Source: an uncultured Smithella sp. (lineage in GTDB: Bacteria; Desulfobacterota; Syntrophia; Syntrophales; Smithellaceae). Taken from it: a DNA stretch of 64,000 bases. The notes under the pieces were generated by a model. It had not been told where the DNA came from, ran no database searches, and worked only from the letters and a program-made list of their open reading frames with translations. Position 1 is the first letter of the stretch. Each line of letters begins with the position of its first letter. Both the position numbers and the translations under genes were made by a program. Below, piece by piece: positions 1 to 64,000 of this stretch. Location: the NCBI GenBank assembly GCA_964608995.1, contig CAZSQS010000003.1, forward strand, positions 3,602-67,601, in the 5' to 3' direction.

Positions 1-200
1 CGGGAGTCACGCTCGACATCGGCGTGCGTTTAAGCCAGGTGCAAAAGCAATTCAAAAAGCCGGTCATCGCGTATGTTCCGCACGTGGAGAAGTACAACAT
101 GATGATTGACGGATTCGAAATGAACGGCACGCCCGTGTCCTCTTCCATTGAAGGCGCGGTGATGATGGCCAAAGCCCTGACGAGGAAAAAACCATGCTGA
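1..200 (+). CDS. 3' end of a CDS entering from upstream; probably the CoA-binding (alpha) part of an ADP-forming acyl/acetyl-CoA synthetase
   Basis: Frame 3 is open from the window edge to TGA 198-200 (...KPVIAYVPHVEKYNMMIDGFEMNGTPVSSSIEGAVMMAKALTRKKPC*). The stop overlaps the ATG (194) of the ATP-grasp subunit gene. Identity is inferred mainly from that partner. Confidence 0.4.
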   Translation, partial: GVTLDIGVRLSQVQKQFKKPVIAYVPHVEKYNMMIDGFEMNGTPVSSSIEGAVMMAKALTRKKPC

Positions 201-880
201 AAAAACAAGTATCCGACATTCTGAAAAAGTCGCAGGCCTGGGGCTGGGTGCTCGAGCCCGACGCGCAGAAAATATTTTCGCTCTACGGATTTCAGGTCCC
301 GAAATACGGGGTGGCCACAACGGCGGATCAGGCCATAAAGCTCGCAGCGAAAATCGGTTATCCGGTGGCCGCCAAAATCGTTTCGCCGGCCGTCATTCAC
401 AAATCTGATGTGAAGGGCGTCGTCCTGAACATCCGGGATGATCAGACGCTGGTGGCGACGCTTTTGCGCCTGCAAAAAATTGACGGCTTCGTCGGCATGC
501 TGATGGCCGAAATGGTCAAGGGCCTGGAGCTCATTATCGGCGCGAAAAACGATGTCCAGTTTGGACCCATGGTGCTTGTGGGTATGGGCGGCGTCGGTGT
601 GGAGATTTACAAAGATGTGGCGCTGCGCATGGCGCCGCTTAAAGCCCGCGATGCCGATAACATGCTCGGGGAGCTTACCGCGCGCAAGCTCCTGGAGGGC
701 TACCGCGGCGCGGAACCGGTCAATCTGGCGGCGCTCAAAAAGACGATTATTGCCTTTTCTCAATTGATGATGGATTTGAAAGATGTTGTGGAATCCGTCG
801 ATCTCAATCCCGTGATGTGCTCGGCCAAGGCCTGTCTGGTGGTGGATTCGCGCATTATGCTTAAATCCGGGGCGAAATAG
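194..880 (+). CDS. ADP-forming acetyl-CoA synthetase beta subunit / ATP-grasp domain protein
   Basis: 228-aa ORF with an ATP-grasp-like layout (KIGYPVAAKIVSPAVIHKSDVKGV..., ELIIGAKNDVQFGPMVLVGMGGVGVE, VDLNPV). Translationally coupled to the upstream CoA-binding ORF. Confidence 0.7.
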   Translation: MLKKQVSDILKKSQAWGWVLEPDAQKIFSLYGFQVPKYGVATTADQAIKLAAKIGYPVAAKIVSPAVIHKSDVKGVVLNIRDDQTLVATLLRLQKIDGFVGMLMAEMVKGLELIIGAKNDVQFGPMVLVGMGGVGVEIYKDVALRMAPLKARDADNMLGELTARKLLEGYRGAEPVNLAALKKTIIAFSQLMMDLKDVVESVDLNPVMCSAKACLVVDSRIMLKSGAK

Positions 881-904
881 CGCCTCGCCCGCGCCTGCCG
901 GGTT

Positions 905-1261
905 TCAAATCCCTTGCGCATCGTTGTCCAGGATTTCGAACATATTTTTGTTGGGCGCGACCCACAGGCCTTTTGAAATGCCGTAACGGGCAGTGATGTT
1001 TTTTATTTCGCCGCTTCGCTCGTAATTGATCGAAACATCATAGAGCTTCTCATAGAGATCATTCATCGTGACCGTTGTATTGGGTTTGATGGATGCGCCC
1101 AGAAACTTTGCGTTGCCGAGATTGTTCTCGACGTCATGCTTGACGATTGCGTACAGGTAATGAACGCCCTTTAACTGATGCACCGAATAGTAGCTCCACC
1201 CGAAATGGGCCGAGACCGCCAGAAGCGCGCCCACCATTACGCCGCATATAAATTTAACCAT
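905..1261 (-). CDS. hypothetical membrane-anchored protein
   Basis: 118-aa ORF with one N-terminal hydrophobic helix (FICGVMVGALLAVSAHF). No recognisable domain. Confidence 0.45.
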   Translation of the reverse strand: MVKFICGVMVGALLAVSAHFGWSYYSVHQLKGVHYLYAIVKHDVENNLGNAKFLGASIKPNTTVTMNDLYEKLYDVSINYERSGEIKNITARYGISKGLWVAPNKNMFEILDNDAQGI

Positions 1262-1371
1262 TGCCGCCGCCTTTATTTATTTGATCGAAATACATTGAAT
1301 GCGCGTTTTTCATAGCGCTCAGCATTTTGAATTGCAATCCCTTTTTTTGCGCCCCAAATCGGAGGCGCTCC

Positions 1372-2664
1372 CTATTGCTTTTTCCCGAAGTCCGGATCGA
1401 TTTTGACCAGCGCCGCCACAATAAAGCCGGGGATCGTCGTGATCAGAATCCAGAAATAGAAGTTTTGATAGCCTAAGTTTTCCTGAATCCAGCCGCTGGA
1501 CATGGCCGGCAGCATCATGCCCAGCGCCATAATCCCCGTGCCGACGGCGTAGAAGACGGTCTTATATTCTCCCTGGGCCACCATGATCATATACATCGTG
1601 TAGGCGGTAAAGCCGAAGCCGTAACCGAATTGCTCCAGGGCCAGAAGCGAACCGATCAGCCGGATATCTTGCGGCTGCGCCTGCGCGAGATACACAAAGA
1701 TCAGATCCGGCACGTTCATGATAATCACCATCGGCCACAGCCAGAACTTCAGGCCGTTGCGATAGATGGCCCAGCCGCCCAGAAGCCCCCCCAGCATCAG
1801 CGCGATCACGCCCACCGTCCCGTAAATAAAACCGACTTCTTTGGTTAAGAGCCCCAGACCGCCTGCTTCGCGCGCGTCAAGCAAAAATGGCGCGACCATT
1901 TTGACGAGCTGTGCTTCGGCAAAGCGGTAGAACAAAAGGAATAAAATGATAATGAGGATATCCCTGCGCCGGAAAAACAGCGTGAGAATCCGGAAGTATT
2001 CGGCTACGGCGCCCTGGCTCTTGTTAAGCGGCGCGGCGTGATCGGAGGCGGGTCTGGGGAGCACAAAAAAATGATACAGGCACAACGCCGTAAAAAATGC
2101 GGCAGCCCCCAGAAAGGTGATTGACCAGGCGGAACTGATCGAATGGCCGCTTTCCTGTAGAAATCCCGCCAAAACGACAAGACCGCCTTTGGAGGCGATC
2201 GTGGCGACGCGATAAAATATCGTGCGCACGCCGACAAACGCGGCCTGCTCGGGCGTGGAAAGCCCCAGCATGTAAAAACCGTCGGCGGCAATATCGTGCG
2301 TGGCGGACGAAAAGGCCATAATCCAGAACAGCGCGAGCGAGTAACGCACCAGGTCGCTTGCGGGAATCGTCAGGGCCACAGCGGCCAGTGACGCGCCGAT
2401 GGCCAGTTGCATGAGCACAATCCAGAAACGCTTGGTGCGAAAAAGATCGACAAACGGGCTCCACAGGGGTTTGATGACCCACGGCAGATACAGCCAGCTG
2501 GTGTAAAGGGCGATGTCGGTATTGGACAGTCCCAGATTTTTGTAAAGCACGACGCTGACCGTCATGGCGATCATGTAGGGCACGCCTTCGGCAAAGTAAA
2601 TGGAGGGGACCCACGCCCAGGGATTGCGCGTTTTTGCTTCTGTGTTTTCGTTTTTTATCGACAT
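1372..2664 (-). CDS. ampG: AmpG-family MFS permease (muropeptide transporter-like)
   Basis: 430 aa, about 12 hydrophobic segments. N-terminus NPWAWVPSIYFAEGVPYMI...LYLPWVIKPLWSPFVD is typical of AmpG-type MFS proteins. Confidence 0.65.
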   Translation of the reverse strand: MSIKNENTEAKTRNPWAWVPSIYFAEGVPYMIAMTVSVVLYKNLGLSNTDIALYTSWLYLPWVIKPLWSPFVDLFRTKRFWIVLMQLAIGASLAAVALTIPASDLVRYSLALFWIMAFSSATHDIAADGFYMLGLSTPEQAAFVGVRTIFYRVATIASKGGLVVLAGFLQESGHSISSAWSITFLGAAAFFTALCLYHFFVLPRPASDHAAPLNKSQGAVAEYFRILTLFFRRRDILIIILFLLFYRFAEAQLVKMVAPFLLDAREAGGLGLLTKEVGFIYGTVGVIALMLGGLLGGWAIYRNGLKFWLWPMVIIMNVPDLIFVYLAQAQPQDIRLIGSLLALEQFGYGFGFTAYTMYMIMVAQGEYKTVFYAVGTGIMALGMMLPAMSSGWIQENLGYQNFYFWILITTIPGFIVAALVKIDPDFGKKQ

Positions 2665-2718
2665 CGAAGTCCTTTCATTTCGCGATGTATCACGTCGTCA
2701 AGTGACCGGATCCCGGGA

Positions 2719-4041
2719 TCAATAAAGTTTTTTCAGCACGGCGCCGGAAAAGTAATGTGCGAGAATGGCCTTCGCTGTAAAGCCTTTGGACGCCATGACC
2801 GCCGCGCCGATCTGACACAGGCCCACGCCGTGCCCCCAGCCGCCACCGACAAAGATAAAGCGCCTTATGCCGCCTTTGGGGTCATGCTCGGCTGTGACCA
2901 CAAAAGCGCTGCTGAGCAGATGCGTCTCGGAGAGCCAGCGGCGGATTTCGAGTTCCTTGCCGACGGTAATGGTTCTTTGGCTGCCGACGATTTGCAGCTT
3001 CACGATTCTTCCCGATGGCCCTCTTTTTAAAGGGACAAGGCGCTGAAGCTTACCGAAATCGATACCTGATTTAGAAAGCAGGATTTTCTCCAGTTCTTCT
3101 CGTTCGCAGGCCAAGCGCCAGCGGAAAAAAGAATTCGTTTCCTGATCAAACGCCGGCAGCATGCGCTTGAGCAGATCGGAATCCTGTGTGTTGCAGTAGG
3201 CGGGAGGCGAATGGGTCAGCCACGCGAGCGCATCTTCTTCGGATCGCACGGGCTGATGGGGCTGTTCGCTGTCGGCGAGGCTTTGAAGATAGGGATAATC
3301 TGTGTCCTCCCAGGCGCTGGAAAAGACCTCTGTCAATCCGCCGCAGCATTTGTAATAGCGCGCATCGCAGATGGCATCGCCCTCAGTCAGAAAAATCCCC
3401 CGTGTGGCCTCGATGGCGCGCGCGACATTGTCCGACACGATGCGCGTGATGCCCTGGTAGCGTTGGCAGTGGTCGTCGGCGCAAACGTCAAAGCCCTCGT
3501 GGTCGTTGACATCCTGCCAAATCAGAATTTCATCGGGGGCGGGGCGGGGCGGGGCGCGCCTGATCTTTTTTTTGTCGAGCATGGCCATAAGCCAGCTTCT
3601 GGCCGTAATGGCCTGCGCCTGAAGAAATTCCAGCGGCGCATCGGCGGACATCTCCGACGAAATGACCGACGCCAGATAGTCCTCCAGTCCGATGCGATTG
3701 ATCACGCGAAAGCTCCCGTCCTCGTTGAGGCTAAGGACAATGCCGCCGCGAAAAGACAGCATTTGCGTGCGCTCCCAGTGAAAAGCAATGCCGATGCGGA
3801 CGTTGGTCAGCGTAAAAAAAGCGTTAACCGGATCCACGGGCGTCAAACAAAACATATCTGCTCTGGAAAAGATATAGCCCGATGCGTCTTCCAGAGCAAT
3901 TTTCCCCGCCTCGGCGCGGACGGTCAGAGCGCCGGTCAAAAGCGGCCCGTCGTTCAGACGGTAGCTGCCTTCCAGCGACAGGCTCGATTCGACGGATGCT
4001 TGAAGCAGGGCGACGGAAATGAGGGGTTCGGTGACAAGCAT
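2719..4041 (-). CDS. SpoIID/LytB domain protein (peptidoglycan remodelling)
   Basis: C-terminal GGGWGHGVGLCQIGA motif and overall SpoIID-like sequence. I prefer ATG 4041 (MLVTEPL...). The track ORF extends to 4212 through an A/T-rich stretch that holds an 18-bp palindrome. Confidence 0.7.
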   Translation of the reverse strand: MLVTEPLISVALLQASVESSLSLEGSYRLNDGPLLTGALTVRAEAGKIALEDASGYIFSRADMFCLTPVDPVNAFFTLTNVRIGIAFHWERTQMLSFRGGIVLSLNEDGSFRVINRIGLEDYLASVISSEMSADAPLEFLQAQAITARSWLMAMLDKKKIRRAPPRPAPDEILIWQDVNDHEGFDVCADDHCQRYQGITRIVSDNVARAIEATRGIFLTEGDAICDARYYKCCGGLTEVFSSAWEDTDYPYLQSLADSEQPHQPVRSEEDALAWLTHSPPAYCNTQDSDLLKRMLPAFDQETNSFFRWRLACEREELEKILLSKSGIDFGKLQRLVPLKRGPSGRIVKLQIVGSQRTITVGKELEIRRWLSETHLLSSAFVVTAEHDPKGGIRRFIFVGGGWGHGVGLCQIGAAVMASKGFTAKAILAHYFSGAVLKKLY

Positions 4042-4164
4042 GAATTTCTTTCCCGCGCAAATAGGATGCTGTTTTGTAAAAGCTACGATGCAATATGTCA
4101 AGAAAGTTATGGGATGCAGGCCCCGGGAATGTGTGCTCCGCCACTGAGGCGAATTGAAAAAATA

Positions 4165-4182
4165 TTGCCGATATATCGGCAA
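4165..4182. promoter_or_regulatory. perfect 18-bp palindrome TTGCCGATATATCGGCAA, candidate operator
   Basis: Read directly. It lies about 70 nt upstream of the MinD/ParA ATG (4252). Its half-site TGCCGATATA recurs at 9105-9114, upstream of the zinc-ribbon gene. Confidence 0.35.
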
Positions 4183-4251
4183 GTCAAAACATATCAGTTG
4201 AATATGATTCATTTATCATGTATGACAACGTAAAAAAACGGCGGATGGCTC

Positions 4252-5172
4252 ATGGCGATTGTCTGGCCCATTGGAGGCGGCAAGGGAGGTTCCGGCAAAA
4301 GTTTCCTCACCAGTTCTTTGGGACGCCTGTCGGCGGAAATGGGGAAAAGAACGCTGGTAATTGATCTGGATCTGGGGGCGGCCAATCTGCACACCCTGAT
4401 CGGGGTTCCCTATCCGAAAAAAAGTTTTTCCGATTTCGTCCGAAAAAAAGCGCCCAGCCTTGAAGACGTGGCCATGGAGACGCCGATTCCGAACCTCTTT
4501 TTGATCAGCGGCGCGCACGACCCATACGATGTCGCCAATCTTCCCTACGAACAAAAAATCAAAACCCTTCGCGCCATTACGAAATTAAACTATGAACACA
4601 TTTTTATCGATCTGGGCGCGGGAACGTCTTTTAATACACTTGATTTTTTTCTGATTTCAGAAAACGGCGTTTTTGTCGCCACACCAGAGCCCACCTCCAT
4701 TGAAAATGTCTATCGCCTGATTCGCGCCATCTATCTCAGACGCATCAAGCATGATTTTACCGTGGCGGCATTTCGGGAAATTGAAATCGCCGTCGAAGAG
4801 GCTTATGGAGATGATGCTGCGGCCAAACCCGTTTATCTCATGCGGAGTCTCGCGAAGCTGCATCCCGAAACGCATCAGCGGCTGATGACAGATTTCGAGG
4901 GCTATCGCTTCAATCTGATCATCAACCAGATGCGACGCCACGACAACGCGTCTTTGGGGCCGCAGATTTGTAAAATGGCGAAAAGACACATCGGGCTGCA
5001 GATCGACTTTGCCGGCAATGTTGCCTATGACGAACATGTGCACGACGCGGTCTGCCAGCAAGTCGCGTTTCTGGAGCGCTACCCTTACACCAAGACGGCT
5101 TCGGATCTGCGTGAAATCGGCAAGTTTCTCGCGCAGCCCATGGGAAGGCAGCTGTCGCTTGGGTGCGTTTAG
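4252..5172 (+). CDS. MinD/ParA/FlhG-family P-loop ATPase
   Basis: Deviant Walker A GGGKGGSGKS near the N-terminus, VIDLDLGAANLH, and a Walker B-like IFIDLGAG. Confidence 0.8.
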   Translation: MAIVWPIGGGKGGSGKSFLTSSLGRLSAEMGKRTLVIDLDLGAANLHTLIGVPYPKKSFSDFVRKKAPSLEDVAMETPIPNLFLISGAHDPYDVANLPYEQKIKTLRAITKLNYEHIFIDLGAGTSFNTLDFFLISENGVFVATPEPTSIENVYRLIRAIYLRRIKHDFTVAAFREIEIAVEEAYGDDAAAKPVYLMRSLAKLHPETHQRLMTDFEGYRFNLIINQMRRHDNASLGPQICKMAKRHIGLQIDFAGNVAYDEHVHDAVCQQVAFLERYPYTKTASDLREIGKFLAQPMGRQLSLGCV

Positions 5173-5205
5173 AGAGACGCCCTCGTTTTAACCGAACACG
5201 CTTTG

Positions 5206-5877
5206 ATGGAGATGGTTCCTGTGAGAATGTCGTTTGCGCAGTTGAATTACTACAAGATGCTGGATATCGCGCCTGACGCCGTGCCCTTTGAAATCCGTCA
5301 CGCGTATAATGCCGCTCTGGCGATGTATCAGCCAGGGGCACTGGCGAGCTATTCGGTTTTTTCTGAAGAGGAAAGAAAAGAGATTCTGGCGCTACTGGAC
5401 AAAGCCTATGCAACATTAATTAACGAAAGCAGTAGAAAAGATTATGATGACGCGTTGATTGCCAGGGGAGAAATGGAACCCAAGGCCGAGGCAAAACCGG
5501 AAGATAAAAAACCCGTGAGCATTTTTCACATCAATCGCAGTGCCGCCTCGGCGGTACTGGCGGGAAATGAAGCGCTCAGAGAAAAAATCCGCCAAAGCGA
5601 AGGCATTGGTGCGATCCTTGCCCAAACGAGCCTCTGTGGCGCCGATCTGAAAAAAATCCGCGACGAGCTTGGCGTGACCATCGAGCAGATTGCCCAGGAA
5701 ACAAAGGTGCGTCTCGATCATCTGTGCAGTATCGAAGCAGACGATGTGGCGCGCCTGCCCGCGCCGGTCTTTCTCAAGGGGTTTGTCAAAGCGTATCTGA
5801 AATGTTTATGTTTGGAGCCGCTGGACGATTTAAGCGCTCGCTATATGGATACGCTGGCAAAGCTGCGGGTCCGCTGA
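5206..5877 (+). CDS. J-domain-like plus RodZ-type helix-turn-helix protein
   Basis: N-terminal NYYKMLDIAPDAVPFEIRHAYNAALAMYQP (J-domain-like, no clear HPD). C-terminal LKKIRDELGVTIEQIAQETKVRLDHLCSIE...VFLKGFVKAY (XRE/RodZ-like HTH). Start is ambiguous (TTG 5203, ATG 5206/5212/5227). Confidence 0.6.
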   Translation: MEMVPVRMSFAQLNYYKMLDIAPDAVPFEIRHAYNAALAMYQPGALASYSVFSEEERKEILALLDKAYATLINESSRKDYDDALIARGEMEPKAEAKPEDKKPVSIFHINRSAASAVLAGNEALREKIRQSEGIGAILAQTSLCGADLKKIRDELGVTIEQIAQETKVRLDHLCSIEADDVARLPAPVFLKGFVKAYLKCLCLEPLDDLSARYMDTLAKLRVR

Positions 5878-5892
5878 GGCGTTTTGCTTTTT

Positions 5893-8800
5893 TCAAATGG
5901 CTACACAGCGAAATCCGAGAATATTGGAAGACATATCTTTTTCGATATAGTGCCGGTCGGTCAGACTGATCTCCCCGTGCGATATCCAGCTTGCGCCCTT
6001 GACGATATACGTGTCCGCCTCCTCCGGATCGCCTACGGCATCAAGCGTCCATTCCAGGACGTTTCCCAGTGTATCGGCCACCTCGCCCGCGCCCGCATGC
6101 TTCAGATACAGGTCAACCGGCGTCGTATCGCCGTGGAGGCTTTGTTCAGTATTGCCGGCCTCCTCGCGCCAATCGTTGCCCCACGGATAAACATAGCCTT
6201 GCGCCGTGCGCGCGGCCGCTTCCCATTCAATTTCCGTCGGCAGCCTTTTGCCTGTCCAGGCGGCATAGGCGCGCGCATCCTCCAGGCTCACCTGCACGAC
6301 TGGATGCGTCCGCTTGAGGTGCAGTGAGCTTTCAGGGCCGGAGGGTCTGTGCCAGCAGGCGCCCGGCACGCGCTTGCTGTAGGCCTGAGAATGCAGAGAA
6401 AATCGCTCGGTTCCCGTGACCGGGTCTCGGCTTCGCTGCATCCGGGGAAAATACACCAGACCGTAGCCGACTTTTTCAGCGGTGGTCACATAGCCGGTCT
6501 GTTCAATGAAAATTTCAAAAAGGGCGTTGGTGACCGGAAACCGGCCGATGTAATAATCCGGCAAAGAGGCGATCTGCTCCGGAAGCACACTTTTGGCCAG
6601 ATGCGCGCCGCCCACCAGATAATTTCCGGCTTTGATGAGCACATGCGCGTTGAAATACTTGTCGCGGATGCTCAGATACCGGTCGAACTCCTCGGACAGG
6701 AGCTTGGCCTTTTCGTGAAGCTCCTCTTCCGTATAGATGCTGCCGCTTAAATCCGGCCCCAGTTTCTCCAGAACGCCTGCCGCTTCAGCCAGACGAGACA
6801 GAAGCTCCGTTTTTTCCCTTAAGTCTTCACCCATCGGCGTGTCGGAGGTCGCAAAGCCCGTCGCCGCAGATTCGTCCTCAACGACCTCGACGATTTCCTC
6901 ATCCTGAGCCACGTCGGTGACTTCTTCTTCTCCCAATTCGATGGCCGTCTGGCCCTGAGCTTCATCCTCCACTTCGACGATTTCATCGACGATGTCTGTA
7001 TCGTCAGGCAGGACGTCAACCGCATCCCCCGGCATGGCTTCGCCGATTGAGTCGCCGGAGGCGATTTCTTCCACGCCATCGAGACCCTCCGGAATTTCGA
7101 CGATTTCTTCGATGAAGTCTGAGTCGGCGGGAGCGGCCTCTTGAGTTTCCTCCAGGATGTCGCCTTCCGCGCCCAGCCCGGCGTCTCCTTCGCCTGTTGC
7201 GGGCGACTGCTCGGCATCGGTTATTTCTTCTGTGGCGAGAACCTCCTCTTCGATCAACGCGCCAATCTCATCCGGCGTTGCCTGGCCACTATCGCCAGAG
7301 CCCCGGTCGTCGTCGGCTAAATCGCCTGCGGGGGCTTGCGCGTCGCCCGATCCTGCCGCGTCGCCGCCTGAGTCGCCGGAAACCTCACCGTGAGCGCTCT
7401 CCAAAGCTTGCTCTATTTCGACAATCTCTTCGATGAGGTCTGATGAGTCCGCGGGGGTTGCCTCTTCGGTCTCTTCCAGAATGTCGCCTGTCGCGCCCGC
7501 CCCGGCATCTCCTTCACTGGATGCACCGAAAGAATCACCGTCCGAGCCATCCGCCGCTCCCGGCCCAAGAGCATCGCCGCCTGCTTCAACCTCATCCTCC
7601 AGAACTTCAATGAGTTCTTCTGAAAAATCACCCGCGTTTTCTTCGACGATTACGGCGTCATCGAGCAATTCCCCTCTCGCATCTTGCGTCTTGCTCCCCG
7701 CGCCTTCGTCTTCGTAAATCTCAACGTCATCGTCGTCCCCCTCAACAATCTCCTCGATAATATCAACTTCATCAATGGCTTGACTGGCCAGCCCGGCGAG
7801 GTTGCCGGTAATATTTTCCATCATTTTGCCGATGCGTTCTTTCTCATCATCCGTAAGCGCGTCTCCTGCTTTGGCCAGGGCCTCGCCAATCATGTCATTG
7901 ACGGCGGTCATGATCGAACCGATCTTGTCGGAAAAACCGGTGGATTCATCTGCCAGAATAGAAGCGACATGGGAGAGCAATTCGGAAGCGCCTGATGGAA
8001 TGGGCGACTCGCCGGATGCGGGCGCTTTTTCGCCGCCGCCGGTGACTTCGTTTTGGGCGTAAAGCCCCGAAATGATCTGTTTGATCTCGGAGACCTCATC
8101 GCCTGAAAGGGCATCGCCTGTGGCATCAATGGCGTCGGAAAGAATCCGGTCAACGGCGGACAGAATTTTTTGCGCTTTGGCGGCGGTCTCCGTTTGGGTA
8201 TCTTTCAGAGCCTCCACCATGTCAGCCAGCGCCTTACGCACCGAGGCCTTTGCTCCGAGATTATGCGGGCCGCCTGCTGCCGCTTCATGGCTTAACCCCT
8301 GAAGACCCGTCTCCAGCGTGTTTAATCCCTCCCGGATATAGCCGGATAAATCCGCCCCTGCCTCACTCATCGCGTCGGATGATGAGCCGCCCGCTTTCAC
8401 CGCTTCGGCCTGCCGGATCACATCGGTAAGCGACATCCCCAGCTTTTCAGAAATTCCGCCCATAATTTCCTTGAGGCGTTCAATTTCATCACGGGAGTCA
8501 AGGGCCACCGAACCGGCTTCGGCCGAGGCGAGCACATCACCCAGAGCCGATAAGATATCCGTGATCTTGCTGGTCGTGTCGATGCCCTTGTCCTTGAAGG
8601 CATCCATAATGCCCGAAAGGGCTCTGTCTTTGGCTTCATCCGAAACGGTAAAGATATTGGCGGGGCCGATCACCAGGCCCTGCGGATTTTTCCCGTCGGA
8701 GAAAAGCTTTTTTAAATCGGTGTTGACGCTGGATTTGATGGAACTGAAGTTTTTGCGCCGGGCCTTGATCAGCGCCGGATCGTCGCCCGTCTCCCAGATC

Positions 8801-8970
8801 GCCTTCACCAGGTCTTCCGTATCGATGACTGACGGGACATCCGACGATTCGTCGGAGGCATAGTACTTCCGGATGGCATGGATCAGCCTGGCTTTTAGCG
8901 TGGTCGCGCTTTTATAGCCCAGGCTCGCGATAGCCTCGTCAATATCTGAAAGTTTGATCGTGATGGGCAA
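5893..8970 (-). CDS. 1025-aa protein: helical repeat N-terminus, hyper-acidic D/E repeat core, C-terminal FGE-sulfatase (SUMF1-like) domain
   Basis: C-terminus YIGRFPVTNALFEIF...RVPGACWHRP...HPVVQVSLEDARAYAAWTGKRLPTEIEWEAAAR...GNVLEWT...KGASW...LGFRCV fits the FGE-sulfatase fold. The middle carries repeated D(L/F/I)(I/V)(E/D)EIVE(I/V) motifs. TTG start with a GGGAGAG RBS. Confidence 0.75.
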   Translation of the reverse strand: MPITIKLSDIDEAIASLGYKSATTLKARLIHAIRKYYASDESSDVPSVIDTEDLVKAIWETGDDPALIKARRKNFSSIKSSVNTDLKKLFSDGKNPQGLVIGPANIFTVSDEAKDRALSGIMDAFKDKGIDTTSKITDILSALGDVLASAEAGSVALDSRDEIERLKEIMGGISEKLGMSLTDVIRQAEAVKAGGSSSDAMSEAGADLSGYIREGLNTLETGLQGLSHEAAAGGPHNLGAKASVRKALADMVEALKDTQTETAAKAQKILSAVDRILSDAIDATGDALSGDEVSEIKQIISGLYAQNEVTGGGEKAPASGESPIPSGASELLSHVASILADESTGFSDKIGSIMTAVNDMIGEALAKAGDALTDDEKERIGKMMENITGNLAGLASQAIDEVDIIEEIVEGDDDDVEIYEDEGAGSKTQDARGELLDDAVIVEENAGDFSEELIEVLEDEVEAGGDALGPGAADGSDGDSFGASSEGDAGAGATGDILEETEEATPADSSDLIEEIVEIEQALESAHGEVSGDSGGDAAGSGDAQAPAGDLADDDRGSGDSGQATPDEIGALIEEEVLATEEITDAEQSPATGEGDAGLGAEGDILEETQEAAPADSDFIEEIVEIPEGLDGVEEIASGDSIGEAMPGDAVDVLPDDTDIVDEIVEVEDEAQGQTAIELGEEEVTDVAQDEEIVEVVEDESAATGFATSDTPMGEDLREKTELLSRLAEAAGVLEKLGPDLSGSIYTEEELHEKAKLLSEEFDRYLSIRDKYFNAHVLIKAGNYLVGGAHLAKSVLPEQIASLPDYYIGRFPVTNALFEIFIEQTGYVTTAEKVGYGLVYFPRMQRSRDPVTGTERFSLHSQAYSKRVPGACWHRPSGPESSLHLKRTHPVVQVSLEDARAYAAWTGKRLPTEIEWEAAARTAQGYVYPWGNDWREEAGNTEQSLHGDTTPVDLYLKHAGAGEVADTLGNVLEWTLDAVGDPEEADTYIVKGASWISHGEISLTDRHYIEKDMSSNILGFRCVAI

Positions 8971-9167
8971 GGCGACGTCTCTCCCTTTTAGTGTTTTGTA
9001 TCCTTAAAATCCGACGCGAAGTCGCCTGGGGCTCAGGCCGCAAATGACCCGCCTGAAGGATAAACAAAATAGTTTTAAAAAAACAGTCATTTTTTCGGTA
9101 AAACTGCCGATATAATAGGCGGTCGCAAATAAACCAGAATCCAACAGGAAACGGATCGGGGTGAGGG

Positions 9168-10373
9168 ATGGACGCCAACGTCAAACAGCAGTTCGAACAG
9201 ATATTTAAAAAACATTATGAGCGTCTGGCCAACACCGGACAATCGGTGGGGGGGCTGGATTTTACACTTGAAAGAATCGTGTGCTTCATCCTCTTTGGCG
9301 GGCGCGAGCTCGATATTGAGGATATTTACGGCGATGTCAGCGAGCGCTATTCAATGGAAACCTTCATGGCCGAGGCCCGCGACGCAGGCATTGAAACAGA
9401 CGATGGCGTGACGCAGGCCGTGCAGGAGCTGGTGGAAAAAAAGTTTTTACACCTTCAGCCCGATGGCAAGTTCTATTCGTATCAGGCCACGCGCGAAACC
9501 GCGCGTCTGCTCAACCGCATTTACCCCAAAATGCAGGGCTTGAGTCTTCTGGCCTACATCGGCCAGACCCTGCAGGAAGTTGAAAGCGGCCGCATTGATC
9601 CTCAATCCGCCGTGTCGCGCTTTGACCAGACCCTTCAACACCACGGCGTCGCGCTGCCCAAACCGAAAATTCCCGTCATCACGCCGTCCAAACCGGCTAC
9701 CGCCCCGCCAAAGAAGGAAGAACTCAAGCCGCAAAGCCCCAAAATCATCCGCGACTACGTGGTGTCCACACCTGGAAAGCCAAAGGCGGAAAAGCCTGCA
9801 GCGCCAGCTGAGCCCCGCGTCGCGCCACCGCTCCCACAGCCAGTCCCAATGCCCGAAGCCCCCGAGCCTGCGCTGCCGGTATTTCAAGACGAACCCGAAC
9901 CGATGACGATGGCGCAGCCGGAAGAGGTGATGATTTCACCTGCCGAACCGGAAATGCAAACGCCGGAACCGGCCCGAAGCGCACCTCCGGCGGCGCCTGA
10001 AGAACCGGATGAAATGGTTGATGATGAGGCCATTGCCGCAAAAATCGCCGCCTTTGAAAAGGAACTGGCGCTGGTGTGCCCGATTTGCAAAACAAATGTT
10101 CTCAAAGAAGAAAAAACCGCCGCCGGGAAGCTTTTCTATACCTGTTCGTCTCCGACGTGCAACTTCATCAGTTGGGGCCGGCCGCATCACGTTGCCTGCG
10201 CACGCTGCAAAAATCCGTTCATGGTGGAAGTGACCGACAGCGCAGGCCAGATGATCCTGAAATGCCCGCGCGCCACCTGTCAGCATCGCCAGACCCTGAC
10301 GGCGTCACCCGCGACCGCAGGCGGCGGCGTCAAGAAAGTCGTCCGTAAGAGACTGGTGAGACGAAAAGTGTGA
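9168..10373 (+). CDS. wHTH-like N-domain, Pro-rich linker and two topoisomerase-type C4 zinc ribbons
   Basis: C-terminus CPICKTN...YTCSSPTCNFISW and CARCKNPF...LKCPRATCQH resembles the zf-C4 of topoisomerase I. Central PKPxxP-rich low-complexity linker. Confidence 0.6.
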   Translation: MDANVKQQFEQIFKKHYERLANTGQSVGGLDFTLERIVCFILFGGRELDIEDIYGDVSERYSMETFMAEARDAGIETDDGVTQAVQELVEKKFLHLQPDGKFYSYQATRETARLLNRIYPKMQGLSLLAYIGQTLQEVESGRIDPQSAVSRFDQTLQHHGVALPKPKIPVITPSKPATAPPKKEELKPQSPKIIRDYVVSTPGKPKAEKPAAPAEPRVAPPLPQPVPMPEAPEPALPVFQDEPEPMTMAQPEEVMISPAEPEMQTPEPARSAPPAAPEEPDEMVDDEAIAAKIAAFEKELALVCPICKTNVLKEEKTAAGKLFYTCSSPTCNFISWGRPHHVACARCKNPFMVEVTDSAGQMILKCPRATCQHRQTLTASPATAGGGVKKVVRKRLVRRKV

Positions 10374-10416
10374 AAATAGTTTTAAGTGTGAAGTTTTAAG
10401 TTTTAAGGGGGCGTGC

Positions 10417-10445
10417 GTAGGGAACGGTTTTAAACCGTTCCCTGC
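10417..10445. repeat. REP1 palindromic element copy a (GTAGGGAACGGTTTTAAACCGTTCCCTGC)
   Basis: 11-bp perfect arms GGGAACGGTTT/AAACCGTTCCC. Lies between convergent genes. The first 27 nt are identical to the copies at 33544 and 60424. Confidence 0.85.
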
Positions 10446-10508
10446 AAGTGACCACGCCGAAGATCATTTGGCATTTGCGGCGCAATCGGCGATGGCCTGG
10501 CATTTTTG

Positions 10509-11834
10509 TTAAACTTCCAGTCGATCGATGGGGAGGTCGCCGCCGTTGAGGGAGGCGTTGGAATTTTTCAGGCGCAATGAAAATTCGCGAAGCATCAGCA
10601 GCGCCACGTCCTGACTTTCCCGAATCAGCGCGCTGAAGGTCGGACCGTCAATGACGGCCAGATGGCAATCCTCGGCCGCGACGGCGGTGGCGCTTCGCCG
10701 GATGTCGATAAGCGCCGCCATCTCGCCGAAATACTGCCCCGGTCCCATGTGCGCAAGTGTTTTTTGAACGTCCCCCTCCGCGCGTTCCAGGCGAACGCGG
10801 CCGGACAGGACATAGAACATCTCATGGCCTTCGTCTCCCTCGGAAAAAATGATGCTGTGCCGGGGGTAGGTGTGGCCGAATCTTTTTAAAAGACGCTCAT
10901 CCATTTTTAGTCCGGAGTTAAGATTCAAGAAAGCCCGCTCCAGAAGCAGGATGTCGCGCCGCTCATACGACGCCATCATTTCCGCACAAAACAAAAAGAT
11001 GATCGCCGCGTAGAAAACCCAGACCAGCACGATGACAATCGCCTCGAGCGATCCAAAGATAACGGAGTAGCGCGTATAGGAGGCAATATATTCCGTAAAA
11101 AGCTGCTTGGCGATTTCGAGGAGCACGGCAAAAACCGCCGCGCCAACAAGTGCCACGGGGATGCGGATTTTAACCAGCGGAACCATGCGGTAAATGACAA
11201 ACGCCAAAGCGACCACCAGAAGATACGGCACAAGATAGCGAAGGATAATTTCTGTGGTGCCGGTCAGCGCAATTTCCAGTCCGCCCGGAAGCGTCAGGGG
11301 GTGCTGTATGATCAGGACGGCCACATAACTGATTGCAACGCTCAAGCCCCCGATAAGCCACACGGCCGGAATCATGCACAGCGCCATGAGCTTGGAGAGA
11401 AAAAAATTGCGCGTGCGTGGCGTTCGAAAGATGTTGTTGAGCGCCGATTCCATGGCATTAAAAATGGCCGTGGCCAGCCAGATGAGACCCAAAACGCCGA
11501 TCCAGCCCAGGACTTGGCGCTTGTCTTCCATCTGCCCCAGTTGCGATAAAATCACGTCGGAAAAATAGGGCTGAAAGTTGCGAATCACCTCAATAATCTC
11601 GGCTTGAATATTGAGGTTGGAAGAAAAAAAAGCGCCGGCGGCAACCATCGTCAGGATCAAAAGCGGGATGGCCGAAAGGATGGCGTAAAGCGCGATGGCC
11701 GCGGCGGAGTTGCCGTCGCCGTTTTGGCTGAAATTTTTGACCGCATCGGAAAAAATGTCCCACAGGCCGGCGGCTTTCATTTTCAGTTTTTCTTTGCGAA
11801 TCTCGCTTTGGGCTGCTCTGTTTGGATTGCTCAC
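10509..11834 (-). CDS. YihY/BrkB-family membrane protein fused to a C-terminal cyclic-nucleotide-binding domain
   Basis: Six hydrophobic helices of YihY type. C-terminus IIFSEGDEGHEMFYVLSGRV...GQYFGEMAALIDIRRSATAVA is a cNMP-binding beta-barrel. GTG 11834 sits 5 nt after AGGAGG; the track start is 11873. Confidence 0.75.
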   Translation of the reverse strand: MSNPNRAAQSEIRKEKLKMKAAGLWDIFSDAVKNFSQNGDGNSAAAIALYAILSAIPLLILTMVAAGAFFSSNLNIQAEIIEVIRNFQPYFSDVILSQLGQMEDKRQVLGWIGVLGLIWLATAIFNAMESALNNIFRTPRTRNFFLSKLMALCMIPAVWLIGGLSVAISYVAVLIIQHPLTLPGGLEIALTGTTEIILRYLVPYLLVVALAFVIYRMVPLVKIRIPVALVGAAVFAVLLEIAKQLFTEYIASYTRYSVIFGSLEAIVIVLVWVFYAAIIFLFCAEMMASYERRDILLLERAFLNLNSGLKMDERLLKRFGHTYPRHSIIFSEGDEGHEMFYVLSGRVRLERAEGDVQKTLAHMGPGQYFGEMAALIDIRRSATAVAAEDCHLAVIDGPTFSALIRESQDVALLMLREFSLRLKNSNASLNGGDLPIDRLEV

Positions 11835-12014
11835 GTTTTCCTCCTTTAAGCAGGTTTTTATTTGTAGCGGCAATGGCCCGAGATTTCAATTGTAAAAAAA
11901 GGACTGGAAGTATTTGTTTTTTTTGTTCATACGAAAATCCTGGGGCCCGTTGCTTGAAATAACCCCTAATCGGTGCTATACCCTCGAAAAATCCATACGC
12001 AAGGTTTTTAGTCC

Positions 12015-12578
12015 ATGGCCTCCAGGCGAGTTTTAACCCTTTGGAATAACGACGGTATCGATCAAAACGATACGGCCATCCTCCGTAAAAAATCAAAAGA
12101 GATTCAAGTTCCCCCGTCCAAGGAAGAGCAGGCCGAAATTTCGGCGCTCATCGATTCGTTTACCTGCCGTGACGACGCTTCGGGGCTTGCCGCGCCGCAA
12201 ATCGGCATCAACAAGCGCATCATCATTTTCCGCAACAAAACGGTGGACGACGACGCAAAAAGAAAGAAGATGCGTCCTGAAGATTATGATGTGCTGGTCA
12301 ATCCGCGCATTACGCAGGCCCGCGGCGAGAAGGTGACGGCCACCGAAGGCTGCCTGTCGTGCCCGGATATTCAAATTGAAGTCAGCCGCTTTCCCGAAAT
12401 TAAAGTGCGCGCACTCAATGAAAAAGGCGAGAAAGTCAGCAAACGCTACCTCGATTACACCGCGCGCGTCGTTCAGCACGAAATTGATCATCTCGACGGC
12501 ACGCTGATTGTCGATTACGACGGGACGATGTATTACCCGAAAAACAAACAGGCCCTGATCGACAAGATTTTTAAATAA
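12015..12578 (+). CDS. def: peptide deformylase
   Basis: Motifs GLAAPQIG, EGCLSCP and HEIDHLDG. Confidence 0.9.
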   Translation: MASRRVLTLWNNDGIDQNDTAILRKKSKEIQVPPSKEEQAEISALIDSFTCRDDASGLAAPQIGINKRIIIFRNKTVDDDAKRKKMRPEDYDVLVNPRITQARGEKVTATEGCLSCPDIQIEVSRFPEIKVRALNEKGEKVSKRYLDYTARVVQHEIDHLDGTLIVDYDGTMYYPKNKQALIDKIFK

Positions 12579-12599
12579 AAAACAATCGGACAGCTCTTC

Positions 12600-13682
12600 A
12601 TGAAAACGCCCCTTTATGACAGGCATGTGGCGCTTGGCGCCAAAATGATCGATTTCGGCGGCTGGGACATGCCGGTGCAATACACAAGTCTGATGGATGA
12701 ACACAAGGCGACGCGCTCAGGCGTGACGCTTTTTGACATCTGCCACATGGGAGAAATCCTCGTTTCGGGCCCCGGAGCCTTTGACCTCCTTCAGCTTTCT
12801 CTGACGCGCAACCTGTCTTCCCAGACCATCGGGCAGGTCAGGCTCTCGGCGTTGTTAAACGACCAGGGCGGTATGATCGATGACCTGACGGTTTATAAAA
12901 TGGGCCCCGAGCGCTACATCCTCGTGACCAACGCCACGACACGTCAAAGCGATTTTTCGCGCCTGAGCGCCCTGCGTCAGGCCAACGCGCTCGACTGCCA
13001 ACTTCTCGACATCAGTGATCAAACCGGAAAGCTCGACTTGCAGGGGCCCGAGGCTCAGGCGCTTTTGCAGTCTTTGACCGGGGCGAATCTTTCGACGCTT
13101 CGCTACTATTATTTTATATCCGCCCAGGTGGCGGGCAGAAAGACGACGATTTCCCGCAGTGGCTACACGGGCGAGGACGGCTTTGAACTTTATGCAGCCG
13201 CCGATCAGATCGGGGAGCTGTGGGATGGGCTCATGGAGGCGGGCCGGCCTTTTGGCCTTCAACCCGCGGGACTGGGCGCAAGAGACACGCTTCGGCTCGA
13301 AGCGGGCATGCTTTTAAACGGCCAGGACATGAACGAATCGATCACGCCGCTTGAGGTTCCTTACGGGTGGCTTGTGGACTTCACCAAAGACTTTGCCGGT
13401 AAAGCCGCCCTGATGTCGCTTCGGGAGGCAGGCTTTGGGCGGAAGCTTGTCGGTTTTGAAATGACCTCGCGCGGCATCGCGCGCCACGGTTACAAAGCCT
13501 TTTCGGGAAACGACGAAATCGGCTTAGTCACGTCCGGCACGTTTTCTCCCACGCTGTCGAAATCCATCGGCCTGGCCTTGCTCGACGCCCGCTATACCGA
13601 ACCGGGCACAGCGTTTTCCGTGGCCATCCGGAACACAAAAAGCGATGCCAGAGTGGTTTTACTGCCTTTTTACAAAAGATAA
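12600..13682 (+). CDS. gcvT: glycine cleavage system aminomethyltransferase (T protein)
   Basis: MKTPLYDRHVALGAKMIDFGGWDMPVQY..., 360 aa, followed by gcvH and gcvP. Confidence 0.9.
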   Translation: MKTPLYDRHVALGAKMIDFGGWDMPVQYTSLMDEHKATRSGVTLFDICHMGEILVSGPGAFDLLQLSLTRNLSSQTIGQVRLSALLNDQGGMIDDLTVYKMGPERYILVTNATTRQSDFSRLSALRQANALDCQLLDISDQTGKLDLQGPEAQALLQSLTGANLSTLRYYYFISAQVAGRKTTISRSGYTGEDGFELYAAADQIGELWDGLMEAGRPFGLQPAGLGARDTLRLEAGMLLNGQDMNESITPLEVPYGWLVDFTKDFAGKAALMSLREAGFGRKLVGFEMTSRGIARHGYKAFSGNDEIGLVTSGTFSPTLSKSIGLALLDARYTEPGTAFSVAIRNTKSDARVVLLPFYKR

Positions 13683-13711
13683 AAATAACACCTTTAATAA
13701 GGAGTATCGTC

Positions 13712-14110
13712 ATGTCAAAGCCAAATCCAGCGGACAGAGTTTATACGCGAGAGCACGAATGGGTGAAAGACGCAGGCGACGGCACGGCCACGATCGGCAT
13801 CACCGATTATGCCCAGGAAATGCTCACCGACATCGTGTTTGTGGAATTGCCCGCGTCCGGCGCCCGATTCACTCAGGGCCAGCCGATGGCGGTGGTGGAA
13901 TCGGTCAAATCCGTCTCCGATGTGTATGCCCCTGTGGCAGGTGAGATTGTCGCCGTCAACGATGCGCTCGAAGGCGCGCCGGAACGGATCAATACGGATG
14001 TGTTTGGCGAAGGCTGGATGGTGAAGATGAAGCTCGACGATGCCCATGAGCTCGCCACGCTGATGTCCGCCTCCGCCTATGAAGATTTTTTAAAGCAGGA
14101 GAAATCCTGA
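13712..14110 (+). CDS. gcvH: glycine cleavage system H protein
   Basis: YTREHEWV...GITDYAQ...ESVKSVSDVYAPVAGEI (lipoyl-lysine motif). AAGGAG RBS. Confidence 0.9.
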   Translation: MSKPNPADRVYTREHEWVKDAGDGTATIGITDYAQEMLTDIVFVELPASGARFTQGQPMAVVESVKSVSDVYAPVAGEIVAVNDALEGAPERINTDVFGEGWMVKMKLDDAHELATLMSASAYEDFLKQEKS

Positions 14111-14113
14111 AAA

Positions 14114-15439
14114 ATGGACTACTGCCCCCACACACAAGGCGACATCGATCAGATGATGGCGGCCATCGGGATTTCAGACATCAATGAACTCTTTGCCGAT
14201 ATCCCGGAGAAATTCCGTCTTAAAAGCCTGCCCGACCTGCCTGAAGCGCTCTCAGAGCAGGAGACACAGGGGCTTTTGCGGGCCATCGGTTTGCAAAACC
14301 GGCTGCCGCGCGTTACGCTGACCGGCGCAGGCGCCTACTGGCACTATATTCCCGCCGTGGTGGGGCATATCGCCTCCCGCACGGAATTTTACACGACCTA
14401 CACGCCTTATCAGGCGGAAATGAGCCAGGGCCTTCTCCAGACGATTTATGAATATCAGACGATGATCGCGCATCTGACGGGTTTGGAAGTCGCCAACGCC
14501 TCTATGTATGATGGCGCCACCGCCATGGCGGAAGCGGCAGTGCTTTCAGCAAAAATTACCGGCCGAACGCGAATGGTCGTGGCCCGAAGCATTCATCCCG
14601 AATACCGCCGCGTTGTTCAGACGTATGCCTGGGCCAATGGCCTGAGCGTGACGGAGGTTCCCTGGCTTGCCACGGGCCGCATCGATCCGGCGGCGCTTGC
14701 GGAAGCCATCGATAGCGATACGGCCGCCGTCATCGTCTCGAGTCCAAATTTCTTAGGCTGTATTGAAGACGTGGAGGCGATAGCGGCAATGGCGCACCCC
14801 CTTGGCGTGCTTTTGATTGCCGGATTTTCCGACGCCACGTCGCTGTGTCTTTTGAAACCGGCAGGCGCCTGTGGCGCGGATTTTGTCGTGGGGGAAGGCC
14901 AGAGCTTTGGCAATCCGCTAAGCTACGGCGGGCCGTACCTGGGCATATTTGCCGCGCGGGAAAAATATCTGCGGCGCATTCCCGGAAGAATTGCGGGTGC
15001 CACAGTGGATAAAAACGGCCGGCGCGGATTTGTGCTGACGCTGCAAACCCGCGAGCAGCATATCCGGCGCGAAAAAGCCACCTCCAATATCTGTTCCAAC
15101 GAAGCGCTCTGCGCGCTGTCGGCTTGTGTGTATCTGGCTTCACTTGGAAAAAATCTGCAAAAACTTGCCGCGCTCAACGTCTATAAGGCGCAGTATCTCA
15201 AAGCGGGGCTATCAACGCTTCGGGGTTGGAGGCCCGCCTTTGACGCGCCCATCTACAATGAATTTGCCATGATCTGTCCCGACGCGAAAGCCGTCAACGC
15301 GAGGCTTTCCGAGGAAGGCATTCTTGGCGGCTATGCGCTTGCTAAGGACTATCCTGAATTGGACAAGGCCCTGCTTTTCTCAGTGACGGAAATGGTGACC
15401 CGAAAAGACATGGATGACGTAATTCGCATTTTGAAATAA
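14114..15439 (+). CDS. gcvPA: glycine dehydrogenase (decarboxylating) subunit 1
   Basis: 441 aa with YTPYQAEMSQGLLQ..YEYQT, typical of the split P-protein N-terminal subunit. Confidence 0.9.
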   Translation: MDYCPHTQGDIDQMMAAIGISDINELFADIPEKFRLKSLPDLPEALSEQETQGLLRAIGLQNRLPRVTLTGAGAYWHYIPAVVGHIASRTEFYTTYTPYQAEMSQGLLQTIYEYQTMIAHLTGLEVANASMYDGATAMAEAAVLSAKITGRTRMVVARSIHPEYRRVVQTYAWANGLSVTEVPWLATGRIDPAALAEAIDSDTAAVIVSSPNFLGCIEDVEAIAAMAHPLGVLLIAGFSDATSLCLLKPAGACGADFVVGEGQSFGNPLSYGGPYLGIFAAREKYLRRIPGRIAGATVDKNGRRGFVLTLQTREQHIRREKATSNICSNEALCALSACVYLASLGKNLQKLAALNVYKAQYLKAGLSTLRGWRPAFDAPIYNEFAMICPDAKAVNARLSEEGILGGYALAKDYPELDKALLFSVTEMVTRKDMDDVIRILK

Positions 15440-15454
15440 CCGGAGGGCAAGACG

Positions 15455-16894
15455 TTGAAACTGATTTTTGAAATGACAAGCTCTGGCCGTAAGGCGTGTT
15501 CACCCCCGGTTCCCGATGTGCCGGAAATCGATCTTGCGGCTGTCATCGGCGAAAAATATCTGCGCGAGGATCTGGATTTGCCGGAGGTCTCCGAGCTGGA
15601 CCTCGTGCGCCACTACACGAACCTGTCGCGGCGAAACTTCGGCGTCGATCTGGGGTTTTATCCGCTGGGCTCCTGCACGATGAAATACAATCCCAAGGTC
15701 AATGAAAACGTGGCCGCCTTGCCGAGCTTCACGGGCCTTCACCCCTATGCGCCCGAGTCCTTCGCCCAGGGAAATCTGAACCTTGTGTATGCTATGCAGC
15801 AGATGCTTTGCGCTCTGTTCGGCATGGCCGGGTTTTCGCTGCAACCGGCGGCAGGCGCGCATGGCGAGCTGACCGGCATCATGATGATGAAGAAGTATTT
15901 TGAAACCAAAGGTGAGACACGCAGCCGCATCCTGATTCCCGATGCGGCGCACGGCACCAACCCGGCCTCAGGCGCGCTGTGCGGCTTTGAAGCGGTTACG
16001 CTTCGATCGGGTGCGGACGGAGGCGTCGATATTGCGCACCTGAAATCGCTCATGAGCCGGGAGGTCGCAGGGCTCATGCTGACCAATCCCAATACGCTGG
16101 GGCTTTTTGAGCGTAACATCGAACAGGTGGCTGCCATTGTCCACGAATACGGCGGGCTGCTCTATGGCGACGGGGCCAACGCCAACGCCTTTTTAGGGAA
16201 AACCCGCCCGGGCGATCAGGGCTTCGACATCCTCCAGCTCAATTTGCATAAAACCTTTGCCACGCCCCACGGCGGCGGAGGTCCGGGCAGCGGCCCGGTG
16301 GGCGTCGGGGAAAAATTGCTGGACTATCTGCCCATTCCCCGCATTGTCCAAAGCGGCGAGGGATTGAAGTGGTCGGAGGATTTTCCGCACAGCATCGGCC
16401 GTGTGCGCGCCTTTTATGGAAACTTCAACGTCATCGTTAAAGCCTACACCTATCTTCGCAGCCTGGGGGCTTCAGGGCTTTTACGCGCAACCGAAATGGC
16501 CGTCCTCAACGCCAACTATCTCAAAGAAAAACTCAAACCCTTCTTTGATCTCCCCTATGACCGCATCTGCATGCACGAATGCGTGTTTTCCGGATCGCGC
16601 CAGGTGGCCCAATCGGGCGTGCACACGTCGGACATCGCCAAGCGTCTGATCGATTTTGGCTATCATCCGCCTACGATTTATTTTCCGCTGATCGTTCCGG
16701 AGGCCATCATGATCGAGCCCACCGAAACGGAGAGCAAAGAGACGCTCGATGCCTTCTGCGAGGCGATGATTGCAATTGCCCGCGAAACAACCGACAACCC
16801 GCAAAAGGTGAAAGACGCGCCGCAAACCACGCCGGTGGGCCGTCTCGACGAGGTGCTGGCCGCGCGCAAGCCGGATGTCTGCTGGAAACCATGA
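15455..16894 (+). CDS. gcvPB: glycine dehydrogenase (decarboxylating) subunit 2
   Basis: 479 aa with LGSCTMKYNP and NLHKTFATPHGGGGPG (PLP lysine region). TTG start after GGAGGG. Confidence 0.9.
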   Translation: MKLIFEMTSSGRKACSPPVPDVPEIDLAAVIGEKYLREDLDLPEVSELDLVRHYTNLSRRNFGVDLGFYPLGSCTMKYNPKVNENVAALPSFTGLHPYAPESFAQGNLNLVYAMQQMLCALFGMAGFSLQPAAGAHGELTGIMMMKKYFETKGETRSRILIPDAAHGTNPASGALCGFEAVTLRSGADGGVDIAHLKSLMSREVAGLMLTNPNTLGLFERNIEQVAAIVHEYGGLLYGDGANANAFLGKTRPGDQGFDILQLNLHKTFATPHGGGGPGSGPVGVGEKLLDYLPIPRIVQSGEGLKWSEDFPHSIGRVRAFYGNFNVIVKAYTYLRSLGASGLLRATEMAVLNANYLKEKLKPFFDLPYDRICMHECVFSGSRQVAQSGVHTSDIAKRLIDFGYHPPTIYFPLIVPEAIMIEPTETESKETLDAFCEAMIAIARETTDNPQKVKDAPQTTPVGRLDEVLAARKPDVCWKP

Positions 16895-17769
16895 ATCTCC
16901 CCGACCGAAAAGCTCTCCTTCGCAAGCCGCCCTGGCTGAAAGTTCGGCCACCGTATGCCGAAGGCCAGGCGAAGGTGCGCTCTCTGATGTCCTCGCTGGG
17001 CCTGCATACCGTTTGTCAGGAAGCCTGCTGCCCTAACATTGCCGAATGTTTTTCATGCGGCACAGCCACCTTTTTAATTCTGGGAAATATCTGCACGCGC
17101 AACTGCCGTTACTGCAACATTGCCTCAGGCGTGCCAGCGCCCCCCGATCCGGATGAGATTGCCAAGCTGCTGGATGCTGTGCGGCGACTGAATCTGCAAT
17201 ATGTCGTTCTCACCTCCGTCACGCGCGATGATCTGCCCGACGGCGGCGCGAAACACTTTGCCGATTGCATCGACGCTCTGCGCCATGACTGGCCGGATCG
17301 CAAAGTGGAGGTTCTGATTCCCGATTTTCAGGGGAAAGCTGATGCTCTGCAAAAAGTCATCGACGCGGGGCCGGACGTCATCAATCATAATATTGAAGTG
17401 GTGTCGCCTCTTTTTCCGAAGCTTCGCCCCGAGGGAAATTATGCCCGATCCCTTTCGCTTCTGGCCGCTGTCGCCCGAACGCCCATGATCGCCAAAAGTG
17501 GCTTCATGGTGGGCTTGGGTGAATCGGACGAGGATCTGTTGCGGCTTTTAGACGATCTGGCTGCCACTGGCTGTCAGCGTTTGACGATTGGACAGTATCA
17601 GCAGCCGACGCTTTCGCACTGGCCGGTGGCCCGCTACTTAAGCCCGGAAGACTTTGACAACCTCGGCCGCATCGCCCGCGAAAAAGGCATACCGGAGGTG
17701 GTTTGCGGCCCGCTGGTTCGAAGCTCGTATCGTGCGGCGAGCTCAGGCCAGGCCGCAAAACGCACCTGA
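16891..17769 (+). CDS. lipA: lipoyl synthase
   Basis: CQEACCPNIAEC plus radical-SAM CTRNCRYC. ATG 16891 overlaps the gcvPB stop (ATGA). The track ORF from 16579 is an out-of-context extension. Confidence 0.9.
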   Translation: MNLPDRKALLRKPPWLKVRPPYAEGQAKVRSLMSSLGLHTVCQEACCPNIAECFSCGTATFLILGNICTRNCRYCNIASGVPAPPDPDEIAKLLDAVRRLNLQYVVLTSVTRDDLPDGGAKHFADCIDALRHDWPDRKVEVLIPDFQGKADALQKVIDAGPDVINHNIEVVSPLFPKLRPEGNYARSLSLLAAVARTPMIAKSGFMVGLGESDEDLLRLLDDLAATGCQRLTIGQYQQPTLSHWPVARYLSPEDFDNLGRIAREKGIPEVVCGPLVRSSYRAASSGQAAKRT

Positions 17770-17795
17770 AACCAGAACCCTTCAACCCGGATTTT

Positions 17796-17823
17796 GTCAT
17801 TCCCGCGAAGGCGGGAATCCAGG
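17796..17823. repeat. REP2 palindromic element (GTCATTCCCGCGAAGGCGGGAATCCAGG)
   Basis: Hairpin ATTCCCGC-GAAG-GCGGGAAT. Related copies at 36602 and 45317 (inverted), and a degenerate one at 45271. Confidence 0.8.
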
Positions 17824-17931
17824 GTTACGATGAGAACGGATGACCCTGCGTATTAACCTCTCGTCCGCTTGCCATAAAGCGCTTTCGTGTGCTAGAGTCC
17901 TTCAAAATTTTAAATACGAGGAGGCACAACG

Positions 17932-18225
17932 ATGTTGACGGTTATCGCTAAACTGCCCGTGAAAGAAGGAAAAATGGAAGAAGCGGTTGCGGCTTTTTCA
18001 GAGCTGATTGAAAAAGTGGCCACCGAGGAAGGGACCGTGCTGTATTCCCTTAACAAAGACAAGGCCAATCCCAATATGCTGGTGGTCGTTGAGCAATATA
18101 AGGACAAAGCAGCGCTGGATTTTCACTCCGGCACGCCGCATTTCAAGGCTTTTTTTGCCAAAAGCGGCGCGCTTTTATCGGGACGTCCGGACATTGCCGT
18201 TCTGGAAGAAATCTCCAGCATCTGA
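17932..18225 (+). CDS. ABM-domain (antibiotic biosynthesis monooxygenase-like) protein
   Basis: 97 aa, ferredoxin-like ABM pattern (VIAKLPVKEGK...VVVEQYKDKAALDFHSGTPHFKAF). Confidence 0.65.
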   Translation: MLTVIAKLPVKEGKMEEAVAAFSELIEKVATEEGTVLYSLNKDKANPNMLVVVEQYKDKAALDFHSGTPHFKAFFAKSGALLSGRPDIAVLEEISSI

Positions 18226-19719
18226 TCATGGTTCTGGCTCTTGGTTTTTCACCGCAATGGTGACGCGCACGACGGGCGTTTTGCCTTCGGGGAAGGAAAC
18301 GCCCGAAGGTTTTACCACATTAACCTCTCGCGCGGTGGAGGCTGAAATGCCTCGCAAATCAATCGGTTCCGTTTCAAGATGGCGTTTTTCCGCTTTCATT
18401 TTGGGATCCATTAAAACCGACAGGGAAGACGGATAGGTGATCATTTTTTTAAGCGCGAGGTGATGGGGAAGCGCATGGAGCGTGCGCACGCGCACGGGCA
18501 GCGTGGCGGGAATCATTTTTAACGCGCTCACGCGGACTTTGTCCGGGTTGATGCCGGTCACCGCCAAACCTGACGGCGTGTTGACCATGTGCTTTGTCAG
18601 CGCAAATTCTTTTTTCTCCTGCGTCAGGGACGACAAATCCAAAGACAACCGAAGCGATTTCTCATCAAGCAGGCGGAAGGCTTGCTCGGACCCCTCAAAG
18701 ATGATTCTTGCCTCGGAGAGCCTCGGTTCCTCCATTTGCCAGTTTTCGGGGATATTCTTGTATTCAATCGGGATCACCACATCGCGGCGGACGACGTCGC
18801 GCTGATACCCAAAGGACACCCACAGCAGGCAGGCCAGCCCCAGGGCAAGCAGCTTTTCTTTCGTGTTTTCACGAAGCCATCCCCAGACAATTTTTTTACG
18901 GGGAGCGGGCTGAAACCGCGCGTAAAATTTTTCCAGAAGGTCATTGAGAAGCGATGCCCCTGAAATGACCGTCAGAGATTTACCCTGGGCGACGGAGAGG
19001 CTGCCTCGCTCCTCGGAGACGACGATGCACAGCGCATCGGAGCGCTCCGTCAGTCCCAGCGCCGCCGTATGGCGAAGCCCGATGTTTTCGTACTGGGAAA
19101 TATTGATGGACAAGGGCAGATGACAGCCAAACGAAGCGACACGGTTGTTTGTAATGATCACCGCGCCGTCATGGCCTGCGGAGTGCGGATCGAAGATGCT
19201 CGAAAGCAGGGGAATGCTCAGCTGACCGTCCAGCGAGATGCCGCCGGTCAAATGCCGCTCCAGCGGGTCGTGGCCCGAAATGACAATCAGCGCGCCAATG
19301 CGCTTTTTGGCCAGTTCCCCCGCTGCTTCCGCGATGATGGCGGCGGTTTTTTCCAGTTCGGACAGAGGACGCGCCTCCTTACGGAGGTTTCCCAGCATCG
19401 CCAGACGTTCAAACAACCCGCGCAAGTCTTCCTGAAAAATGACCACGAGCACAAACAGCAAAATTGCGAAAAATCCCTGGAGAACCAAAACCGTCAGGTA
19501 CAGTTGAAAAAAACGCGCGGCCAGATACACGCCGCCTAAAAGCACAACGCCCACCAGAACATAGCGCGACGCGCGCGTCTTAAACCACATCAGGAGCGCA
19601 AAAATCATGGTCGTGATAATCGCAACGTCTAAAACATCCTGAAGGCGGATGCTCGAAAAAAATGCGGTGGCTGCTGAAAGTATGTCCATGGCATGATGTC
19701 CGATTTTGTAAGATGCCAC
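18226..19719 (-). CDS. cdaA: diadenylate cyclase CdaA fused to a YbbR/CdaR-like C-terminal region
   Basis: Three N-terminal TM helices, then the DAC domain (GALIVI, HDGAVIITNN, GLRHTAALGLTE, VVSEERG). An extra TM helix follows, then about 200 aa of YbbR-like repeats. Start uncertain (GTG 19719 or ATG 19689). Confidence 0.75.
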   Translation of the reverse strand: MASYKIGHHAMDILSAATAFFSSIRLQDVLDVAIITTMIFALLMWFKTRASRYVLVGVVLLGGVYLAARFFQLYLTVLVLQGFFAILLFVLVVIFQEDLRGLFERLAMLGNLRKEARPLSELEKTAAIIAEAAGELAKKRIGALIVISGHDPLERHLTGGISLDGQLSIPLLSSIFDPHSAGHDGAVIITNNRVASFGCHLPLSINISQYENIGLRHTAALGLTERSDALCIVVSEERGSLSVAQGKSLTVISGASLLNDLLEKFYARFQPAPRKKIVWGWLRENTKEKLLALGLACLLWVSFGYQRDVVRRDVVIPIEYKNIPENWQMEEPRLSEARIIFEGSEQAFRLLDEKSLRLSLDLSSLTQEKKEFALTKHMVNTPSGLAVTGINPDKVRVSALKMIPATLPVRVRTLHALPHHLALKKMITYPSSLSVLMDPKMKAEKRHLETEPIDLRGISASTAREVNVVKPSGVSFPEGKTPVVRVTIAVKNQEPEP

Positions 19720-19800
19720 TCCTATAACGATATTGCACCCTTCCTGTCAAGGACGGACCCACGACAGGGGTAAATTTTTACGCATGCCCGATTTTGCCCC

Positions 19801-19829
19801 TTGACATATTATGGGCATATGCTTATATC
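19801..19829 (+). promoter_or_regulatory. candidate sigma-70 promoter (TTGACA-17 nt-TATATC)
   Basis: Consensus -35 at 19801-19806 and a near-consensus -10 at 19824-19829, 21 nt upstream of the DUF134 ATG. Confidence 0.4.
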
Positions 19830-19849
19830 AAGACCGGAGGAAAAAGGTC

Positions 19850-20194
19850 ATGCCCCGTCCCAAATGCCATCGTCACGTGTGCGGCGCGCCGGATGTGCGT
19901 TATTTCAAGCCCCGCGGCATTCCCGCCCTTGAGCTTGAAGAAGTCGCATTGCATCTGGATGAATTTGAAGCCATCCGCCTGGCGGATTACGAAAAACTCT
20001 ACCAGGAAGAGGCGGCAGCCCGGATGAACATTTCCCGCCAGACCTTTGGCCGCATTATTGAAGCGGCCCGCGGCAAAATTGCCGATGCGCTCATTTCCGG
20101 CAAGGCCCTCAAAATTGAGGGCGGGCCCGTCGAAACAAAATCCAACGATTCCGGGAAGAGCGATTGCCCCTCCCGGATTTCAAAAAAACCATAA
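19850..20194 (+). CDS. DUF134 (UPF0251) putative DNA-binding protein
   Basis: MPRPKCHRHVCGAPDVRYFKPRGIP... plus an HTH-like MNISRQTFGRII. GGAGG RBS. The track ORF starts earlier, at 19811. Confidence 0.8.
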   Translation: MPRPKCHRHVCGAPDVRYFKPRGIPALELEEVALHLDEFEAIRLADYEKLYQEEAAARMNISRQTFGRIIEAARGKIADALISGKALKIEGGPVETKSNDSGKSDCPSRISKKP

Positions 20195-20206
20195 GGAGTG
20201 AAAAGT

Positions 20207-20569
20207 ATGAAAATTGCGTTACCGTCTAATCAGAAATTAGTGGATGAACATTTTGGTCATTGTGAGGCCTTTACGGTGTTCACTGTGAATGCGGACAGAC
20301 AGATCGTTTCGGAAGAAACGATTGTGCCACCTGCCGGCTGCGGCTGCAAATCCAACATCGCCCAGACGCTTGCCGAAATGGGTGTCAAGCTGATGCTCGC
20401 CGGCAACATGGGTCAGGGGGCGGTGAATATCCTGGGGCAAAACGGTATTGAGGTTCTGCGCGGCTGTTCCGGCCCCGTGAAAGACGTTGCGCAAAGGTGG
20501 CTTACCGGAACGCTGACGGATTCGGGCCTGGCGTGCGCGTCTCATGAACACGGCTGCCACGAGCATTAA
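20207..20569 (+). CDS. NifX/NifB-C-terminal/MTH1175-like (dinitrogenase FeMo-cofactor-binding fold) protein, paralog 1
   Basis: MKIALPS...HFGHCEAFTVF...MLAGNMGQGAVNILGQNGIEVL, with an added Cys/His-rich tail (CASHEHGCHEH). Confidence 0.8.
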   Translation: MKIALPSNQKLVDEHFGHCEAFTVFTVNADRQIVSEETIVPPAGCGCKSNIAQTLAEMGVKLMLAGNMGQGAVNILGQNGIEVLRGCSGPVKDVAQRWLTGTLTDSGLACASHEHGCHEH

Positions 20570-20584
20570 ACACAAGGAGGGAGA

Positions 20585-21934
20585 ATGAAGACCGCTGCGT
20601 CCGCGCCGCTCAATTCCAGCGACGGACAAAACATCATTCTGGATTCCATTGCCGATGGCGTCTTTACCGTGGATCGCGACTGGCGCATTACGTCCTTTAA
20701 CCGCGCCGCCGAAAGCATCACCGGCGTGACCCGCGCCGAGGCGATTGGTCAGTTGTGCAAAGACGTCCTCAAGGCGGACATCTGCGAAAAAAACTGCTGC
20801 CTGCGCCAGACGATGAAAAGCGGCGAGCCCATCGTCAATAAAAAAGTGCATATCATTGATGCGGGCGGACGCAAATTTCCCATCAGCATTTCCACCGCGC
20901 TTCTGCGTGATGCCAAAGGCAGGCTTCTGGGCGCCGTGGAGACTTTCCGCGATATTCGCGTGGAAGAGCACCTGCGCAAGGCGATTTCGTCGAAATATTC
21001 CTTTGAGGATATTATTTCGAAAAATCACCGCATGCAGCAGCTTTTCGATATTTTGCCAGATATTGCCGAAGGCGCAAGCACGGTGTTGATTGAAGGGGAG
21101 AGCGGCACCGGCAAGGAGCTCATCGCCCGCGCCATCCATTCGCTGAGCGCCCGAAAAAAGCAGCCGTTTGTCGCCGTCAACTGCGGCGCGCTGCCCGATG
21201 CGCTTCTGGAGTCGGAACTCTTCGGTTACAAGGCCGGCGCGTTTACCGACGCAAAAAAAGACAAACCGGGCCGCTTCCGCCTGGCCGAAAACGGCACGCT
21301 GTTTCTTGACGAAATCGGGGAGCTGACGCCTGCGATGCAGGTCAAACTCCTGCGTGTGCTTCAGGAAAAAACCTATGAGCCGCTGGGCGCAACCCAAAGT
21401 ATTGCGCATAATGTCCGCATTGTGGCGGCCACCAACAAAAATCTTGACGAACTGGTCCGCAAGCGACAATTTCGCGAGGATTTATACTACCGCATCAACG
21501 TCTTTAAAATTGTCTTGCCGCCCTTGCGCGAACGCCTGGAAGACATCCCGCTCCTTGTGGAGCATTTTATTGAACGCTTCAATCTGCTCACGAAAAAAAA
21601 TATCGAAGGCGCCAGCGCCGAAGCGATGGCCGTCCTGATGGCATACGCCTGGCCGGGAAATGTCCGGGAGCTGGCCAACCTGATCGAGCGCGCTTTTATT
21701 TTGTGCAAGGGGGGGCTCATCGAAAAGCATCACCTGCCGGAGGCGCTGATTCGCCCCGCCGCCTCCAACAACACTCCGCCGCAATCGCTTTCTGATGTCG
21801 AGGCGGCCTATCTGACGGATGCCCTTCGGGCCAACAGCTGGAACCGCCTGGAAACCGCGCGGAAGCTGGGGGTGCACAAAAGCACGCTGTACCGCCGGAT
21901 CAAGGCGCTGGGTCTCATTCTTCCGCGCGCCTGA
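20585..21934 (+). CDS. sigma-54-dependent transcriptional activator (PAS - AAA+ - Fis-type HTH)
   Basis: GESGTGKELIARAIH, ESELFGYKAGAFTDA (GAFTGA variant), RERLEDIPLL, and a C-terminal HTH (ETARKLGVHKSTLYRRI). Confidence 0.9.
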   Translation: MKTAASAPLNSSDGQNIILDSIADGVFTVDRDWRITSFNRAAESITGVTRAEAIGQLCKDVLKADICEKNCCLRQTMKSGEPIVNKKVHIIDAGGRKFPISISTALLRDAKGRLLGAVETFRDIRVEEHLRKAISSKYSFEDIISKNHRMQQLFDILPDIAEGASTVLIEGESGTGKELIARAIHSLSARKKQPFVAVNCGALPDALLESELFGYKAGAFTDAKKDKPGRFRLAENGTLFLDEIGELTPAMQVKLLRVLQEKTYEPLGATQSIAHNVRIVAATNKNLDELVRKRQFREDLYYRINVFKIVLPPLRERLEDIPLLVEHFIERFNLLTKKNIEGASAEAMAVLMAYAWPGNVRELANLIERAFILCKGGLIEKHHLPEALIRPAASNNTPPQSLSDVEAAYLTDALRANSWNRLETARKLGVHKSTLYRRIKALGLILPRA

Positions 21935-21949
21935 TCGCGCTGATAATGA

Positions 21950-22000
21950 AGTCGCTTATACGCGACTATGCTGCGACCATGGTAGCATATATGCGACTTT
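21950..22000. promoter_or_regulatory. candidate upstream activator sites: GCGAC-containing palindromes
   Basis: AGTCGC-TTATAC-GCGACT (21950-21967) and TATGCT-GCGACCATGGT-AGCATA (21967-21989), then ATGCGACT. They lie 71-121 nt upstream of the -24 element. Confidence 0.3.
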
Positions 22001-22070
22001 TCTGCGATGATTTGTCCACCAGTCTTTCTCAATATACCGTAAATAAGGTAATTATTCCTTTTGGGCTATT

Positions 22071-22086
22071 TGGCATCGGCTTTGCA
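22071..22086 (+). promoter_or_regulatory. sigma-54 (-24/-12) promoter TGGCATCGGCTTTGCA
   Basis: Matches TGGCAC-N5-TTGCA with correct GG-N10-GC spacing. It is 52 nt upstream of ATG 22138 and directly downstream of the EBP gene. Confidence 0.65.
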
Positions 22087-22137
22087 TTATGTTAAGCAGC
22101 CGCTCAAAAACCGTGTCATGCGATCGCCGGGAGATTT

Positions 22138-22578
22138 ATGAAACTTGCTGTGTCCATATTCAAGGAAAGTATTTCCACTGTTTTCGATGCCGCCGATCAA
22201 CTTTTAATTATTGAAACGGCATCCGACGGATCGCGTCAAAGGTCGCTTTTAAAAATGTCAACCTCCGAGCCGGCGTCAAGGGCCATCGAACTTAAGGCGC
22301 TCGGGGTGAATGTTTTAATCTGCGGGGCGATCTCCCGGCCCATGCAGGCCTCGATGGCCTCACAGGGGATTGAAGTCCATTCCTTTGTCCGGGGGGCAGT
22401 GGATGACGTTGTTGCTGCTTACTCCGACAATCGGCTGGGTCAGGCGATTTTTTCCCTGCCGGGCTGCCACGGTCGCGGACCGGGGAATTCGTCCTGCGCC
22501 GGGCCTGGATCCAAGGCTGTGCCCGGACGGGGACGCGGCCTGCGTTGCAAACAGGGTTCACAACGGGGGCGGGCGTAG
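22138..22578 (+). CDS. NifX/MTH1175-like protein, paralog 2, with an Arg/Gly-rich C-terminal tail
   Basis: MKLAVSIF...VFDAADQLLIIE...LKALGVNVLICGAISRPMQASMASQGIEV, then the tail GRGPGNSSCAGPGSKAVPGRGRGLRCKQGSQRGRA. Confidence 0.7.
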   Translation: MKLAVSIFKESISTVFDAADQLLIIETASDGSRQRSLLKMSTSEPASRAIELKALGVNVLICGAISRPMQASMASQGIEVHSFVRGAVDDVVAAYSDNRLGQAIFSLPGCHGRGPGNSSCAGPGSKAVPGRGRGLRCKQGSQRGRA

Positions 22579-22617
22579 GCCACTTTCCGTACACTATGAT
22601 GAAAAGGAGATAAAATA

Positions 22618-23166
22618 TTGAACGCGTTTATTCCAAAACAACTGTTTTTTACCAAGGGGGTCGGCACGCATCGGGAGCAACTGCATTCCTTTGAGCTGGC
22701 GCTGCGCGATGCGGGCATTGAGAAGTGCAACCTCGTGCAGGTTTCGAGCATTATGCCGCCCGGCTGCAAGATCATCTCACGGGCGGAGGGGCTCAAAAAG
22801 CTCAAGCCCGGCGCGATTACGTTTTGCGTCATGAGTCGCTGCTGCTCCAACGAACCCAGGCGCCTCATCTCGGCTGCGGTTGGCTGCGCGATTCCCGTGG
22901 ATAAAAAAACGTATGGCTACATCAGCGAACATCACGATTTTGGTTACACCGAGCGGCAGACGGGCGACTATGCAGAGGATCTGGCTGCCGCGATGCTCGC
23001 CTCAACGCTGGGCATCGATTTCGATGTGGATGAAAGCTGGGACGAGAAAAAGGAACTTTTTAAAATCAGCGGGAAAATTGTTGGAACGCGCAATACGACG
23101 CAATCCGCTGTCCTCAAGACGAAAGATTACACAACGGTTCTGGCTGCGGCGGTTTTTGTTTTCTAA
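22618..23166 (+). CDS. pdaD: pyruvoyl-dependent arginine decarboxylase
   Basis: [46 protein letters not shown] is typical of PvlArgDC. TTG start after AAAAGGAG. Confidence 0.8.
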
Positions 23167-23231
23167 AACTGATGTCGCACGGTTGCGTTCAACGTCGTGA
23201 GGACAGGCAGAACCTAAAGGAGGTTAACATC

Positions 23232-23453
23232 ATGAATGGAAGAAATCGCACAGGCGCAGGCCAGGGGCAGGGCGGCGGCCAGGGCCAGGGGCGCGGTGGT
23301 CAGGGCCGGGGACGCATGGGTGGTCCGGCGGCGGGAGGCGCAGTGGGCGTGTGTCTATGCCCGAATTGCGGACATACTCAGCCGCATGAACGGGGCGTGC
23401 CGTGCATGCAGGCCAAGTGTCCGAAGTGCGCGACGAATTTGATTCGGCAGTGA
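23232..23453 (+). CDS. 73-aa protein: Gly/Gln/Arg-rich N-terminus plus a CPxC...CPxC zinc ribbon
   Basis: [31 protein letters not shown]...CLCPNCGHT...[20 protein letters not shown] 7 nt upstream of ATG 23232. Confidence 0.6.
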
Positions 23454-23477
23454 GAAACAGATAAGGAGGTTTATCTT

Positions 23478-23840
23478 ATGCCAAGAGGAGATCAGACCGG
23501 CCCGATGGGCTTGGGGCCAATGACGGGAAGAGCCGCGGGATTATGCGCGGGTTACGCTGTGCCGGGATGTTTAAATTCAATGCCACGGTGCGGTGAAGGA
23601 AGAAATTTTCAACGTGGGGTCGGTTTTGGCGGTCGCGGCGGCTTCGGATTTCGCCATCGCTTTTTCGCTACCGGCATGCCGGGACGAGCCTGGTTTAACG
23701 CCTCCGCAGGTGCGTTTACCCAGGCCGATCCGGACAGGGAAAAGCAGGCGCTGAAAAACCAGGCCGATGCTCTGAGCGCCGAACTTGAGGCCATTAAAAA
23801 GCGTCTGGATGAACTGTCGGCCAATGCGTCCGGAAAGTAA
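23478..23840 (+). CDS. DUF5320-family protein
   Basis: Hallmark N-terminus MPRGDQTGPMGLGPMTGRAAGLCAG, an RGG-like middle (GFGGRGGFGFRHRF) and a C-terminal coiled coil (LKNQADALSAELEAIKKRLDEL). Confidence 0.75.
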   Translation: MPRGDQTGPMGLGPMTGRAAGLCAGYAVPGCLNSMPRCGEGRNFQRGVGFGGRGGFGFRHRFFATGMPGRAWFNASAGAFTQADPDREKQALKNQADALSAELEAIKKRLDELSANASGK

Positions 23841-23867
23841 GTTCCGGCAGTTGACAGTTGGGACATA

Positions 23868-23888
23868 GACGGAAAGATTCTTTCCGTC
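23868..23888 (+). terminator. 9-bp perfect hairpin GACGGAAAG-ATT-CTTTCCGTC (attenuator or terminator-like, no T-tract)
   Basis: Read directly, 28 nt after the DUF5320 stop. Confidence 0.25.
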
Positions 23889-23944
23889 AGGACGCCGGTG
23901 GCGTGCATACACCGCTTCGCGCCGCCGGCGCCAATTGGCTTTCG

Positions 23945-23972
23945 CAGGGAACCGCTTGCGAGCGGTTCCCTG
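23945..23972. repeat. REP1-related palindrome CAGGGAACCGCTTGCGAGCGGTTCCCTG
   Basis: 12-bp arms sharing the GGGAAC.G / C.GTTCCC ends of REP1. Intergenic, 26 nt before ATG 23998. Confidence 0.5.
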
Positions 23973-23997
23973 CATCAACAGAAAGAGGGATAAAACC

Positions 23998-24360
23998 ATG
24001 AAAATAGCCATTACCACCTCCGGCAGTGACTTGAATGCGCCGCTGGACAGCCGTTTCGGCCGCGCGCCGAAATTTTTAATCTACGATGTTGAGACGAAAG
24101 GTTTCGAGGTCATCGACAACGCGCAAAGCTTAAACGCTGCGCAGGGTGCGGGTATCCAATCCGCTCAAAATGTCGCGCGTAGCGGCGCCAAGGCACTCAT
24201 CAGCGGTCATTGCGGTCCCAAGGCGTTTCGCGTACTCCAGGCGGCGGGCATTAAAATTTACACGACAACGGCGACGACAGTCAACGAAGCGATTGGTGAA
24301 TATCATGCGGGCAAGCTGACCGAAGCCGCCTCGGCGGATGTGGAAGGGCACTGGGTATGA
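23998..24360 (+). CDS. NifX/MTH1175-like protein, paralog 3
   Basis: MKIAITTSGSDLNAPLDSRFGRAPKFLIYD...GAKALISGHCGPKAFRVLQAAGIKIY. Confidence 0.8.
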   Translation: MKIAITTSGSDLNAPLDSRFGRAPKFLIYDVETKGFEVIDNAQSLNAAQGAGIQSAQNVARSGAKALISGHCGPKAFRVLQAAGIKIYTTTATTVNEAIGEYHAGKLTEAASADVEGHWV

Positions 24361-24851
24361 ACCATTTGCAGATACGCTGCAAACCGATCGGCGTGATTCG
24401 CAGCGAGCACACTTCAACAGAAGAAACTCCCATTCAACCCGTTTATGCCAAGATGTGCCATGGTCTTGTCGAAGTGTTTCCGGAATACACAGCGGGCTTA
24501 AAGGATCTTGAAGGTTTTTCGCATCTTTATCTACTGTATTACTTCCACGCTTGCAGGGAGGTCAATCTGACGGTTAAGCCTTTTTTGCAGGATATTGAGC
24601 GCGGTGTGTTTTCCACACGGGCCCCGTGCCGTCCCAATTTTATCGGTCTGTCTGTGGTGGAGCTGCTGAGTATGGAAGGTCATGTCTTACGCGTTGAGGG
24701 TGTGGATATTCTCGACGGCACGCCGCTTCTGGACATTAAACCCTACACGGAAAAGTTTGATTTGCGCGCCGTCACCAAAAGCGGCTGGCAGGATGATGTG
24801 GATGAATCAACCGCCCACCGGCGGGGAAAGAGAGGGTATAGCCGAGCATGA
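24357..24851 (+). CDS. TsaA/YaeB (TrmO-like) SAM-dependent methyltransferase family protein
   Basis: IGVIRSEH...EGFSHLYLLYYFH...RPNFIGLSVVEL...DILDGTPLLDIKPY. ATGA overlap with the upstream gene. Confidence 0.8.
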   Translation: MNHLQIRCKPIGVIRSEHTSTEETPIQPVYAKMCHGLVEVFPEYTAGLKDLEGFSHLYLLYYFHACREVNLTVKPFLQDIERGVFSTRAPCRPNFIGLSVVELLSMEGHVLRVEGVDILDGTPLLDIKPYTEKFDLRAVTKSGWQDDVDESTAHRRGKRGYSRA

Positions 24852-25735
24852 AATCTTCCATTGACTGTATTCCCTGTTTCGTCCGCCAGGCGGCCGACGC
24901 GGTGAGCTTCGCGGCGCCGAAGGATGAAGATCGTAAACGTTTGATGCGCATTGTTCTGGAGTGGGTAAGCCATATCAATTTTGATCTGTCTCCGCCTGCC
25001 GCCGTTCAGATGATCCATCGACAATTGCGCGCCCTGACGCCTGCTGAGGATCCGTATCGTGCGGCCAAAGACCGTCAAAACGACCTGGCGGCGCGCCTGA
25101 TGCCATCGGTCCGCAAAAGAATTCTCGCGTCCTTTGACCCGCTGGACATGGCCGTGCGGTACGCGATTACCGGAAATATTCTTGATCTGGGCGCAAAAAA
25201 CAATCTGGGAATGGGGGATATTTACGCGGAATTTCAAAGCGCCTCGATCCAACCGGTTTTTGGCGACATGGCGGCGCTCAAGAAGGCCCTCTCGGGTGCC
25301 AAAAATATTTTGTATCTGGCGGACAACGCCGGAGAAATATTTTTCGACCGACTGTTGATCGAGCAGCTGGGCGGTCATAATGTGACGCTGGCCGTGCGTG
25401 GCGCGCCGGTGATCAACGACGCGACCCGCGAAGATGCTCTGGCGGCGGGTCTCGACGAAATCGTGAAGCTTATTGATAACGGTTCCGATGCGCCGGGGAC
25501 CATTTTGTCGGACTGCGGCGATGAATTTCGCCGGTGCTTTGACGAAGCGGATCTGATTATCGCCAAGGGCCAGGGCAATTTCGAGTCTCTCTCGGACGAA
25601 CCGCGTGATATCTTCTACCTGTTTCGGGTGAAGTGTCCGCTCATCAGCCGCCATGCAGGTTTCCCGGTTGGCAGCTATGTTGCCGCCAGTCGATGCGGCG
25701 GCCACCCTCCCAAATCTGAAAGAAGCGAATCATGA
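24848..25735 (+). CDS. DUF89 (ARMT1-like, damage-control phosphatase family) protein
   Basis: CIPCFVRQA..., LYLADNAGEIFFD, IIAKGQGNFESL. ATGA overlaps at both ends. Confidence 0.75.
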   Translation: MKSSIDCIPCFVRQAADAVSFAAPKDEDRKRLMRIVLEWVSHINFDLSPPAAVQMIHRQLRALTPAEDPYRAAKDRQNDLAARLMPSVRKRILASFDPLDMAVRYAITGNILDLGAKNNLGMGDIYAEFQSASIQPVFGDMAALKKALSGAKNILYLADNAGEIFFDRLLIEQLGGHNVTLAVRGAPVINDATREDALAAGLDEIVKLIDNGSDAPGTILSDCGDEFRRCFDEADLIIAKGQGNFESLSDEPRDIFYLFRVKCPLISRHAGFPVGSYVAASRCGGHPPKSERSES

Positions 25736-26595
25736 AAATTTCTGTTGCCTCCGGCAAGGGAGGAACTGGTAAAACCACGGTATCTGTTAATCTGGCCCGG
25801 ACGATGGCCTCAAGTGTGGCGCTTTTGGACTGCGATGTGGAAGAGCCCAACGCGCACCTGTTTCTTAAGGGGGAGGTCATTGACGAGGAGGTGGTCACGC
25901 TGCCCATTCCCAGGGTGGATGAATCGCTATGCGACGGTTGCGGCCTGTGCAGTAAAATCTGTGCGTTTAACGCGATTGTCACCTTCGGCACAGCGCCGCT
26001 GATTTTTCCGGAATTGTGCCATGGCTGCGGCGGCTGTGCGCGTGTTTGTCCGCCTAAAGCCATTACCGAAGAGGGACGACGCATCGGTGTGGTGGAGACG
26101 CGACGCACGGCGGACATTACGCTCATCACCGGGCGGCTCGATGTCGGGGTGGCCATGTCGCCTCCTCTGATCCGCGCCGTAAAGGCGCGCCTGAAGCAGG
26201 GGATGCCGGCGATTCTGGATGCGCCTCCCGGGACATCGTGTCCGGTGATTGCCGCGGTGCGGGATACGGACATCGTGCTTCTGGTAACGGAACCCACACC
26301 GTTTGGCCTCAATGATCTCTCTCTGGCGGTGGATATGGTGCGCGAGCTTGGCTTGCCCTTCGGCGTCATCATCAACCGCATGGGCTCGGGTGACAACCGC
26401 GTGCAGGATTACTGTGCAAAGGAGGGCATTGACATCCTGATGGAAATTCCCGATGACCGGCGCATCGCCGAGGCCTATTCCCGTGGCGAGATCATGGTGG
26501 ATGCCCTGCCCCACTATCGAATCCTTTTTGAAAATCTTTTAACAACCATCCGCAAGCGGATCTCTGAGGAAGAAAAACGTTATGCCAACCTTTAA
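25732..26595 (+). CDS. MinD/ParA-type P-loop ATPase with an inserted 2x[4Fe-4S] ferredoxin module (copy 1)
   Basis: SGKGGTGKTT, LLDCDVEEPNAHLF, CDGCGLCSKICAFNAI...CHGCGGCARVCPPKAI, and a DAPPGTSCP Walker B region. Confidence 0.85.
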   Translation: MKISVASGKGGTGKTTVSVNLARTMASSVALLDCDVEEPNAHLFLKGEVIDEEVVTLPIPRVDESLCDGCGLCSKICAFNAIVTFGTAPLIFPELCHGCGGCARVCPPKAITEEGRRIGVVETRRTADITLITGRLDVGVAMSPPLIRAVKARLKQGMPAILDAPPGTSCPVIAAVRDTDIVLLVTEPTPFGLNDLSLAVDMVRELGLPFGVIINRMGSGDNRVQDYCAKEGIDILMEIPDDRRIAEAYSRGEIMVDALPHYRILFENLLTTIRKRISEEEKRYANL

Positions 26596-27529
26596 GTATC
26601 TTTACGGTCCTGTGCCCTCGCGCCGCCTGGGGCGGTCGCTGGGGCTTGATCTGGTGCCCTTTAAAACCTGCACTTACGATTGCATCTATTGCCAGCTGGG
26701 GAAAACGACACATAAAACGACGGAAAGGCGTGAGTATGTTCCCACCGCGGAGGTTCTCAAAGAACTTCGGGAAAAACTCGCTTCCGGGCTGAAATGTGAT
26801 TATATCAGTCTGGCCGGTTCCGGAGAGCCCACGCTGCATGCGGGCATGGGGGAGCTGATCGCCAAAATCAAGGAAATGACAAAGATTCCCGTTTCGGTCA
26901 TCACCAACGGGTCGCTACTGTACCTGCCGGAGGTCCGCCAGTCGCTTCTGGGCGCAGACCTCGTTGTGCCGTCTCTGGATGCCGGTGACGCAGCGCTCTT
27001 CGAATATGTGAACCGGCCTTCTCCGGCCATTGATTTTCAGCAGATGGCCGAGGGAATCGTTTCTTTTGCCAGAGCGTATTCCGGGCGTCTGTGGCTAGAA
27101 GTCCTCCTGGTTTCCGGCGTGACCGGACTGCCTTCGGAGGCGAAAAAAATTGCGGCCTGGGCCGATAAAATCCATCCGGAAAAAATCCAGATCAACACCG
27201 TGAGCCGTCCCGCCTATGAAGATTTCGCCTGTGCCGTGGATCCGAAACAGATGAAAACGCTGGCCGGCTTATTTTCTCCGGTGGCCGAGATTCTCGAAAT
27301 CACCCATCCCGCTCACGCTGATGAAGCGAATCTGTCAAACGTCACGGACGCTGACATTATGAATCTTCTGGCGAGGCGGCCCTGTACGCTCGACGGGATC
27401 TCTGCGGGGCTTGGCCTGCATCCGCATGAGGCGGCCAAGCGCATCGAACATCTCAGAAACAACAACGCCATAGAAACAACGCGAAACGGGCGGAAAGTTT
27501 TTTATAAATTGACCAACACCCCCTTCTGA
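26582..27529 (+). CDS. radical SAM enzyme with a C-terminal winged-helix-like domain
   Basis: GPVPSRRLGRSLGLDLVPFKTCTYDCIYCQLG (CxxxCxxC), SLAGSGEPTL. 14-nt overlap with the upstream ATPase gene. Confidence 0.85.
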   Translation: MPTFKYLYGPVPSRRLGRSLGLDLVPFKTCTYDCIYCQLGKTTHKTTERREYVPTAEVLKELREKLASGLKCDYISLAGSGEPTLHAGMGELIAKIKEMTKIPVSVITNGSLLYLPEVRQSLLGADLVVPSLDAGDAALFEYVNRPSPAIDFQQMAEGIVSFARAYSGRLWLEVLLVSGVTGLPSEAKKIAAWADKIHPEKIQINTVSRPAYEDFACAVDPKQMKTLAGLFSPVAEILEITHPAHADEANLSNVTDADIMNLLARRPCTLDGISAGLGLHPHEAAKRIEHLRNNNAIETTRNGRKVFYKLTNTPF

Positions 27530-27547
27530 GGAGGCGCCCATCCGCCC

Positions 27548-27997
27548 ATGAATGACGCTTTGGAGACTAAAAAATATATTGAGGCCTGTCGGGAAACATT
27601 CTGGCAGAGGGTTTTCGCTGTTGAAGTGGACTATCTCTGTGAAAAGCTTCTGGGCTGCTCAGATGTTTTGAGCGTTGGCTGCGGTCCGGCATTCATTGAA
27701 GGAGAGCTGGCCGCGAAAGGCTATCGCGTCACCGGGCTGGATATTTCCCAGGAGGCTTTGAAGTGCGCGCCGGATAGCATTCGGACAATGGCTGGCCGGG
27801 CCGAAGACCTGTCGTTTCCAGAGTCCTCCTTCGATGCCGCCATTTTTGTGGCGTCTTTGCAATTCATTGAAGATTACCGGGCGGCGCTTAACCGTGCGGC
27901 GGCCGCATTAAAACCCGATGGCCGGATCATCGCGATGCTGCTTAACCCTGCGTCGGAATTCTACAAAGACCTGCGCCGCAAACCGGATGAATCATGA
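27548..27997 (+). CDS. class I SAM-dependent methyltransferase (short)
   Basis: VLSVGCGPAF (motif I), VTGLDIS, FDAAIFVASLQF. Confidence 0.7.
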   Translation: MNDALETKKYIEACRETFWQRVFAVEVDYLCEKLLGCSDVLSVGCGPAFIEGELAAKGYRVTGLDISQEALKCAPDSIRTMAGRAEDLSFPESSFDAAIFVASLQFIEDYRAALNRAAAALKPDGRIIAMLLNPASEFYKDLRRKPDES

Positions 27998-28026
27998 TCT
28001 TGCGAAATTAAAATGACCGGGAGGGG

Positions 28027-28650
28027 ATGCGTTTTATGCCCATCGATGAAAACGAATTAGCTCAAAATCACAAGCGCTACCGCAAGCGGATCGCGTTGTA
28101 TCGGAAATACGGATATGATGTTGACGAAGAGCGGAATTTTGTGATTGAAAAAGCAATGCCCATTTCCGGAAATATTCTGGAAGCCGGAACCGGAAAGGGT
28201 TATTTTTCGCTGGCCCTGGCCCGGCGGGGCTTTTTTTTCACCACCGTGGATGTCTCGCCTTCGGAGCAGTGGTATGCCGGGTTGAATCTGGGCTATTACG
28301 GTCTGGCGGGCCGCGTTCGTTTTGATGTGGCGGACCTGGAGCATCTTCCTTACGCCGATGCGTCTTATGATGTGATTTTTGCAGTCCATCTGGTTCATCA
28401 CCTCGCGTTAATCGAGCCCGCTTGCAGCGAACTTCTGCGGGTTTTATCGCCTTCGGGCAAAATTGTATTGAGTGACTTCAATGAAAAGGGTCGGGAGGTG
28501 GTGGATCAAATTCACGCCCTGGATGGAAAAAAGCATGAGGTAGGACCGGTGACCCTGGAGGCCGTCAAGGATTATTTGACCGATCGGGGCTTGTGGGTGG
28601 AAAAATATGAGGCAACGCATCAGGAGGTGCTGATGGCGTCGAGAGCCTGA
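28027..28650 (+). CDS. class I SAM-dependent methyltransferase
   Basis: ILEAGTGKGYFSLALARRG (motif I), TTVDVS, YDVIFAVHLVHHL. ATG 28039 is an alternative start. Confidence 0.7.
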   Translation: MRFMPIDENELAQNHKRYRKRIALYRKYGYDVDEERNFVIEKAMPISGNILEAGTGKGYFSLALARRGFFFTTVDVSPSEQWYAGLNLGYYGLAGRVRFDVADLEHLPYADASYDVIFAVHLVHHLALIEPACSELLRVLSPSGKIVLSDFNEKGREVVDQIHALDGKKHEVGPVTLEAVKDYLTDRGLWVEKYEATHQEVLMASRA

Positions 28651-28717
28651 GGCCGGATGGTCCAATGCTTTAAAAAAGGAAAGGGGGCGTAATCCCCTGG
28701 AGGACATTTTTGAGACG

Positions 28718-29587
28718 ATGAAAGAATTAGTAATTATCAGCGGGAAAGGCGGAACAGGAAAAACCTCTGTGGCGGCGTCGTTTGCGGTGCTCGCCTCGCG
28801 CGCCGTGATTTGTGATTGCGACGTGGACGCCGCGGATCTGCATTTGGTTTTAGCGCCCCAAATCCGGGAGCGTCATGAATTTCGAAGCGGGCATGAAGCC
28901 GTGATCCGGCCGGAAGATTGCTCGGGCTGCGGCGTGTGTCAGGAGATTTGCCGCTTTGATGCGATTGCGTTGGTTGACGGCGTTTATCGCATCGATCCGG
29001 TCGCCTGTGAAGGCTGTGGCGTGTGTGTGCATTTTTGCCCTGAAAAAGCGATTGACTTTCCCGAGCGTCTCTGCGGAAACTGGTTTGTTTCGGATACGCG
29101 CGTGGGGCCGATGGTGCATGCGCGTCTCGGTGTGGCGGCTGAAAATTCCGGCAAACTCGTCTCCACCGTGCGCACGGAGGCCAAGCATCTGGCCGAAGAA
29201 GAAAACTTCAATTGCGTTTTGGTGGATGGGCCTCCCGGTATTGGCTGTCCGGTCATCGCCTCGCTCACCGGCGCCTCGCAGGTTCTGGTGGTGACGGAGC
29301 CTACCGTATCGGGCGAGCATGATCTGGAGCGCGTGCTGGGGCTCGCGAGGCATTTTCAGATTCCCGCGTTTGTGTGCGTCAATAAATGGGACATCAATCC
29401 GGAGATGACCTGCCGCATCGAAAAGTCCGCCCGTGACGCAGGCGCTCGCATTGCCGGGCGCATCCGCTATGATCGGGCCGTCACCCGGGCGCAGATTGAT
29501 CAAAAAGCCGTCGTGGAAACTAAGGCCGCTTGCGCTCACGACATTAAAGAGATATGGACTTATTTGAATCAAGCAGGAGGATGTTGA
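28718..29587 (+). CDS. MinD/ParA-type P-loop ATPase with an inserted 2x[4Fe-4S] ferredoxin module (copy 2)
   Basis: SGKGGTGKTS, ICDCDVDAADLHLV, CSGCGVCQEICRFDAI...CEGCGVCVHFCPEKAI, VDGPPGIGCP. Paralog of the 25732 gene. Confidence 0.85.
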   Translation: MKELVIISGKGGTGKTSVAASFAVLASRAVICDCDVDAADLHLVLAPQIRERHEFRSGHEAVIRPEDCSGCGVCQEICRFDAIALVDGVYRIDPVACEGCGVCVHFCPEKAIDFPERLCGNWFVSDTRVGPMVHARLGVAAENSGKLVSTVRTEAKHLAEEENFNCVLVDGPPGIGCPVIASLTGASQVLVVTEPTVSGEHDLERVLGLARHFQIPAFVCVNKWDINPEMTCRIEKSARDAGARIAGRIRYDRAVTRAQIDQKAVVETKAACAHDIKEIWTYLNQAGGC

Positions 29588-29590
29588 AAA

Positions 29591-30499
29591 ATGGAGGACA
29601 AAGAAGTGGAAAACAAAAAAACGTGCAGTTCATGCACAGATTCAAGCTGCTCCGCAAAGGCAAAACAGCAGGGCGAAAGCGATAAGGACTACGCCGATCG
29701 TCAGCGGCTTCAAGCGAGGCTGTGCCGTATTGGGCATAAAATTGCCGTGCTGTCCGGCAAGGGCGGCGTCGGCAAAAGCACGGTGGCGGTGAACCTGGCC
29801 ACGGCGCTGGCGCTCAACGGGCTGCGCGTGGGGCTTTTGGATATCGATATTCACGGGCCCAGCGTTCCCACGATGCTGGGGCTTGAAGGCCAATCGCTCA
29901 AAGGCAATCCCGGTGAGATTTTTCCCGTGGAATTCGGCGGGCTCAAAGTGATGTCCATTGGCTTTTTACTGCAAAATCCCGACGATGCGGTCATCTGGCG
30001 CGGTCCCATGAAAATGGGCGTCATCAAGCAGTTTCTGACGGATGTCAACTGGGGCGATCTGGACTATCTGATCATCGATTTGCCCCCCGGCACGGGTGAC
30101 GAGCCACTGTCGCTTTGCCAGTTAATCCAGCCGCTGACCGGCGCGGTGATTGTCACGACGCCGCAAAAAGTCGCGGCGGTGGATGTGCGCAAGTCCATCA
30201 GTTTCTGCAAACGGCTGGAGGTGCCGGTTTTGGGCGTGGTGGAAAACATGAGCGGTTTTGTCTGTCCCAAGTGCGGCGAGCTGACGCAGATTTTGCCGGA
30301 GGGTGGCGGAAGAAAAATCGCAACCGACATGGATGTGCCTTTCCTGGGCGCCATTCCTCTGGATCCGGGCATTGCGCAATCCGGCGATTCCGGCAAAGTG
30401 TTTATTTATCATTCGTCCAAAACGCCGACGGGAATCATTCTGCAGGAGATTATCGATCAGATTACCGAGCCGGATAAAACAAAAAAAATTAACGCATAA
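29591..30499 (+). CDS. Mrp/NBP35/ApbC-family Fe-S cluster carrier ATPase
   Basis: N-terminal Cys cluster (CSSCTDSSC), SGKGGVGKST, DLPPGTGD and a GFVCPKCG motif. Confidence 0.85.
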   Translation: MEDKEVENKKTCSSCTDSSCSAKAKQQGESDKDYADRQRLQARLCRIGHKIAVLSGKGGVGKSTVAVNLATALALNGLRVGLLDIDIHGPSVPTMLGLEGQSLKGNPGEIFPVEFGGLKVMSIGFLLQNPDDAVIWRGPMKMGVIKQFLTDVNWGDLDYLIIDLPPGTGDEPLSLCQLIQPLTGAVIVTTPQKVAAVDVRKSISFCKRLEVPVLGVVENMSGFVCPKCGELTQILPEGGGRKIATDMDVPFLGAIPLDPGIAQSGDSGKVFIYHSSKTPTGIILQEIIDQITEPDKTKKINA

Positions 30500-30512
30500 G
30501 GAGAATGGCTTT

Positions 30513-30851
30513 ATGAAAATTGCCGTACCGTTAGCCGAAGGCAAATTGACGCTGCATTTCGGGCATTGCGCAAGCTTTGCCCTGGTCGAGGTGGATGATC
30601 AGACGAAAAAGATTCTTGGCCGCGAAGATCTTCCCGCGCCGCCGCATCAGCCGGGTCTTTTACCGCCATGGCTTGCCGAACGCGGCGCAAAGATGATTAT
30701 CGCAGGCGGCATGGGCCAGCGTGCGCAGCAGCTTTTCGCCGAGCAAGGCATCCAAGTGGTGGTCGGCGCGCCTTCCGAGGCGCCGGAAAAACTGATTGCA
30801 GACTTTTTTGCGGGCGCGCTGGAAACCGGCGCGAACGCCTGCGATCACTGA
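30513..30851 (+). CDS. NifX/MTH1175-like protein, paralog 4
   Basis: MKIAVPLAEGKLTLHFGHCASFALVEVD...AKMIIAGGMGQRAQQLFAEQGIQVV. AAGGAG RBS. The track ORF (30303) is an upstream extension. Confidence 0.8.
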   Translation: MKIAVPLAEGKLTLHFGHCASFALVEVDDQTKKILGREDLPAPPHQPGLLPPWLAERGAKMIIAGGMGQRAQQLFAEQGIQVVVGAPSEAPEKLIADFFAGALETGANACDH

Positions 30852-30871
30852 AACATTTCAGGGGGCGCGAC

Positions 30872-31828
30872 ATGGAACAGATGACCGGGCTCAAAGCGGT
30901 GGATAAGATTGAAATCTGCACCTTGCAGGACAACTACATTGAAATGACCGCGATGGACAACAATGCCGTCGTCACGCGGGCGATGGCGATCAAGGACGGT
31001 GAAATCAAAGCGTCCATTCTGGCGGAGCATGGTTTTTCGGCGCTGGTTAAAACCACGAGCGCGGATCAAGTGCACACGCTGCTTTTCGACTTCGGTTTTT
31101 CCGAAGACGGGACGGCCCGGAACGCTCAGAGCCTCGGCCTGAATATGGGCGAGGTCGAAGCGGCGGCGCTCTCCCATGGCCACAGCGATCATACCGGCGC
31201 CATGAAAGCGTTAGGCCGAGCTATCGGCAAAAAACACATCCCCCTGGCCGTGCACCCCACAGCCTTTAAAGCGCCGCGGTACCTGAAGCTGGGCGAGCAA
31301 CTCAAATTCTACTTTCCGAAGTTCACGCGCGAGATGATCAAGGATGCGGGTTTTGAACCGGTGGAAACGGAAAATCCCTATCCGCTGCTTGATTCTACGG
31401 TGCTATTCCTGGGCGGCATTCCCCGCCGGACGGATTTTGAAAAAGGGTTTCCCATCGCCCATCGTCTCGAAGATGGCAAAGAAGCCTGGGACGCCATTGA
31501 AGACGATACGTCGGTGGTGATGAATTTAAAAAACAAGGGTCTGGTGATTTTATCCGGCTGCGCGCACGCGGGTATTGTCAATACAGTGCAATACGCCATT
31601 GATGTTACGGGTGTCGCTTCGGTGCATGCGATCATGGGTGGGTTTCATCTGTCCGGGCCTTTTTTTGAACCGATCATCGACCGTACCGCCGCGGAATTGC
31701 AAAAATTCAAACCGGCCTACGTCATCCCGACACACTGCACGGGCCGCAAGGCGATTATGGAAATCGAAAAGAAGATGCCCGAGCAATTTATTTTGAACAT
31801 GGCGGGAACGAAGCTTACGTTCAATTAA
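30872..31828 (+). CDS. metallo-beta-lactamase-fold hydrolase
   Basis: EHGFSALV..., the HGHSDHTG (HxHxDH) motif and LSGCAHAG. 318 aa from ATG 30872. Confidence 0.7.
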   Translation: MEQMTGLKAVDKIEICTLQDNYIEMTAMDNNAVVTRAMAIKDGEIKASILAEHGFSALVKTTSADQVHTLLFDFGFSEDGTARNAQSLGLNMGEVEAAALSHGHSDHTGAMKALGRAIGKKHIPLAVHPTAFKAPRYLKLGEQLKFYFPKFTREMIKDAGFEPVETENPYPLLDSTVLFLGGIPRRTDFEKGFPIAHRLEDGKEAWDAIEDDTSVVMNLKNKGLVILSGCAHAGIVNTVQYAIDVTGVASVHAIMGGFHLSGPFFEPIIDRTAAELQKFKPAYVIPTHCTGRKAIMEIEKKMPEQFILNMAGTKLTFN

Positions 31829-31947
31829 GGCAAAAGGCTATAGGCTATAGGGACAAGGTTAAAAGCGGAGCGAGCTTTAGCGCATGCCGCAGGTAAACGA
31901 CAAGGGAGTCTCCCTTTGCTAAAGGGGGACTGATTAAGGAGGAGGCG

Positions 31948-33042
31948 ATGAAGATATTGCTGGTTTTTCACAGCGGAGATCCGGGCTGCGGCTGCGGCAG
32001 ACTCCATCACAATGGACGGCAAATCAAAAGTTTTCAGTTGTGGTTCATTTGCCTGATGATCCTGTGCATCGGATCGATTGCTGAGGCGGACGTGATCGAA
32101 CTGGAAAACGGATCGCGCCTGATTGGCGAGATTACCCACATCGACAAAGCCAGCCTCACGGTTAAAACCGATTTTGCAGACTTGCTCAAGGTGGATCTGG
32201 CCAAAGTCCTGACTTACACAACCGATCAGCCGCGAATCGTGTCTTTTCCCGGTCAGGAAGACGTTTTGGGGAAAATCACCTACACCAAAACGCAGACGCG
32301 TGTTGACCTCGAAGACGGGAAAGTTCTGGTCACCGCCGCGCGGCCCGATGCGGCCCGGGCTCGGGACGCGCCCGATCCCAACCGGCGTCGCTGGAGCTTT
32401 GAGTTGGGCACGGATGTCGCGGGGAAAACCGGGAATACCGAGCATGTGAGCGCTGGCGCTCGGGCGCAGGCCAAACTGCAGGGCCCCCAGGATCGCCTGC
32501 TTTTGTATGCGCGCTACTTCTACGCAAAAGACGACAGCGTGGAGAGCGATAATCAGACTGTCGGCGGAATGGACTACGAAACGTATTTTCGGGAAAGGCA
32601 TTCCCTCTATGCGCGCGTCGAGCTTGAAAACGACCGCATCCGGAAGGTCGATTTTCGCGCCACCGGGGCTGTCGGCTACGGCTACTATTTTATCAAAAAG
32701 CCGAATCACACGCTACGGGCTCGAACCGGTTTAATGGCCCGCCATGAAACCTTCCGGGATGAAGCCTCGGATTTTACCGTGGGGCTTGATCTGGGCGCAT
32801 CACATCTGTACCGGTTTGCCAACGCCTGGAAAGTGACCAATGACGTCACTTACACCCCAAGCATTGAGGAGTACCGCAACTACCGGATTTATCATGAAAG
32901 TGCTTTTGAAATTCCGCTTACGGCTTCCGAAATCTGGAAGCTTCGCCTCGGTGTGTCCAATGACTATAACAGCACGCCCGCGATGAATCAGGAGTATCTC
33001 GACACGACCTACTTTGCGCGTCTGGTGTTTTCGTGGGAATAA
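31948..33042 (+). CDS. DUF481-type outer-membrane beta-barrel protein
   Basis: Strong AAGGAGGAGG RBS. Hydrophobic signal-like segment WFICLMILCIGSIAEA. Alternating beta-strand pattern with a C-terminal aromatic residue (LVFSWE). Confidence 0.6.
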   Translation: MKILLVFHSGDPGCGCGRLHHNGRQIKSFQLWFICLMILCIGSIAEADVIELENGSRLIGEITHIDKASLTVKTDFADLLKVDLAKVLTYTTDQPRIVSFPGQEDVLGKITYTKTQTRVDLEDGKVLVTAARPDAARARDAPDPNRRRWSFELGTDVAGKTGNTEHVSAGARAQAKLQGPQDRLLLYARYFYAKDDSVESDNQTVGGMDYETYFRERHSLYARVELENDRIRKVDFRATGAVGYGYYFIKKPNHTLRARTGLMARHETFRDEASDFTVGLDLGASHLYRFANAWKVTNDVTYTPSIEEYRNYRIYHESAFEIPLTASEIWKLRLGVSNDYNSTPAMNQEYLDTTYFARLVFSWE

Positions 33043-33046
33043 AAAA

Positions 33047-33085
33047 GAATCAGCTGGACGGCAGCATCTGCCATCCAGCTGATTC
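33047..33085. terminator. bidirectional hairpin between convergent genes (12-bp perfect stem GAATCAGCTGGA / TCCAGCTGATTC)
   Basis: Read directly, with an A-tract on the 5' side. Sits between the DUF481 stop (33042) and the Spx/ArsC-like stop (33127). Confidence 0.55.
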
Positions 33086-33126
33086 TGTGCATCCTGCGGC
33101 GTGAAGATCGGGTCGGTTGCGATAAC

Positions 33127-33468
33127 TTATAGAATCTCCGCAAGCACCTTGCTGTCCGCGCCAAAGTAAACCGCTTTACCGATTTTTACGACAGGGCGGC
33201 GAATCAGGCGAGGTTCCGAAAGCATCAGGTCGATGAGCTTATCCTCCGAAAGGGATTCGCGCGAAATTCCCAGCGCCTTGAAGGCCGGCGAGCGGAAGCT
33301 GAACATCTCTTCGGCGGCGTGGCCTTTGAGCAGCCCTTGTATTTCAGCCCGCGTAAAAGGGCTTGAAAAAAAATCACGATCCGAAAACGTCACCTTCTTT
33401 TGCAAGAGAAACTCTCTTGCTTTGCGACACGTCGTTCACTTGTTCCAGCAATAAAATTCAATCTTCAT
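33127..33468 (-). CDS. Spx/ArsC-family thioredoxin-fold protein with in-frame TGA (candidate selenocysteine, UxxC motif)
   Basis: The track ORF (33127-33405) lacks the family's N-terminus. Extending upstream in frame gives ATG 33468 (AAGGAG RBS) and MKIEFYCWNK-TGA-TTCRKAREFLLQKKV..., 113 codons in total. The TGA (33436-33438) occupies the first Cys of the Spx CxxCRKAR motif. Confidence 0.6.
33402..33420 (-). promoter_or_regulatory. candidate bacterial SECIS hairpin
   Basis: On the mRNA: UGA, 15 nt, then GCAAGAGA-GUU-UCUCUUGC (8-bp perfect stem, G/U in the loop). Confidence 0.45.
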
Positions 33469-33543
33469 GGACAACTCCTTTTTGACGGCAACGTGAAAAA
33501 ACAGGTAAACCCGCCCTTTTGCTTATTATCGAACAATTCGGGT

Positions 33544-33572
33544 GTAGGGAACGGTTTTAAACCGTTCCCTAC
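33544..33572. repeat. REP1 palindromic element copy b
   Basis: GTAGGGAACGGTTTTAAACCGTTCCCTAC. Its CTA end (33569-33571) is the TAG stop of gcdA on the minus strand. Confidence 0.85.
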
Positions 33573-35335
33573 GGATTTGGCCGATCCAATCCTTTCACAA
33601 TCTGCGAGCGGATGATCCGGGGCAGAATCATGTGATGATGCGGGCAGATGGAGCGCGGGTTCTGGTAACAACAGTTGGCAAAGCCCACCAGATAGCGTCT
33701 TAACGCCTGGAAGCGGACCGTCTCGTCAACAAAGCCTTTTTTCGCACAATACACAGCACCGGATGTTTTGCGGTAGTGATCAACCATTTCATTCATTTTG
33801 TCGATGGTCGCCTGCAGAGGCTTTCCCTCTTGCTGATCCTTGACTAATCGTCTCGCGTAGGTTGCCGCGGCAGCCGTCTCGCCGTGCATGACATTGATTT
33901 CCGTGGCTGCGGTACCCAGGGTGAAGGCATTGTTGTCATTGGCGACCGGTCCGCACATGACATAATATCCGGCGACGCTGCCTTTGCGCAACACAATCAG
34001 CATCATCGGCAGGCGGGAGTTTTCTATTGAATACACCAGCGATTGTCCCAACCCCAGAAGTTCCGCCTTTTCCGCGTCATCCCCCACGTCCAGTCCGTCA
34101 GTGTCCTGAAACCAGACCAGGGGCGTCTTGTCGCGCGAACACAATGTGACAAACTCACTCATTTTGATAAGTCCCTGGCGGTAGAGCTTTCCTCCCGTGC
34201 CTGAATAAGCGGTTGTATATTCGGGATAATCCGGCAAAGCCTTCTGGCGATTGCCGATGACGCCGAGCAGGAACCCGTCGATTTTGACCAGACCGCAGTA
34301 GACTTCTGGTCCGAAATCCGGTCGAAATTCAAGATGCTGGGACGAATCCACCAGGCGTGCCAGCACTTGTTCAAAATCGTAGCCGATCGTTTTATCGACC
34401 GGAACAATCGAGGCAATTTCGTCGGGAGAATAAACGGGGTCGGCCGGTTCGGCCACGCGGAAAAAGCGAGGTTTGTACGCGGGCAGATCGTCCATGTAAT
34501 CTTTAATGGCGTCGAGCACCTGCGTTTCTTCATCAAAGACCGCCCGGAAAAAACCGGTGATGTCGTGATGAATTTTGACGCTGCCGGGAGGAACGGATTT
34601 GAACTTTGTGGTGGCGCTGATAATCTCTTGGGCGCGCGCTTCATTGAAAGCGCCGGCAGGTTTGATGCCGCTGATGATGCCCACGCCGCCTACGGCCATA
34701 TTGGCTTTTTTGTGCGCGAGCAAAAGGGTCGGACTGATCGACTGATAACCGCCTCCGGCGGGATTGGTGCCGTAAATACCGGCAATAACGGGATGTCCGG
34801 AAATTTCCAGCTCGGCATGTCGATAAAAACAGGCGCCCTGGCCCCGTCGGCCGGCATAGACTTTTTCCTGTTCAGGCAGTTTGACGCCCGAGCAGTTCAC
34901 CAGCCAGACCAAAGGGACATGGAGGATTTTTGCCAACTGGGTGACACGAAGATTATTTTCCGCCTGTCCGGCGATCCAGGCGCCCGCCATCCATTTATTG
35001 TTGAAACCGACGAGGATGCACCACTTGCCGTGAATACGCGCGAGGCCATCGACGACATTCGTTTGCCCCGATTCTTCGTTCCCCGGATCGAAAATGCTGT
35101 GCAGCGGGCAGAAGGTCCCCGGATCGACAAGATAGTCGATGCGCTCCCAGACGCTCATCTCACCGCGCTCATGCAGCTTCTCAAGCGGCACGCCGACGTT
35201 TTTGATCCGATCGATTTCCATATCAATGACGCGCAGAATCTCGTCGATCTTTTCGCGATTGTCCCGCATGTTTTCGATTTGTTGGGCGGAAAGGGGGGTT
35301 CCCAGCGGATCCATCTTTTCAAAGTATTGTTTCAT
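33569..35335 (-). CDS. gcdA: glutaconyl-CoA decarboxylase alpha subunit-type carboxyltransferase
   Basis: 588 aa from ATG 35335 (AAGGAG RBS). KWCILVGFNNKWMAGAW, VNCSGVKLPEQEKVY, GIYGTNPAGGGY, GGKLYRQGLIKMSEFVTLC, AEKAELLGLGQSL and YQNP.SICP.H.MILPR closely match my recollection of GcdA. The track start 35398 reads through a repeat. Confidence 0.8.
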   Translation of the reverse strand: MKQYFEKMDPLGTPLSAQQIENMRDNREKIDEILRVIDMEIDRIKNVGVPLEKLHERGEMSVWERIDYLVDPGTFCPLHSIFDPGNEESGQTNVVDGLARIHGKWCILVGFNNKWMAGAWIAGQAENNLRVTQLAKILHVPLVWLVNCSGVKLPEQEKVYAGRRGQGACFYRHAELEISGHPVIAGIYGTNPAGGGYQSISPTLLLAHKKANMAVGGVGIISGIKPAGAFNEARAQEIISATTKFKSVPPGSVKIHHDITGFFRAVFDEETQVLDAIKDYMDDLPAYKPRFFRVAEPADPVYSPDEIASIVPVDKTIGYDFEQVLARLVDSSQHLEFRPDFGPEVYCGLVKIDGFLLGVIGNRQKALPDYPEYTTAYSGTGGKLYRQGLIKMSEFVTLCSRDKTPLVWFQDTDGLDVGDDAEKAELLGLGQSLVYSIENSRLPMMLIVLRKGSVAGYYVMCGPVANDNNAFTLGTAATEINVMHGETAAAATYARRLVKDQQEGKPLQATIDKMNEMVDHYRKTSGAVYCAKKGFVDETVRFQALRRYLVGFANCCYQNPRSICPHHHMILPRIIRSQIVKGLDRPNP

Positions 35336-35354
35336 GGCGATGCTCCTTATAAAT

Positions 35355-35379
35355 ATCCCCTCCCCTTGCGGGAGGGGAT
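35355..35379. repeat. G/C-rich palindromic element ATCCCCTCCC-CTTGC-GGGAGGGGAT
   Basis: 10-bp perfect stem in the acd-gcdA spacer, followed by GAAGGGGAGGGGGG. Confidence 0.7.
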
Positions 35380-35412
35380 GAAGGGGAGGGGGGAACAATG
35401 AGAGTTTGCCGT

Positions 35413-36570
35413 CTATACCCGGTTGGGCGCGAATCCCATCGCCGCGTTGGCGACGATCATCGTATGCATATTGGAGGTGCCTTCAAGCGTTTCGAACTGC
35501 TTGCAGTCGCGCAGGAAGCGGCCGCACGGATATTCGTCGGAGTAGCCAAACGACCCGTAGAGCTTCATGGCTTCATTGGCGTCATGGACAACGACTTTCG
35601 CGCCGTAGAGTTTCGACATGGAGGTTTCCATGACATTGGGAAGCCCGCGGTCCTTGAGCCAGGCGGCTTTGTAAACCAGCGCCGCCAGGGTTTCATGACC
35701 GATTTTCATTTCCGCCACCTGCTGTTGAATGAGCTGATACCGGCCGATTTCCTTGCCGAACTGGCTGCGCTCGGTGGCGTATTTGGCGCAGGCTTCCAGA
35801 ATTGCGCCGGAAAGGCCCAGAGCGCCCGCCGAGCAGCCCAGACGCGTAGAGTTGAGCTGCGTCATGCACATCTGGAAGCCCTTGTTGAGTTTTCCTAGGA
35901 GCAGATGCTTCGGAACCTTGACGTCTTCAAAAGTAAGTTCCGCCGTATCGGATGCCCACAGGCCAACTTTTTCATTAATTTTTCGGCGTGTAATCCCGGG
36001 AAGGCTGTAGTCCATAATAAAACAACTCACGCCGTTGGCGCCTGCGTCCTTGTCGGTTTTCACGTAGAGCAGACCGTGATTCGTGACTGTGCCGTTGGTA
36101 ATCCACATCTTGTTGCCGTTGATCAGGTAGTAGTCGCCCTTGTCTTCGGCGCGGCATTTCATGGACGCGACATCCGATCCGATGTCCGGTTCGGTCATGG
36201 CGAAGCTGCCGATGTACTCGCCGGAAACGAATTTCGGAATATAGTGCTCTTTTTGCTCATCCGTTCCGAATTTCTGAATGGTGAGCGCGGGGCCCCAGCA
36301 CTGCATGTTGAATGCCATGCGCCAGGAGGTGTGCACTTTGGCGATCTGTTCGATGGCGAGCGCGCCCTCCAGAAATCCCATGCCGTTGCCGCCGTATTTT
36401 TCGTCGATGGAGAAGCCGAAAAATCCGAGCTCGGCCATCTTGTCGAAAATTTCCTTACGCCAGAAATGATTTTTTTCGTCTTCTTCCACATGCGGTGCGA
36501 GTTCTTTTTCGGCGAAATTTCGTGCCGTATCTGAAATCATTTTTTGTTCGTCGGTGAATGCAAAATCCAT
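35413..36570 (-). CDS. acyl-CoA dehydrogenase (possibly glutaryl-CoA dehydrogenase-like, from context)
   Basis: 385 aa with FAMTEPDIGSD, WITNG and ETLEGTSNMH. Adjacent to gcdA. Confidence 0.85.
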   Translation of the reverse strand: MDFAFTDEQKMISDTARNFAEKELAPHVEEDEKNHFWRKEIFDKMAELGFFGFSIDEKYGGNGMGFLEGALAIEQIAKVHTSWRMAFNMQCWGPALTIQKFGTDEQKEHYIPKFVSGEYIGSFAMTEPDIGSDVASMKCRAEDKGDYYLINGNKMWITNGTVTNHGLLYVKTDKDAGANGVSCFIMDYSLPGITRRKINEKVGLWASDTAELTFEDVKVPKHLLLGKLNKGFQMCMTQLNSTRLGCSAGALGLSGAILEACAKYATERSQFGKEIGRYQLIQQQVAEMKIGHETLAALVYKAAWLKDRGLPNVMETSMSKLYGAKVVVHDANEAMKLYGSFGYSDEYPCGRFLRDCKQFETLEGTSNMHTMIVANAAMGFAPNRV

Positions 36571-36601
36571 AATATTTAATTCCTCCCCGGTAATTTTTTA
36601 T

Positions 36602-36626
36602 CTGGATTCCCGCTCGAGCGGGAATC
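36602..36626. repeat. REP2-related palindrome CTGGATTCCCGCTCGAGCGGGAATC
   Basis: GATTCCCGC/GCGGGAATC arms, in the thiolase-acd spacer. Confidence 0.7.
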
Positions 36627-36655
36627 GTGTGGTAGATAACGGTCTCGACCGTTTC

Positions 36656-37921
36656 TTACATTCGTTCAATAACCATGCAAATGCCCTGACCGCCGCCGCC
36701 GCAAATCGTTTCCAGGCCGAAACGTGCATTGCTGCGAACCATTTCACCAAGCAGCGTGGTCAGACGCATCGTGCCGGTGGCGCCAATGGGATGCCCCAGC
36801 GAAATGCCCGAGCCGTTGATGTTGACTTTTTCGTCCATCTGTTCGTCGGAAAGCCCCGCGAGCCTCGCATCCGCCAGACACTGCACGGCAAACGCTTCCT
36901 GGACTTCTATTAAATCCATGTCGCCAATTGTCTTTCCGGCTTTTTTCAGCGCCTTGGAGACCGCGGCTGGAACGGCCGGATACGTGAGTGTCGGATTGGT
37001 GGCCGCCACCGCGCAGGAACGATAATAGGCCAGGGGGGCAATGCCCAGTTCCTTGGCTTTTTTCTCGGAGGCTAAAATGACCACGGCCGCACCGTCGTTT
37101 TCCGACGACGAGTTGCCGGCCGTGCAGACGCCGTCTTTATACACGGTTTTGAGTTTGCCGAGTTTTTCCAGCGTGCTTTCACGGCGCGGGCCTTCATCGG
37201 TTTTAAAATAAATCGTCTCGCCGCTTTTATCCTTGCCGGTCGGGACGGGTGCGATTTCATCGACAAACTTTCCTGCATCCTGGGCGGCGATGGCCCGCTG
37301 ATGGCTGCGAAGCGCCCAGCGGTCGGCCTCTTCGCGGGTGATGCCTTCATTTTTGGCGGCGGTTTCCGCCCAGGTCATCATGGAGCTTAGCTCCCCGTAG
37401 CGCCAGATCGGCTGGCTCATCACACGTCCCCGCTGAATCCGGTCATAAAAGGGGATGCCCCACATGGCCAAAGCCCCGTGGCCCCGCGGCATGAAGCCGT
37501 ATTTTTCATGGTTTTTGCCGCCCAGTCCCCACTTGACGTCGCCGGGAATGTAGAGCTCACTTTGGCTCATCGATTCCATGCCGCCTGCGATGACGATGTC
37601 GGCATTGCCCGTCTGGATCTGCAAGGCGGCGTAATAGATGCTTTCCAGCCCCGAGCAGCAGCGCCGGTCGATCATGCCGCCGGGAATTGTATCCGGCCAG
37701 TTGGCGTCGAGCACCGCCATGCGTGCGCCGTTGGCGCATTCACCGTTTTGATAGGCAGACGCCATGATGACATCGTCGATCATCGCGGGCTCAATTCCGG
37801 CCTTCTTCACCGCCGCCTGTAACACGACGCTGGCCATTCGGTAAATGGGCACGTCTTTGAGCGCGCCGCCGTACGCGCCGATGGGCGTGCGCGCACAACT
37901 GATAAAAACGACATTTTCCAT
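36656..37921 (-). CDS. thiolase (acetyl-CoA C-acyltransferase family)
   Basis: 421 aa with a CCSGLESI active-site region, GHPIGATG and CGGGGQGICMVIE. AAGGAG RBS. Confidence 0.85.
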   Translation of the reverse strand: MENVVFISCARTPIGAYGGALKDVPIYRMASVVLQAAVKKAGIEPAMIDDVIMASAYQNGECANGARMAVLDANWPDTIPGGMIDRRCCSGLESIYYAALQIQTGNADIVIAGGMESMSQSELYIPGDVKWGLGGKNHEKYGFMPRGHGALAMWGIPFYDRIQRGRVMSQPIWRYGELSSMMTWAETAAKNEGITREEADRWALRSHQRAIAAQDAGKFVDEIAPVPTGKDKSGETIYFKTDEGPRRESTLEKLGKLKTVYKDGVCTAGNSSSENDGAAVVILASEKKAKELGIAPLAYYRSCAVAATNPTLTYPAVPAAVSKALKKAGKTIGDMDLIEVQEAFAVQCLADARLAGLSDEQMDEKVNINGSGISLGHPIGATGTMRLTTLLGEMVRSNARFGLETICGGGGQGICMVIERM

Positions 37922-38164
37922 ATTTGCACTCCTTGAAATTATTTTTTAATCTTTATCTAATCGTGAATGACCGCGAAGCGGTTTATTTTATTAATGAAAA
38001 TAAGGCGCGATTAAACGTGATGCGGCATACGACGGCTTGCGCCTGAAAAAAACGTTTTTCTTATACCTCTCCTTATTCTTTTTAACCACTTTTTTTTACG
38101 TGAGAATCCGCAGATTTGATCGTGGCGTTTATTGGCGGTCAGGTGTTTATAAAGCGGGCGGAAT

Positions 38165-38195
38165 AAAAAAAGGCGGGCAAGCCCGCCTTTTTTTC
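38165..38195 (-). terminator. rho-independent terminator (GGCGGG-CAAG-CCCGCC flanked by A- and T-tracts)
   Basis: Immediately downstream of the DUF3141 gene stop (38207). The T-run follows on either strand. Confidence 0.65.
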
Positions 38196-38206
38196 GATGA
38201 GGTTGT

Positions 38207-40366
38207 TTACAGCCCCAGGCCCTTCTTAATTTTTTCGAGCATGTCCTTTTCCGCTTCCTTGTAAACGCCGTCCACCAGGCAAAGCCGCCGGGCGATGCCG
38301 AGCGCATCGAGGCGGTCGTCTTTGCTCTTGATCAGCACCGACAGCGATGCCAGCGCTTTTTCTTCGTTTGCCTGAAGCAGCGCCGTTTGTTCATGCATAA
38401 TCCGTTTGAAGTCCGCCGGACGCAGTTTGCTTAAAACCTTGTGCGTTCTGGCAATTTCATCGGCCACTTCAAAATGCCGTCTTTTGACCTCAGTCCCGAT
38501 GCGGGCGACGGCCATGTAAATGCGAATCAACCCGGCGGCGTGCCCCCCGGTTTCCATTGCGGCCAGACGTTTGTCGTAGTCAGGCCGATCCTGCTCGGCC
38601 ATATCTTCCGATTGTTGTTCCTCAACCGGTGGGAAGAGCGATCGAAGCAGACCGCTGCCGTATATCATCTGGAACATCGCCTCGGAGTTGCGATCGCGCC
38701 AGTCCCGGTAAATGTCCAGCGTGCTTTCGATATAATCGGAAAAAGCCTTTTCCAGAAGGGTAAAGGGATTGTCTGGCGATGCGGGCTTGCGGTTTTGCCG
38801 GGTAATGGAGGCGATATTCTTCACGGGCCGCATCAGCGGATTGGTGTCGGCGAAGATATAGCGCTGCAGGCGCAGCGGATGCATATAGCGAATCATTTCC
38901 GCCGATAGCTCTGTAGTCATCAGTTTCACCCACGGGCGCGCCAGTAACTGATAGAGATTGTCGTTGGTTTCCGATACCTTCGCTACGACGCTGAAATCCA
39001 CTTCGTCTTGCGTGCCGTCGTCATAGGCTGCGATGTCCTTAAAGGTGCGCGGCTCAAAGCGGGTGCTGAACTTTCCGGTGAGCACATCGCCGTCGATGAC
39101 CATTTCGTAAAGGCCCGGCTGCAGAAAATCAATCATGTCGAAGTTGCCGATAATTTCCTTGTGCTCCTTTTTGGCAATCGATCCCGCGACAAAAATGCCC
39201 AGATGGCCGATGTCCTGGTGGACGATATAGATGATGACCTGACCACAGTGCCGGATGTCCTCAACGGAATCATAGACGCGCGGAATCCAGTTGAGCGCCT
39301 GCTGGGCCGGCGTGATGTTGTCGCCCAGAGATGCAAAAACCAGAATCGGGCTTTCAATGGATTTAAGGCTGATCTTCTGACCTTCGCGAAGCTCCAGATC
39401 GCCGCGTTCCAGTTTGTTGCCGACGAACAGATTCCGCACGATATAGTGGATCTCATCGGTGGTGAGCATGAAGAAGCCGCCCCACCAGCGTTCGAAAGCC
39501 AGAAAGCGTTCCTCTTCCGTGTCTACATTGGCATAGACGTTGTAGAGTTTGGTCCAAAGTGTGTTGGCGGGATTAAGGGTTTCAAAGTTATAGACGAGGT
39601 TGGCGCCGTCGAACACGCCGTTACCCAGATCGCTGAAGAAGGAATTCACCCACACACCGCCGATCAGGCCTCCCTTGTAGCGCATGGGGTTGACACCTTC
39701 CACGCCGCTCCAGTAGGACAGGGGCGCGCCGCTTAAAACCAGGGGCCCGGATACATCGGGCCGCTCGGCGCAGGCAATCGCCGCCGCCCAGCCCGCCTGG
39801 CAGTTGCCCATGATGGCGGGCGCATCGGCGTGCGGATGCAGCTCGACGATTTTCTCCATAAATTTTTCCATGGCTGAAATGACGTCCGGCATCGTCTGAC
39901 CGGGGATGGGTTCCGTGTAGAAAAGGATGAAGTAAACCGGATGGCCATGCTCCAGCGCCATGCCGATTTCAGAGTCGCGTTTGGAGCCCCCGATGCCCGG
40001 CCCGTGCCCGGCTCGCGGATCGACAATGACGATGGGCCGCTTGGGCCTCGAAAGACGCTCTTTGCTTTTGTGTCTGCGTTCCGAACGCTTAGCCACTTCC
40101 TCCTCTTCGCAACGTCTGTCAGAGATGCGCACCAGCGCGTAATTGCAGGGACGCTCGAAGTTTTTTGCGTTGAGGATCATTTCATAATTGAAGGTGAGCA
40201 CCGGCGGCTGGCCGTTGCGGATATGGCGGATGTAGTTGTTGCCGCGCTTGCGCAGGATGTCCGTGAAAATAATCCCGCGCTGGACGGAATCGACCAGGTA
40301 TTCGCCAAGCGATTTGGACCAGTCGGTCCAGGGGCCTTTGTTGCTGAAATTGGATGCTTCCTCCAT
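38207..40366 (-). CDS. DUF3141-family (alpha/beta-hydrolase-like) protein
   Basis: 719 aa from ATG 40366 (AAGGAG RBS). N-terminal region DILRKRGNNYIRHIRNGQPPVLTFNYEMILN...NYALVRI matches my recollection of DUF3141 proteins. Confidence 0.55.
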   Translation of the reverse strand: MEEASNFSNKGPWTDWSKSLGEYLVDSVQRGIIFTDILRKRGNNYIRHIRNGQPPVLTFNYEMILNAKNFERPCNYALVRISDRRCEEEEVAKRSERRHKSKERLSRPKRPIVIVDPRAGHGPGIGGSKRDSEIGMALEHGHPVYFILFYTEPIPGQTMPDVISAMEKFMEKIVELHPHADAPAIMGNCQAGWAAAIACAERPDVSGPLVLSGAPLSYWSGVEGVNPMRYKGGLIGGVWVNSFFSDLGNGVFDGANLVYNFETLNPANTLWTKLYNVYANVDTEEERFLAFERWWGGFFMLTTDEIHYIVRNLFVGNKLERGDLELREGQKISLKSIESPILVFASLGDNITPAQQALNWIPRVYDSVEDIRHCGQVIIYIVHQDIGHLGIFVAGSIAKKEHKEIIGNFDMIDFLQPGLYEMVIDGDVLTGKFSTRFEPRTFKDIAAYDDGTQDEVDFSVVAKVSETNDNLYQLLARPWVKLMTTELSAEMIRYMHPLRLQRYIFADTNPLMRPVKNIASITRQNRKPASPDNPFTLLEKAFSDYIESTLDIYRDWRDRNSEAMFQMIYGSGLLRSLFPPVEEQQSEDMAEQDRPDYDKRLAAMETGGHAAGLIRIYMAVARIGTEVKRRHFEVADEIARTHKVLSKLRPADFKRIMHEQTALLQANEEKALASLSVLIKSKDDRLDALGIARRLCLVDGVYKEAEKDMLEKIKKGLGL

Positions 40367-40554
40367 GCCGGTTCTCCTTCGCGAACGGATTGACCCATGC
40401 TGAATCATGAGTCTTTATACATTAACGACACCGGGGGCCGTTGTCAAGCGTTCAAAATCTTTCCATAATCGACCGTTACGCGCGCCACAGACGCAAGCAG
40501 TTCCTCCCCGGAATCGCTTGAAGTTCCGTGTTGAATCTGTTAAAAATTGCGTCT

Positions 40555-41964
40555 ATGAAAAAAACAAAAATTGTCTGCACCATTGGCCCCGCATCGGAAA
40601 AAGAAGAGATTCTTGAAGCCCTCATTGTCAATGGCATGAACGTGGCGCGCCTGAATTTTTCTCATGGCTCGCACAAAGGCCATCTGCAAAAAATTGAGCG
40701 CATCCGGGCGCTTTCAGAAAAACTTGGGCGTCCGGTAGCGATTTTAATGGATCTGGCCGGGCCGAAGATCCGTATCGGATCGATTCCCGACCCCGGCGTT
40801 GTTCTTTTAGCCGGGCAGGAATTTATTCTGACCAGCCGCGACATTGAAGGGTCTGCAAAGGCCGTGTCGCTGGGCTATAAGGCGCTCCCCGAAGAAGTGA
40901 AGCCCGGAGACCGCCTCCTTTTGGCCGATGGTCTGCTGGAGATGACCGTTGAGCGCATCCGTGGCGAAGACATTCTCTGCCGGGTGGTGACCGGTGGCAG
41001 CCTCACGTCGCACAAAGGCATCAACCTGCCCACCGGCACGATCCGCACATCGTCGCTCGCCCCCAAAGACCGCGATGACCTGCTTTTTGGCTTATCCCAT
41101 GATGTGGATTTTGTCGCCCTGTCTTTCGTGAAAACGGCGGAGGATATTTCGGCCGTAAAAAAGATCATCGCCGAGTCGGGCAAGGATACGCCTGTCATCG
41201 CGAAGATTGAAAAACATGAAGCGCTACAAAATATTGACGCGATTCTTTCTACAGCCGATGGCCTGATGGTGGCGCGCGGTGATCTGGGTGTGGAAATTCC
41301 GCCGGAAGACGTGCCGCTTATTCAAAAAAGGCTCATTGCGCTGGCCAATGCGGCGGGCAAGCCCGTCATCACGGCCACGCAGATGCTGCGCTCGATGGTG
41401 GCCTCGCCACGTCCGACCCGCGCCGAGGCGGCGGATGTGGCCAATGCCGTGCTCGACGGCACCGACGCCGTGATGCTCTCCGAGGAGACGGCTTCAGGCG
41501 ACTATCCGGTCGAAGCGGTCATCTATATGAGCCGGCTGGCGATGGCGGCCGAGGCCGGATTTCCCTTCGGGAAGTATCTGTCCATGACGCCCGAAAAAGA
41601 TGTTTCCGAATCCGTGGCGCATGCCTCCTGCATTCTGGCGAGCCACCTCGACGCAAGCGCCATTGTGGTTCACACGCAATCCGGCATGACGGCCCGTCAC
41701 ATCGCGCGGTTTCGTCCGCGCCAGCCCATTTTGGCCCTGTCGCCTCATGCAAAGACGCTTTGCCGCCTGGCGCTGAGCTGGGGATGCCGCCCGCAGCTCA
41801 CACGCCGTCTTCGCGATACGGATGAGATGATCGAAACCGCCTCCGAGGCGGCGCTGGGGTCGGGCGAGGCGAAAATCGGTGATGTCATCGTGATCACCGT
41901 GGGCCACCCCATCGGCGTGACGGGCACGACGAATATGATTCGCGTGAAAAAACTGAAAGGATAA
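40555..41964 (+). CDS. pyk: pyruvate kinase
   Basis: MKKTKIVCTIGPAS, ARLNFSHG, MVARGDLGVEIP and MLSEETASG. Confidence 0.9.
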   Translation: MKKTKIVCTIGPASEKEEILEALIVNGMNVARLNFSHGSHKGHLQKIERIRALSEKLGRPVAILMDLAGPKIRIGSIPDPGVVLLAGQEFILTSRDIEGSAKAVSLGYKALPEEVKPGDRLLLADGLLEMTVERIRGEDILCRVVTGGSLTSHKGINLPTGTIRTSSLAPKDRDDLLFGLSHDVDFVALSFVKTAEDISAVKKIIAESGKDTPVIAKIEKHEALQNIDAILSTADGLMVARGDLGVEIPPEDVPLIQKRLIALANAAGKPVITATQMLRSMVASPRPTRAEAADVANAVLDGTDAVMLSEETASGDYPVEAVIYMSRLAMAAEAGFPFGKYLSMTPEKDVSESVAHASCILASHLDASAIVVHTQSGMTARHIARFRPRQPILALSPHAKTLCRLALSWGCRPQLTRRLRDTDEMIETASEAALGSGEAKIGDVIVITVGHPIGVTGTTNMIRVKKLKG

Positions 41965-41968
41965 AACC

Positions 41969-42547
41969 ATGCAGATTCTGGCGTTTAACGGATCGCCCCG
42001 GCCCGGAGGCAACACCTCCGCCCTCATCGCGGCCATGCTCGACGGCGCCCGCGCGGCAGGCGCGCGCGCAACCGAAGTTCGTCTGCATGAGCTCAACTTC
42101 AAGGGCTGTCTGGGCTGCCTGGGGTGCCGGAAAAATCCGGGCCGGTGCAGCGCCATCGATGCGTTGAGCCCTTATCTGGAAGCGATCAAGTCCTGTGCGG
42201 GAATGATTGTCGGCTGCCCCATTTACATGTACCGGCTTTCCGGACAGATGAAACTGTTTGTAGATCGTCTCTATTCCCTTTACGCCAGCAGGCCCGAGGG
42301 CGGCTACGTCGCCATGGTGCCGCCGGGAAAAACCTTTGCGCTCATCACCTCGCAGGGAGCGCCCAACCCGCATCAATATGTCAAGTCGATCACGTATCTG
42401 GCGGGCATGACGGGAAGCGGCCTGGGGTTTCAGGAGGTCGGCCGGATCATTCATACGCAAAGCGCAGACCAGCCTGCCCAGTCGGATGGCGCGCTTCTGA
42501 AGCAGGCCTTTGACATTGGCTGCCACCTGGTGCGGACATCCTCATGA
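41969..42547 (+). CDS. iron-sulfur flavoprotein (Isf)-type FMN reductase
   Basis: Flavodoxin-like ILAFNGSPRPGGNTS plus a compact Cys motif C47-x2-C50-x2-C53-x6-C60 (CLGCLGCRKNPGRC), as in Isf proteins. Confidence 0.7.
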   Translation: MQILAFNGSPRPGGNTSALIAAMLDGARAAGARATEVRLHELNFKGCLGCLGCRKNPGRCSAIDALSPYLEAIKSCAGMIVGCPIYMYRLSGQMKLFVDRLYSLYASRPEGGYVAMVPPGKTFALITSQGAPNPHQYVKSITYLAGMTGSGLGFQEVGRIIHTQSADQPAQSDGALLKQAFDIGCHLVRTSS

Positions 42548-43761
42548 GCGACGACAAACTCTACATCGTGTTAATGGGGTTGCCCGCGCGTGGAAAGTCA
42601 ACGCTGGCCGTGCGCCTGCGCGATGCCTTTCGCAAAGACGGCATCGCGACGCGCATCTTCAACAACGGCAATCTCCGCCGGCAACACCTGCCCCCCGACG
42701 AGACGGCCTCAGCCGAATTCTATTCTCCGCAAAATGCCGCGAGCGTGAAGATGCGCATGGCGTTTGCCCAGACGAATATGCAGCGTGCCATGGCGTATCT
42801 GTCCAATTCGGGTCAGGTGGCCATTCTGGATGCCACTAACGCGAGCCGTAGCCGTCGCGAAATGATTGAAAAGGCGCTTTTGGACCACCCGCTGTTGTTT
42901 ATCGAATGCGTCAATGACGATGAAGATATTTTGAAGTGGAGCATTGAGGAAAAAACGAAACTGCCGGAATTTCGCCACATCGACCGGAAAAAGGCGCAGG
43001 CTGAATTTTTAAAGCGCATTGAATACTATAAGATGATTTATGCGCCGCTGAAGGCCGAGCGGAATTTCGTTCGCCTCGATTCCCTCCAGAATAAAATTTT
43101 GCAGGAAAAGCACATGGATGCCATTTCGCTTTACGCGCGCCTGAGGGATTATCTGGTGATGGACGAGGTCAAAAGCCTGTTTTTGATCCGGCATACGCAG
43201 ACGCAATACAACATGGAAGACCGCATCGGCGGCGATTCGGGGTTGACGGACAAAGGAAAACAGCAGGCCGAGGCGCTGGGACAGTTTTTCGCCAGAAAAA
43301 AAATTGCTTACATCTTCACCAGCTGCAAGAGTCGAACCCGTAAAACCGCTGAAGCCATTGCGCAAAAACAGACCAACTGCCGCATCATTGCCTTGAAAGA
43401 ATTCGATGAAATCAACGCGGGTGTCTGCGAAGGCATGACGTATGCCGAAATCGAGCAGCTTATGCCGCAAGTCTTTCGTCAGCGCGAGGCCAATAAATAT
43501 TATTACGCCTATCCGGAAGGCGAAAGTTACGCGACCATGAAGCCCCGGGTCGAGGAAGGCATCAAAAAAACGTTTTTCTTAAACCGCAGCGCGGACAATA
43601 TTCTGATTGTCGGCCACCAGGCCGTCAACCGCCTGATTCTGTCGCACTTTCTGTACCGGCGCGACGTGGACGTGCCGTATATCTACATTCCGCAGGACCG
43701 CTTTTATTCCATCGTCTCCACGCAGAATAAAAAATTGTTTGAACTCAAACGCTATGAGTAA
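42544..43761 (+). CDS. 6-phosphofructo-2-kinase / fructose-2,6-bisphosphatase-like bifunctional protein
   Basis: N-terminal half has GLPARGKS (Walker A), ILDATNASR, FIECVNDD and FLKRIEYYKMIY. C-terminal half has LIRHTQTQYN (phosphohistidine motif) and IVGHQAVNRLIL. ATGA overlap with isf. Confidence 0.7.
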   Translation: MSDDKLYIVLMGLPARGKSTLAVRLRDAFRKDGIATRIFNNGNLRRQHLPPDETASAEFYSPQNAASVKMRMAFAQTNMQRAMAYLSNSGQVAILDATNASRSRREMIEKALLDHPLLFIECVNDDEDILKWSIEEKTKLPEFRHIDRKKAQAEFLKRIEYYKMIYAPLKAERNFVRLDSLQNKILQEKHMDAISLYARLRDYLVMDEVKSLFLIRHTQTQYNMEDRIGGDSGLTDKGKQQAEALGQFFARKKIAYIFTSCKSRTRKTAEAIAQKQTNCRIIALKEFDEINAGVCEGMTYAEIEQLMPQVFRQREANKYYYAYPEGESYATMKPRVEEGIKKTFFLNRSADNILIVGHQAVNRLILSHFLYRRDVDVPYIYIPQDRFYSIVSTQNKKLFELKRYE

Positions 43762-43766
43762 ACGCT

Positions 43767-44927
43767 ATGGCCTCCAATAACCCCGGCATAAAAATCGAAC
43801 TGCCCGTCCTGTCCAATCAAGCTTTGGCGCTTGGCGCCCGGCCTGGGCTGGATCAGCCGTTTGTGACCGGACAGCTTAAGAGCGCAGCCGGCGCTATCCC
43901 GCAGGTGTCTTCAACGCTTTCGCGCGATGACCGTTGGGGGACGCTCAGGGCCAGATGGGGAGGATGGCGGATGCATTATGCCGTGGACCCGGGGCTTTAT
44001 GCGCTCGGAGCGCCGGACGGACAATCCGTCATTTTAGTCAGCGCGAACTATAAAATGAGTTTTGACCTTCTACGCGCGGCTCTGCCCGGCCGCAACGCCT
44101 GGATACTGGTGCTCGATACGAAGGGCATCAATGTCTGGTGCGCGGCGGGCAAGGGAACTTTCGGCACAAAGGAGCTGATCGGCCGCATTGAAGTCAGTGG
44201 ATTAAGAAAAGTTTCGCCACAAGGGAAGCTGATTGTGCCGCAGCTGGGCGCGCCGGGCGTTGCCGCACACGAGGTCAAAAGACAGACAGGTTATCGGGTT
44301 TTTTATGGGCCGGTGCGCGCCGCGGATTTGCCTGCCTATCTGGATGCCGGTTTGCAGGCGACGCCCGCCATGCGCGAGGTGCGCTTCGACTGGAAAGACC
44401 GCGGCGTTTTGATCCCGATGGAATTAACCGGTGCGCTTAAACCCTTCGCGCTCATCGGGGCAATATTTTTTGTTGTAGCCACCCTGGCCGGGTTTGCAGC
44501 CGGTTGGGCCGCAGGCCCTGGCGGCCTTTGGGCATCGGCCGTGATGGACGGCCTGTTTGCCGTCTGTGCGCTTGCTGCCGCTTTATTGGCGGGCGCTGTA
44601 CTGCATCCCCTGCTTCTGCCGTTTTTTCCGGTGCGCGCCTTTTCCCTGCAGGGCGCCATGGCAGGGGGGATGGTTGCCGCCGGATGTCTATGGGCGCGGG
44701 GTGTGTCGCTCGATACCTTGCCGGGGCTTTTGGAAGCGGCTGCCTGGCTTTTGATCATTGCGGCCATCGCCTCGTATCTGGCGCTGAACTTCACCGGCTC
44801 TTCCACCTATACGTCGCTGTCCGGTGTAAAAAAAGAAATGCGCTTTGCGCTTCCCGCGCAAATCGCAGCAGGGATCACCGGGTGCGTTTTATGGCTGGGC
44901 GCGCATCTGGCCCGCCTTTGGAGTTGA
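43767..44927 (+). CDS. hgcA: mercury methylation corrinoid protein HgcA
   Basis: Cap-helix signature GINVWCAAGKGTFGT, preceded by VLVSANYKMSFD...WILVLDTKG. The C-terminal third is polytopic and hydrophobic. Confidence 0.85.
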   Translation: MASNNPGIKIELPVLSNQALALGARPGLDQPFVTGQLKSAAGAIPQVSSTLSRDDRWGTLRARWGGWRMHYAVDPGLYALGAPDGQSVILVSANYKMSFDLLRAALPGRNAWILVLDTKGINVWCAAGKGTFGTKELIGRIEVSGLRKVSPQGKLIVPQLGAPGVAAHEVKRQTGYRVFYGPVRAADLPAYLDAGLQATPAMREVRFDWKDRGVLIPMELTGALKPFALIGAIFFVVATLAGFAAGWAAGPGGLWASAVMDGLFAVCALAAALLAGAVLHPLLLPFFPVRAFSLQGAMAGGMVAAGCLWARGVSLDTLPGLLEAAAWLLIIAAIASYLALNFTGSSTYTSLSGVKKEMRFALPAQIAAGITGCVLWLGAHLARLWS

Positions 44928-44929
44928 GC

Positions 44930-45244
44930 ATGAAAAAAATGATGTATCTTAAAAACGTAGCGACCCTTTCTCTGGATGCCAGCAAGTGTACGGGGTGCGG
45001 CATGTGCCTCACGGTTTGCCCGCATGACGTTTTCGAAATGCAAGGAAAAACCGTGGCCATTGCCGATCGTGACGCCTGCATGGAATGCGGCGCATGCGCA
45101 AAAAATTGTCCTGTGTCGGCGCTTTCGGTTTCAGTGGGCGTTGGGTGCGCCGCAGCCGTCATCAATGTGCTTCACGGCCGAACGGATGAGTGCTGTTGCG
45201 GTCCCGACGCTGACGGAAAGCCTGGCGGGGGATGCTGTTGTTAG
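44930..45244 (+). CDS. hgcB: mercury methylation ferredoxin HgcB
   Basis: 104 aa with CTGCGMCLTVCP, CMECGACAKNCP (the HgcB CM/IECGAC signature) and a Cys-rich tail ECCC...GGGCCC. ATG lies 2 nt after the hgcA stop. Confidence 0.85.
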   Translation: MKKMMYLKNVATLSLDASKCTGCGMCLTVCPHDVFEMQGKTVAIADRDACMECGACAKNCPVSALSVSVGVGCAAAVINVLHGRTDECCCGPDADGKPGGGCCC

Positions 45245-45396
45245 TGTAGTGCGTCAGAAATATCTTTTTAGTCATTCCAGGCTTGACCCGGAATCCAGAA
45301 ATCTTCGCAAAACAGTGGATTCCCGCCTTCGCGGGAATGACAAAACAGGGCATCCTACCTTTTATTATGTAAAGAAGTGTTAGACGCACTACACTA
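45242..45396. mobile_element. 155-bp MITE-like element bounded by 14-bp perfect inverted repeats and carrying REP2-type hairpins
   Basis: TAGTGTAGTGCGTC (45242-45255) is the exact reverse complement of GACGCACTACACTA (45383-45396). Inside are GTCATTCCAGGCTTGACCCGGAATCCAG (45271-45298) and TGGATTCCCGCCTTCGCGGGAATGAC (45317-45341). No ORF. Confidence 0.4.
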
Positions 45397-45480
45397 GGCA
45401 GGCCGTCCGCCAAAACGATTGCATTCATGTCTGAAATATGATCAATTAAGGCAAAATTATATCGGGAGGCTTAAGAAAAT

Positions 45481-45960
45481 ATGCAGATATTTGCAGCAAG
45501 TGACATCGTCGAAGTTGCTGTCCGTATTGAAGAAAACGGAATCAGCTTTTATAAATTCGCCCAAACGCTCTCTTCCGACGAAGACGCCAAAAAACTCTTT
45601 GGCCAGCTGGCCGACGCGGAAGCCGCCCACAAGCGCACGTTTCAAAATCTTCTTTCGGCCATGGAAAAATATGAGCCGCCGGAGCAGTATGCGGGTGAAT
45701 ACAGCGCCTATCTGCGCAATTATGTCGATAACAACCTGATTTTCACCAAAGACGTAATGGACAAGATGCTCGCGGGGGTCAAGGATGTTCCAGGCGCCCT
45801 GGCATTTGCCATGCAGCGGGAGCTCGATTCCATCCTGTATTATCACGAGGTGAAAAACCTGGTGCCCGCCGCCCAGCACGACGCGATTGAAAAGATCATT
45901 GGCGAAGAAAGAAAACACTACGCGATGCTCCTTTCCGTGAAGAAGCGCTACGCCAAATGA
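45481..45960 (+). CDS. ferritin-like / rubrerythrin-family protein
   Basis: 159 aa with a four-helix diiron-like pattern (AVRIEENGISFY, LADAEAAHKRTF, AMQRELDSILYY, IGEERKHYAML). Confidence 0.6.
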   Translation: MQIFAASDIVEVAVRIEENGISFYKFAQTLSSDEDAKKLFGQLADAEAAHKRTFQNLLSAMEKYEPPEQYAGEYSAYLRNYVDNNLIFTKDVMDKMLAGVKDVPGALAFAMQRELDSILYYHEVKNLVPAAQHDAIEKIIGEERKHYAMLLSVKKRYAK

Positions 45961-45989
45961 TCTCGCCGTGAGATTTTTAAAGACGAAAA

Positions 45990-46019
45990 AGCCGCCCCGT
46001 ACCTGGGCGGCTTTTTTTT
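45990..46019. terminator. bidirectional rho-independent terminator (AGCCGCCC-loop-GGGCGGCT plus T8)
   Basis: Between the convergent ferritin-like (+) and GalT-like (-) genes. A-tract upstream, T-tract downstream. Confidence 0.65.
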
Positions 46020-46028
46020 CGGGGGCAT

Positions 46029-47066
46029 CTACGCCCCGGTAAAATACGCCTGCAATTCTTTGCACAACGCTTCGGGAACGACCGGACAGATGATTTCATC
46101 ATGCAGCTTTTCAAAATAGTTGAGATCGCTGGTGCCCAGCGGGTTGAGCTCGAAGCGGGGCACGATCTTCCCCTGCACCCATAACTGTTTCGAAGGCGAC
46201 ATGGCGGCATAGAGGGACAAATTGAAGCTCATATAGTGATTGACGTGCAGATAAAGGAAGATCCGGGATAGTCCCAAAAGCAGTTCGTCAAAATTCGCCT
46301 GGGTCAGATCAAAAAATGATGTTTTTTCCTTGAAATAAAAATCAATTTCTCCGGCCATGCCCTTGGGAGAAAACGCCGCAATCCAGGTGAGTGCGCCCGT
46401 ACAGGCGATGACGCGCTCGCCGGCCTGCTGTTCTTTGGCCAGCAGGTCTTTCCACAGATGGCCGCCGGTGGCGGTCGCGTAATTTTGCGCGCTAGCGATC
46501 AGTCGCCGCATGAAATTGGTGGGCTGGCGCCCGACAATGGTCTGCAAGTGCGGATGAATGAGTCCCCCGCCCGAAGGCGGCATGTAGTTCCAGTTAATGG
46601 AACAGTAGTTATACCCTTGCTGCATTTCGGCAATGCGGAATAAATAGTCGCGGCAGACGGCAAAGCCGTCGCGCATCGCATCGGCCGTCAATTCGTCAAG
46701 CGCCAGAAAATGTCGCGATGATAAGATAGCCACCGTGTTTGTGGCGTCGTAGGGGAAGGCATTGGGGAAAAGACGGGCTTCTCCATGGCGAAACTGGCCT
46801 TCCGCGAGAATGTCGCGGGTAAACCGGGGCGTCAGTTTTTCGATAAGGTCGGGGCAGAACGGGCACAGGGAGGAAGGCGATTTTTCAAGATAGGCGTTAA
46901 TATCCGGCTTTTGCGCGGGGCGCACCCGGTAGGGAAGAATCCGGCTGGCCACGCCGGTGGTTTCATCGTAGCGCTCTTCGATGATAATTTCCTTTTCTTC
47001 GTAAGTCTTGAAGGGATTCAGATAACGCCCGATGGTGATTTCCTTGAAATATCCAATATCCTTCAT
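46029..47066 (-). CDS. GalT-family (HIT superfamily) nucleotidyltransferase, galactose-1-phosphate uridylyltransferase-like
   Basis: CPFCPD zinc motif and GGGLIHPHLQTIVG (HxHxQ). ATG 47066 with an AGGAGA RBS avoids overlap with the upstream gene. Confidence 0.7.
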   Translation of the reverse strand: MKDIGYFKEITIGRYLNPFKTYEEKEIIIEERYDETTGVASRILPYRVRPAQKPDINAYLEKSPSSLCPFCPDLIEKLTPRFTRDILAEGQFRHGEARLFPNAFPYDATNTVAILSSRHFLALDELTADAMRDGFAVCRDYLFRIAEMQQGYNYCSINWNYMPPSGGGLIHPHLQTIVGRQPTNFMRRLIASAQNYATATGGHLWKDLLAKEQQAGERVIACTGALTWIAAFSPKGMAGEIDFYFKEKTSFFDLTQANFDELLLGLSRIFLYLHVNHYMSFNLSLYAAMSPSKQLWVQGKIVPRFELNPLGTSDLNYFEKLHDEIICPVVPEALCKELQAYFTGA

Positions 47067-47079
47067 GCCTTCTCCTGTA

Positions 47080-48135
47080 TTATGTTTTGACGGTTGGCTC
47101 CGCCGTGAGGGGCTTTTGCTCATGTCGAAGACATTCGGTGAGAAATCTTTCTATGCTCTCCTGGGATAAATCGCCCTTGAGGTTCTCTTTGAGCACGTCC
47201 AGCGCAATCTCAATGCGGGCGGCGCTGCGATGTCCTCCCCCTTTGCCCAGAAGTCCGCAGGCCTTTTGCGCCACGGCGCCGCAGTCCTGACGGTAACCAT
47301 CGCCGCGGAAGATGACCACGAACCGGTCGCGGACGATGCCCGCCACGACGACGTAGTAGGTGCCAATCAGCCTCAGAAAAAAATCCGCCACCTGCACGCA
47401 CACATCCGGGCTTTCCACGTTGCCGAGAAATCCGACGCGCCTGCCGCGGTAATATTTCATCTGCCGGAAGGCCAGGTCAAAATATTTAAGGTAGCTGGAG
47501 GGCGTCTGGTCCAGTTCGATGCGGCGGATGAGCTGCATGTTGGCGCGGCGCGAATGATAGGTGTAGGCGCTGATGTCTTCGGAAATCGTGTCGCGGTCGA
47601 AATTATCCGTATCCGTCTTGATGCCGTAAAGCAAGGCGGTGTGGAGATTGCGGGGAATGCGCACGCGCGCGGCGAGCAGATATTCCGTCATCACCGTGGA
47701 GAGCGACCCGTACCGAGGACGGATGTCCACCAGTTTCGCCTGCCATTCGCCGTTTCGGGAATGATGATCGAAAACGATATCCGGTTTGACGGATAAAGCG
47801 CTTTCGCCGAAAAAGGACGGCTGGGCGTCCACGAGCGCGACCAGCCGGTGTGCGCCCGGATCCACCGCATCGAGATGCCGGATGGACAGGCGCATGGCCT
47901 GGGCCAGTTCCCGGTTTTGCTGCCTGCGGAAAGGCTCCGTGGCGGCCAGCGTGCAAAGCGCGAGGCCTTTGCGGCGCGTCAGAAGCTCGCGCAAGGCCAT
48001 CGCCGAGGCGATGGCATCCGGATCGGGGCTTCCATACATCACCACCAGAAGCGTATCGAGCGGCTGAGCCATTTCCAGAAGCTTTCGCAAATTGGCATGC
48101 GTCTCGTTTTTGATGGTCAGGGAGTCGGGCTTCAT
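47080..48135 (-). CDS. DHH/DHHA1 phosphoesterase (NrnA-like)
   Basis: GSPDPDAIASAMAL, VDAQP, FDHHS (DHH) and GKGGGHRSAA (GGGH). Confidence 0.8.
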   Translation of the reverse strand: MKPDSLTIKNETHANLRKLLEMAQPLDTLLVVMYGSPDPDAIASAMALRELLTRRKGLALCTLAATEPFRRQQNRELAQAMRLSIRHLDAVDPGAHRLVALVDAQPSFFGESALSVKPDIVFDHHSRNGEWQAKLVDIRPRYGSLSTVMTEYLLAARVRIPRNLHTALLYGIKTDTDNFDRDTISEDISAYTYHSRRANMQLIRRIELDQTPSSYLKYFDLAFRQMKYYRGRRVGFLGNVESPDVCVQVADFFLRLIGTYYVVVAGIVRDRFVVIFRGDGYRQDCGAVAQKACGLLGKGGGHRSAARIEIALDVLKENLKGDLSQESIERFLTECLRHEQKPLTAEPTVKT

Positions 48136-48147
48136 CGGAGTCGTCCG

Positions 48148-48979
48148 CTATCGTTTGGTGTAGGTTGCATCAATCAGCGCCCCGTATTTAAAAATGACTC
48201 TCTGTCCATTATCGGCGACACGGCCCTCCATGTCGAGTGTTCCGCGTTCCGTGAAGGCTTTGCAATTTTTCAGGCCGTTTTGATGAATTTCTCCCTGAAT
48301 TACCGTGTTTCCGAACTCGGTGGAGATAATTTCAAATACACGTCCCTCCTGCCTGATCTTAACGGGTCCCATATGGGGACGGTTGTTGCTCCAGATGCCG
48401 CGAAAGGCGACATAGGCCTCGTAATTTCCGTTTAAGTCCCAGATGATCTCGCCTCCGGGGAGTGTCATCTTTCCGGGAATTTGGGGCGCGGGCGCGGCCG
48501 GCGTCGCCGACGGCATAATCTTTTTTGTAAAGCTCTGCGCCTTTCATCGTCACCAGGGCGTTAAAACGGATTTCTTCGTCCGTGACGGACTGGAGTGTCA
48601 TGTAAACCTCCGCGTCGTAGAGCGGTCCGTCTTCCACAACCACGACGCCCGCCTGTTCAAACCCCTTTTTCAGCGTGTACCATAAAAAGGAGACTACCGG
48701 CTGGGCCATGGAATTTTGCGGTGAGGTGTAATAAAGGCGGTAGCCCACGGTTTTTTCGGGATTGAAATAGTTCAGATTCGTCGTGTTGGATGATTGATCA
48801 GTGATGGTTCCCAAAAGGATGCGCTTGCCCTTGAGGCAAGCAAACTCCGCCGGCTGAATCTGCGAGAAATAAACCTCGCGATTGAGTGTGACGGTGGTCG
48901 AGGTCAGCGGGCCGCAGCCGTAAAGTGTGGCCGCCAAAAATACAGCGAGAAAAAAAATCCGAAACGATAAATTTTTCAT
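48148..48979 (-). pseudogene. lipoprotein gene split into two overlapping frames at an A6 tract (frameshift, sequencing error or slippage)
   Basis: ORF 48359-48979 starts with the lipobox LAATLYGC. After ...AELYKKDY it turns into an Arg-rich nonsense-like tail. The +1 frame (ATG 48516) continues as MPSATPAAPAPQ...GEIIWDLNG. The T6/A6 run at 48521-48526 sits at the junction. Confidence 0.45.
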
Positions 48980-49281
48980 AACTCCTCCTTTATTATGGAT
49001 GGTTTATGGGGAAATTCCTTCTGCGAGGCCAGATATAGGGGCATTGAATGAATATGTCAAGAAAATTTAGATACTTGCAATAGTGGGTCGGCCACGCGCT
49101 CCGCAACCGGAATTTTCGTTTAAAAGGCGAATCGCGAAAGGATCGACAGCATTGGCGAGCCTGTAGATGAGATCCGTTTATTGATTTGGCTCCAACAGCC
49201 GATAAGTCTTTCAGACCAAGCGGCGCTTGTTTTAGGAACTTAAACGAAAAATCATTTTTAAAATGGTTCGGGAGGAGCAGC

Positions 49282-50133
49282 ATGGACAATGCAACAGCCT
49301 GGAAAATACTAGAAAGTATTACCGATCTGCCGACGCTTCCCAGCGTCTATTTTAAAGTCAATCAATTGCTCCAGGACAAACAGGCCGGTATCGAAAACGT
49401 GGCGCACGTCATCGAAATGGACCCGGGGATGTCCGCCAGTATCCTGCGTCTGGTCAATTCCGCCTTTTACGGTTTGCCCGCCAAAAGCCAGTCCATTTCC
49501 CAGGCGGTGATGATCCTGGGGTTCAACGCCGTCAAAAACGCCGTGGTTTCCGTGGCCGTGCTCGATGCGCTGTCTGTGAAGGAGAAGCTTCCGAACTTCA
49601 GCATGACGGATTTCTGGCGTCATTCCGCAGCGGTGGCGGTGATCGGCCGGCATCTGGCAAAGATTAGCCGCCTCGTGCCGCCGGAGGATGCGTTTATGGC
49701 GGGGCTGCTGCACGATATGGGCAAAATTATTCTGATCCGCTATTTTAATGAGGATTTCCGCAAAATCTGGCAAGTCATGCAGGAGACGCATTGCAGTTTC
49801 TATGAGGCGGAACAGGAGGTGGCCACGATGGATCATGTCCAGATCGGCGCGTATCTGGCCCGCAAATGGCAGCTCCCCGAGCCCATCATCGCCGCGATTG
49901 CCGGTCATCACTACTGCCTGTCCTCGGAAAAATCCAGCGGATTAGTGGAATGCGTCATGATTGCCAACGCCCTGGCCAATAATAACTATCAAATTTCACC
50001 CGCTGACTACGTCTTTGAAACCCACATAGAAAAAGCATTGGGGCCGCTTCTGGCCGATACCCAAAGCTGGCTGCCGCAGGCGCTGGACGAACTTGAAACG
50101 GCCTATGAATTTTTTGTGCCGTCAAAAAAATAG
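49282..50133 (+). CDS. HDOD-domain signalling protein
   Basis: LPTLPSVYFKVNQLL...VIEMDPGMSASILRLVNSAFYGL...AVMILGF...GLLHDMGK. GGAGGAG RBS before ATG 49282. Confidence 0.8.
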   Translation: MDNATAWKILESITDLPTLPSVYFKVNQLLQDKQAGIENVAHVIEMDPGMSASILRLVNSAFYGLPAKSQSISQAVMILGFNAVKNAVVSVAVLDALSVKEKLPNFSMTDFWRHSAAVAVIGRHLAKISRLVPPEDAFMAGLLHDMGKIILIRYFNEDFRKIWQVMQETHCSFYEAEQEVATMDHVQIGAYLARKWQLPEPIIAAIAGHHYCLSSEKSSGLVECVMIANALANNNYQISPADYVFETHIEKALGPLLADTQSWLPQALDELETAYEFFVPSKK

Positions 50134-50139
50134 ATCCGC

Positions 50140-51234
50140 CTACAGCATCGCCGCCACGCGCCTGGCAATGGCGGGCGAGGCAGTGAGCCCCGGGGATTCG
50201 ATGCCGACCAGATTGATGAATCCCGGCGCATCCTCGCTCAGAACAAAATCACAAACGGGATCGTGGGGCCCCTGGAGTTTCGGACGAATGCCCGCCATGT
50301 CGGGGCAGAGCTGATCTTTCTTCAAAAACGGCAGATACCTTGAAGCGGCCGCATAAAAGCCCGCCGCTTTTTCCGGCGCGACGCGATAGTCCTCTTCCCG
50401 CGCGATGTAAGTTGCGTCCGGCCCCAGCCGCAGGCGGCCGTTTAAATCCAGAGTCAAATGCACGCCCAGGCCGACGGTATGTTTCAGCGGCGCAGGATAA
50501 ATCAGCCGCTTCACGCTTCCCGCCTTTACGCCCGTGAGACTGAAGTAATCGCCCTTGCAGTAATGCAGGCGGTAGCCCGCATTGGCGGGCATATTGGCGA
50601 TAGTGTCGGAAGAGAGTCCCGCGCAGTTGATCACCCGGGCGCTTAAAAAATCAAACGTTTCGTTTCGATCATTGCGCGTCGAAATTCGCCAGCCTTGTCC
50701 TTGGCGCGAAATGCCGGTGACGGCCGTGCGGCAAACAAGCGTTGCTTTTCCCTCCAGCGCGCGCATCAGGAAATAATGCATCAGCGCATGCGCGCTGAGA
50801 ATGCCGGTTTCGGGGGAGTAAAGCGCGGCCAGCGCGTCAATATCCGGCTCCAGCTTAGCGACTTGTGCGCGCGTAAGCATCTCCAGACGAGGCGCGCCGT
50901 TTGAACGTCCGAGGGCCATAAGCCTTTCGAGCTCGCCGATCTCCTCGGCCCGGGTGGCCACAATGAGCTTGCCGGTTTTGCGGTGCGGCAGGCCCTGCCG
51001 GGCCACCAGCTCATAGAGCCGTCGGTTGCCTTCAACGCACAGCGAGGCCTTGAGCGACCCTTCCGGATAGTAGATGCCCGCGTGAATGACTTCGCTGTTT
51101 CGCGAGCTGATGCCTTCGCCGTGACGCGCGTTTTTCTCCAGCACGAAGATTCGCCTCTCCGGACGGGCGATTTCCGAAGCGATGGCGAGTCCAATGACGC
51201 CTGCGCCGATGATCGTGATGTCTGCGTTTTCCAT
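50140..51234 (-). CDS. FAD-dependent oxidoreductase (DAO family, L-2-hydroxyglutarate oxidase-like)
   Basis: MENADITIIGAGVIGLAIA (GxGxxG)...SSRNSEVIHAGIYY...GIESPGLTASPAIA. ATG 51234 verified on the sequence. Confidence 0.8.
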   Translation of the reverse strand: MENADITIIGAGVIGLAIASEIARPERRIFVLEKNARHGEGISSRNSEVIHAGIYYPEGSLKASLCVEGNRRLYELVARQGLPHRKTGKLIVATRAEEIGELERLMALGRSNGAPRLEMLTRAQVAKLEPDIDALAALYSPETGILSAHALMHYFLMRALEGKATLVCRTAVTGISRQGQGWRISTRNDRNETFDFLSARVINCAGLSSDTIANMPANAGYRLHYCKGDYFSLTGVKAGSVKRLIYPAPLKHTVGLGVHLTLDLNGRLRLGPDATYIAREEDYRVAPEKAAGFYAAASRYLPFLKKDQLCPDMAGIRPKLQGPHDPVCDFVLSEDAPGFINLVGIESPGLTASPAIARRVAAML

Positions 51235-51284
51235 TTTATGATTTAATTCCCGTAAAAGTAGGTTTCCGACCCCAAAGGGCAAAG

Positions 51285-60465: not shown

Positions 60466-62355
60466 TCAACTGTTCCTGCTCATTTTCATAACCGCCTCTT
60501 CAAAATGACGCGAAAAACGTTTTGTGTCAAATAGCGGGGATAACAGGACTTGTTTTCTTAAACCATTGCGCACAACGGACAGACGGGACCAATCCGCCGA
60601 AAAGGAAACGGCTTTTTTCAGATAATCTTCTTCGCCGGCGGCGATCCATTCATCCAGGCCTGTATTGAAAGCGATGCCTTCTCCGCTGTGAGAAACGAAT
60701 CGATCCCCGCGCAGGCTGATAAAGGGAACGCCCATCCAAAGACCTTCAACGGTTATCGTGAAGCCGGGGTAGGGAAAAGGATCCAGCGCGATATCCACGC
60801 GGTTGAAGGCGTTGAAATAATCAAAGCGGGAGGAGTGGCCTTCCAAGATTAAGCGCTCTGCCGCAATGCCGAACGAGGCAAACTTATTTTTGATTTGATG
60901 AGCGACGTTGGTGTCGCCAAGCTGTTTTGTACGAAGAAATAAACGGCTGCTGTCAATGGCATGTAATATTCTGGACCACAGAGAAATAACGGCTGTGTTG
61001 ATTTTTATCAGGTTGTTAAAACAACCAAACGTTACATATCCATTGGACAGGGCCGGCAGCGGCTGGATTTCGACATCGATCTGCGGAGGCGTCATGCAAA
61101 TATATGTTTCCGGAAGCCGCCATACTCGCTCCGTAAAGTGATGGTCGTCGTTCGCGGGGGTGACATAAGGATCGCCGAGAATGTAGTCCATCTGAGGCAG
61201 GCCGGTTGTTGCCGGATAACCCAGCCATGAGACTTGAACAGGTGCGGGTTTATAAGCGAATATCGCTAAACGGTTATGCGAGGTATGCCCGGACAGATCG
61301 AATAAAATCCGTGTGCCGTCTTCATGAATTCGACGTGCAGCTTCAGCGTCGCTTTTACCGAAAAGAGGGTGCCATTGATCAAACAGGGATTGAATTTTCG
61401 GGGTAAAATCATCTTCGGCGGCTCGGGTCGAATACGCGATAAGTTCGAATTGGGTTTTGTCGATGTTCGACAGCAGACCTTCCAGAAAAAAAGCCACCGG
61501 ATGATTTTTAAAATCACCGGAAACAAAACCGATTTTCAGTTTTTGCGCCTCTTTTGAGACACGCCATTCGGTATACCGGGGGATACTCATTTTTGCAGTC
61601 GCATCGCCGATGCGTTTTGCTTCTTCGAGATTGGCCATGGGGGAGGTATGTCCCATATAGTTTAAGGCAAAAAGCAGATTGCTGTGCGCCAGGGCAAAAT
61701 CGGGCTTAAGGGTGATGGCGCGCCGAAAGCTGGATACCGCTTCTTCCAGACGGCCGAGGTTCTGCAGCGTCAGCCCAAGATTGCTGTGGGTTTCGGCAAG
61801 GTTGTCATTCAGGGCCAGGGCTTTTTTGTAAATTTCTTCCGCCTCCGTGAGGCGGTTGAGTTCCTGAAGCATGACCCCCAGGTTGTTATAGGCTCCGGCA
61901 TAGTCGGGCTGCAGAGCGATGGCTTTGCGGTAGCTTTTTTCCGCTTCCGCATATTGCCCCATATCCTTGAGTGCGTTTGCGAGGTTGCTGTGAGCTTCGA
62001 CGTAGTCTGGTTTAAAAGCAAGAGATCGGCGAAAATGTCTTTCCGCTTCAGCGGGGCGGCCGAGTTCTTTGAGCGCTGTGCCAAGGTTGTTGTGAGCTTC
62101 AGGATCATTGGGGAACAGATCAATGGATTTCTGCATGGGGATTAAGGCATCCTCTATTCTCCCCATTTTTATGAATATCGCGCCAAGCGCTTTCCACCCG
62201 AAAGGAAACCGCGGATATCGGGCCAGCATGGATTTGGCCAGGGTTTCCGCCTGGACCCATTGGCCTTGAGTAAATGCCTGAATCAAATTATTAATATCCG
62301 CCTGAGACGGAGATGCCGACACACCGGAATGTTTTTTCATGGGCTGTTTTTTCAT
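60466..62355 (-). CDS. TPR-repeat protein with a C-terminal SPINDLY/OGT-like (GT41-type) glycosyltransferase domain
   Basis: About 8 TPR units (AHNNLGTALKELGR, AHSNLANALKDMGQ, AYNNLGVMLQELNR...). The C-terminal half has GFVSGDF..HPV, LSGHT...R and WMGVP, typical of bacterial OGT-like proteins. Confidence 0.75.
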   Translation of the reverse strand: MKKQPMKKHSGVSASPSQADINNLIQAFTQGQWVQAETLAKSMLARYPRFPFGWKALGAIFIKMGRIEDALIPMQKSIDLFPNDPEAHNNLGTALKELGRPAEAERHFRRSLAFKPDYVEAHSNLANALKDMGQYAEAEKSYRKAIALQPDYAGAYNNLGVMLQELNRLTEAEEIYKKALALNDNLAETHSNLGLTLQNLGRLEEAVSSFRRAITLKPDFALAHSNLLFALNYMGHTSPMANLEEAKRIGDATAKMSIPRYTEWRVSKEAQKLKIGFVSGDFKNHPVAFFLEGLLSNIDKTQFELIAYSTRAAEDDFTPKIQSLFDQWHPLFGKSDAEAARRIHEDGTRILFDLSGHTSHNRLAIFAYKPAPVQVSWLGYPATTGLPQMDYILGDPYVTPANDDHHFTERVWRLPETYICMTPPQIDVEIQPLPALSNGYVTFGCFNNLIKINTAVISLWSRILHAIDSSRLFLRTKQLGDTNVAHQIKNKFASFGIAAERLILEGHSSRFDYFNAFNRVDIALDPFPYPGFTITVEGLWMGVPFISLRGDRFVSHSGEGIAFNTGLDEWIAAGEEDYLKKAVSFSADWSRLSVVRNGLRKQVLLSPLFDTKRFSRHFEEAVMKMSRNS

Positions 62356-62383
62356 AGGCTATCATGTTCCCTTTGCATTGTGT

Positions 62384-62428
62384 TGGAAACGGTTCTTTCA
62401 TCCGGCGCATGCCGGATTCAACCGTTTC
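62384..62428. repeat. nested hairpin GGAAACGGTT...AACCGTTTCC (REP1-like arms) enclosing ATCCGGC-GCAT-GCCGGAT
   Basis: Read directly. Lies downstream of the TrmH-family gene stop (62465), so it may act as a terminator. Confidence 0.5.
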
Positions 62429-62464
62429 CGAAATTCACTTTCCTTTCAACCTATAGCCTCTTGC

Positions 62465-63250
62465 CTATTGCCTGCTCATCTCATACATCATAATCGCGGC
62501 CGCCTGCGGAAGACTCAGTGATTCGGTTCCGGCTCCTGGTATTTTCCAGCGTTCATCGGCGAACTGAAGCAGGTTCTCCGGCAGACCATGGCTTTCGCTT
62601 CCCAGAAGCAGGGCCGCTTTTTCTGAAACCGGCGCGGGGTTTTGGCCCGTACGCACGTCACTTCCGATCAGTCGATAATATTTCTTAACTTCCGCAAGTG
62701 CGTAAGCCAACTCCACCCCGGCGAAAACGCTTAAACGAAAAACCGCGCCCATGGAAGCGCGGATGGCTTTAGGATGTGTCCAGTCCACGGAATTTTTGCC
62801 CAGGATCAGCCCGGAAAAACCAAACCAGCGGGCGGTGCGCAGAAGCGCGCCCAGATTCTGCGGGTTGGCCATTTCATGCCCGATCAGCAGATGTGCTGTT
62901 GCCGAGCGAAGAAATGCATCCAGCGAAAGAGGATCAGGCGTTTTGACCACGGCGATAAGCCCTTCCGGCTCCTTGTCCTGACTTAATTTTTTGAATTCTG
63001 AATAAGTGATCGAATAAACCGGGAATGACGAAGGCGTCTGTTGTCTGCCTGATAACAGCTCTTGCCAGTGTGCCGTTTTTTCCGGCAGCGTCAGAAGGGC
63101 CTCCACCTGCCAGGCGCTTTTAAACAGTTCTTCGACCACTTTCACGCCTTCGGCCAGAAACAGGCCGTCTGCCTGCCGGAACTTGGCATGCGTCAGTCGG
63201 GTCCATCCCTTTAGCTGCTGTTTTGAGGCTTCGGCAAAATGGCTTGGCAT
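62465..63250 (-). CDS. TrmH/SpoU-family RNA 2'-O-methyltransferase
   Basis: FLAEGVKVVEEL (substrate-binding domain), PQNLGALLRTA and LLLGSESHGLP motifs. Confidence 0.8.
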   Translation of the reverse strand: MPSHFAEASKQQLKGWTRLTHAKFRQADGLFLAEGVKVVEELFKSAWQVEALLTLPEKTAHWQELLSGRQQTPSSFPVYSITYSEFKKLSQDKEPEGLIAVVKTPDPLSLDAFLRSATAHLLIGHEMANPQNLGALLRTARWFGFSGLILGKNSVDWTHPKAIRASMGAVFRLSVFAGVELAYALAEVKKYYRLIGSDVRTGQNPAPVSEKAALLLGSESHGLPENLLQFADERWKIPGAGTESLSLPQAAAIMMYEMSRQ

Positions 63251-63256
63251 CGATCG

Positions 63257-64000
63257 CTACTCCATCAACGTGACGGGTGGTGTTTCGTCTTCATCCTTGA
63301 GCGGCCAGATCATGGAAGAGATCATCGAAACGGCCAGGATGGAAGCGATAACAACGAGTGATATCGCCACCGGAATGTGGAATAACTCCTCAATCAGCAT
63401 TTTGACGCCGACAAACGTCAAAATGCCGGCCAGGCCGTAGTGCAAAAGATGAAAGAGTTTCATCAGACCGGAAATGGCGAAAAAAAGCGATCTCAGGCCC
63501 AGAATCGCAAAGACGTTGGAGGTGTAAACAATAAACGGGTCTTTCGAGATGGCCAGCACCGCCGGAATGGAATCGACGGCAAATAAAATATCCGTCGTCT
63601 CCAGCGCCAGCAAAACCGCCAGCATCGGCGTCGCGTAGCGGACGCCTTTTTTAACAACAAAGAATTTTGATCCGCTGAAATGATTATCCACCGGAATAAT
63701 ATAGCGCAAAAGCTTCAGCGCGACATTACGGTCCGGATGAACTTCCGTTTGCTGGTTCATGGCCATCTTGATGCCGGTATAAACCAGAAACGCGCCGAAA
63801 ATATACATGACCCAGTGAAAGGTGTTAATCAGCGCGACGCCTGCAAAAATAAAAGCGGCGCGCGTGAGAAGGGCCATCAGGATGCCCCAGAAGAGCGCTT
63901 TGTGCTCGTAGGCGTGTGGCACGCCGAAGTACCGGAAGATCAGCATGAACACAAACAGATTGTCGATGCTCAGCGAATACTCAATCAGGTAGGCGGTGAA
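63257..64000 (-). CDS. TerC-family integral membrane protein (5' end beyond the window)
   Basis: The frame stays open to the window edge (FTAYLIEYSLSIDNLFVFMLIF...). A second DSIPAVLAI repeat and multiple TM helices are present. Confidence 0.8.
   Translation of the reverse strand, partial: FTAYLIEYSLSIDNLFVFMLIFRYFGVPHAYEHKALFWGILMALLTRAAFIFAGVALINTFHWVMYIFGAFLVYTGIKMAMNQQTEVHPDRNVALKLLRYIIPVDNHFSGSKFFVVKKGVRYATPMLAVLLALETTDILFAVDSIPAVLAISKDPFIVYTSNVFAILGLRSLFFAISGLMKLFHLLHYGLAGILTFVGVKMLIEELFHIPVAISLVVIASILAVSMISSMIWPLKDEDETPPVTLME

Follow-up and report, generated by a model that had tools for sequence, protein, structure and literature searches.

The window (the whole 64,000-nucleotide stretch of DNA that was analysed) contains an array of 18 genes, all on the plus strand, that spans positions 19850-31828 (about 12 kb). 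The preliminary description had counted 19 co-directional genes; the co-directionality was confirmed, but the recount gave 18, the start of the DUF134 gene was corrected from 19811 to 19850, and a supposed 93-aa ORF was shortened to 73 aa with its true start at 23232. The genes are closely packed: ATGA overlaps of 4 nt occur at three junctions (24357, 24848, 25732) and an overlap of 14 nt at another (26582), and the other gaps measure 3-67 nt, except for two larger spacers at 21935-22137 and 23841-23997. No terminator-like sites were found between the array genes, as all scan-listed sites fall inside coding regions, and antisense ORFs, up to 410 aa long, had no Pfam match. Across the remaining 52 kb of the window there is neither a NifX-like nor a radical-SAM paralogue, and a MinD-ferredoxin query found only one weak partial match there (31% over 100 aa, E 4e-5). 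Based on Pfam and NCBIfam profile searches, the earlier domain calls for the array proteins were upheld, with the small proteins placed in the NifX fold and the ATPases in the MinD/Mrp family as claimed, and the locus is collinear, not divergent, as had been described.

The array begins with a short regulatory unit, DUF134-NifX1-OrpR, probably driven by sigma-70, and continues with a single predicted sigma-54 unit of 15 genes (22138-31828). The first gene encodes a predicted DNA-binding protein of the DUF134 (UPF0251) family (19850-20194; Pfam PF02001, 5.7e-28) with a GGAGG motif ahead of its ATG at 19850, and its orthologues head the Syntrophales arrays at 66-86% identity. Ahead of this unit, TTGACA-17-TATATC (19801-19829, plus strand), read directly from the sequence, is a weak candidate for a sigma-70 promoter; it was absent from the consensus-scan list because the second hexamer has no final T. 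The orpR gene of Desulfovibrio vulgaris Hildenborough (DvH) is sigma-70 dependent (PMC3897727). The OrpR-type sigma-54 enhancer-binding protein of the array (20585-21934) comprises PAS, AAA+ and Fis-type HTH domains (Pfam PAS, Sigma54_activat and HTH_8, 6e-70). Its Cys triad C58-x8-C67-x3-C71 with D60 corresponds to C52/C61/C65 and D/E54 of DvH OrpR, and it has the rare GAFTDA motif in common with DVU2106. The triad and GAFTDA are both retained in 35 of 37 OrpR orthologue rows, the other two being partial matches.

The spacer downstream of OrpR carries two tandem imperfect palindromes at 21950-21998, AGTCGCttatacGCGACT (21950-21967) and GGTAGCatataTGCGACT (21981-21998), with no strand assigned, which are likely upstream activating sites for OrpR. 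The DvH OrpR site is a 17-bp palindrome, GGGCGYRTTTTGCGCCC, and most orthologous spacers have GTCGCA-N4-TGCGAC-like sites at a distance of 145-210 nt upstream of NifX2. Further downstream, a sigma-54 -24/-12 element, TGGCAT-N5-TTGCA (TGGCATcggctTTGCA), is located at 22071-22086 on the plus strand. The sigma-54 motif is not enriched over the whole window (4 matches versus 6.4 expected). All 21 of 21 orthologous spacers have TGGC[AC][CT]-N7-G[CA] at 42-83 nt ahead of NifX2, whereas shuffling gave 0.12 per 21 on average, and the position and conservation of the element are far beyond chance. This is the near-consensus promoter previously noted after the PAS-sigma-54 activator gene. The NifX2 gene comes after OrpR in every spacer-bearing locus examined.

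Four NifX-like proteins had been proposed, and all four indeed match Pfam Nitro_FeMo-Co, but their mutual identity is just 24-34%, and BLASTP detected no similarity of the protein at 22138 to the other three. NifX-fold protein 1 (20207-20569; 3e-22) is Cys-rich and of the TM1816 type, matching PDB entries 1T3V/1O13 at about 2e-9. Protein 2 (22138-22578; 6.9e-9, 36.3 bits against a cut-off of 26.3) is divergent, is encoded by the first gene of the sigma-54 unit, has a C-terminal tail rich in Gly, Arg and Cys, and gave no match among PDB sequences. The third protein (23998-24360; 9e-25) is a homologue of the orange protein (ORP/Orp8), matching D. gigas ORP (PDB 2WFB) at 9.2e-23 and MTH1175 at 6e-22. 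The fourth (30513-30851; 6e-20) covers model positions 265-364 of the NCBIfam MrpORP model NF041136 (127.9 bits, 5.7e-37), while the gene before it (29591-30499) encodes the Mrp/NBP35 Fe-S carrier ATPase that had been called there (Pfam ParA/NUBPL, 8e-104), with a readable Walker A motif GKGGVGKS and CPKC motif, and covers positions 2-256 of the same model (385 bits). Judging from these matches, MrpORP is present as two separate genes, the P-loop half (Orp9) at 29591 and the Di-Nase half at 30513. In DvH, MrpORP hands Fe-S clusters to Orp3, Orp4 and Orp8 (PMC6345978).

The two MinD/ParA-type ATPases with an inserted 2x[4Fe-4S] ferredoxin module, copy A (25732-26595) and copy B (28718-29587), each match Pfam CbiA and two Fer4 motifs, as first described. 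The motifs read CDGCGLCSKIC and CHGCGGCARVC in copy A and CSGCGVCQEIC and CEGCGVCVHFC in copy B. The copies are 34% identical to each other, and the pair resembles Orp3/Orp4 of the Desulfovibrio orp locus. Considering the OrpR signatures, the Orp3/Orp4-like ATPase pair, the ORP homologue and MrpORP, we are highly confident that 19850-31828 is orthologous to the Desulfovibrio orp locus and represents the orp (orange protein) system in its Syntrophales (Smithella-like) version, in agreement with the initial assignment. The known orp metalloprotein gene cluster is found here in a larger form.

The sigma-54 unit retains the backbone of compact ORP modules, that is, ORP, MinD-ferredoxin A, MinD-ferredoxin B and a NifX-fold protein, and here also the Mrp carrier. 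Intercalated between the ORP and ATPase A genes are a TrmO/TsaA-like SAM-binding protein (24357-24851; Pfam TrmO_N, 7e-40; TIGR00104, 128.3 against a cut-off of 93.25), whose gene overlaps the ORP gene by ATGA, and a DUF89/ARMT1-like metal-dependent phosphatase of subfamily I type (24848-25735; Pfam, 8e-66; PDB 2FFJ, 2e-41, and 2G8L, 5e-39). Between the two ATPase genes lie a radical-SAM enzyme (26582-27529; Pfam Radical_SAM, 1.4e-13) and two class I SAM methyltransferases. The first of these (27548-27997; Pfam Methyltransf_11, 4e-18) is C-terminally short, with 149 aa compared with 216 aa in its orthologue in locus L002, and the second (28027-28650; 2e-18) has orthologues of 49-94% identity in relatives. 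At the edges of the unit, a pyruvoyl-dependent arginine decarboxylase, PdaD (22618-23166; Pfam PvlArgDC, 6e-62; NF009064, 211.3 against a cut-off of 207), is 87-97% identical among Syntrophales arrays, and a metallo-beta-lactamase-fold (MBL) hydrolase of TM1679/2P4Z type (30872-31828; Pfam Lactamase_B, weak, 8e-6; PDB 2P4Z, 8.5e-20, and 3H3E, 6e-16) closes those arrays at 62-88% identity. Two Gly/Cys-rich small proteins complete the edges. One is a DUF5320 protein (23478-23840; Pfam PF17253, 6.4e-29). The other, an unannotated 73-aa protein (23232-23453) with AAGGAGG ahead of its ATG, matched nothing in Pfam or NCBIfam but belongs to a family kept across phyla. Its N-terminal half is disordered and RG/QG-rich, and it carries a metal knuckle, C-x-C-P-x-C-G...H...C-x4-C-P-x-C. 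In its AF2 model the C-terminal half has a pLDDT of about 90, and Foldseek returned only Zn-ribbon or rubredoxin-like matches, none of them significant.

We surveyed the loci of the best-scoring 80 relatives of this single radical-SAM protein, so that an orp-linked subfamily may be over-represented; taxon labels were taken from MAG records. Syntrophales relatives (radical-SAM identity 58-95%) have the same collinear arrangement. The 34 distant loci were chosen solely for a radical-SAM relative of 49-56% identity, with record titles including Kiritimatiellia, Lentisphaerae, Acidobacteriota, Bacteroidota, Eisenbacteria, Actinomycetota, Euryarchaeota and others. No further than 10 kb from the radical-SAM gene, these loci contained genes for NifX-like proteins (79%), MinD-ferredoxins (74%), DUF5320 (62%), OrpR (56%), Mrp (47%), DUF89 (32%), methyltransferases (29%), TrmO (24%), PdaD (18%) and DUF134 (6%). 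Outside Syntrophales, the radical-SAM gene and DUF5320 are strongly linked to orp, DUF89 and MBL moderately, TrmO and the methyltransferases moderately at best, and PdaD and DUF134 weakly. The extra genes do occur beside orp cores elsewhere, in many bacterial phyla, as the neighbourhood check proposed earlier had asked, and their recurrence, above all that of the radical-SAM gene, provides a new testable lead to function. Conversely, four loci centred on ORP, those nearest to D. gigas ORP, are compact and carry none of the extra genes: over 9-10 kb, genes for radical-SAM, methyltransferase, TrmO and DUF89 proteins are all missing, as is Mrp, and the DvH operons as described are also devoid of the extra enzymes found here (PMC6345978, PMC8359166), which agrees with the original claim that these enzymes are absent from described orp operons.

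Most likely, the locus would encode a low-redox-induced, SAM-dependent module for maturation of a metallocluster or cofactor. The PAS Cys triad of OrpR would bind a [4Fe-4S] cluster, and the protein would be active only at low redox potential, as suggested by conservation of the Cys ligands and by the redox switch demonstrated for DvH OrpR (PMC8359166). OrpR would then bind both palindromes at 21950-21998 and open the -24/-12 promoter at 22071. Mrp would load Fe-S clusters onto both MinD-ferredoxin ATPases and the NifX-fold proteins, a transfer that DvH MrpORP performs in vitro (PMC6345978). Finally, the ATPase pair may supply the radical-SAM enzyme with low-potential electrons in an ATP-gated manner, or act as its scaffold. 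With the help of the SAM methyltransferases, and perhaps of the TrmO-like and DUF89 proteins, the radical-SAM enzyme would tailor a metallocluster or an organic ligand of one, with that cluster or ligand sitting on NifX-fold carriers or Cys-rich small proteins. This fourth step, which we infer from gene linkage and fusions, is tentative as a whole, and we consider it possible rather than probable. For the complete explanation, in which orp identity, layout and all four steps are taken together, our confidence is evenly balanced.

A different reading of the same survey is that the orp core is real but the intercalated genes (PdaD, TrmO, DUF89, radical SAM, methyltransferases and MBL) perform separate anaerobic housekeeping tasks, namely polyamine synthesis, tRNA modification and metabolite repair, and form no single pathway, their common factor being the low-redox OrpR/sigma-54 promoter. 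PdaD and TrmO score above the cut-offs of NCBIfam equivalog models that stand for unrelated housekeeping functions, PdaD (18%), TrmO (24%), methyltransferases (29%) and DUF89 (32%) are patchy outside Syntrophales, and the compact ORP loci and DvH operons function without the extra genes (PMC6345978). Gene content varies even in the closest relative, L007, which is 95% identical and has neither NifX1 nor DUF5320. However, two MinD-ferredoxin genes flank the radical-SAM gene in 13/13 close and at least 6/34 distant loci, and likewise on several short contigs with other phylum labels, and orp-type genes are found within 10 kb of it in about 75-80% of distant loci. DUF89 and TrmO also hold the same slots, immediately behind ORP and ahead of ATPase A, in loci that bear Acidobacteriota, Kiritimatiellia, Lentisphaerae and Bacteroidota labels. 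The DUF89 gene in distant loci is usually directly upstream of the first MinD-ferredoxin or radical-SAM gene, and TrmO-like genes adjoin orp genes where the record label is Acidobacteriota, Bacteroidota or Euryarchaeota. Furthermore, radical-SAM domains are repeatedly fused to Methyltransf_11 domains (three cluster representatives, P0059, P0121 and P0152); a fusion to Nitro_FeMo-Co was seen in one representative, resting on a single 3.5-kb metagenomic contig. With this evidence on both sides, we regard a collection of separate tasks as rather unlikely.

The radical-SAM enzyme itself has a C-terminal winged-helix domain and a single CX3CX2C motif; C30, C34 and C37 are its only invariant Cys residues. 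It reached no NCBIfam family cut-off and lacks NifB-like ligands for auxiliary clusters as well as any SPASM or twitch motif, and from these features it does not look like a cluster-building enzyme. Its compact, single-cluster core would also suit post-translational tailoring, in which the enzyme and the methyltransferases would act, along RiPP-like or activase-like lines, on small Gly/Arg/Cys-rich proteins encoded with them (the 73-aa knuckle protein, DUF5320 and the tail of NifX2), which in modified form would serve as ligands or carriers of clusters. Foldseek matched its AF2 model (pLDDT 78) best to peptide-bound pyruvate formate-lyase activase (3cb8, 4e-9), the same operon has, across phyla, conserved small proteins that combine invariant Cys/His with disordered RG/QG-rich stretches, and DUF5320 accompanies most distant radical-SAM loci (62%). 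However, TYW1, viperin, NifB and MoaA score within two orders of magnitude of the top match, so the fold is not diagnostic; with PFL-activase, TYW1, viperin and NifB matching about equally, Foldseek does not tell radical-SAM subfamilies apart for this enzyme. RG/QG-rich proteins also occur in compact locus L087, which is devoid of a radical-SAM gene, L007 has the radical-SAM gene but no DUF5320, and no leader-peptide recognition (RRE) domain, protease or exporter was found; we regard peptide tailoring as improbable. More improbable still is an RNA- or tRNA-modifying module that sits in the orp array by coincidence and is made up of the TrmO-like protein, the methyltransferases and a radical-SAM enzyme of TYW1-like type whose winged helix would bind nucleic acid: the TIGR00104 match, the JGI label "wyosine synthetase (radical SAM)" of the homologues, the third rank of TYW1 among structural matches and the resemblance of the C-terminal winged helix to ArsR/TrmB HTH domains speak for such a module, but the TYW1 family match is weak (TIGR03972, 26.9 bits, cut-off 318), no second conserved cluster motif is present, the TrmO-like protein matches TrmO_N only and is without the C-terminal domain that E. 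coli TrmO has, and no RNA-modification genes were seen beside orphan radical-SAM copies, which lie apart from orp genes and adjoin CGGC-domain metal-binding proteins or a methyltransferase.

The spacer at 23841-23997 (plus strand), between the DUF5320 and ORP genes, is highly structured (MFE -81.5 kcal/mol, z = -8), with several GC-rich hairpins and no U tract. It matched no Rfam family, and similar hairpins are present in the relatives' copies of this spacer.

Between 19850 and 31828 the plus strand carries 18 open reading frames, one fewer than the 19 of the preliminary description; the DUF134 gene starts at 19850 and not at 19811. The tight packing described there was borne out: 4-nt ATGA overlaps join three gene pairs (at 24357, 24848 and 25732), a fourth pair overlaps by 14 nt at 26582, and the remaining gaps are mostly 3-67 nt, with larger spacers at 21935-22137 and 23841-23997. 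When each ORF was searched against Pfam, 17 of the 18 products fell into named families, in agreement with the domain set first proposed. These are DUF134 (start 19850, +); four proteins of the NifX fold matching Nitro_FeMo-Co, namely NifX1 (start 20207, +; 3e-22), NifX2 (22138-22578, +; 7e-9, weaker yet over the gathering score), an orange protein (ORP) homologue (23998-24360, +; 9e-25) and NifX4 (start 30513, +; 6e-20); a sigma-54 activator with PAS, Sigma54_activat and HTH_8 domains; two ATPases denoted MinD-ferredoxin A and B (starts 25732 and 28718), each a CbiA/MinD protein with two Fer4 motifs of the form CxxCxxCxxxC; an Mrp/NUBPL ATPase (29591-30499; 8e-104); and PvlArgDC, DUF5320, TrmO_N, DUF89/ARMT1, Radical_SAM, two Methyltransf_11 and weak Lactamase_B proteins. 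The four NifX-fold proteins, the two MinD ATPases with inserted ferredoxin modules and the Mrp/NBP35 ATPase at 29591 had all been anticipated. Antisense ORFs of up to 410 aa gave zero Pfam matches and were ruled out as genuine genes. The remaining 52 kb of the window held no NifX-like or radical-SAM paralogue and a single weak partial match to the MinD-ferredoxin query. As such, the array appears to be both real and local.

The closest known systems are the orp clusters of Desulfovibrio vulgaris Hildenborough (DvH; DVU2103-DVU2109, encoding orp3-5, orpR and orp7-9) and D. alaskensis G20. In DvH, orpR (DVU2106) sits between two divergent sigma-54 operons, orp3-5 and orp7-9; Orp3 and Orp4 are MinD-like with two [4Fe-4S] motifs each, Orp5 is a small [2Fe-2S] protein, Orp8 is the orange protein, and Orp9 is MrpORP, an Mrp/NBP35 domain joined to a Di-Nase (NifX) domain. 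Experiments in DvH showed that the Orp proteins associate physically and that cell morphology changes when their expression is lost (PMC6345978, PMC8359166). We compared the array with this system component by component. The activator carries the triad C58-x8-C67-x3-C71 with D60 at +2, the spacing of C52/C61/C65 and D/E54 in DvH OrpR, and its sigma-54 contact motif is GAFTDA, an unusual variant also listed for DVU2106. Both signatures are shared with DvH and G20 and kept among orthologues, and the protein is predicted to be an OrpR-type activator with [4Fe-4S] ligands. The protein at 23998-24360 matched the D. gigas ORP structure (PDB 2WFB) at 9.2e-23 over residues 2-111 and MTH1175 at 6e-22; by sequence it is a homologue (Orp8) of the orange protein that binds a Mo/Cu cluster. 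MinD-ferredoxin A and B are paralogues with 34% identity and, as in Orp3 and Orp4, two [4Fe-4S] motifs each. The Mrp protein at 29591 covers positions 2-256 of the MrpORP model NF041136 (385 bits; NCBIfam) and NifX4 covers positions 265-364 (128 bits); the two are separate adjacent genes 13 nt apart, each alone under the 450-bit cut-off. The Mrp/NBP35 module followed by the Di-Nase module is the arrangement of DvH and G20, and judged by model coverage MrpORP is probably present in the array, split over two genes. Fused and unfused MrpORP forms intermix in the phylogeny (PMC6345978).

Given the OrpR signatures, the ORP homologue, the pair of MinD-ferredoxin paralogues and the probable split MrpORP, the identification is well supported, and the array is very probably an orp-type locus, as had been suggested. 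One component may be missing. From size and Cys content we suspect that Orp5 is of the Zn_ribbon_8 type; no homologue of a Zn_ribbon_8-type gene was found in the window, whereas relatives do carry one. A small Cys/His-rich protein of another type is encoded at 23232-23453, and relatives have both types.

Whereas DvH has two divergent operons, the array is collinear: every gene is read from the plus strand, and a single unit follows orpR, so the unidirectional layout of the preliminary description stands. The divergent layout belongs to the architecture of the DvH locus and is not necessarily system-defining. Besides the split of MrpORP, ten more genes are intercalated relative to the DvH complement, consistent with the claim of enzymes beyond the described orp operons: those for PdaD, the 73-aa Cys/His protein at 23232-23453, DUF5320, a TrmO-like protein, DUF89, the radical-SAM enzyme, two methyltransferases and an MBL hydrolase, and at least one NifX-fold gene (two if neither extra has a DvH counterpart). 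Outward from the D. gigas ORP, four loci (L087, L088, L090 and L091) carry ORPs of 68-75% identity, and all four are compact. Their order is ORP, MinD-ferredoxin, MinD-ferredoxin and NifX, followed by Zn_ribbon_8 in three of the four, which is the same backbone order with the same four core families as in the window. Radical-SAM, methyltransferase, TrmO, DUF89 and Mrp genes were absent within 9-10 kb in all four. Unlike the window, the compact modules are also without PdaD and MBL genes and have no adjoining OrpR-type activator; in L088 and L091 a sigma-54 activator of the response-regulator type is encoded a few kb off. Upstream of one compact locus stand DUF134 and an RG/QG-rich small protein (the latter in L087). 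Set against these compact loci, the window retains the order of the backbone, with the enzyme genes intercalated at fixed slots.

The candidate -24/-12 promoter noted at 22071 reads TGGCAT-N5-TTGCA (22071-22086) and ends 52 nt ahead of the first structural gene. Across the whole window this motif had 4 matches against 6.4 expected, with no enrichment, so that the promoter call rests on position and conservation. The element TGGC[AC][CT]-N7-G[CA] occurs 42-83 nt ahead of the NifX2 gene in 21/21 orthologous OrpR-to-NifX2 spacers, which range from Smithella relatives to loci labelled Bacteroidota, Eisenbacteria and Deferrimicrobium; 19 have the canonical GC, and shuffled spacers gave a mean of 0.12 elements per 21. 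Upstream of it lie tandem imperfect palindromes (21950-21967 and 21981-21998) of the form GTCGCA-N4-TGCGAC, found again in most of the 21 spacers. Their layout is like that of the DvH OrpR site, GGGCGYRTTTTGCGCCC, the half-site being GTCGC in the window and GGCGC in DvH, and a sigma-54 promoter 3' of palindromic upstream activating sites is common to the window, DvH and G20. The structural genes are thus predicted to be preceded by a sigma-54 promoter and palindromic candidate OrpR sites. In a terminator scan, none of the array's intergenic spacers held a terminator-like site, which argues for two likely transcription units, a regulatory one of DUF134, NifX1 and OrpR with a possible TTGACA-17-TATATC promoter at 19801, and a single 15-gene sigma-54 unit. 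The 157-nt spacer between DUF5320 and ORP (23841-23997, +) contains several long GC-rich hairpins (MFE -81.5 kcal/mol, z = -8) in which a U tract is absent. Relatives from several lineages have equivalent GC-rich hairpins at this position, and an Rfam search over 17-35 kb of the window matched no family. The spacer may serve to process, stabilise or attenuate the transcript within the operon. OrpR is active at low redox potential only, via a PAS-bound [4Fe-4S] cluster (PMC8359166), and MrpORP delivers Fe-S clusters to Orp3, Orp4 and Orp8 (PMC6345978). By orthology, both the redox switch and the cluster delivery would be transferable to the window.

To see how the extra genes are distributed, relatives of the radical-SAM protein were sought with each GTDB species represented by a single genome. 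The scan yielded more than 580, of which the 80 best loci, the closest relatives of this one radical-SAM protein, were each searched with all 18 window proteins by tblastn; taxon labels are those of the MAG records, and for generic families, such as class I methyltransferases and MBL hydrolases, tblastn gives only a coarse assignment. The closest relative is from a Smithella MAG (L007; radical-SAM identity 95%), followed by Smithellaceae and Syntrophaceae MAGs (58-86%); these identities place the window in a Smithella-like member of the Syntrophales. Throughout these Syntrophales relatives (58-95%) the array is collinear, with gains and losses that differ by lineage: some keep DUF89 and others lack it, methyltransferases number one or two, and there are additions such as NifU, Zn_ribbon_8, CGGC, DnaJ, PS-decarboxylase, a 212-aa membrane protein and MoaA/MoaE. 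Two MinD-ferredoxin genes enclose the radical-SAM gene in 13/13 close loci whose flanks are long enough, as at 26582-27529 in the window. Even the closest relative differs in content: L007 is without NifX1 and DUF5320 and has ~1.6 kb extra between NifX4 and the MBL gene, which indicates that the array is plastic among close relatives. Seven other Syntrophales relatives (L002-L006, L008 and L024) hold genes that are absent from the window. One, placed between MinD-ferredoxin A and the radical-SAM gene, encodes a Zn_ribbon_8 protein of 85 aa; another, behind TrmO or DUF89, encodes a polytopic membrane protein of 212 aa; and an ORF with a CGGC domain precedes the ORP gene. NifU_N genes occur too, as do DnaJ and PS-decarboxylase genes in the L002 array and MoaA and MoaE in that of L005. 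Common downstream genes in these relatives are a 4HBT thioesterase and a Pyr_redox-rhodanese gene.

Beyond Syntrophales, families were counted within 10 kb of the radical-SAM gene in 34 distant loci (49-56% radical-SAM identity), whose titles include Kiritimatiellia, Lentisphaerae, Acidobacteriota, Bacteroidota, Eisenbacteria, Actinomycetota, NC10, Verrucomicrobiota and one Euryarchaeote. NifX-like (79%), MinD-ferredoxin (74%), DUF5320 (62%) and OrpR-type activator genes (56%) were the most frequent, followed by Mrp (47%), MBL (47%, some matches weak), the 73-aa protein (44%), DUF89 (32%), methyltransferase (29%), TrmO (24%), PdaD (18%) and DUF134 (6%). The OrpR-like genes of these loci retain the Cys triad. 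The order MinD-ferredoxin, radical SAM, MinD-ferredoxin was also seen on short contigs labelled Elusimicrobia, Lentisphaeraceae and Eubacteriales. Within the radical-SAM family (1,103 clusters at 50% identity, E <= 1e-30), the radical-SAM domain is fused to Methyltransf_11 in three cluster representatives, to an HD domain in one and to an N-terminal Nitro_FeMo-Co domain in another (P0135); the last is weak evidence because it comes from a single 3.5-kb contig with uninformative flanks. Where radical-SAM genes stand away from orp genes, they adjoin genes for metal-binding proteins with a CGGC domain (NC10, Phycisphaerales) or for a methyltransferase (Geobacter). In two such loci labelled NC10 and Phycisphaerales, a CGGC-domain (PF08821) protein directly follows the radical-SAM gene (L050, 10988-11566; L061, 1266-1706).

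The extra genes are accordingly linked to orp cores elsewhere, as the preliminary description had left to a neighbourhood survey, both within Syntrophales and across phyla and with a strength that varies by family; on these neighbourhoods, they are common but not obligatory companions. The radical-SAM gene itself probably belongs functionally to the orp module. The patchy distribution of the extras and the existence of compact loci would also suit a mosaic operon, in which co-regulated housekeeping genes act separately, but the extras hold fixed slots and some domains are fused, and we regard this reading as rather unlikely.

The individual extra proteins were examined by profile and structure searches. 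The radical-SAM protein, the methyltransferases, DUF5320, the 73-aa protein and the MBL hydrolase reached no NCBIfam cut-off. The PvlArgDC protein passed two equivalog models (NF009064, 211.3 against a cut-off of 207; TIGR00286, 147.6 against 106.95) and is, by this match, predicted to be pyruvoyl-dependent arginine decarboxylase (PdaD). The TrmO-like protein (164 aa) scored 128.3 against the TIGR00104 cut-off of 93.25 and matched TrmO_N alone in Pfam; its genomic context suggests a substrate different from that of the tRNA m6t6A37 methyltransferase TrmO, whose full architecture has two domains. The DUF89 protein matched PF01937 at 8e-66 and the archaeal subfamily I structures 2FFJ and 2G8L at ~1e-40, while its equivalog scores in NCBIfam were under the cut-offs (171.7 vs 440; 142 vs 500). 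The MBL hydrolase resembles 2P4Z and TM1679, proteins without assigned function. Methyltransferase 1 (27548-27997, +) has 149 aa compared with 216 aa in the L002 orthologue; ~69 C-terminal residues of the latter are missing, apparently in L007 too, and the enzyme may be impaired or work as a shortened form. The eighteenth ORF, which has no family, starts at 23232 behind AAGGAGG and encodes the 73-aa protein (23232-23453, +). Its N-terminal half is disordered and RG/QG-rich, with some members starting with the DUF5320 motif MPRGDGTGP, while its C-terminal half has an invariant C-x-C-P-x-C-G...H...C-x4-C-P-x-C and was modeled with a pLDDT of ~90. In Foldseek, this model gave Zn-ribbon and rubredoxin-like knuckle matches, all non-significant. 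All 76 database homologues are named 'hypothetical' and two have an N-terminal DUF5320; the family adjoins DUF5320 and is conserved in orp-type loci of many phyla. The last ~45 residues of NifX2 (22138-22578, +) also form a Gly/Arg/Cys-rich tail, GCHGRGPGNSSCAGPGS...GRGRG, which is weakly like the C-terminal tails of compact-locus Zn_ribbon_8 proteins (L088; E 0.006).

The core of the radical-SAM protein is compact, and its C-terminus forms a winged helix. In a comparison of 20 homologues, no Cys was invariant other than those of CX3CX2C (C30, C34 and C37), with one more Cys at >=90%, and there is therefore no sign of NifB-type or SPASM auxiliary clusters. Its AF2 model (pLDDT 78) matched PFL-activase, TYW1, viperin, NifB, MoaA and LipA in the PDB with E-values of 4e-9 to 1e-6; since these are all similar, no subfamily was diagnosed. 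By sequence, the PDB gave BlsE only, at 8e-5. PFL-activase was the best structural match, which would be compatible with an enzyme that tailors the Gly/Cys-rich small proteins; yet RG/QG-rich proteins occur in a compact locus without a radical-SAM gene and L007 is without DUF5320, which makes such tailoring improbable. An RNA-modification module would draw on the winged helix and on annotations as TrmO and TYW1-like, but is very unlikely given the single cluster motif of the radical-SAM protein and the gene neighbourhoods, with no RNA-modification gene beside the radical-SAM copies that stand apart from orp genes.

When the module around the radical-SAM gene is compared with FeMo-co assembly (NifB with a NifX domain, NifX/NafY and NifH), the sets of parts are analogous, each with a radical-SAM enzyme, carriers of the NifX fold, Fe-S ATPases of the SIMIBI class and chemistry that depends on SAM, and with one metagenomic protein joining a NifX domain to the radical-SAM family of the array. 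NifB-type FeMo-co biosynthesis itself was rejected, as the radical-SAM protein has only the canonical Cys and no match to TIGR01290 nifB at E <= 1e-3, and none of the 18 array genes matched the NifE, NifN, NifD or NifK families. Unlike NifH, the array ATPases are MinD-type with inserted ferredoxin modules; against Fer4_NifH, MinD-ferredoxin A scored 26.9 bits (cut-off 25, with no qualifying matched stretch) and B gave no match. By analogy, the likeness to nitrogenase cofactor assembly is one of logic and not of membership. The protein at 29591-30499 shares the deviant Walker A motif GKGGVGKS and a CXXC motif with the Mrp/NBP35/ApbC carriers, a CIA-like branch, and scored 249 bits for ApbC compared with 385 bits for MrpORP. 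It differs from those carriers in lying in an operon with its presumed clients, in its own N-terminal CxxCx4C and in its separately encoded NifX-fold partner.

On evidence that is sequence-based throughout, we propose that the pair of MinD-ferredoxin ATPases could act as low-potential electron donor or scaffold for the radical-SAM enzyme. As the ATPase genes flank the radical-SAM gene in many lineages and radical-SAM enzymes need a low-potential donor, this model is the simplest. Acting with the SAM methyltransferases, and possibly also with the DUF89 phosphatase and the TrmO-like protein, the radical-SAM enzyme would tailor a cluster or its organic ligand, to be carried by the NifX-fold proteins or the small Cys-rich proteins. 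The logic would be like that of Nif (NifB/NifH/NifX) or Hyd maturation, membership in either having been tested and not found. We put this specific mechanism, ATPase-fed tailoring of a cluster or ligand, forward tentatively, as a possibility short of an even chance. About as tentative is a broader proposal, in which orp would be an ancient, widespread radical-SAM-dependent machine that matures a metallocofactor or a protein-bound cluster, the Orp3/Orp4-type heterodimer a dedicated ATP-driven reductase or scaffold for the uncharacterised radical-SAM family, the NifX-fold and Cys-rich knuckle proteins carriers of the product, and the Desulfovibrio and other compact loci reduced versions. If the loci that have been studied are indeed reduced, the long obscurity of what the ORP complex does would be accounted for.

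The orp cluster and its regulation are already known. A 2011 study reportedly described the cluster in Desulfovibrio, and the regulation, Fe-S loading and Mo/Cu cluster of the ORP complex have been studied since. In the searchable literature, which did not include the 2011 orp-cluster and 2016 DUF89 papers, we found no description of the expanded collinear form, and none in which an uncharacterised radical-SAM family, DUF5320, DUF89, TrmO-like proteins and the 73-aa protein are linked to orp cores across phyla. A literature search likewise returned no publication on the joint linkage of DUF134, DUF5320, MinD-ferredoxin, radical SAM and NifX-like genes, and no bacterial orp publication after 2021. 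The biochemical role of the ORP complex is still unsolved (PMC8359166, PMC6345978). An uncharacterised radical-SAM enzyme between Orp3/Orp4 homologues in many anaerobic lineages, often with methyltransferases, DUF89 and TrmO-like proteins, offers a concrete lead to it and raises the questions of whether the MinD-ferredoxin pair is the reductant, what the enzyme targets and whether its product resides on ORP or other NifX-fold proteins. The radical-SAM/winged-helix family, DUF5320 and the 73-aa Cys/His knuckle protein are likely parts of one anaerobe-specific module, and if a cofactor is built or tailored there, the module would join Nif, Hyd and Hcg as a radical-SAM-based metallocofactor pathway.

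Both flanks of the array are ordinary chromosome, with a DUF481 gene and beta-oxidation genes downstream and glycine-cleavage genes, lipoyl synthase and a CdaA-YbbR gene upstream. The segment at 12600-17769 (+) reads gcvT, gcvPA, gcvPB and then lipoyl synthase. About 300 nt of the lipA ORF are shared with gcvPB; an N-terminal extension of lipoyl synthase was rejected, and the real lipA start is probably near 16900. CdaA and CdaR are usually separate proteins, whereas at 18226-19719 (-) a single 497-aa ORF joins the CdaA_N and DAC domains of a diadenylate cyclase to a YbbR domain at the C-terminus.

Follow-up and report, generated by a model that had tools for sequence, protein, structure and literature searches.

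ArsC-like selenoproteins were listed in 2006 in Desulfotalea and Desulfuromonas (PMC1794560), and in 2008 a family designated 'Arsenate reductase 2, cd03032 (ArsC_Spx), UxxC' was represented by 42 selenocysteine (Sec)-containing sequences in the GOS data (PMC2398784). The ArsC-like UxxC selenoproteins are also listed, as NF041106, in a 2026 review (PMC13188914), and the statement on which the present case was initially built, namely that such proteins had been reported in genome surveys, agrees with all three of these sources. As regards bacteria related to the source of the DNA analyzed here, Syntrophus aciditrophicus is credited with 19 selenoproteins (PMC1794560) and a composite Smithella genome carries selA, selB, selC and selD and, in addition, selC*, a tRNA(Cys) that resembles tRNA(Sec) (PMC5389517). 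The RNA signal that accompanies a recoded UGA codon in bacteria, the SECIS element, is characterized by an apical loop with a conserved G (PMC2398784, legend to Fig. 7).

Here we describe a minus-strand gene in a stretch of 64,000 nucleotides from an uncultured Smithella sp. (the entire stretch is hereinafter called the window). An earlier inspection of these letters had noticed an in-frame TGA codon at a redox Cys position and a hairpin downstream of it. Comparison of the locus with its relatives in other genomes leads us to predict that the gene product is very likely a selenoprotein of 113 residues that has a thioredoxin fold and belongs to the ArsC/Spx/MgsR superfamily.

Gene structure and the in-frame UGA codon

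Translation of the minus strand from the ATG at 33468-33466 reads MKIEFYCWNK*TTCRKAREFLLQKK..., where TTCRKAREFLLQKK opens with TTCRKAREFL; the frame comprises 113 sense positions followed by a TAA stop, with the in-frame TGA as codon 11 (Table 1). In the source genome, TGA is a normal stop codon, which ends 13 of the 43 long open reading frames (ORFs). In the window, the gene is solitary, flanked by a gene for a carboxyltransferase and by a DUF481 gene in convergent orientation. All the factual statements of the original prediction on the sequence were borne out by direct reading and translation of this strand: the ORF as mechanically called has a TTG start, is 92 aa long and begins downstream of the UxxC region, so that it is devoid of the redox motif; an upstream in-frame ATG with an AAGGAG ribosome-binding site opens the ten codons that lead to the TGA; the full length is 113 codons; and 15 nt 3' of the TGA there is a perfect 8-bp hairpin, the arms of which are 100% complementary.

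Table 1. Sequence features of the predicted selenoprotein gene and its immediate surroundings (window coordinates)
Feature	Position	Strand	Basis
Full coding sequence, predicted Sec at codon 11	33127..33468	-	Translation; Pfam ArsC PF03960; tblastn over residues 1-113
Shine-Dalgarno sequence AAGGAG, 6 nt 5' of ATG 33468	33475..33480	-	Direct reading
In-frame UGA, codon 11, first position of the U-T-T-C motif	33436..33438	-	TGA conservation and Cys alignment
Cys14 codon TGT, partner Cys of UxxC	33427..33429	-	Cys in 79/79 orthologs at codon +3 from UGA
Cys7 codon TGC, clade-specific, C-x3-U-x2-C	33448..33450	-	Cys in 79/79 orthologs at codon -4
SECIS-like hairpin (stem of 8 bp, loop GUU)	33402..33420	-	Perfect arms; conservation and covariation
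Called 92-aa ORF, TTG start, shortened form	33127..33405	-	Mechanical ORF call
Strong intrinsic terminator 3' of the gene	33046..33086	-	19-bp stem then T run

Conservation of the UGA codon among orthologs

A search over 5.8 billion proteins yielded 162 relatives. Nearly all of these are 88-96 aa long, with ~81% coverage of the query, and given this coverage, they are shortened at the same place as the ORF called in the window. Metagenome contigs carry the identical 92-aa call as well, and the suggestion that ORF callers truncate the gene is thus confirmed by both the calls themselves and the database homologs. A few of the 162 relatives are 115-116 aa long and read ...F(Y/F)CW..C-T-T-C-R... 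through the region that is missing in the others. For the comparison at the DNA level, genomes were scanned at one per species, which gave 159 relatives, and the best 80 of these 159 loci were used. Most of the best 80 loci come from metagenome-assembled genomes (MAGs) of Smithella, Smithellaceae, Syntrophaceae and Syntrophales; 12 are from Dehalococcoidia or Chloroflexi and one is from a Desulfobacteraceae MAG. The tblastn alignments of these loci cover residues 1-113, running through the stop codon.

Codon 11 is TGA in 79 of the best 80 of the 159 relatives and TGC in the remaining one (L025). Across 81 sequences the count is 80 TGA codons, with no further in-frame stops and no frameshifts, and the median pairwise nucleotide identity of the orthologous loci, calculated without the hairpin, is 0.665. 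One apparently full-length protein relative that shows Trp at this position (P0007) has TGA at the DNA level and reads as Trp because it was evidently called under an alternative code. In the codons preceding the UGA (-10 to -1), entropy is low at the first and second positions and high at the third; codon conservation sets in abruptly at the Met in 68 of 79 orthologs, and further upstream every position is near 2 bits. Both Cys7 and Cys14 are invariant in the 79 orthologs, and an equivalent of Cys7 is missing in Spx, ArsC and most of the distant full-length relatives that were aligned.

Alignments to PDB structures of Spx place the TGA at the first Cys (Cys10) of the Spx CTSC motif and Cys14 at the second, and the Spx sequence C-T-S-C-R-K-A-R falls exactly at the TGA site, as had been stated for this family. 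BLASTP against E. coli R773 ArsC (identical to PDB 1i9d) matches the TGA to the catalytic Cys12 of that enzyme. Four Cys-form relatives (P0002, P0003, P0006 and P0010) read CW..C-T-T-C and, like L025, have TGC at the UGA codon, and a more remote relative (L089, ~42% identity) has TGA at the same position in the context YWWSR-U-SSCRK. The alignment of Cys-containing homologs, which had been proposed as a check, accordingly puts a Cys at the TGA in Spx (CTSC), in ArsC (Cys12) and in the four Cys-form relatives. Within these alignments, the UGA at codon 11 shows itself to be a conserved sense position that matches the active-site Cys in both Spx and ArsC.

Were the TGA a real stop, the locus would be either a nonsense pseudogene or a gene for a 92-aa protein whose start is TTG 33405, perhaps preceded by a leader peptide of 10 codons. 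This is the form that gene callers and public annotation report, and the 64-kb window yielded no Sec machinery that would speak for recoding; however, a single TGA has been kept in 80 of 81 sequences that have diverged to a median identity of ~0.67, the 10 codons before the TGA and the 11 codons between the TGA and TTG 33405 are under purifying selection at the protein level, and the starts of the shortened ORFs vary among orthologs (M, L or V, located at different codons). Moreover, the 92-aa product would miss strand beta-1 and the entire redox motif. Given that one TGA is kept across two phyla with coding conservation on both sides of it, the pseudogene and the 33405 start are effectively excluded, and we consider termination at this codon extremely improbable.

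The hairpin downstream of the UGA codon

In the window, the hairpin is GCAAGAGA-GUU-UCUCUUGC on the minus strand (33420-33402), with arms at 33413-33420 and 33402-33409. The hairpin itself starts 15 nt, and its loop 23 nt, past the UGA; it covers codons A17-Q23 and hence part of the sequence for helix alpha-1. The 31-nt hairpin region has a folding energy of -11.0 kcal/mol (z = -2.97), and 2 of 200 shuffles were equally good; the stability of the 76-nt context is ordinary (z = -0.28). A rough filter for bacterial SECIS-like structures (stem of at least 6 bp, G in the first two loop bases, UGA-to-loop distance of 16-37 nt, dG <= -7.5) is passed by 144 of the 2136 TGA triplets in the 64-kb window (~7%). 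Searches of Rfam returned no SECIS or other meaningful family, either at gathering thresholds over the whole window or at E <= 10 at the locus. In the window sequence by itself, the hairpin is only moderately beyond chance expectation; because this single-sequence signal is modest, the case rests on conservation among orthologs, which is very strong.

Other potential selenoprotein genes were also considered. The SECIS-like scan of the window gave 19 open-frame candidates, two of which were examined and both rejected: translation of the candidate at 25732(-) showed it to be an Arg-rich shadow frame, and the one at 907(-) is antisense to a well-supported ATP-grasp gene. Adjacent ORF pairs in the same frame turned out to be ordinary operon neighbors, e.g., gcvT/H/P.

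The 80 Sec-form sequences align across the hairpin without gaps, and the stem (columns 19-26 vs. 30-37) is paired in 95.6% of the cells of this alignment. Individual pairs change in identity while remaining paired: at pair 21-35, GC is found in 36 sequences, AU in 24, GU in 18 and other combinations in 2 of the 80, and at pair 23-33, the respective numbers are 45, 30, 5 and 0. None of 500 shuffles reached as high a covariation score or as high a paired fraction, and when the partner was slid by 1-3 columns, only 33-60% of the cells were paired. On a neighbor-joining tree, which was built from the rest of the gene and is short and noisy, making the change counts rough, pair 23-33 has changed a minimum of 13 times on one side and 14 times on the other, with zero breaks.

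The stem lies within a coding sequence, and its conservation was compared with that expected from the protein. Synonymous-codon resampling, in which the proteins were kept fixed and codons were drawn from the family's own usage, gave 52.5% paired cells (maximum of 57.7% in 1000 trials) vs. the 95.6% observed, and full hairpins appeared in 0.3% under resampling vs. 68.8% observed. In one covarying pair, the wobble base of Ala17 faces the second position of codon 22 (Leu/Ser); in the other, the wobble base of Leu21 faces the second position of codon 18 (Arg/Lys). Given that the covarying pairs join a synonymous to a non-synonymous site, constraint on the protein alone provides no reason for covariation; in these two combinations, the hairpin visibly shapes both the choice of codons and the choice of amino acids. 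The first loop base is an invariant G, which is the wobble base of Glu19 (GAG in 78 of 78), whereas the Glu codons elsewhere in the same genes are divided between 261 GAG and 299 GAA (47% GAG). In the remote relative L089, the hairpin has a different sequence and occupies the same offset from the TGA.

Evaluated on the alignment, the hairpin has an energy of -9.3 kcal/mol. With default settings, RNAalifold run on the 80-sequence alignment returned a weak unrelated structure rather than the hairpin, a miss that we attribute to the penalty for incompatible sequences, i.e., to a scoring artefact; with RIBOSUM scoring, with nc_fact = 0, or with 20 or fewer sequences, the program recovers the hairpin. 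A potential outer helix (columns 5-10 with 44-49) is found in many orthologs, is 71% paired and takes another register in the window, and it is not claimed here. As for the Cys forms, P0002 keeps an intact 8/8 hairpin, and among the four distinct Cys forms there are one intact hairpin and three with a single disruption each, one of these being without the loop G; four distinct forms are too few to judge whether the hairpin decays in Cys forms. Conservation of the hairpin in orthologs had been named as a further check, and the covariation and the synonymous-site constraint provide it: at the level of the aligned orthologs, they show that selection acts on the RNA itself to keep the stem-loop located 15 nt 3' of the UGA.

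Proposed reading of the UGA codon as selenocysteine

The conservation of the UGA, the alignment with Cys and the selection on the hairpin all support the central claim of the original prediction, that the TGA would encode Sec in a U-T-T-C redox centre. Under this interpretation, the hairpin would be a bacterial SECIS element, with the invariant G-U in the apical loop, and would bring SelB-GTP-Sec-tRNA(Sec) to a ribosome that pauses at the UGA. Insertion of Sec would compete with release factor 2, and translation would then run on through the hairpin, which would also encode residues A17-Q23 of helix alpha-1. In the resulting protein, U11-T-T-C14 is predicted to lie at the N-terminal end of helix alpha-1, where Sec would be the attacking nucleophile and Cys14 would resolve a selenenylsulfide.

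Pfam scans of 40 window ORFs detected none of selA, selB and selD in the 64-kb window, nor were these genes found in 60 related loci, and in an ARAGORN scan both the window and the same 60 loci were devoid of tRNAs; the reading as Sec thus presupposes Sec machinery in this genome. Under another interpretation, the UGA would be read partly or wholly as Cys, via a tRNA(Sec)-like selC* tRNA(Cys) whose anticodon is UCA and which would be delivered by SelB or a paralog. Such delivery of Cys would fit the conserved UGA and hairpin equally well, and the portions of PMC5389517 used here describe selC* tRNA(Cys) isoacceptors from delta-proteobacteria, and from the composite Smithella genome, whose anticodon is either GCA or the opal UCA, as well as a second selB copy that adjoins selC* in Syntrophobacterales and Desulfobacterales. 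Yet, in the same portions of PMC5389517, every selC*-bearing genome has the full selA/B/C/D set, hence Sec insertion would be available in each of them, and selC* is not reported in Dehalococcoidia, where the clade is also found. Furthermore, a plain TGC would serve more simply if Cys were the required residue, yet 80 of 81 sequences retain TGA; the 64-kb window has neither a tRNA(Sec) nor a selC* tRNA. We therefore hold decoding as Cys to be very unlikely and continue with Sec as the predicted residue at codon 11.

Protein family, fold and predicted function

With Cys put in place of the stop, the window protein scores 63.7 bits with the Pfam ArsC model PF03960 (cutoff 24) and 76.8 bits with the Spx/MgsR model TIGR01617 (cutoff 75.05). 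Among eight other clade members, seven score 62-73 bits with TIGR01617, below its cutoff, and one scores 79.1. The Spx-specific models (NF002459, NF009210 and NF009885) are far from their cutoffs, at 68 vs. 123, 46 vs. 159 and 42 vs. 152 bits, and TIGR00014 (ArsC arsenate reductase) gives 41.4 bits vs. a cutoff of 106. The known selenoprotein model NF041106 (ArsC_rel_Se_1, cutoff 85) scores the window protein at 30.2 bits and the eight other clade members at 27.8-37.4 bits. Given that these scores are far under the NF041106 cutoff, the clade appears as a distinct branch; the kind of protein has been known since 2006-2008, and by the measure of its profile scores the clade is a separate branch of it.

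In the AF2 model of a Cys homolog that is 64% identical to the window protein (P0003; pLDDT 95.6), the motif Cys is located directly before helix 12-23. Foldseek comparisons of this model gave TM scores of 0.76-0.84 to Spx, YffB-like and ArsC proteins, which do not discriminate between the subfamilies. A bona fide glutaredoxin-coupled arsenate reductase was considered and rejected because the equivalent of ArsC Arg107 is Ala104, which is invariant in the clade; the low TIGR00014 score (41 vs. 106 bits) points the same way. In the BLASTP alignment that gives this correspondence, Arg94 is matched by R91 and the counterpart of Arg60 is ambiguous. The gene neighborhood is not conserved across the 80 loci and provides no functional clue, the commonest neighbor being a DUF3783 protein that is adjacent in 13 of the 80. 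From the motif and the fold only, we infer that the product, with its U-T-T-C centre, is a small oxidoreductase of the selenol/thiol-disulfide type.

A more specific role would be that of an Spx/MgsR-type redox-sensing regulator, i.e., a selenoprotein that binds the RNA polymerase alpha-CTD and is switched on by formation of the U11-C14 selenenylsulfide. Spx proteins are indeed the best sequence and structure matches (3l78, E = 2e-14; 1z3e; 3gfk), the window protein exceeds the TIGR01617 cutoff, U-T-T-C-R-K-A-R parallels C-T-S-C-R-K-A-R, and the counterpart of Spx R60 is still an Arg. However, Spx Gly52, a residue needed for alpha-CTD binding, is matched by Ala51, and the clade varies at this column (Ala/Pro/Ser); furthermore, the window protein ends at residue 113 vs. 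131 in Spx, so that the ~18-residue C-terminal tail, which in Spx serves regulated proteolysis, is absent. The scores of seven of the eight other clade members with TIGR01617, below its cutoff, and those of the window protein with all three Spx-specific models, far under the respective cutoffs, argue in the same direction. Given that Gly52 and the C-terminal tail are missing, the product is probably not an Spx regulator, and we regard a role of this kind as unlikely. The Spx/ArsC-family label that the gene initially received is accordingly valid for the superfamily and for Spx as the nearest named relative; the features specific to Spx are missing.

To our knowledge, characterised Spx regulators come only from Firmicutes, and we know of no selenoprotein that is a transcription regulator. 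If the regulatory role were real after all, an Spx/MgsR-type Sec switch in the strictly anaerobic Syntrophales and Dehalococcoidia would be the first selenoprotein transcription regulator. In such a switch of the Spx type, Cys7 might tune or extend the U11-C14 redox pair.

Consequences for annotation

The gene is shortened in essentially every public record, and this affects no fewer than 79 genomes at the species level and over 100 clusters of proteins. The redox centre is thereby lost from the public records, and the existing NCBIfam model for ArsC selenoproteins misses the clade. Many distant ArsC-like clusters among 1.84 billion cluster representatives consist of shortened ORFs that start right past the CxxC position; Sec use in the ArsC-like superfamily is probably much wider than the catalogues show. 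The value of the present case is mainly for annotation, and the general picture of selenoproteins is unchanged because ArsC-like UxxC selenoproteins are already established. As an RNA element, the locus would provide a clean and well-sampled case of a SECIS element in bacteria that overlaps a conserved alpha-helix.

Comparison with known systems

The catalogued ArsC-like UxxC selenoproteins and the clade described here belong to the common COG1393/PF03960 superfamily. In both, Sec (predicted, in the present case) is the first residue of UxxC at the N-terminus of helix alpha-1, a SECIS hairpin, here a putative one, is located just 3' of the UGA, and the hosts include anaerobic delta-proteobacteria. 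In contrast to the proteins captured by NF041106, the clade scores 28-37 bits against the cutoff of 85, has an extra invariant Cys at -4, and is distributed in Smithellaceae/Syntrophales and Dehalococcoidia, with the predicted Sec form in 79 of 80 genomes.

The likeness to Spx/MgsR (B. subtilis Spx; PDB 1z3e, 3gfk, 7f75) consists in the redox motif C/U-T-S/T-C-R-K-A-R at the same position and in the conservation of the Arg60 equivalent and of the L-(I/L)-R-R-P motif. Unlike Spx, the window protein would have Sec for Cys10, does not conserve Gly52, is devoid of the tail residues ~115-131, is found outside Firmicutes and remains well under the Spx-specific NCBIfam cutoffs. Compared with ArsC (E. 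coli R773, PDB 1i9d), the fold is the same (TM ~0.81), the predicted Sec falls on the catalytic Cys12 and R91 falls on Arg94, whereas the ArsC motif is C-G-T-S, without a second Cys, as opposed to U-T-T-C in the window protein, and Arg107 is replaced by Ala104.

With regard to the RNA, the hairpin resembles bacterial SECIS elements of the E. coli fdhF type in being a stem-loop, with an 8-bp stem, within the coding sequence directly 3' of the UGA, and in having an apical loop that opens with a conserved G followed by U. The bSECISearch consensus of Zhang and Gladyshev, from 2005, reportedly sets the UGA-to-loop distance at 16-37 nt, and the loop in the window, 23 nt past the UGA, is inside this range. 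The differences from bacterial SECIS elements are that the very small loop in the window has 3 nt (5 nt with the closing A-U pair open), that no bulged U is evident in the window hairpin, and that the lower stem is inconsistently conserved (71% paired).

Sec forms within and probably beyond the clade

Selenocysteine forms of ArsC/Spx-like proteins probably are widespread well beyond the clade of orthologs from Smithellaceae/Syntrophales and Dehalococcoidia. In a set of 150 cluster representatives that are more distantly related ArsC/Spx-like proteins (protein clusters P0131-P0270), dozens are ORFs of 90-105 aa that begin directly past the CxxC position, with starts such as MRAWL..., MKAEL... 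and MTCRK.... The DNA was checked for one of these distant relatives, P0137 (approximately 42% identical; L089:1501-1797 and 75 nt upstream), and its reading frame has a TGA where the clade has one, in the context YWWSR-U-SSCRK, followed by a hairpin that has the same offset as in the clade and a different sequence. Another database protein, P0007 (L086:233-583), seems to have Trp at the Sec position (..CWAKWNTCR..); the respective codon in the DNA is TGA, and gene calling evidently used a code in which TGA stands for Trp. 'W' forms of this kind are therefore Sec forms in disguise.

MAGs of Dehalococcoidia/Chloroflexi and Syntrophales share the Sec-form gene, with 60-66% protein identity and the same hairpin (loci L027, L045, L049, L051, L052, L058, L064, L065, L067, L070, L078 and L080, compared with the Smithellaceae loci), which suggests either lateral transfer of the gene between phyla along with its SECIS or mis-binning.

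The hairpin and other repeats near the gene

In the alignment of 80 Sec-form sequences around the UGA, the 8-bp hairpin is formed individually by 69 sequences and was recovered by RNAalifold with RIBOSUM scoring (-15.4 kcal/mol). The default scoring missed it because the terminal pairs are mismatched in a few sequences, which calls for caution with regard to other findings judged with RNAalifold. An outer helix around the hairpin, CCACCU/AGGUGG (alignment columns 5-10 with 44-49), can form in many orthologs, and the window has a different one, GUCGC/GUGAC. Given that the outer helix is only 71% paired overall, a lower SECIS stem is possible and not supported.

Two further repeats were observed near the gene. 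One, inside the coding sequence approximately 75 nt 3' of the UGA, is an inverted repeat of 10 nt (90% complementary, 12-nt spacer). The other is a perfect 14-bp palindrome, GTAGGGAACGGTTT/AAACCGTTCCCTAC, with arms 1 nt apart, and shares bases with the stop codon of the carboxyltransferase gene upstream. This palindrome has no T run; between the carboxyltransferase gene and the Sec gene, it could serve as a terminator-like element or as a site for protein binding.

Features of the window
Feature	Position	Strand
Cys7 codon	33448-33450	-
Outer helix	33424-33428 with 33389-33393	
Second inverted repeat	33332-33363	-
14-bp palindrome	33544-33572	
NTPase/radical SAM cluster	25732-30499	+
Carboxyltransferase gene run	33569-40408	-
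eCIS core domain protein	52496-54400	-

Gene neighborhoods

The most common neighbor of the gene, found in 13 of the 80 loci immediately downstream on the same strand, encodes a 153-aa DUF3783 protein (e.g., L007:642-1103); in 6 other loci a NUDIX protein takes its place, and neither is present in the window.

In the window, the gene for the carboxyltransferase (609 aa) belongs to a run that also codes for an acyl-CoA dehydrogenase, a thiolase and a DUF3141 protein (733 aa, 765 bits). The content of this run is consistent with syntrophic metabolism of fatty acids or of the glutaryl-CoA type in a Syntrophales genome. Elsewhere in the window, a gene cluster that resembles a set for the maturation of a metallocluster or cofactor encodes three CbiA/ParA/Mrp-type P-loop NTPases, of which two carry 4Fe-4S ferredoxin inserts, along with a radical SAM protein and a pair of class I methyltransferases. 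A 634-aa protein has a single Pfam match, to the eCIS core domain (PF13699, E = 1e-11), at its N-terminus.

An invariant cysteine ahead of Sec

Four residues ahead of Sec, the gene product contains Cys7 (C-x3-U-x2-C), which is invariant in all 79 orthologs examined. Spx, ArsC and most of the distant CxxC relatives lack an equivalent of this residue, which might act as a third ligand, redox or metal.
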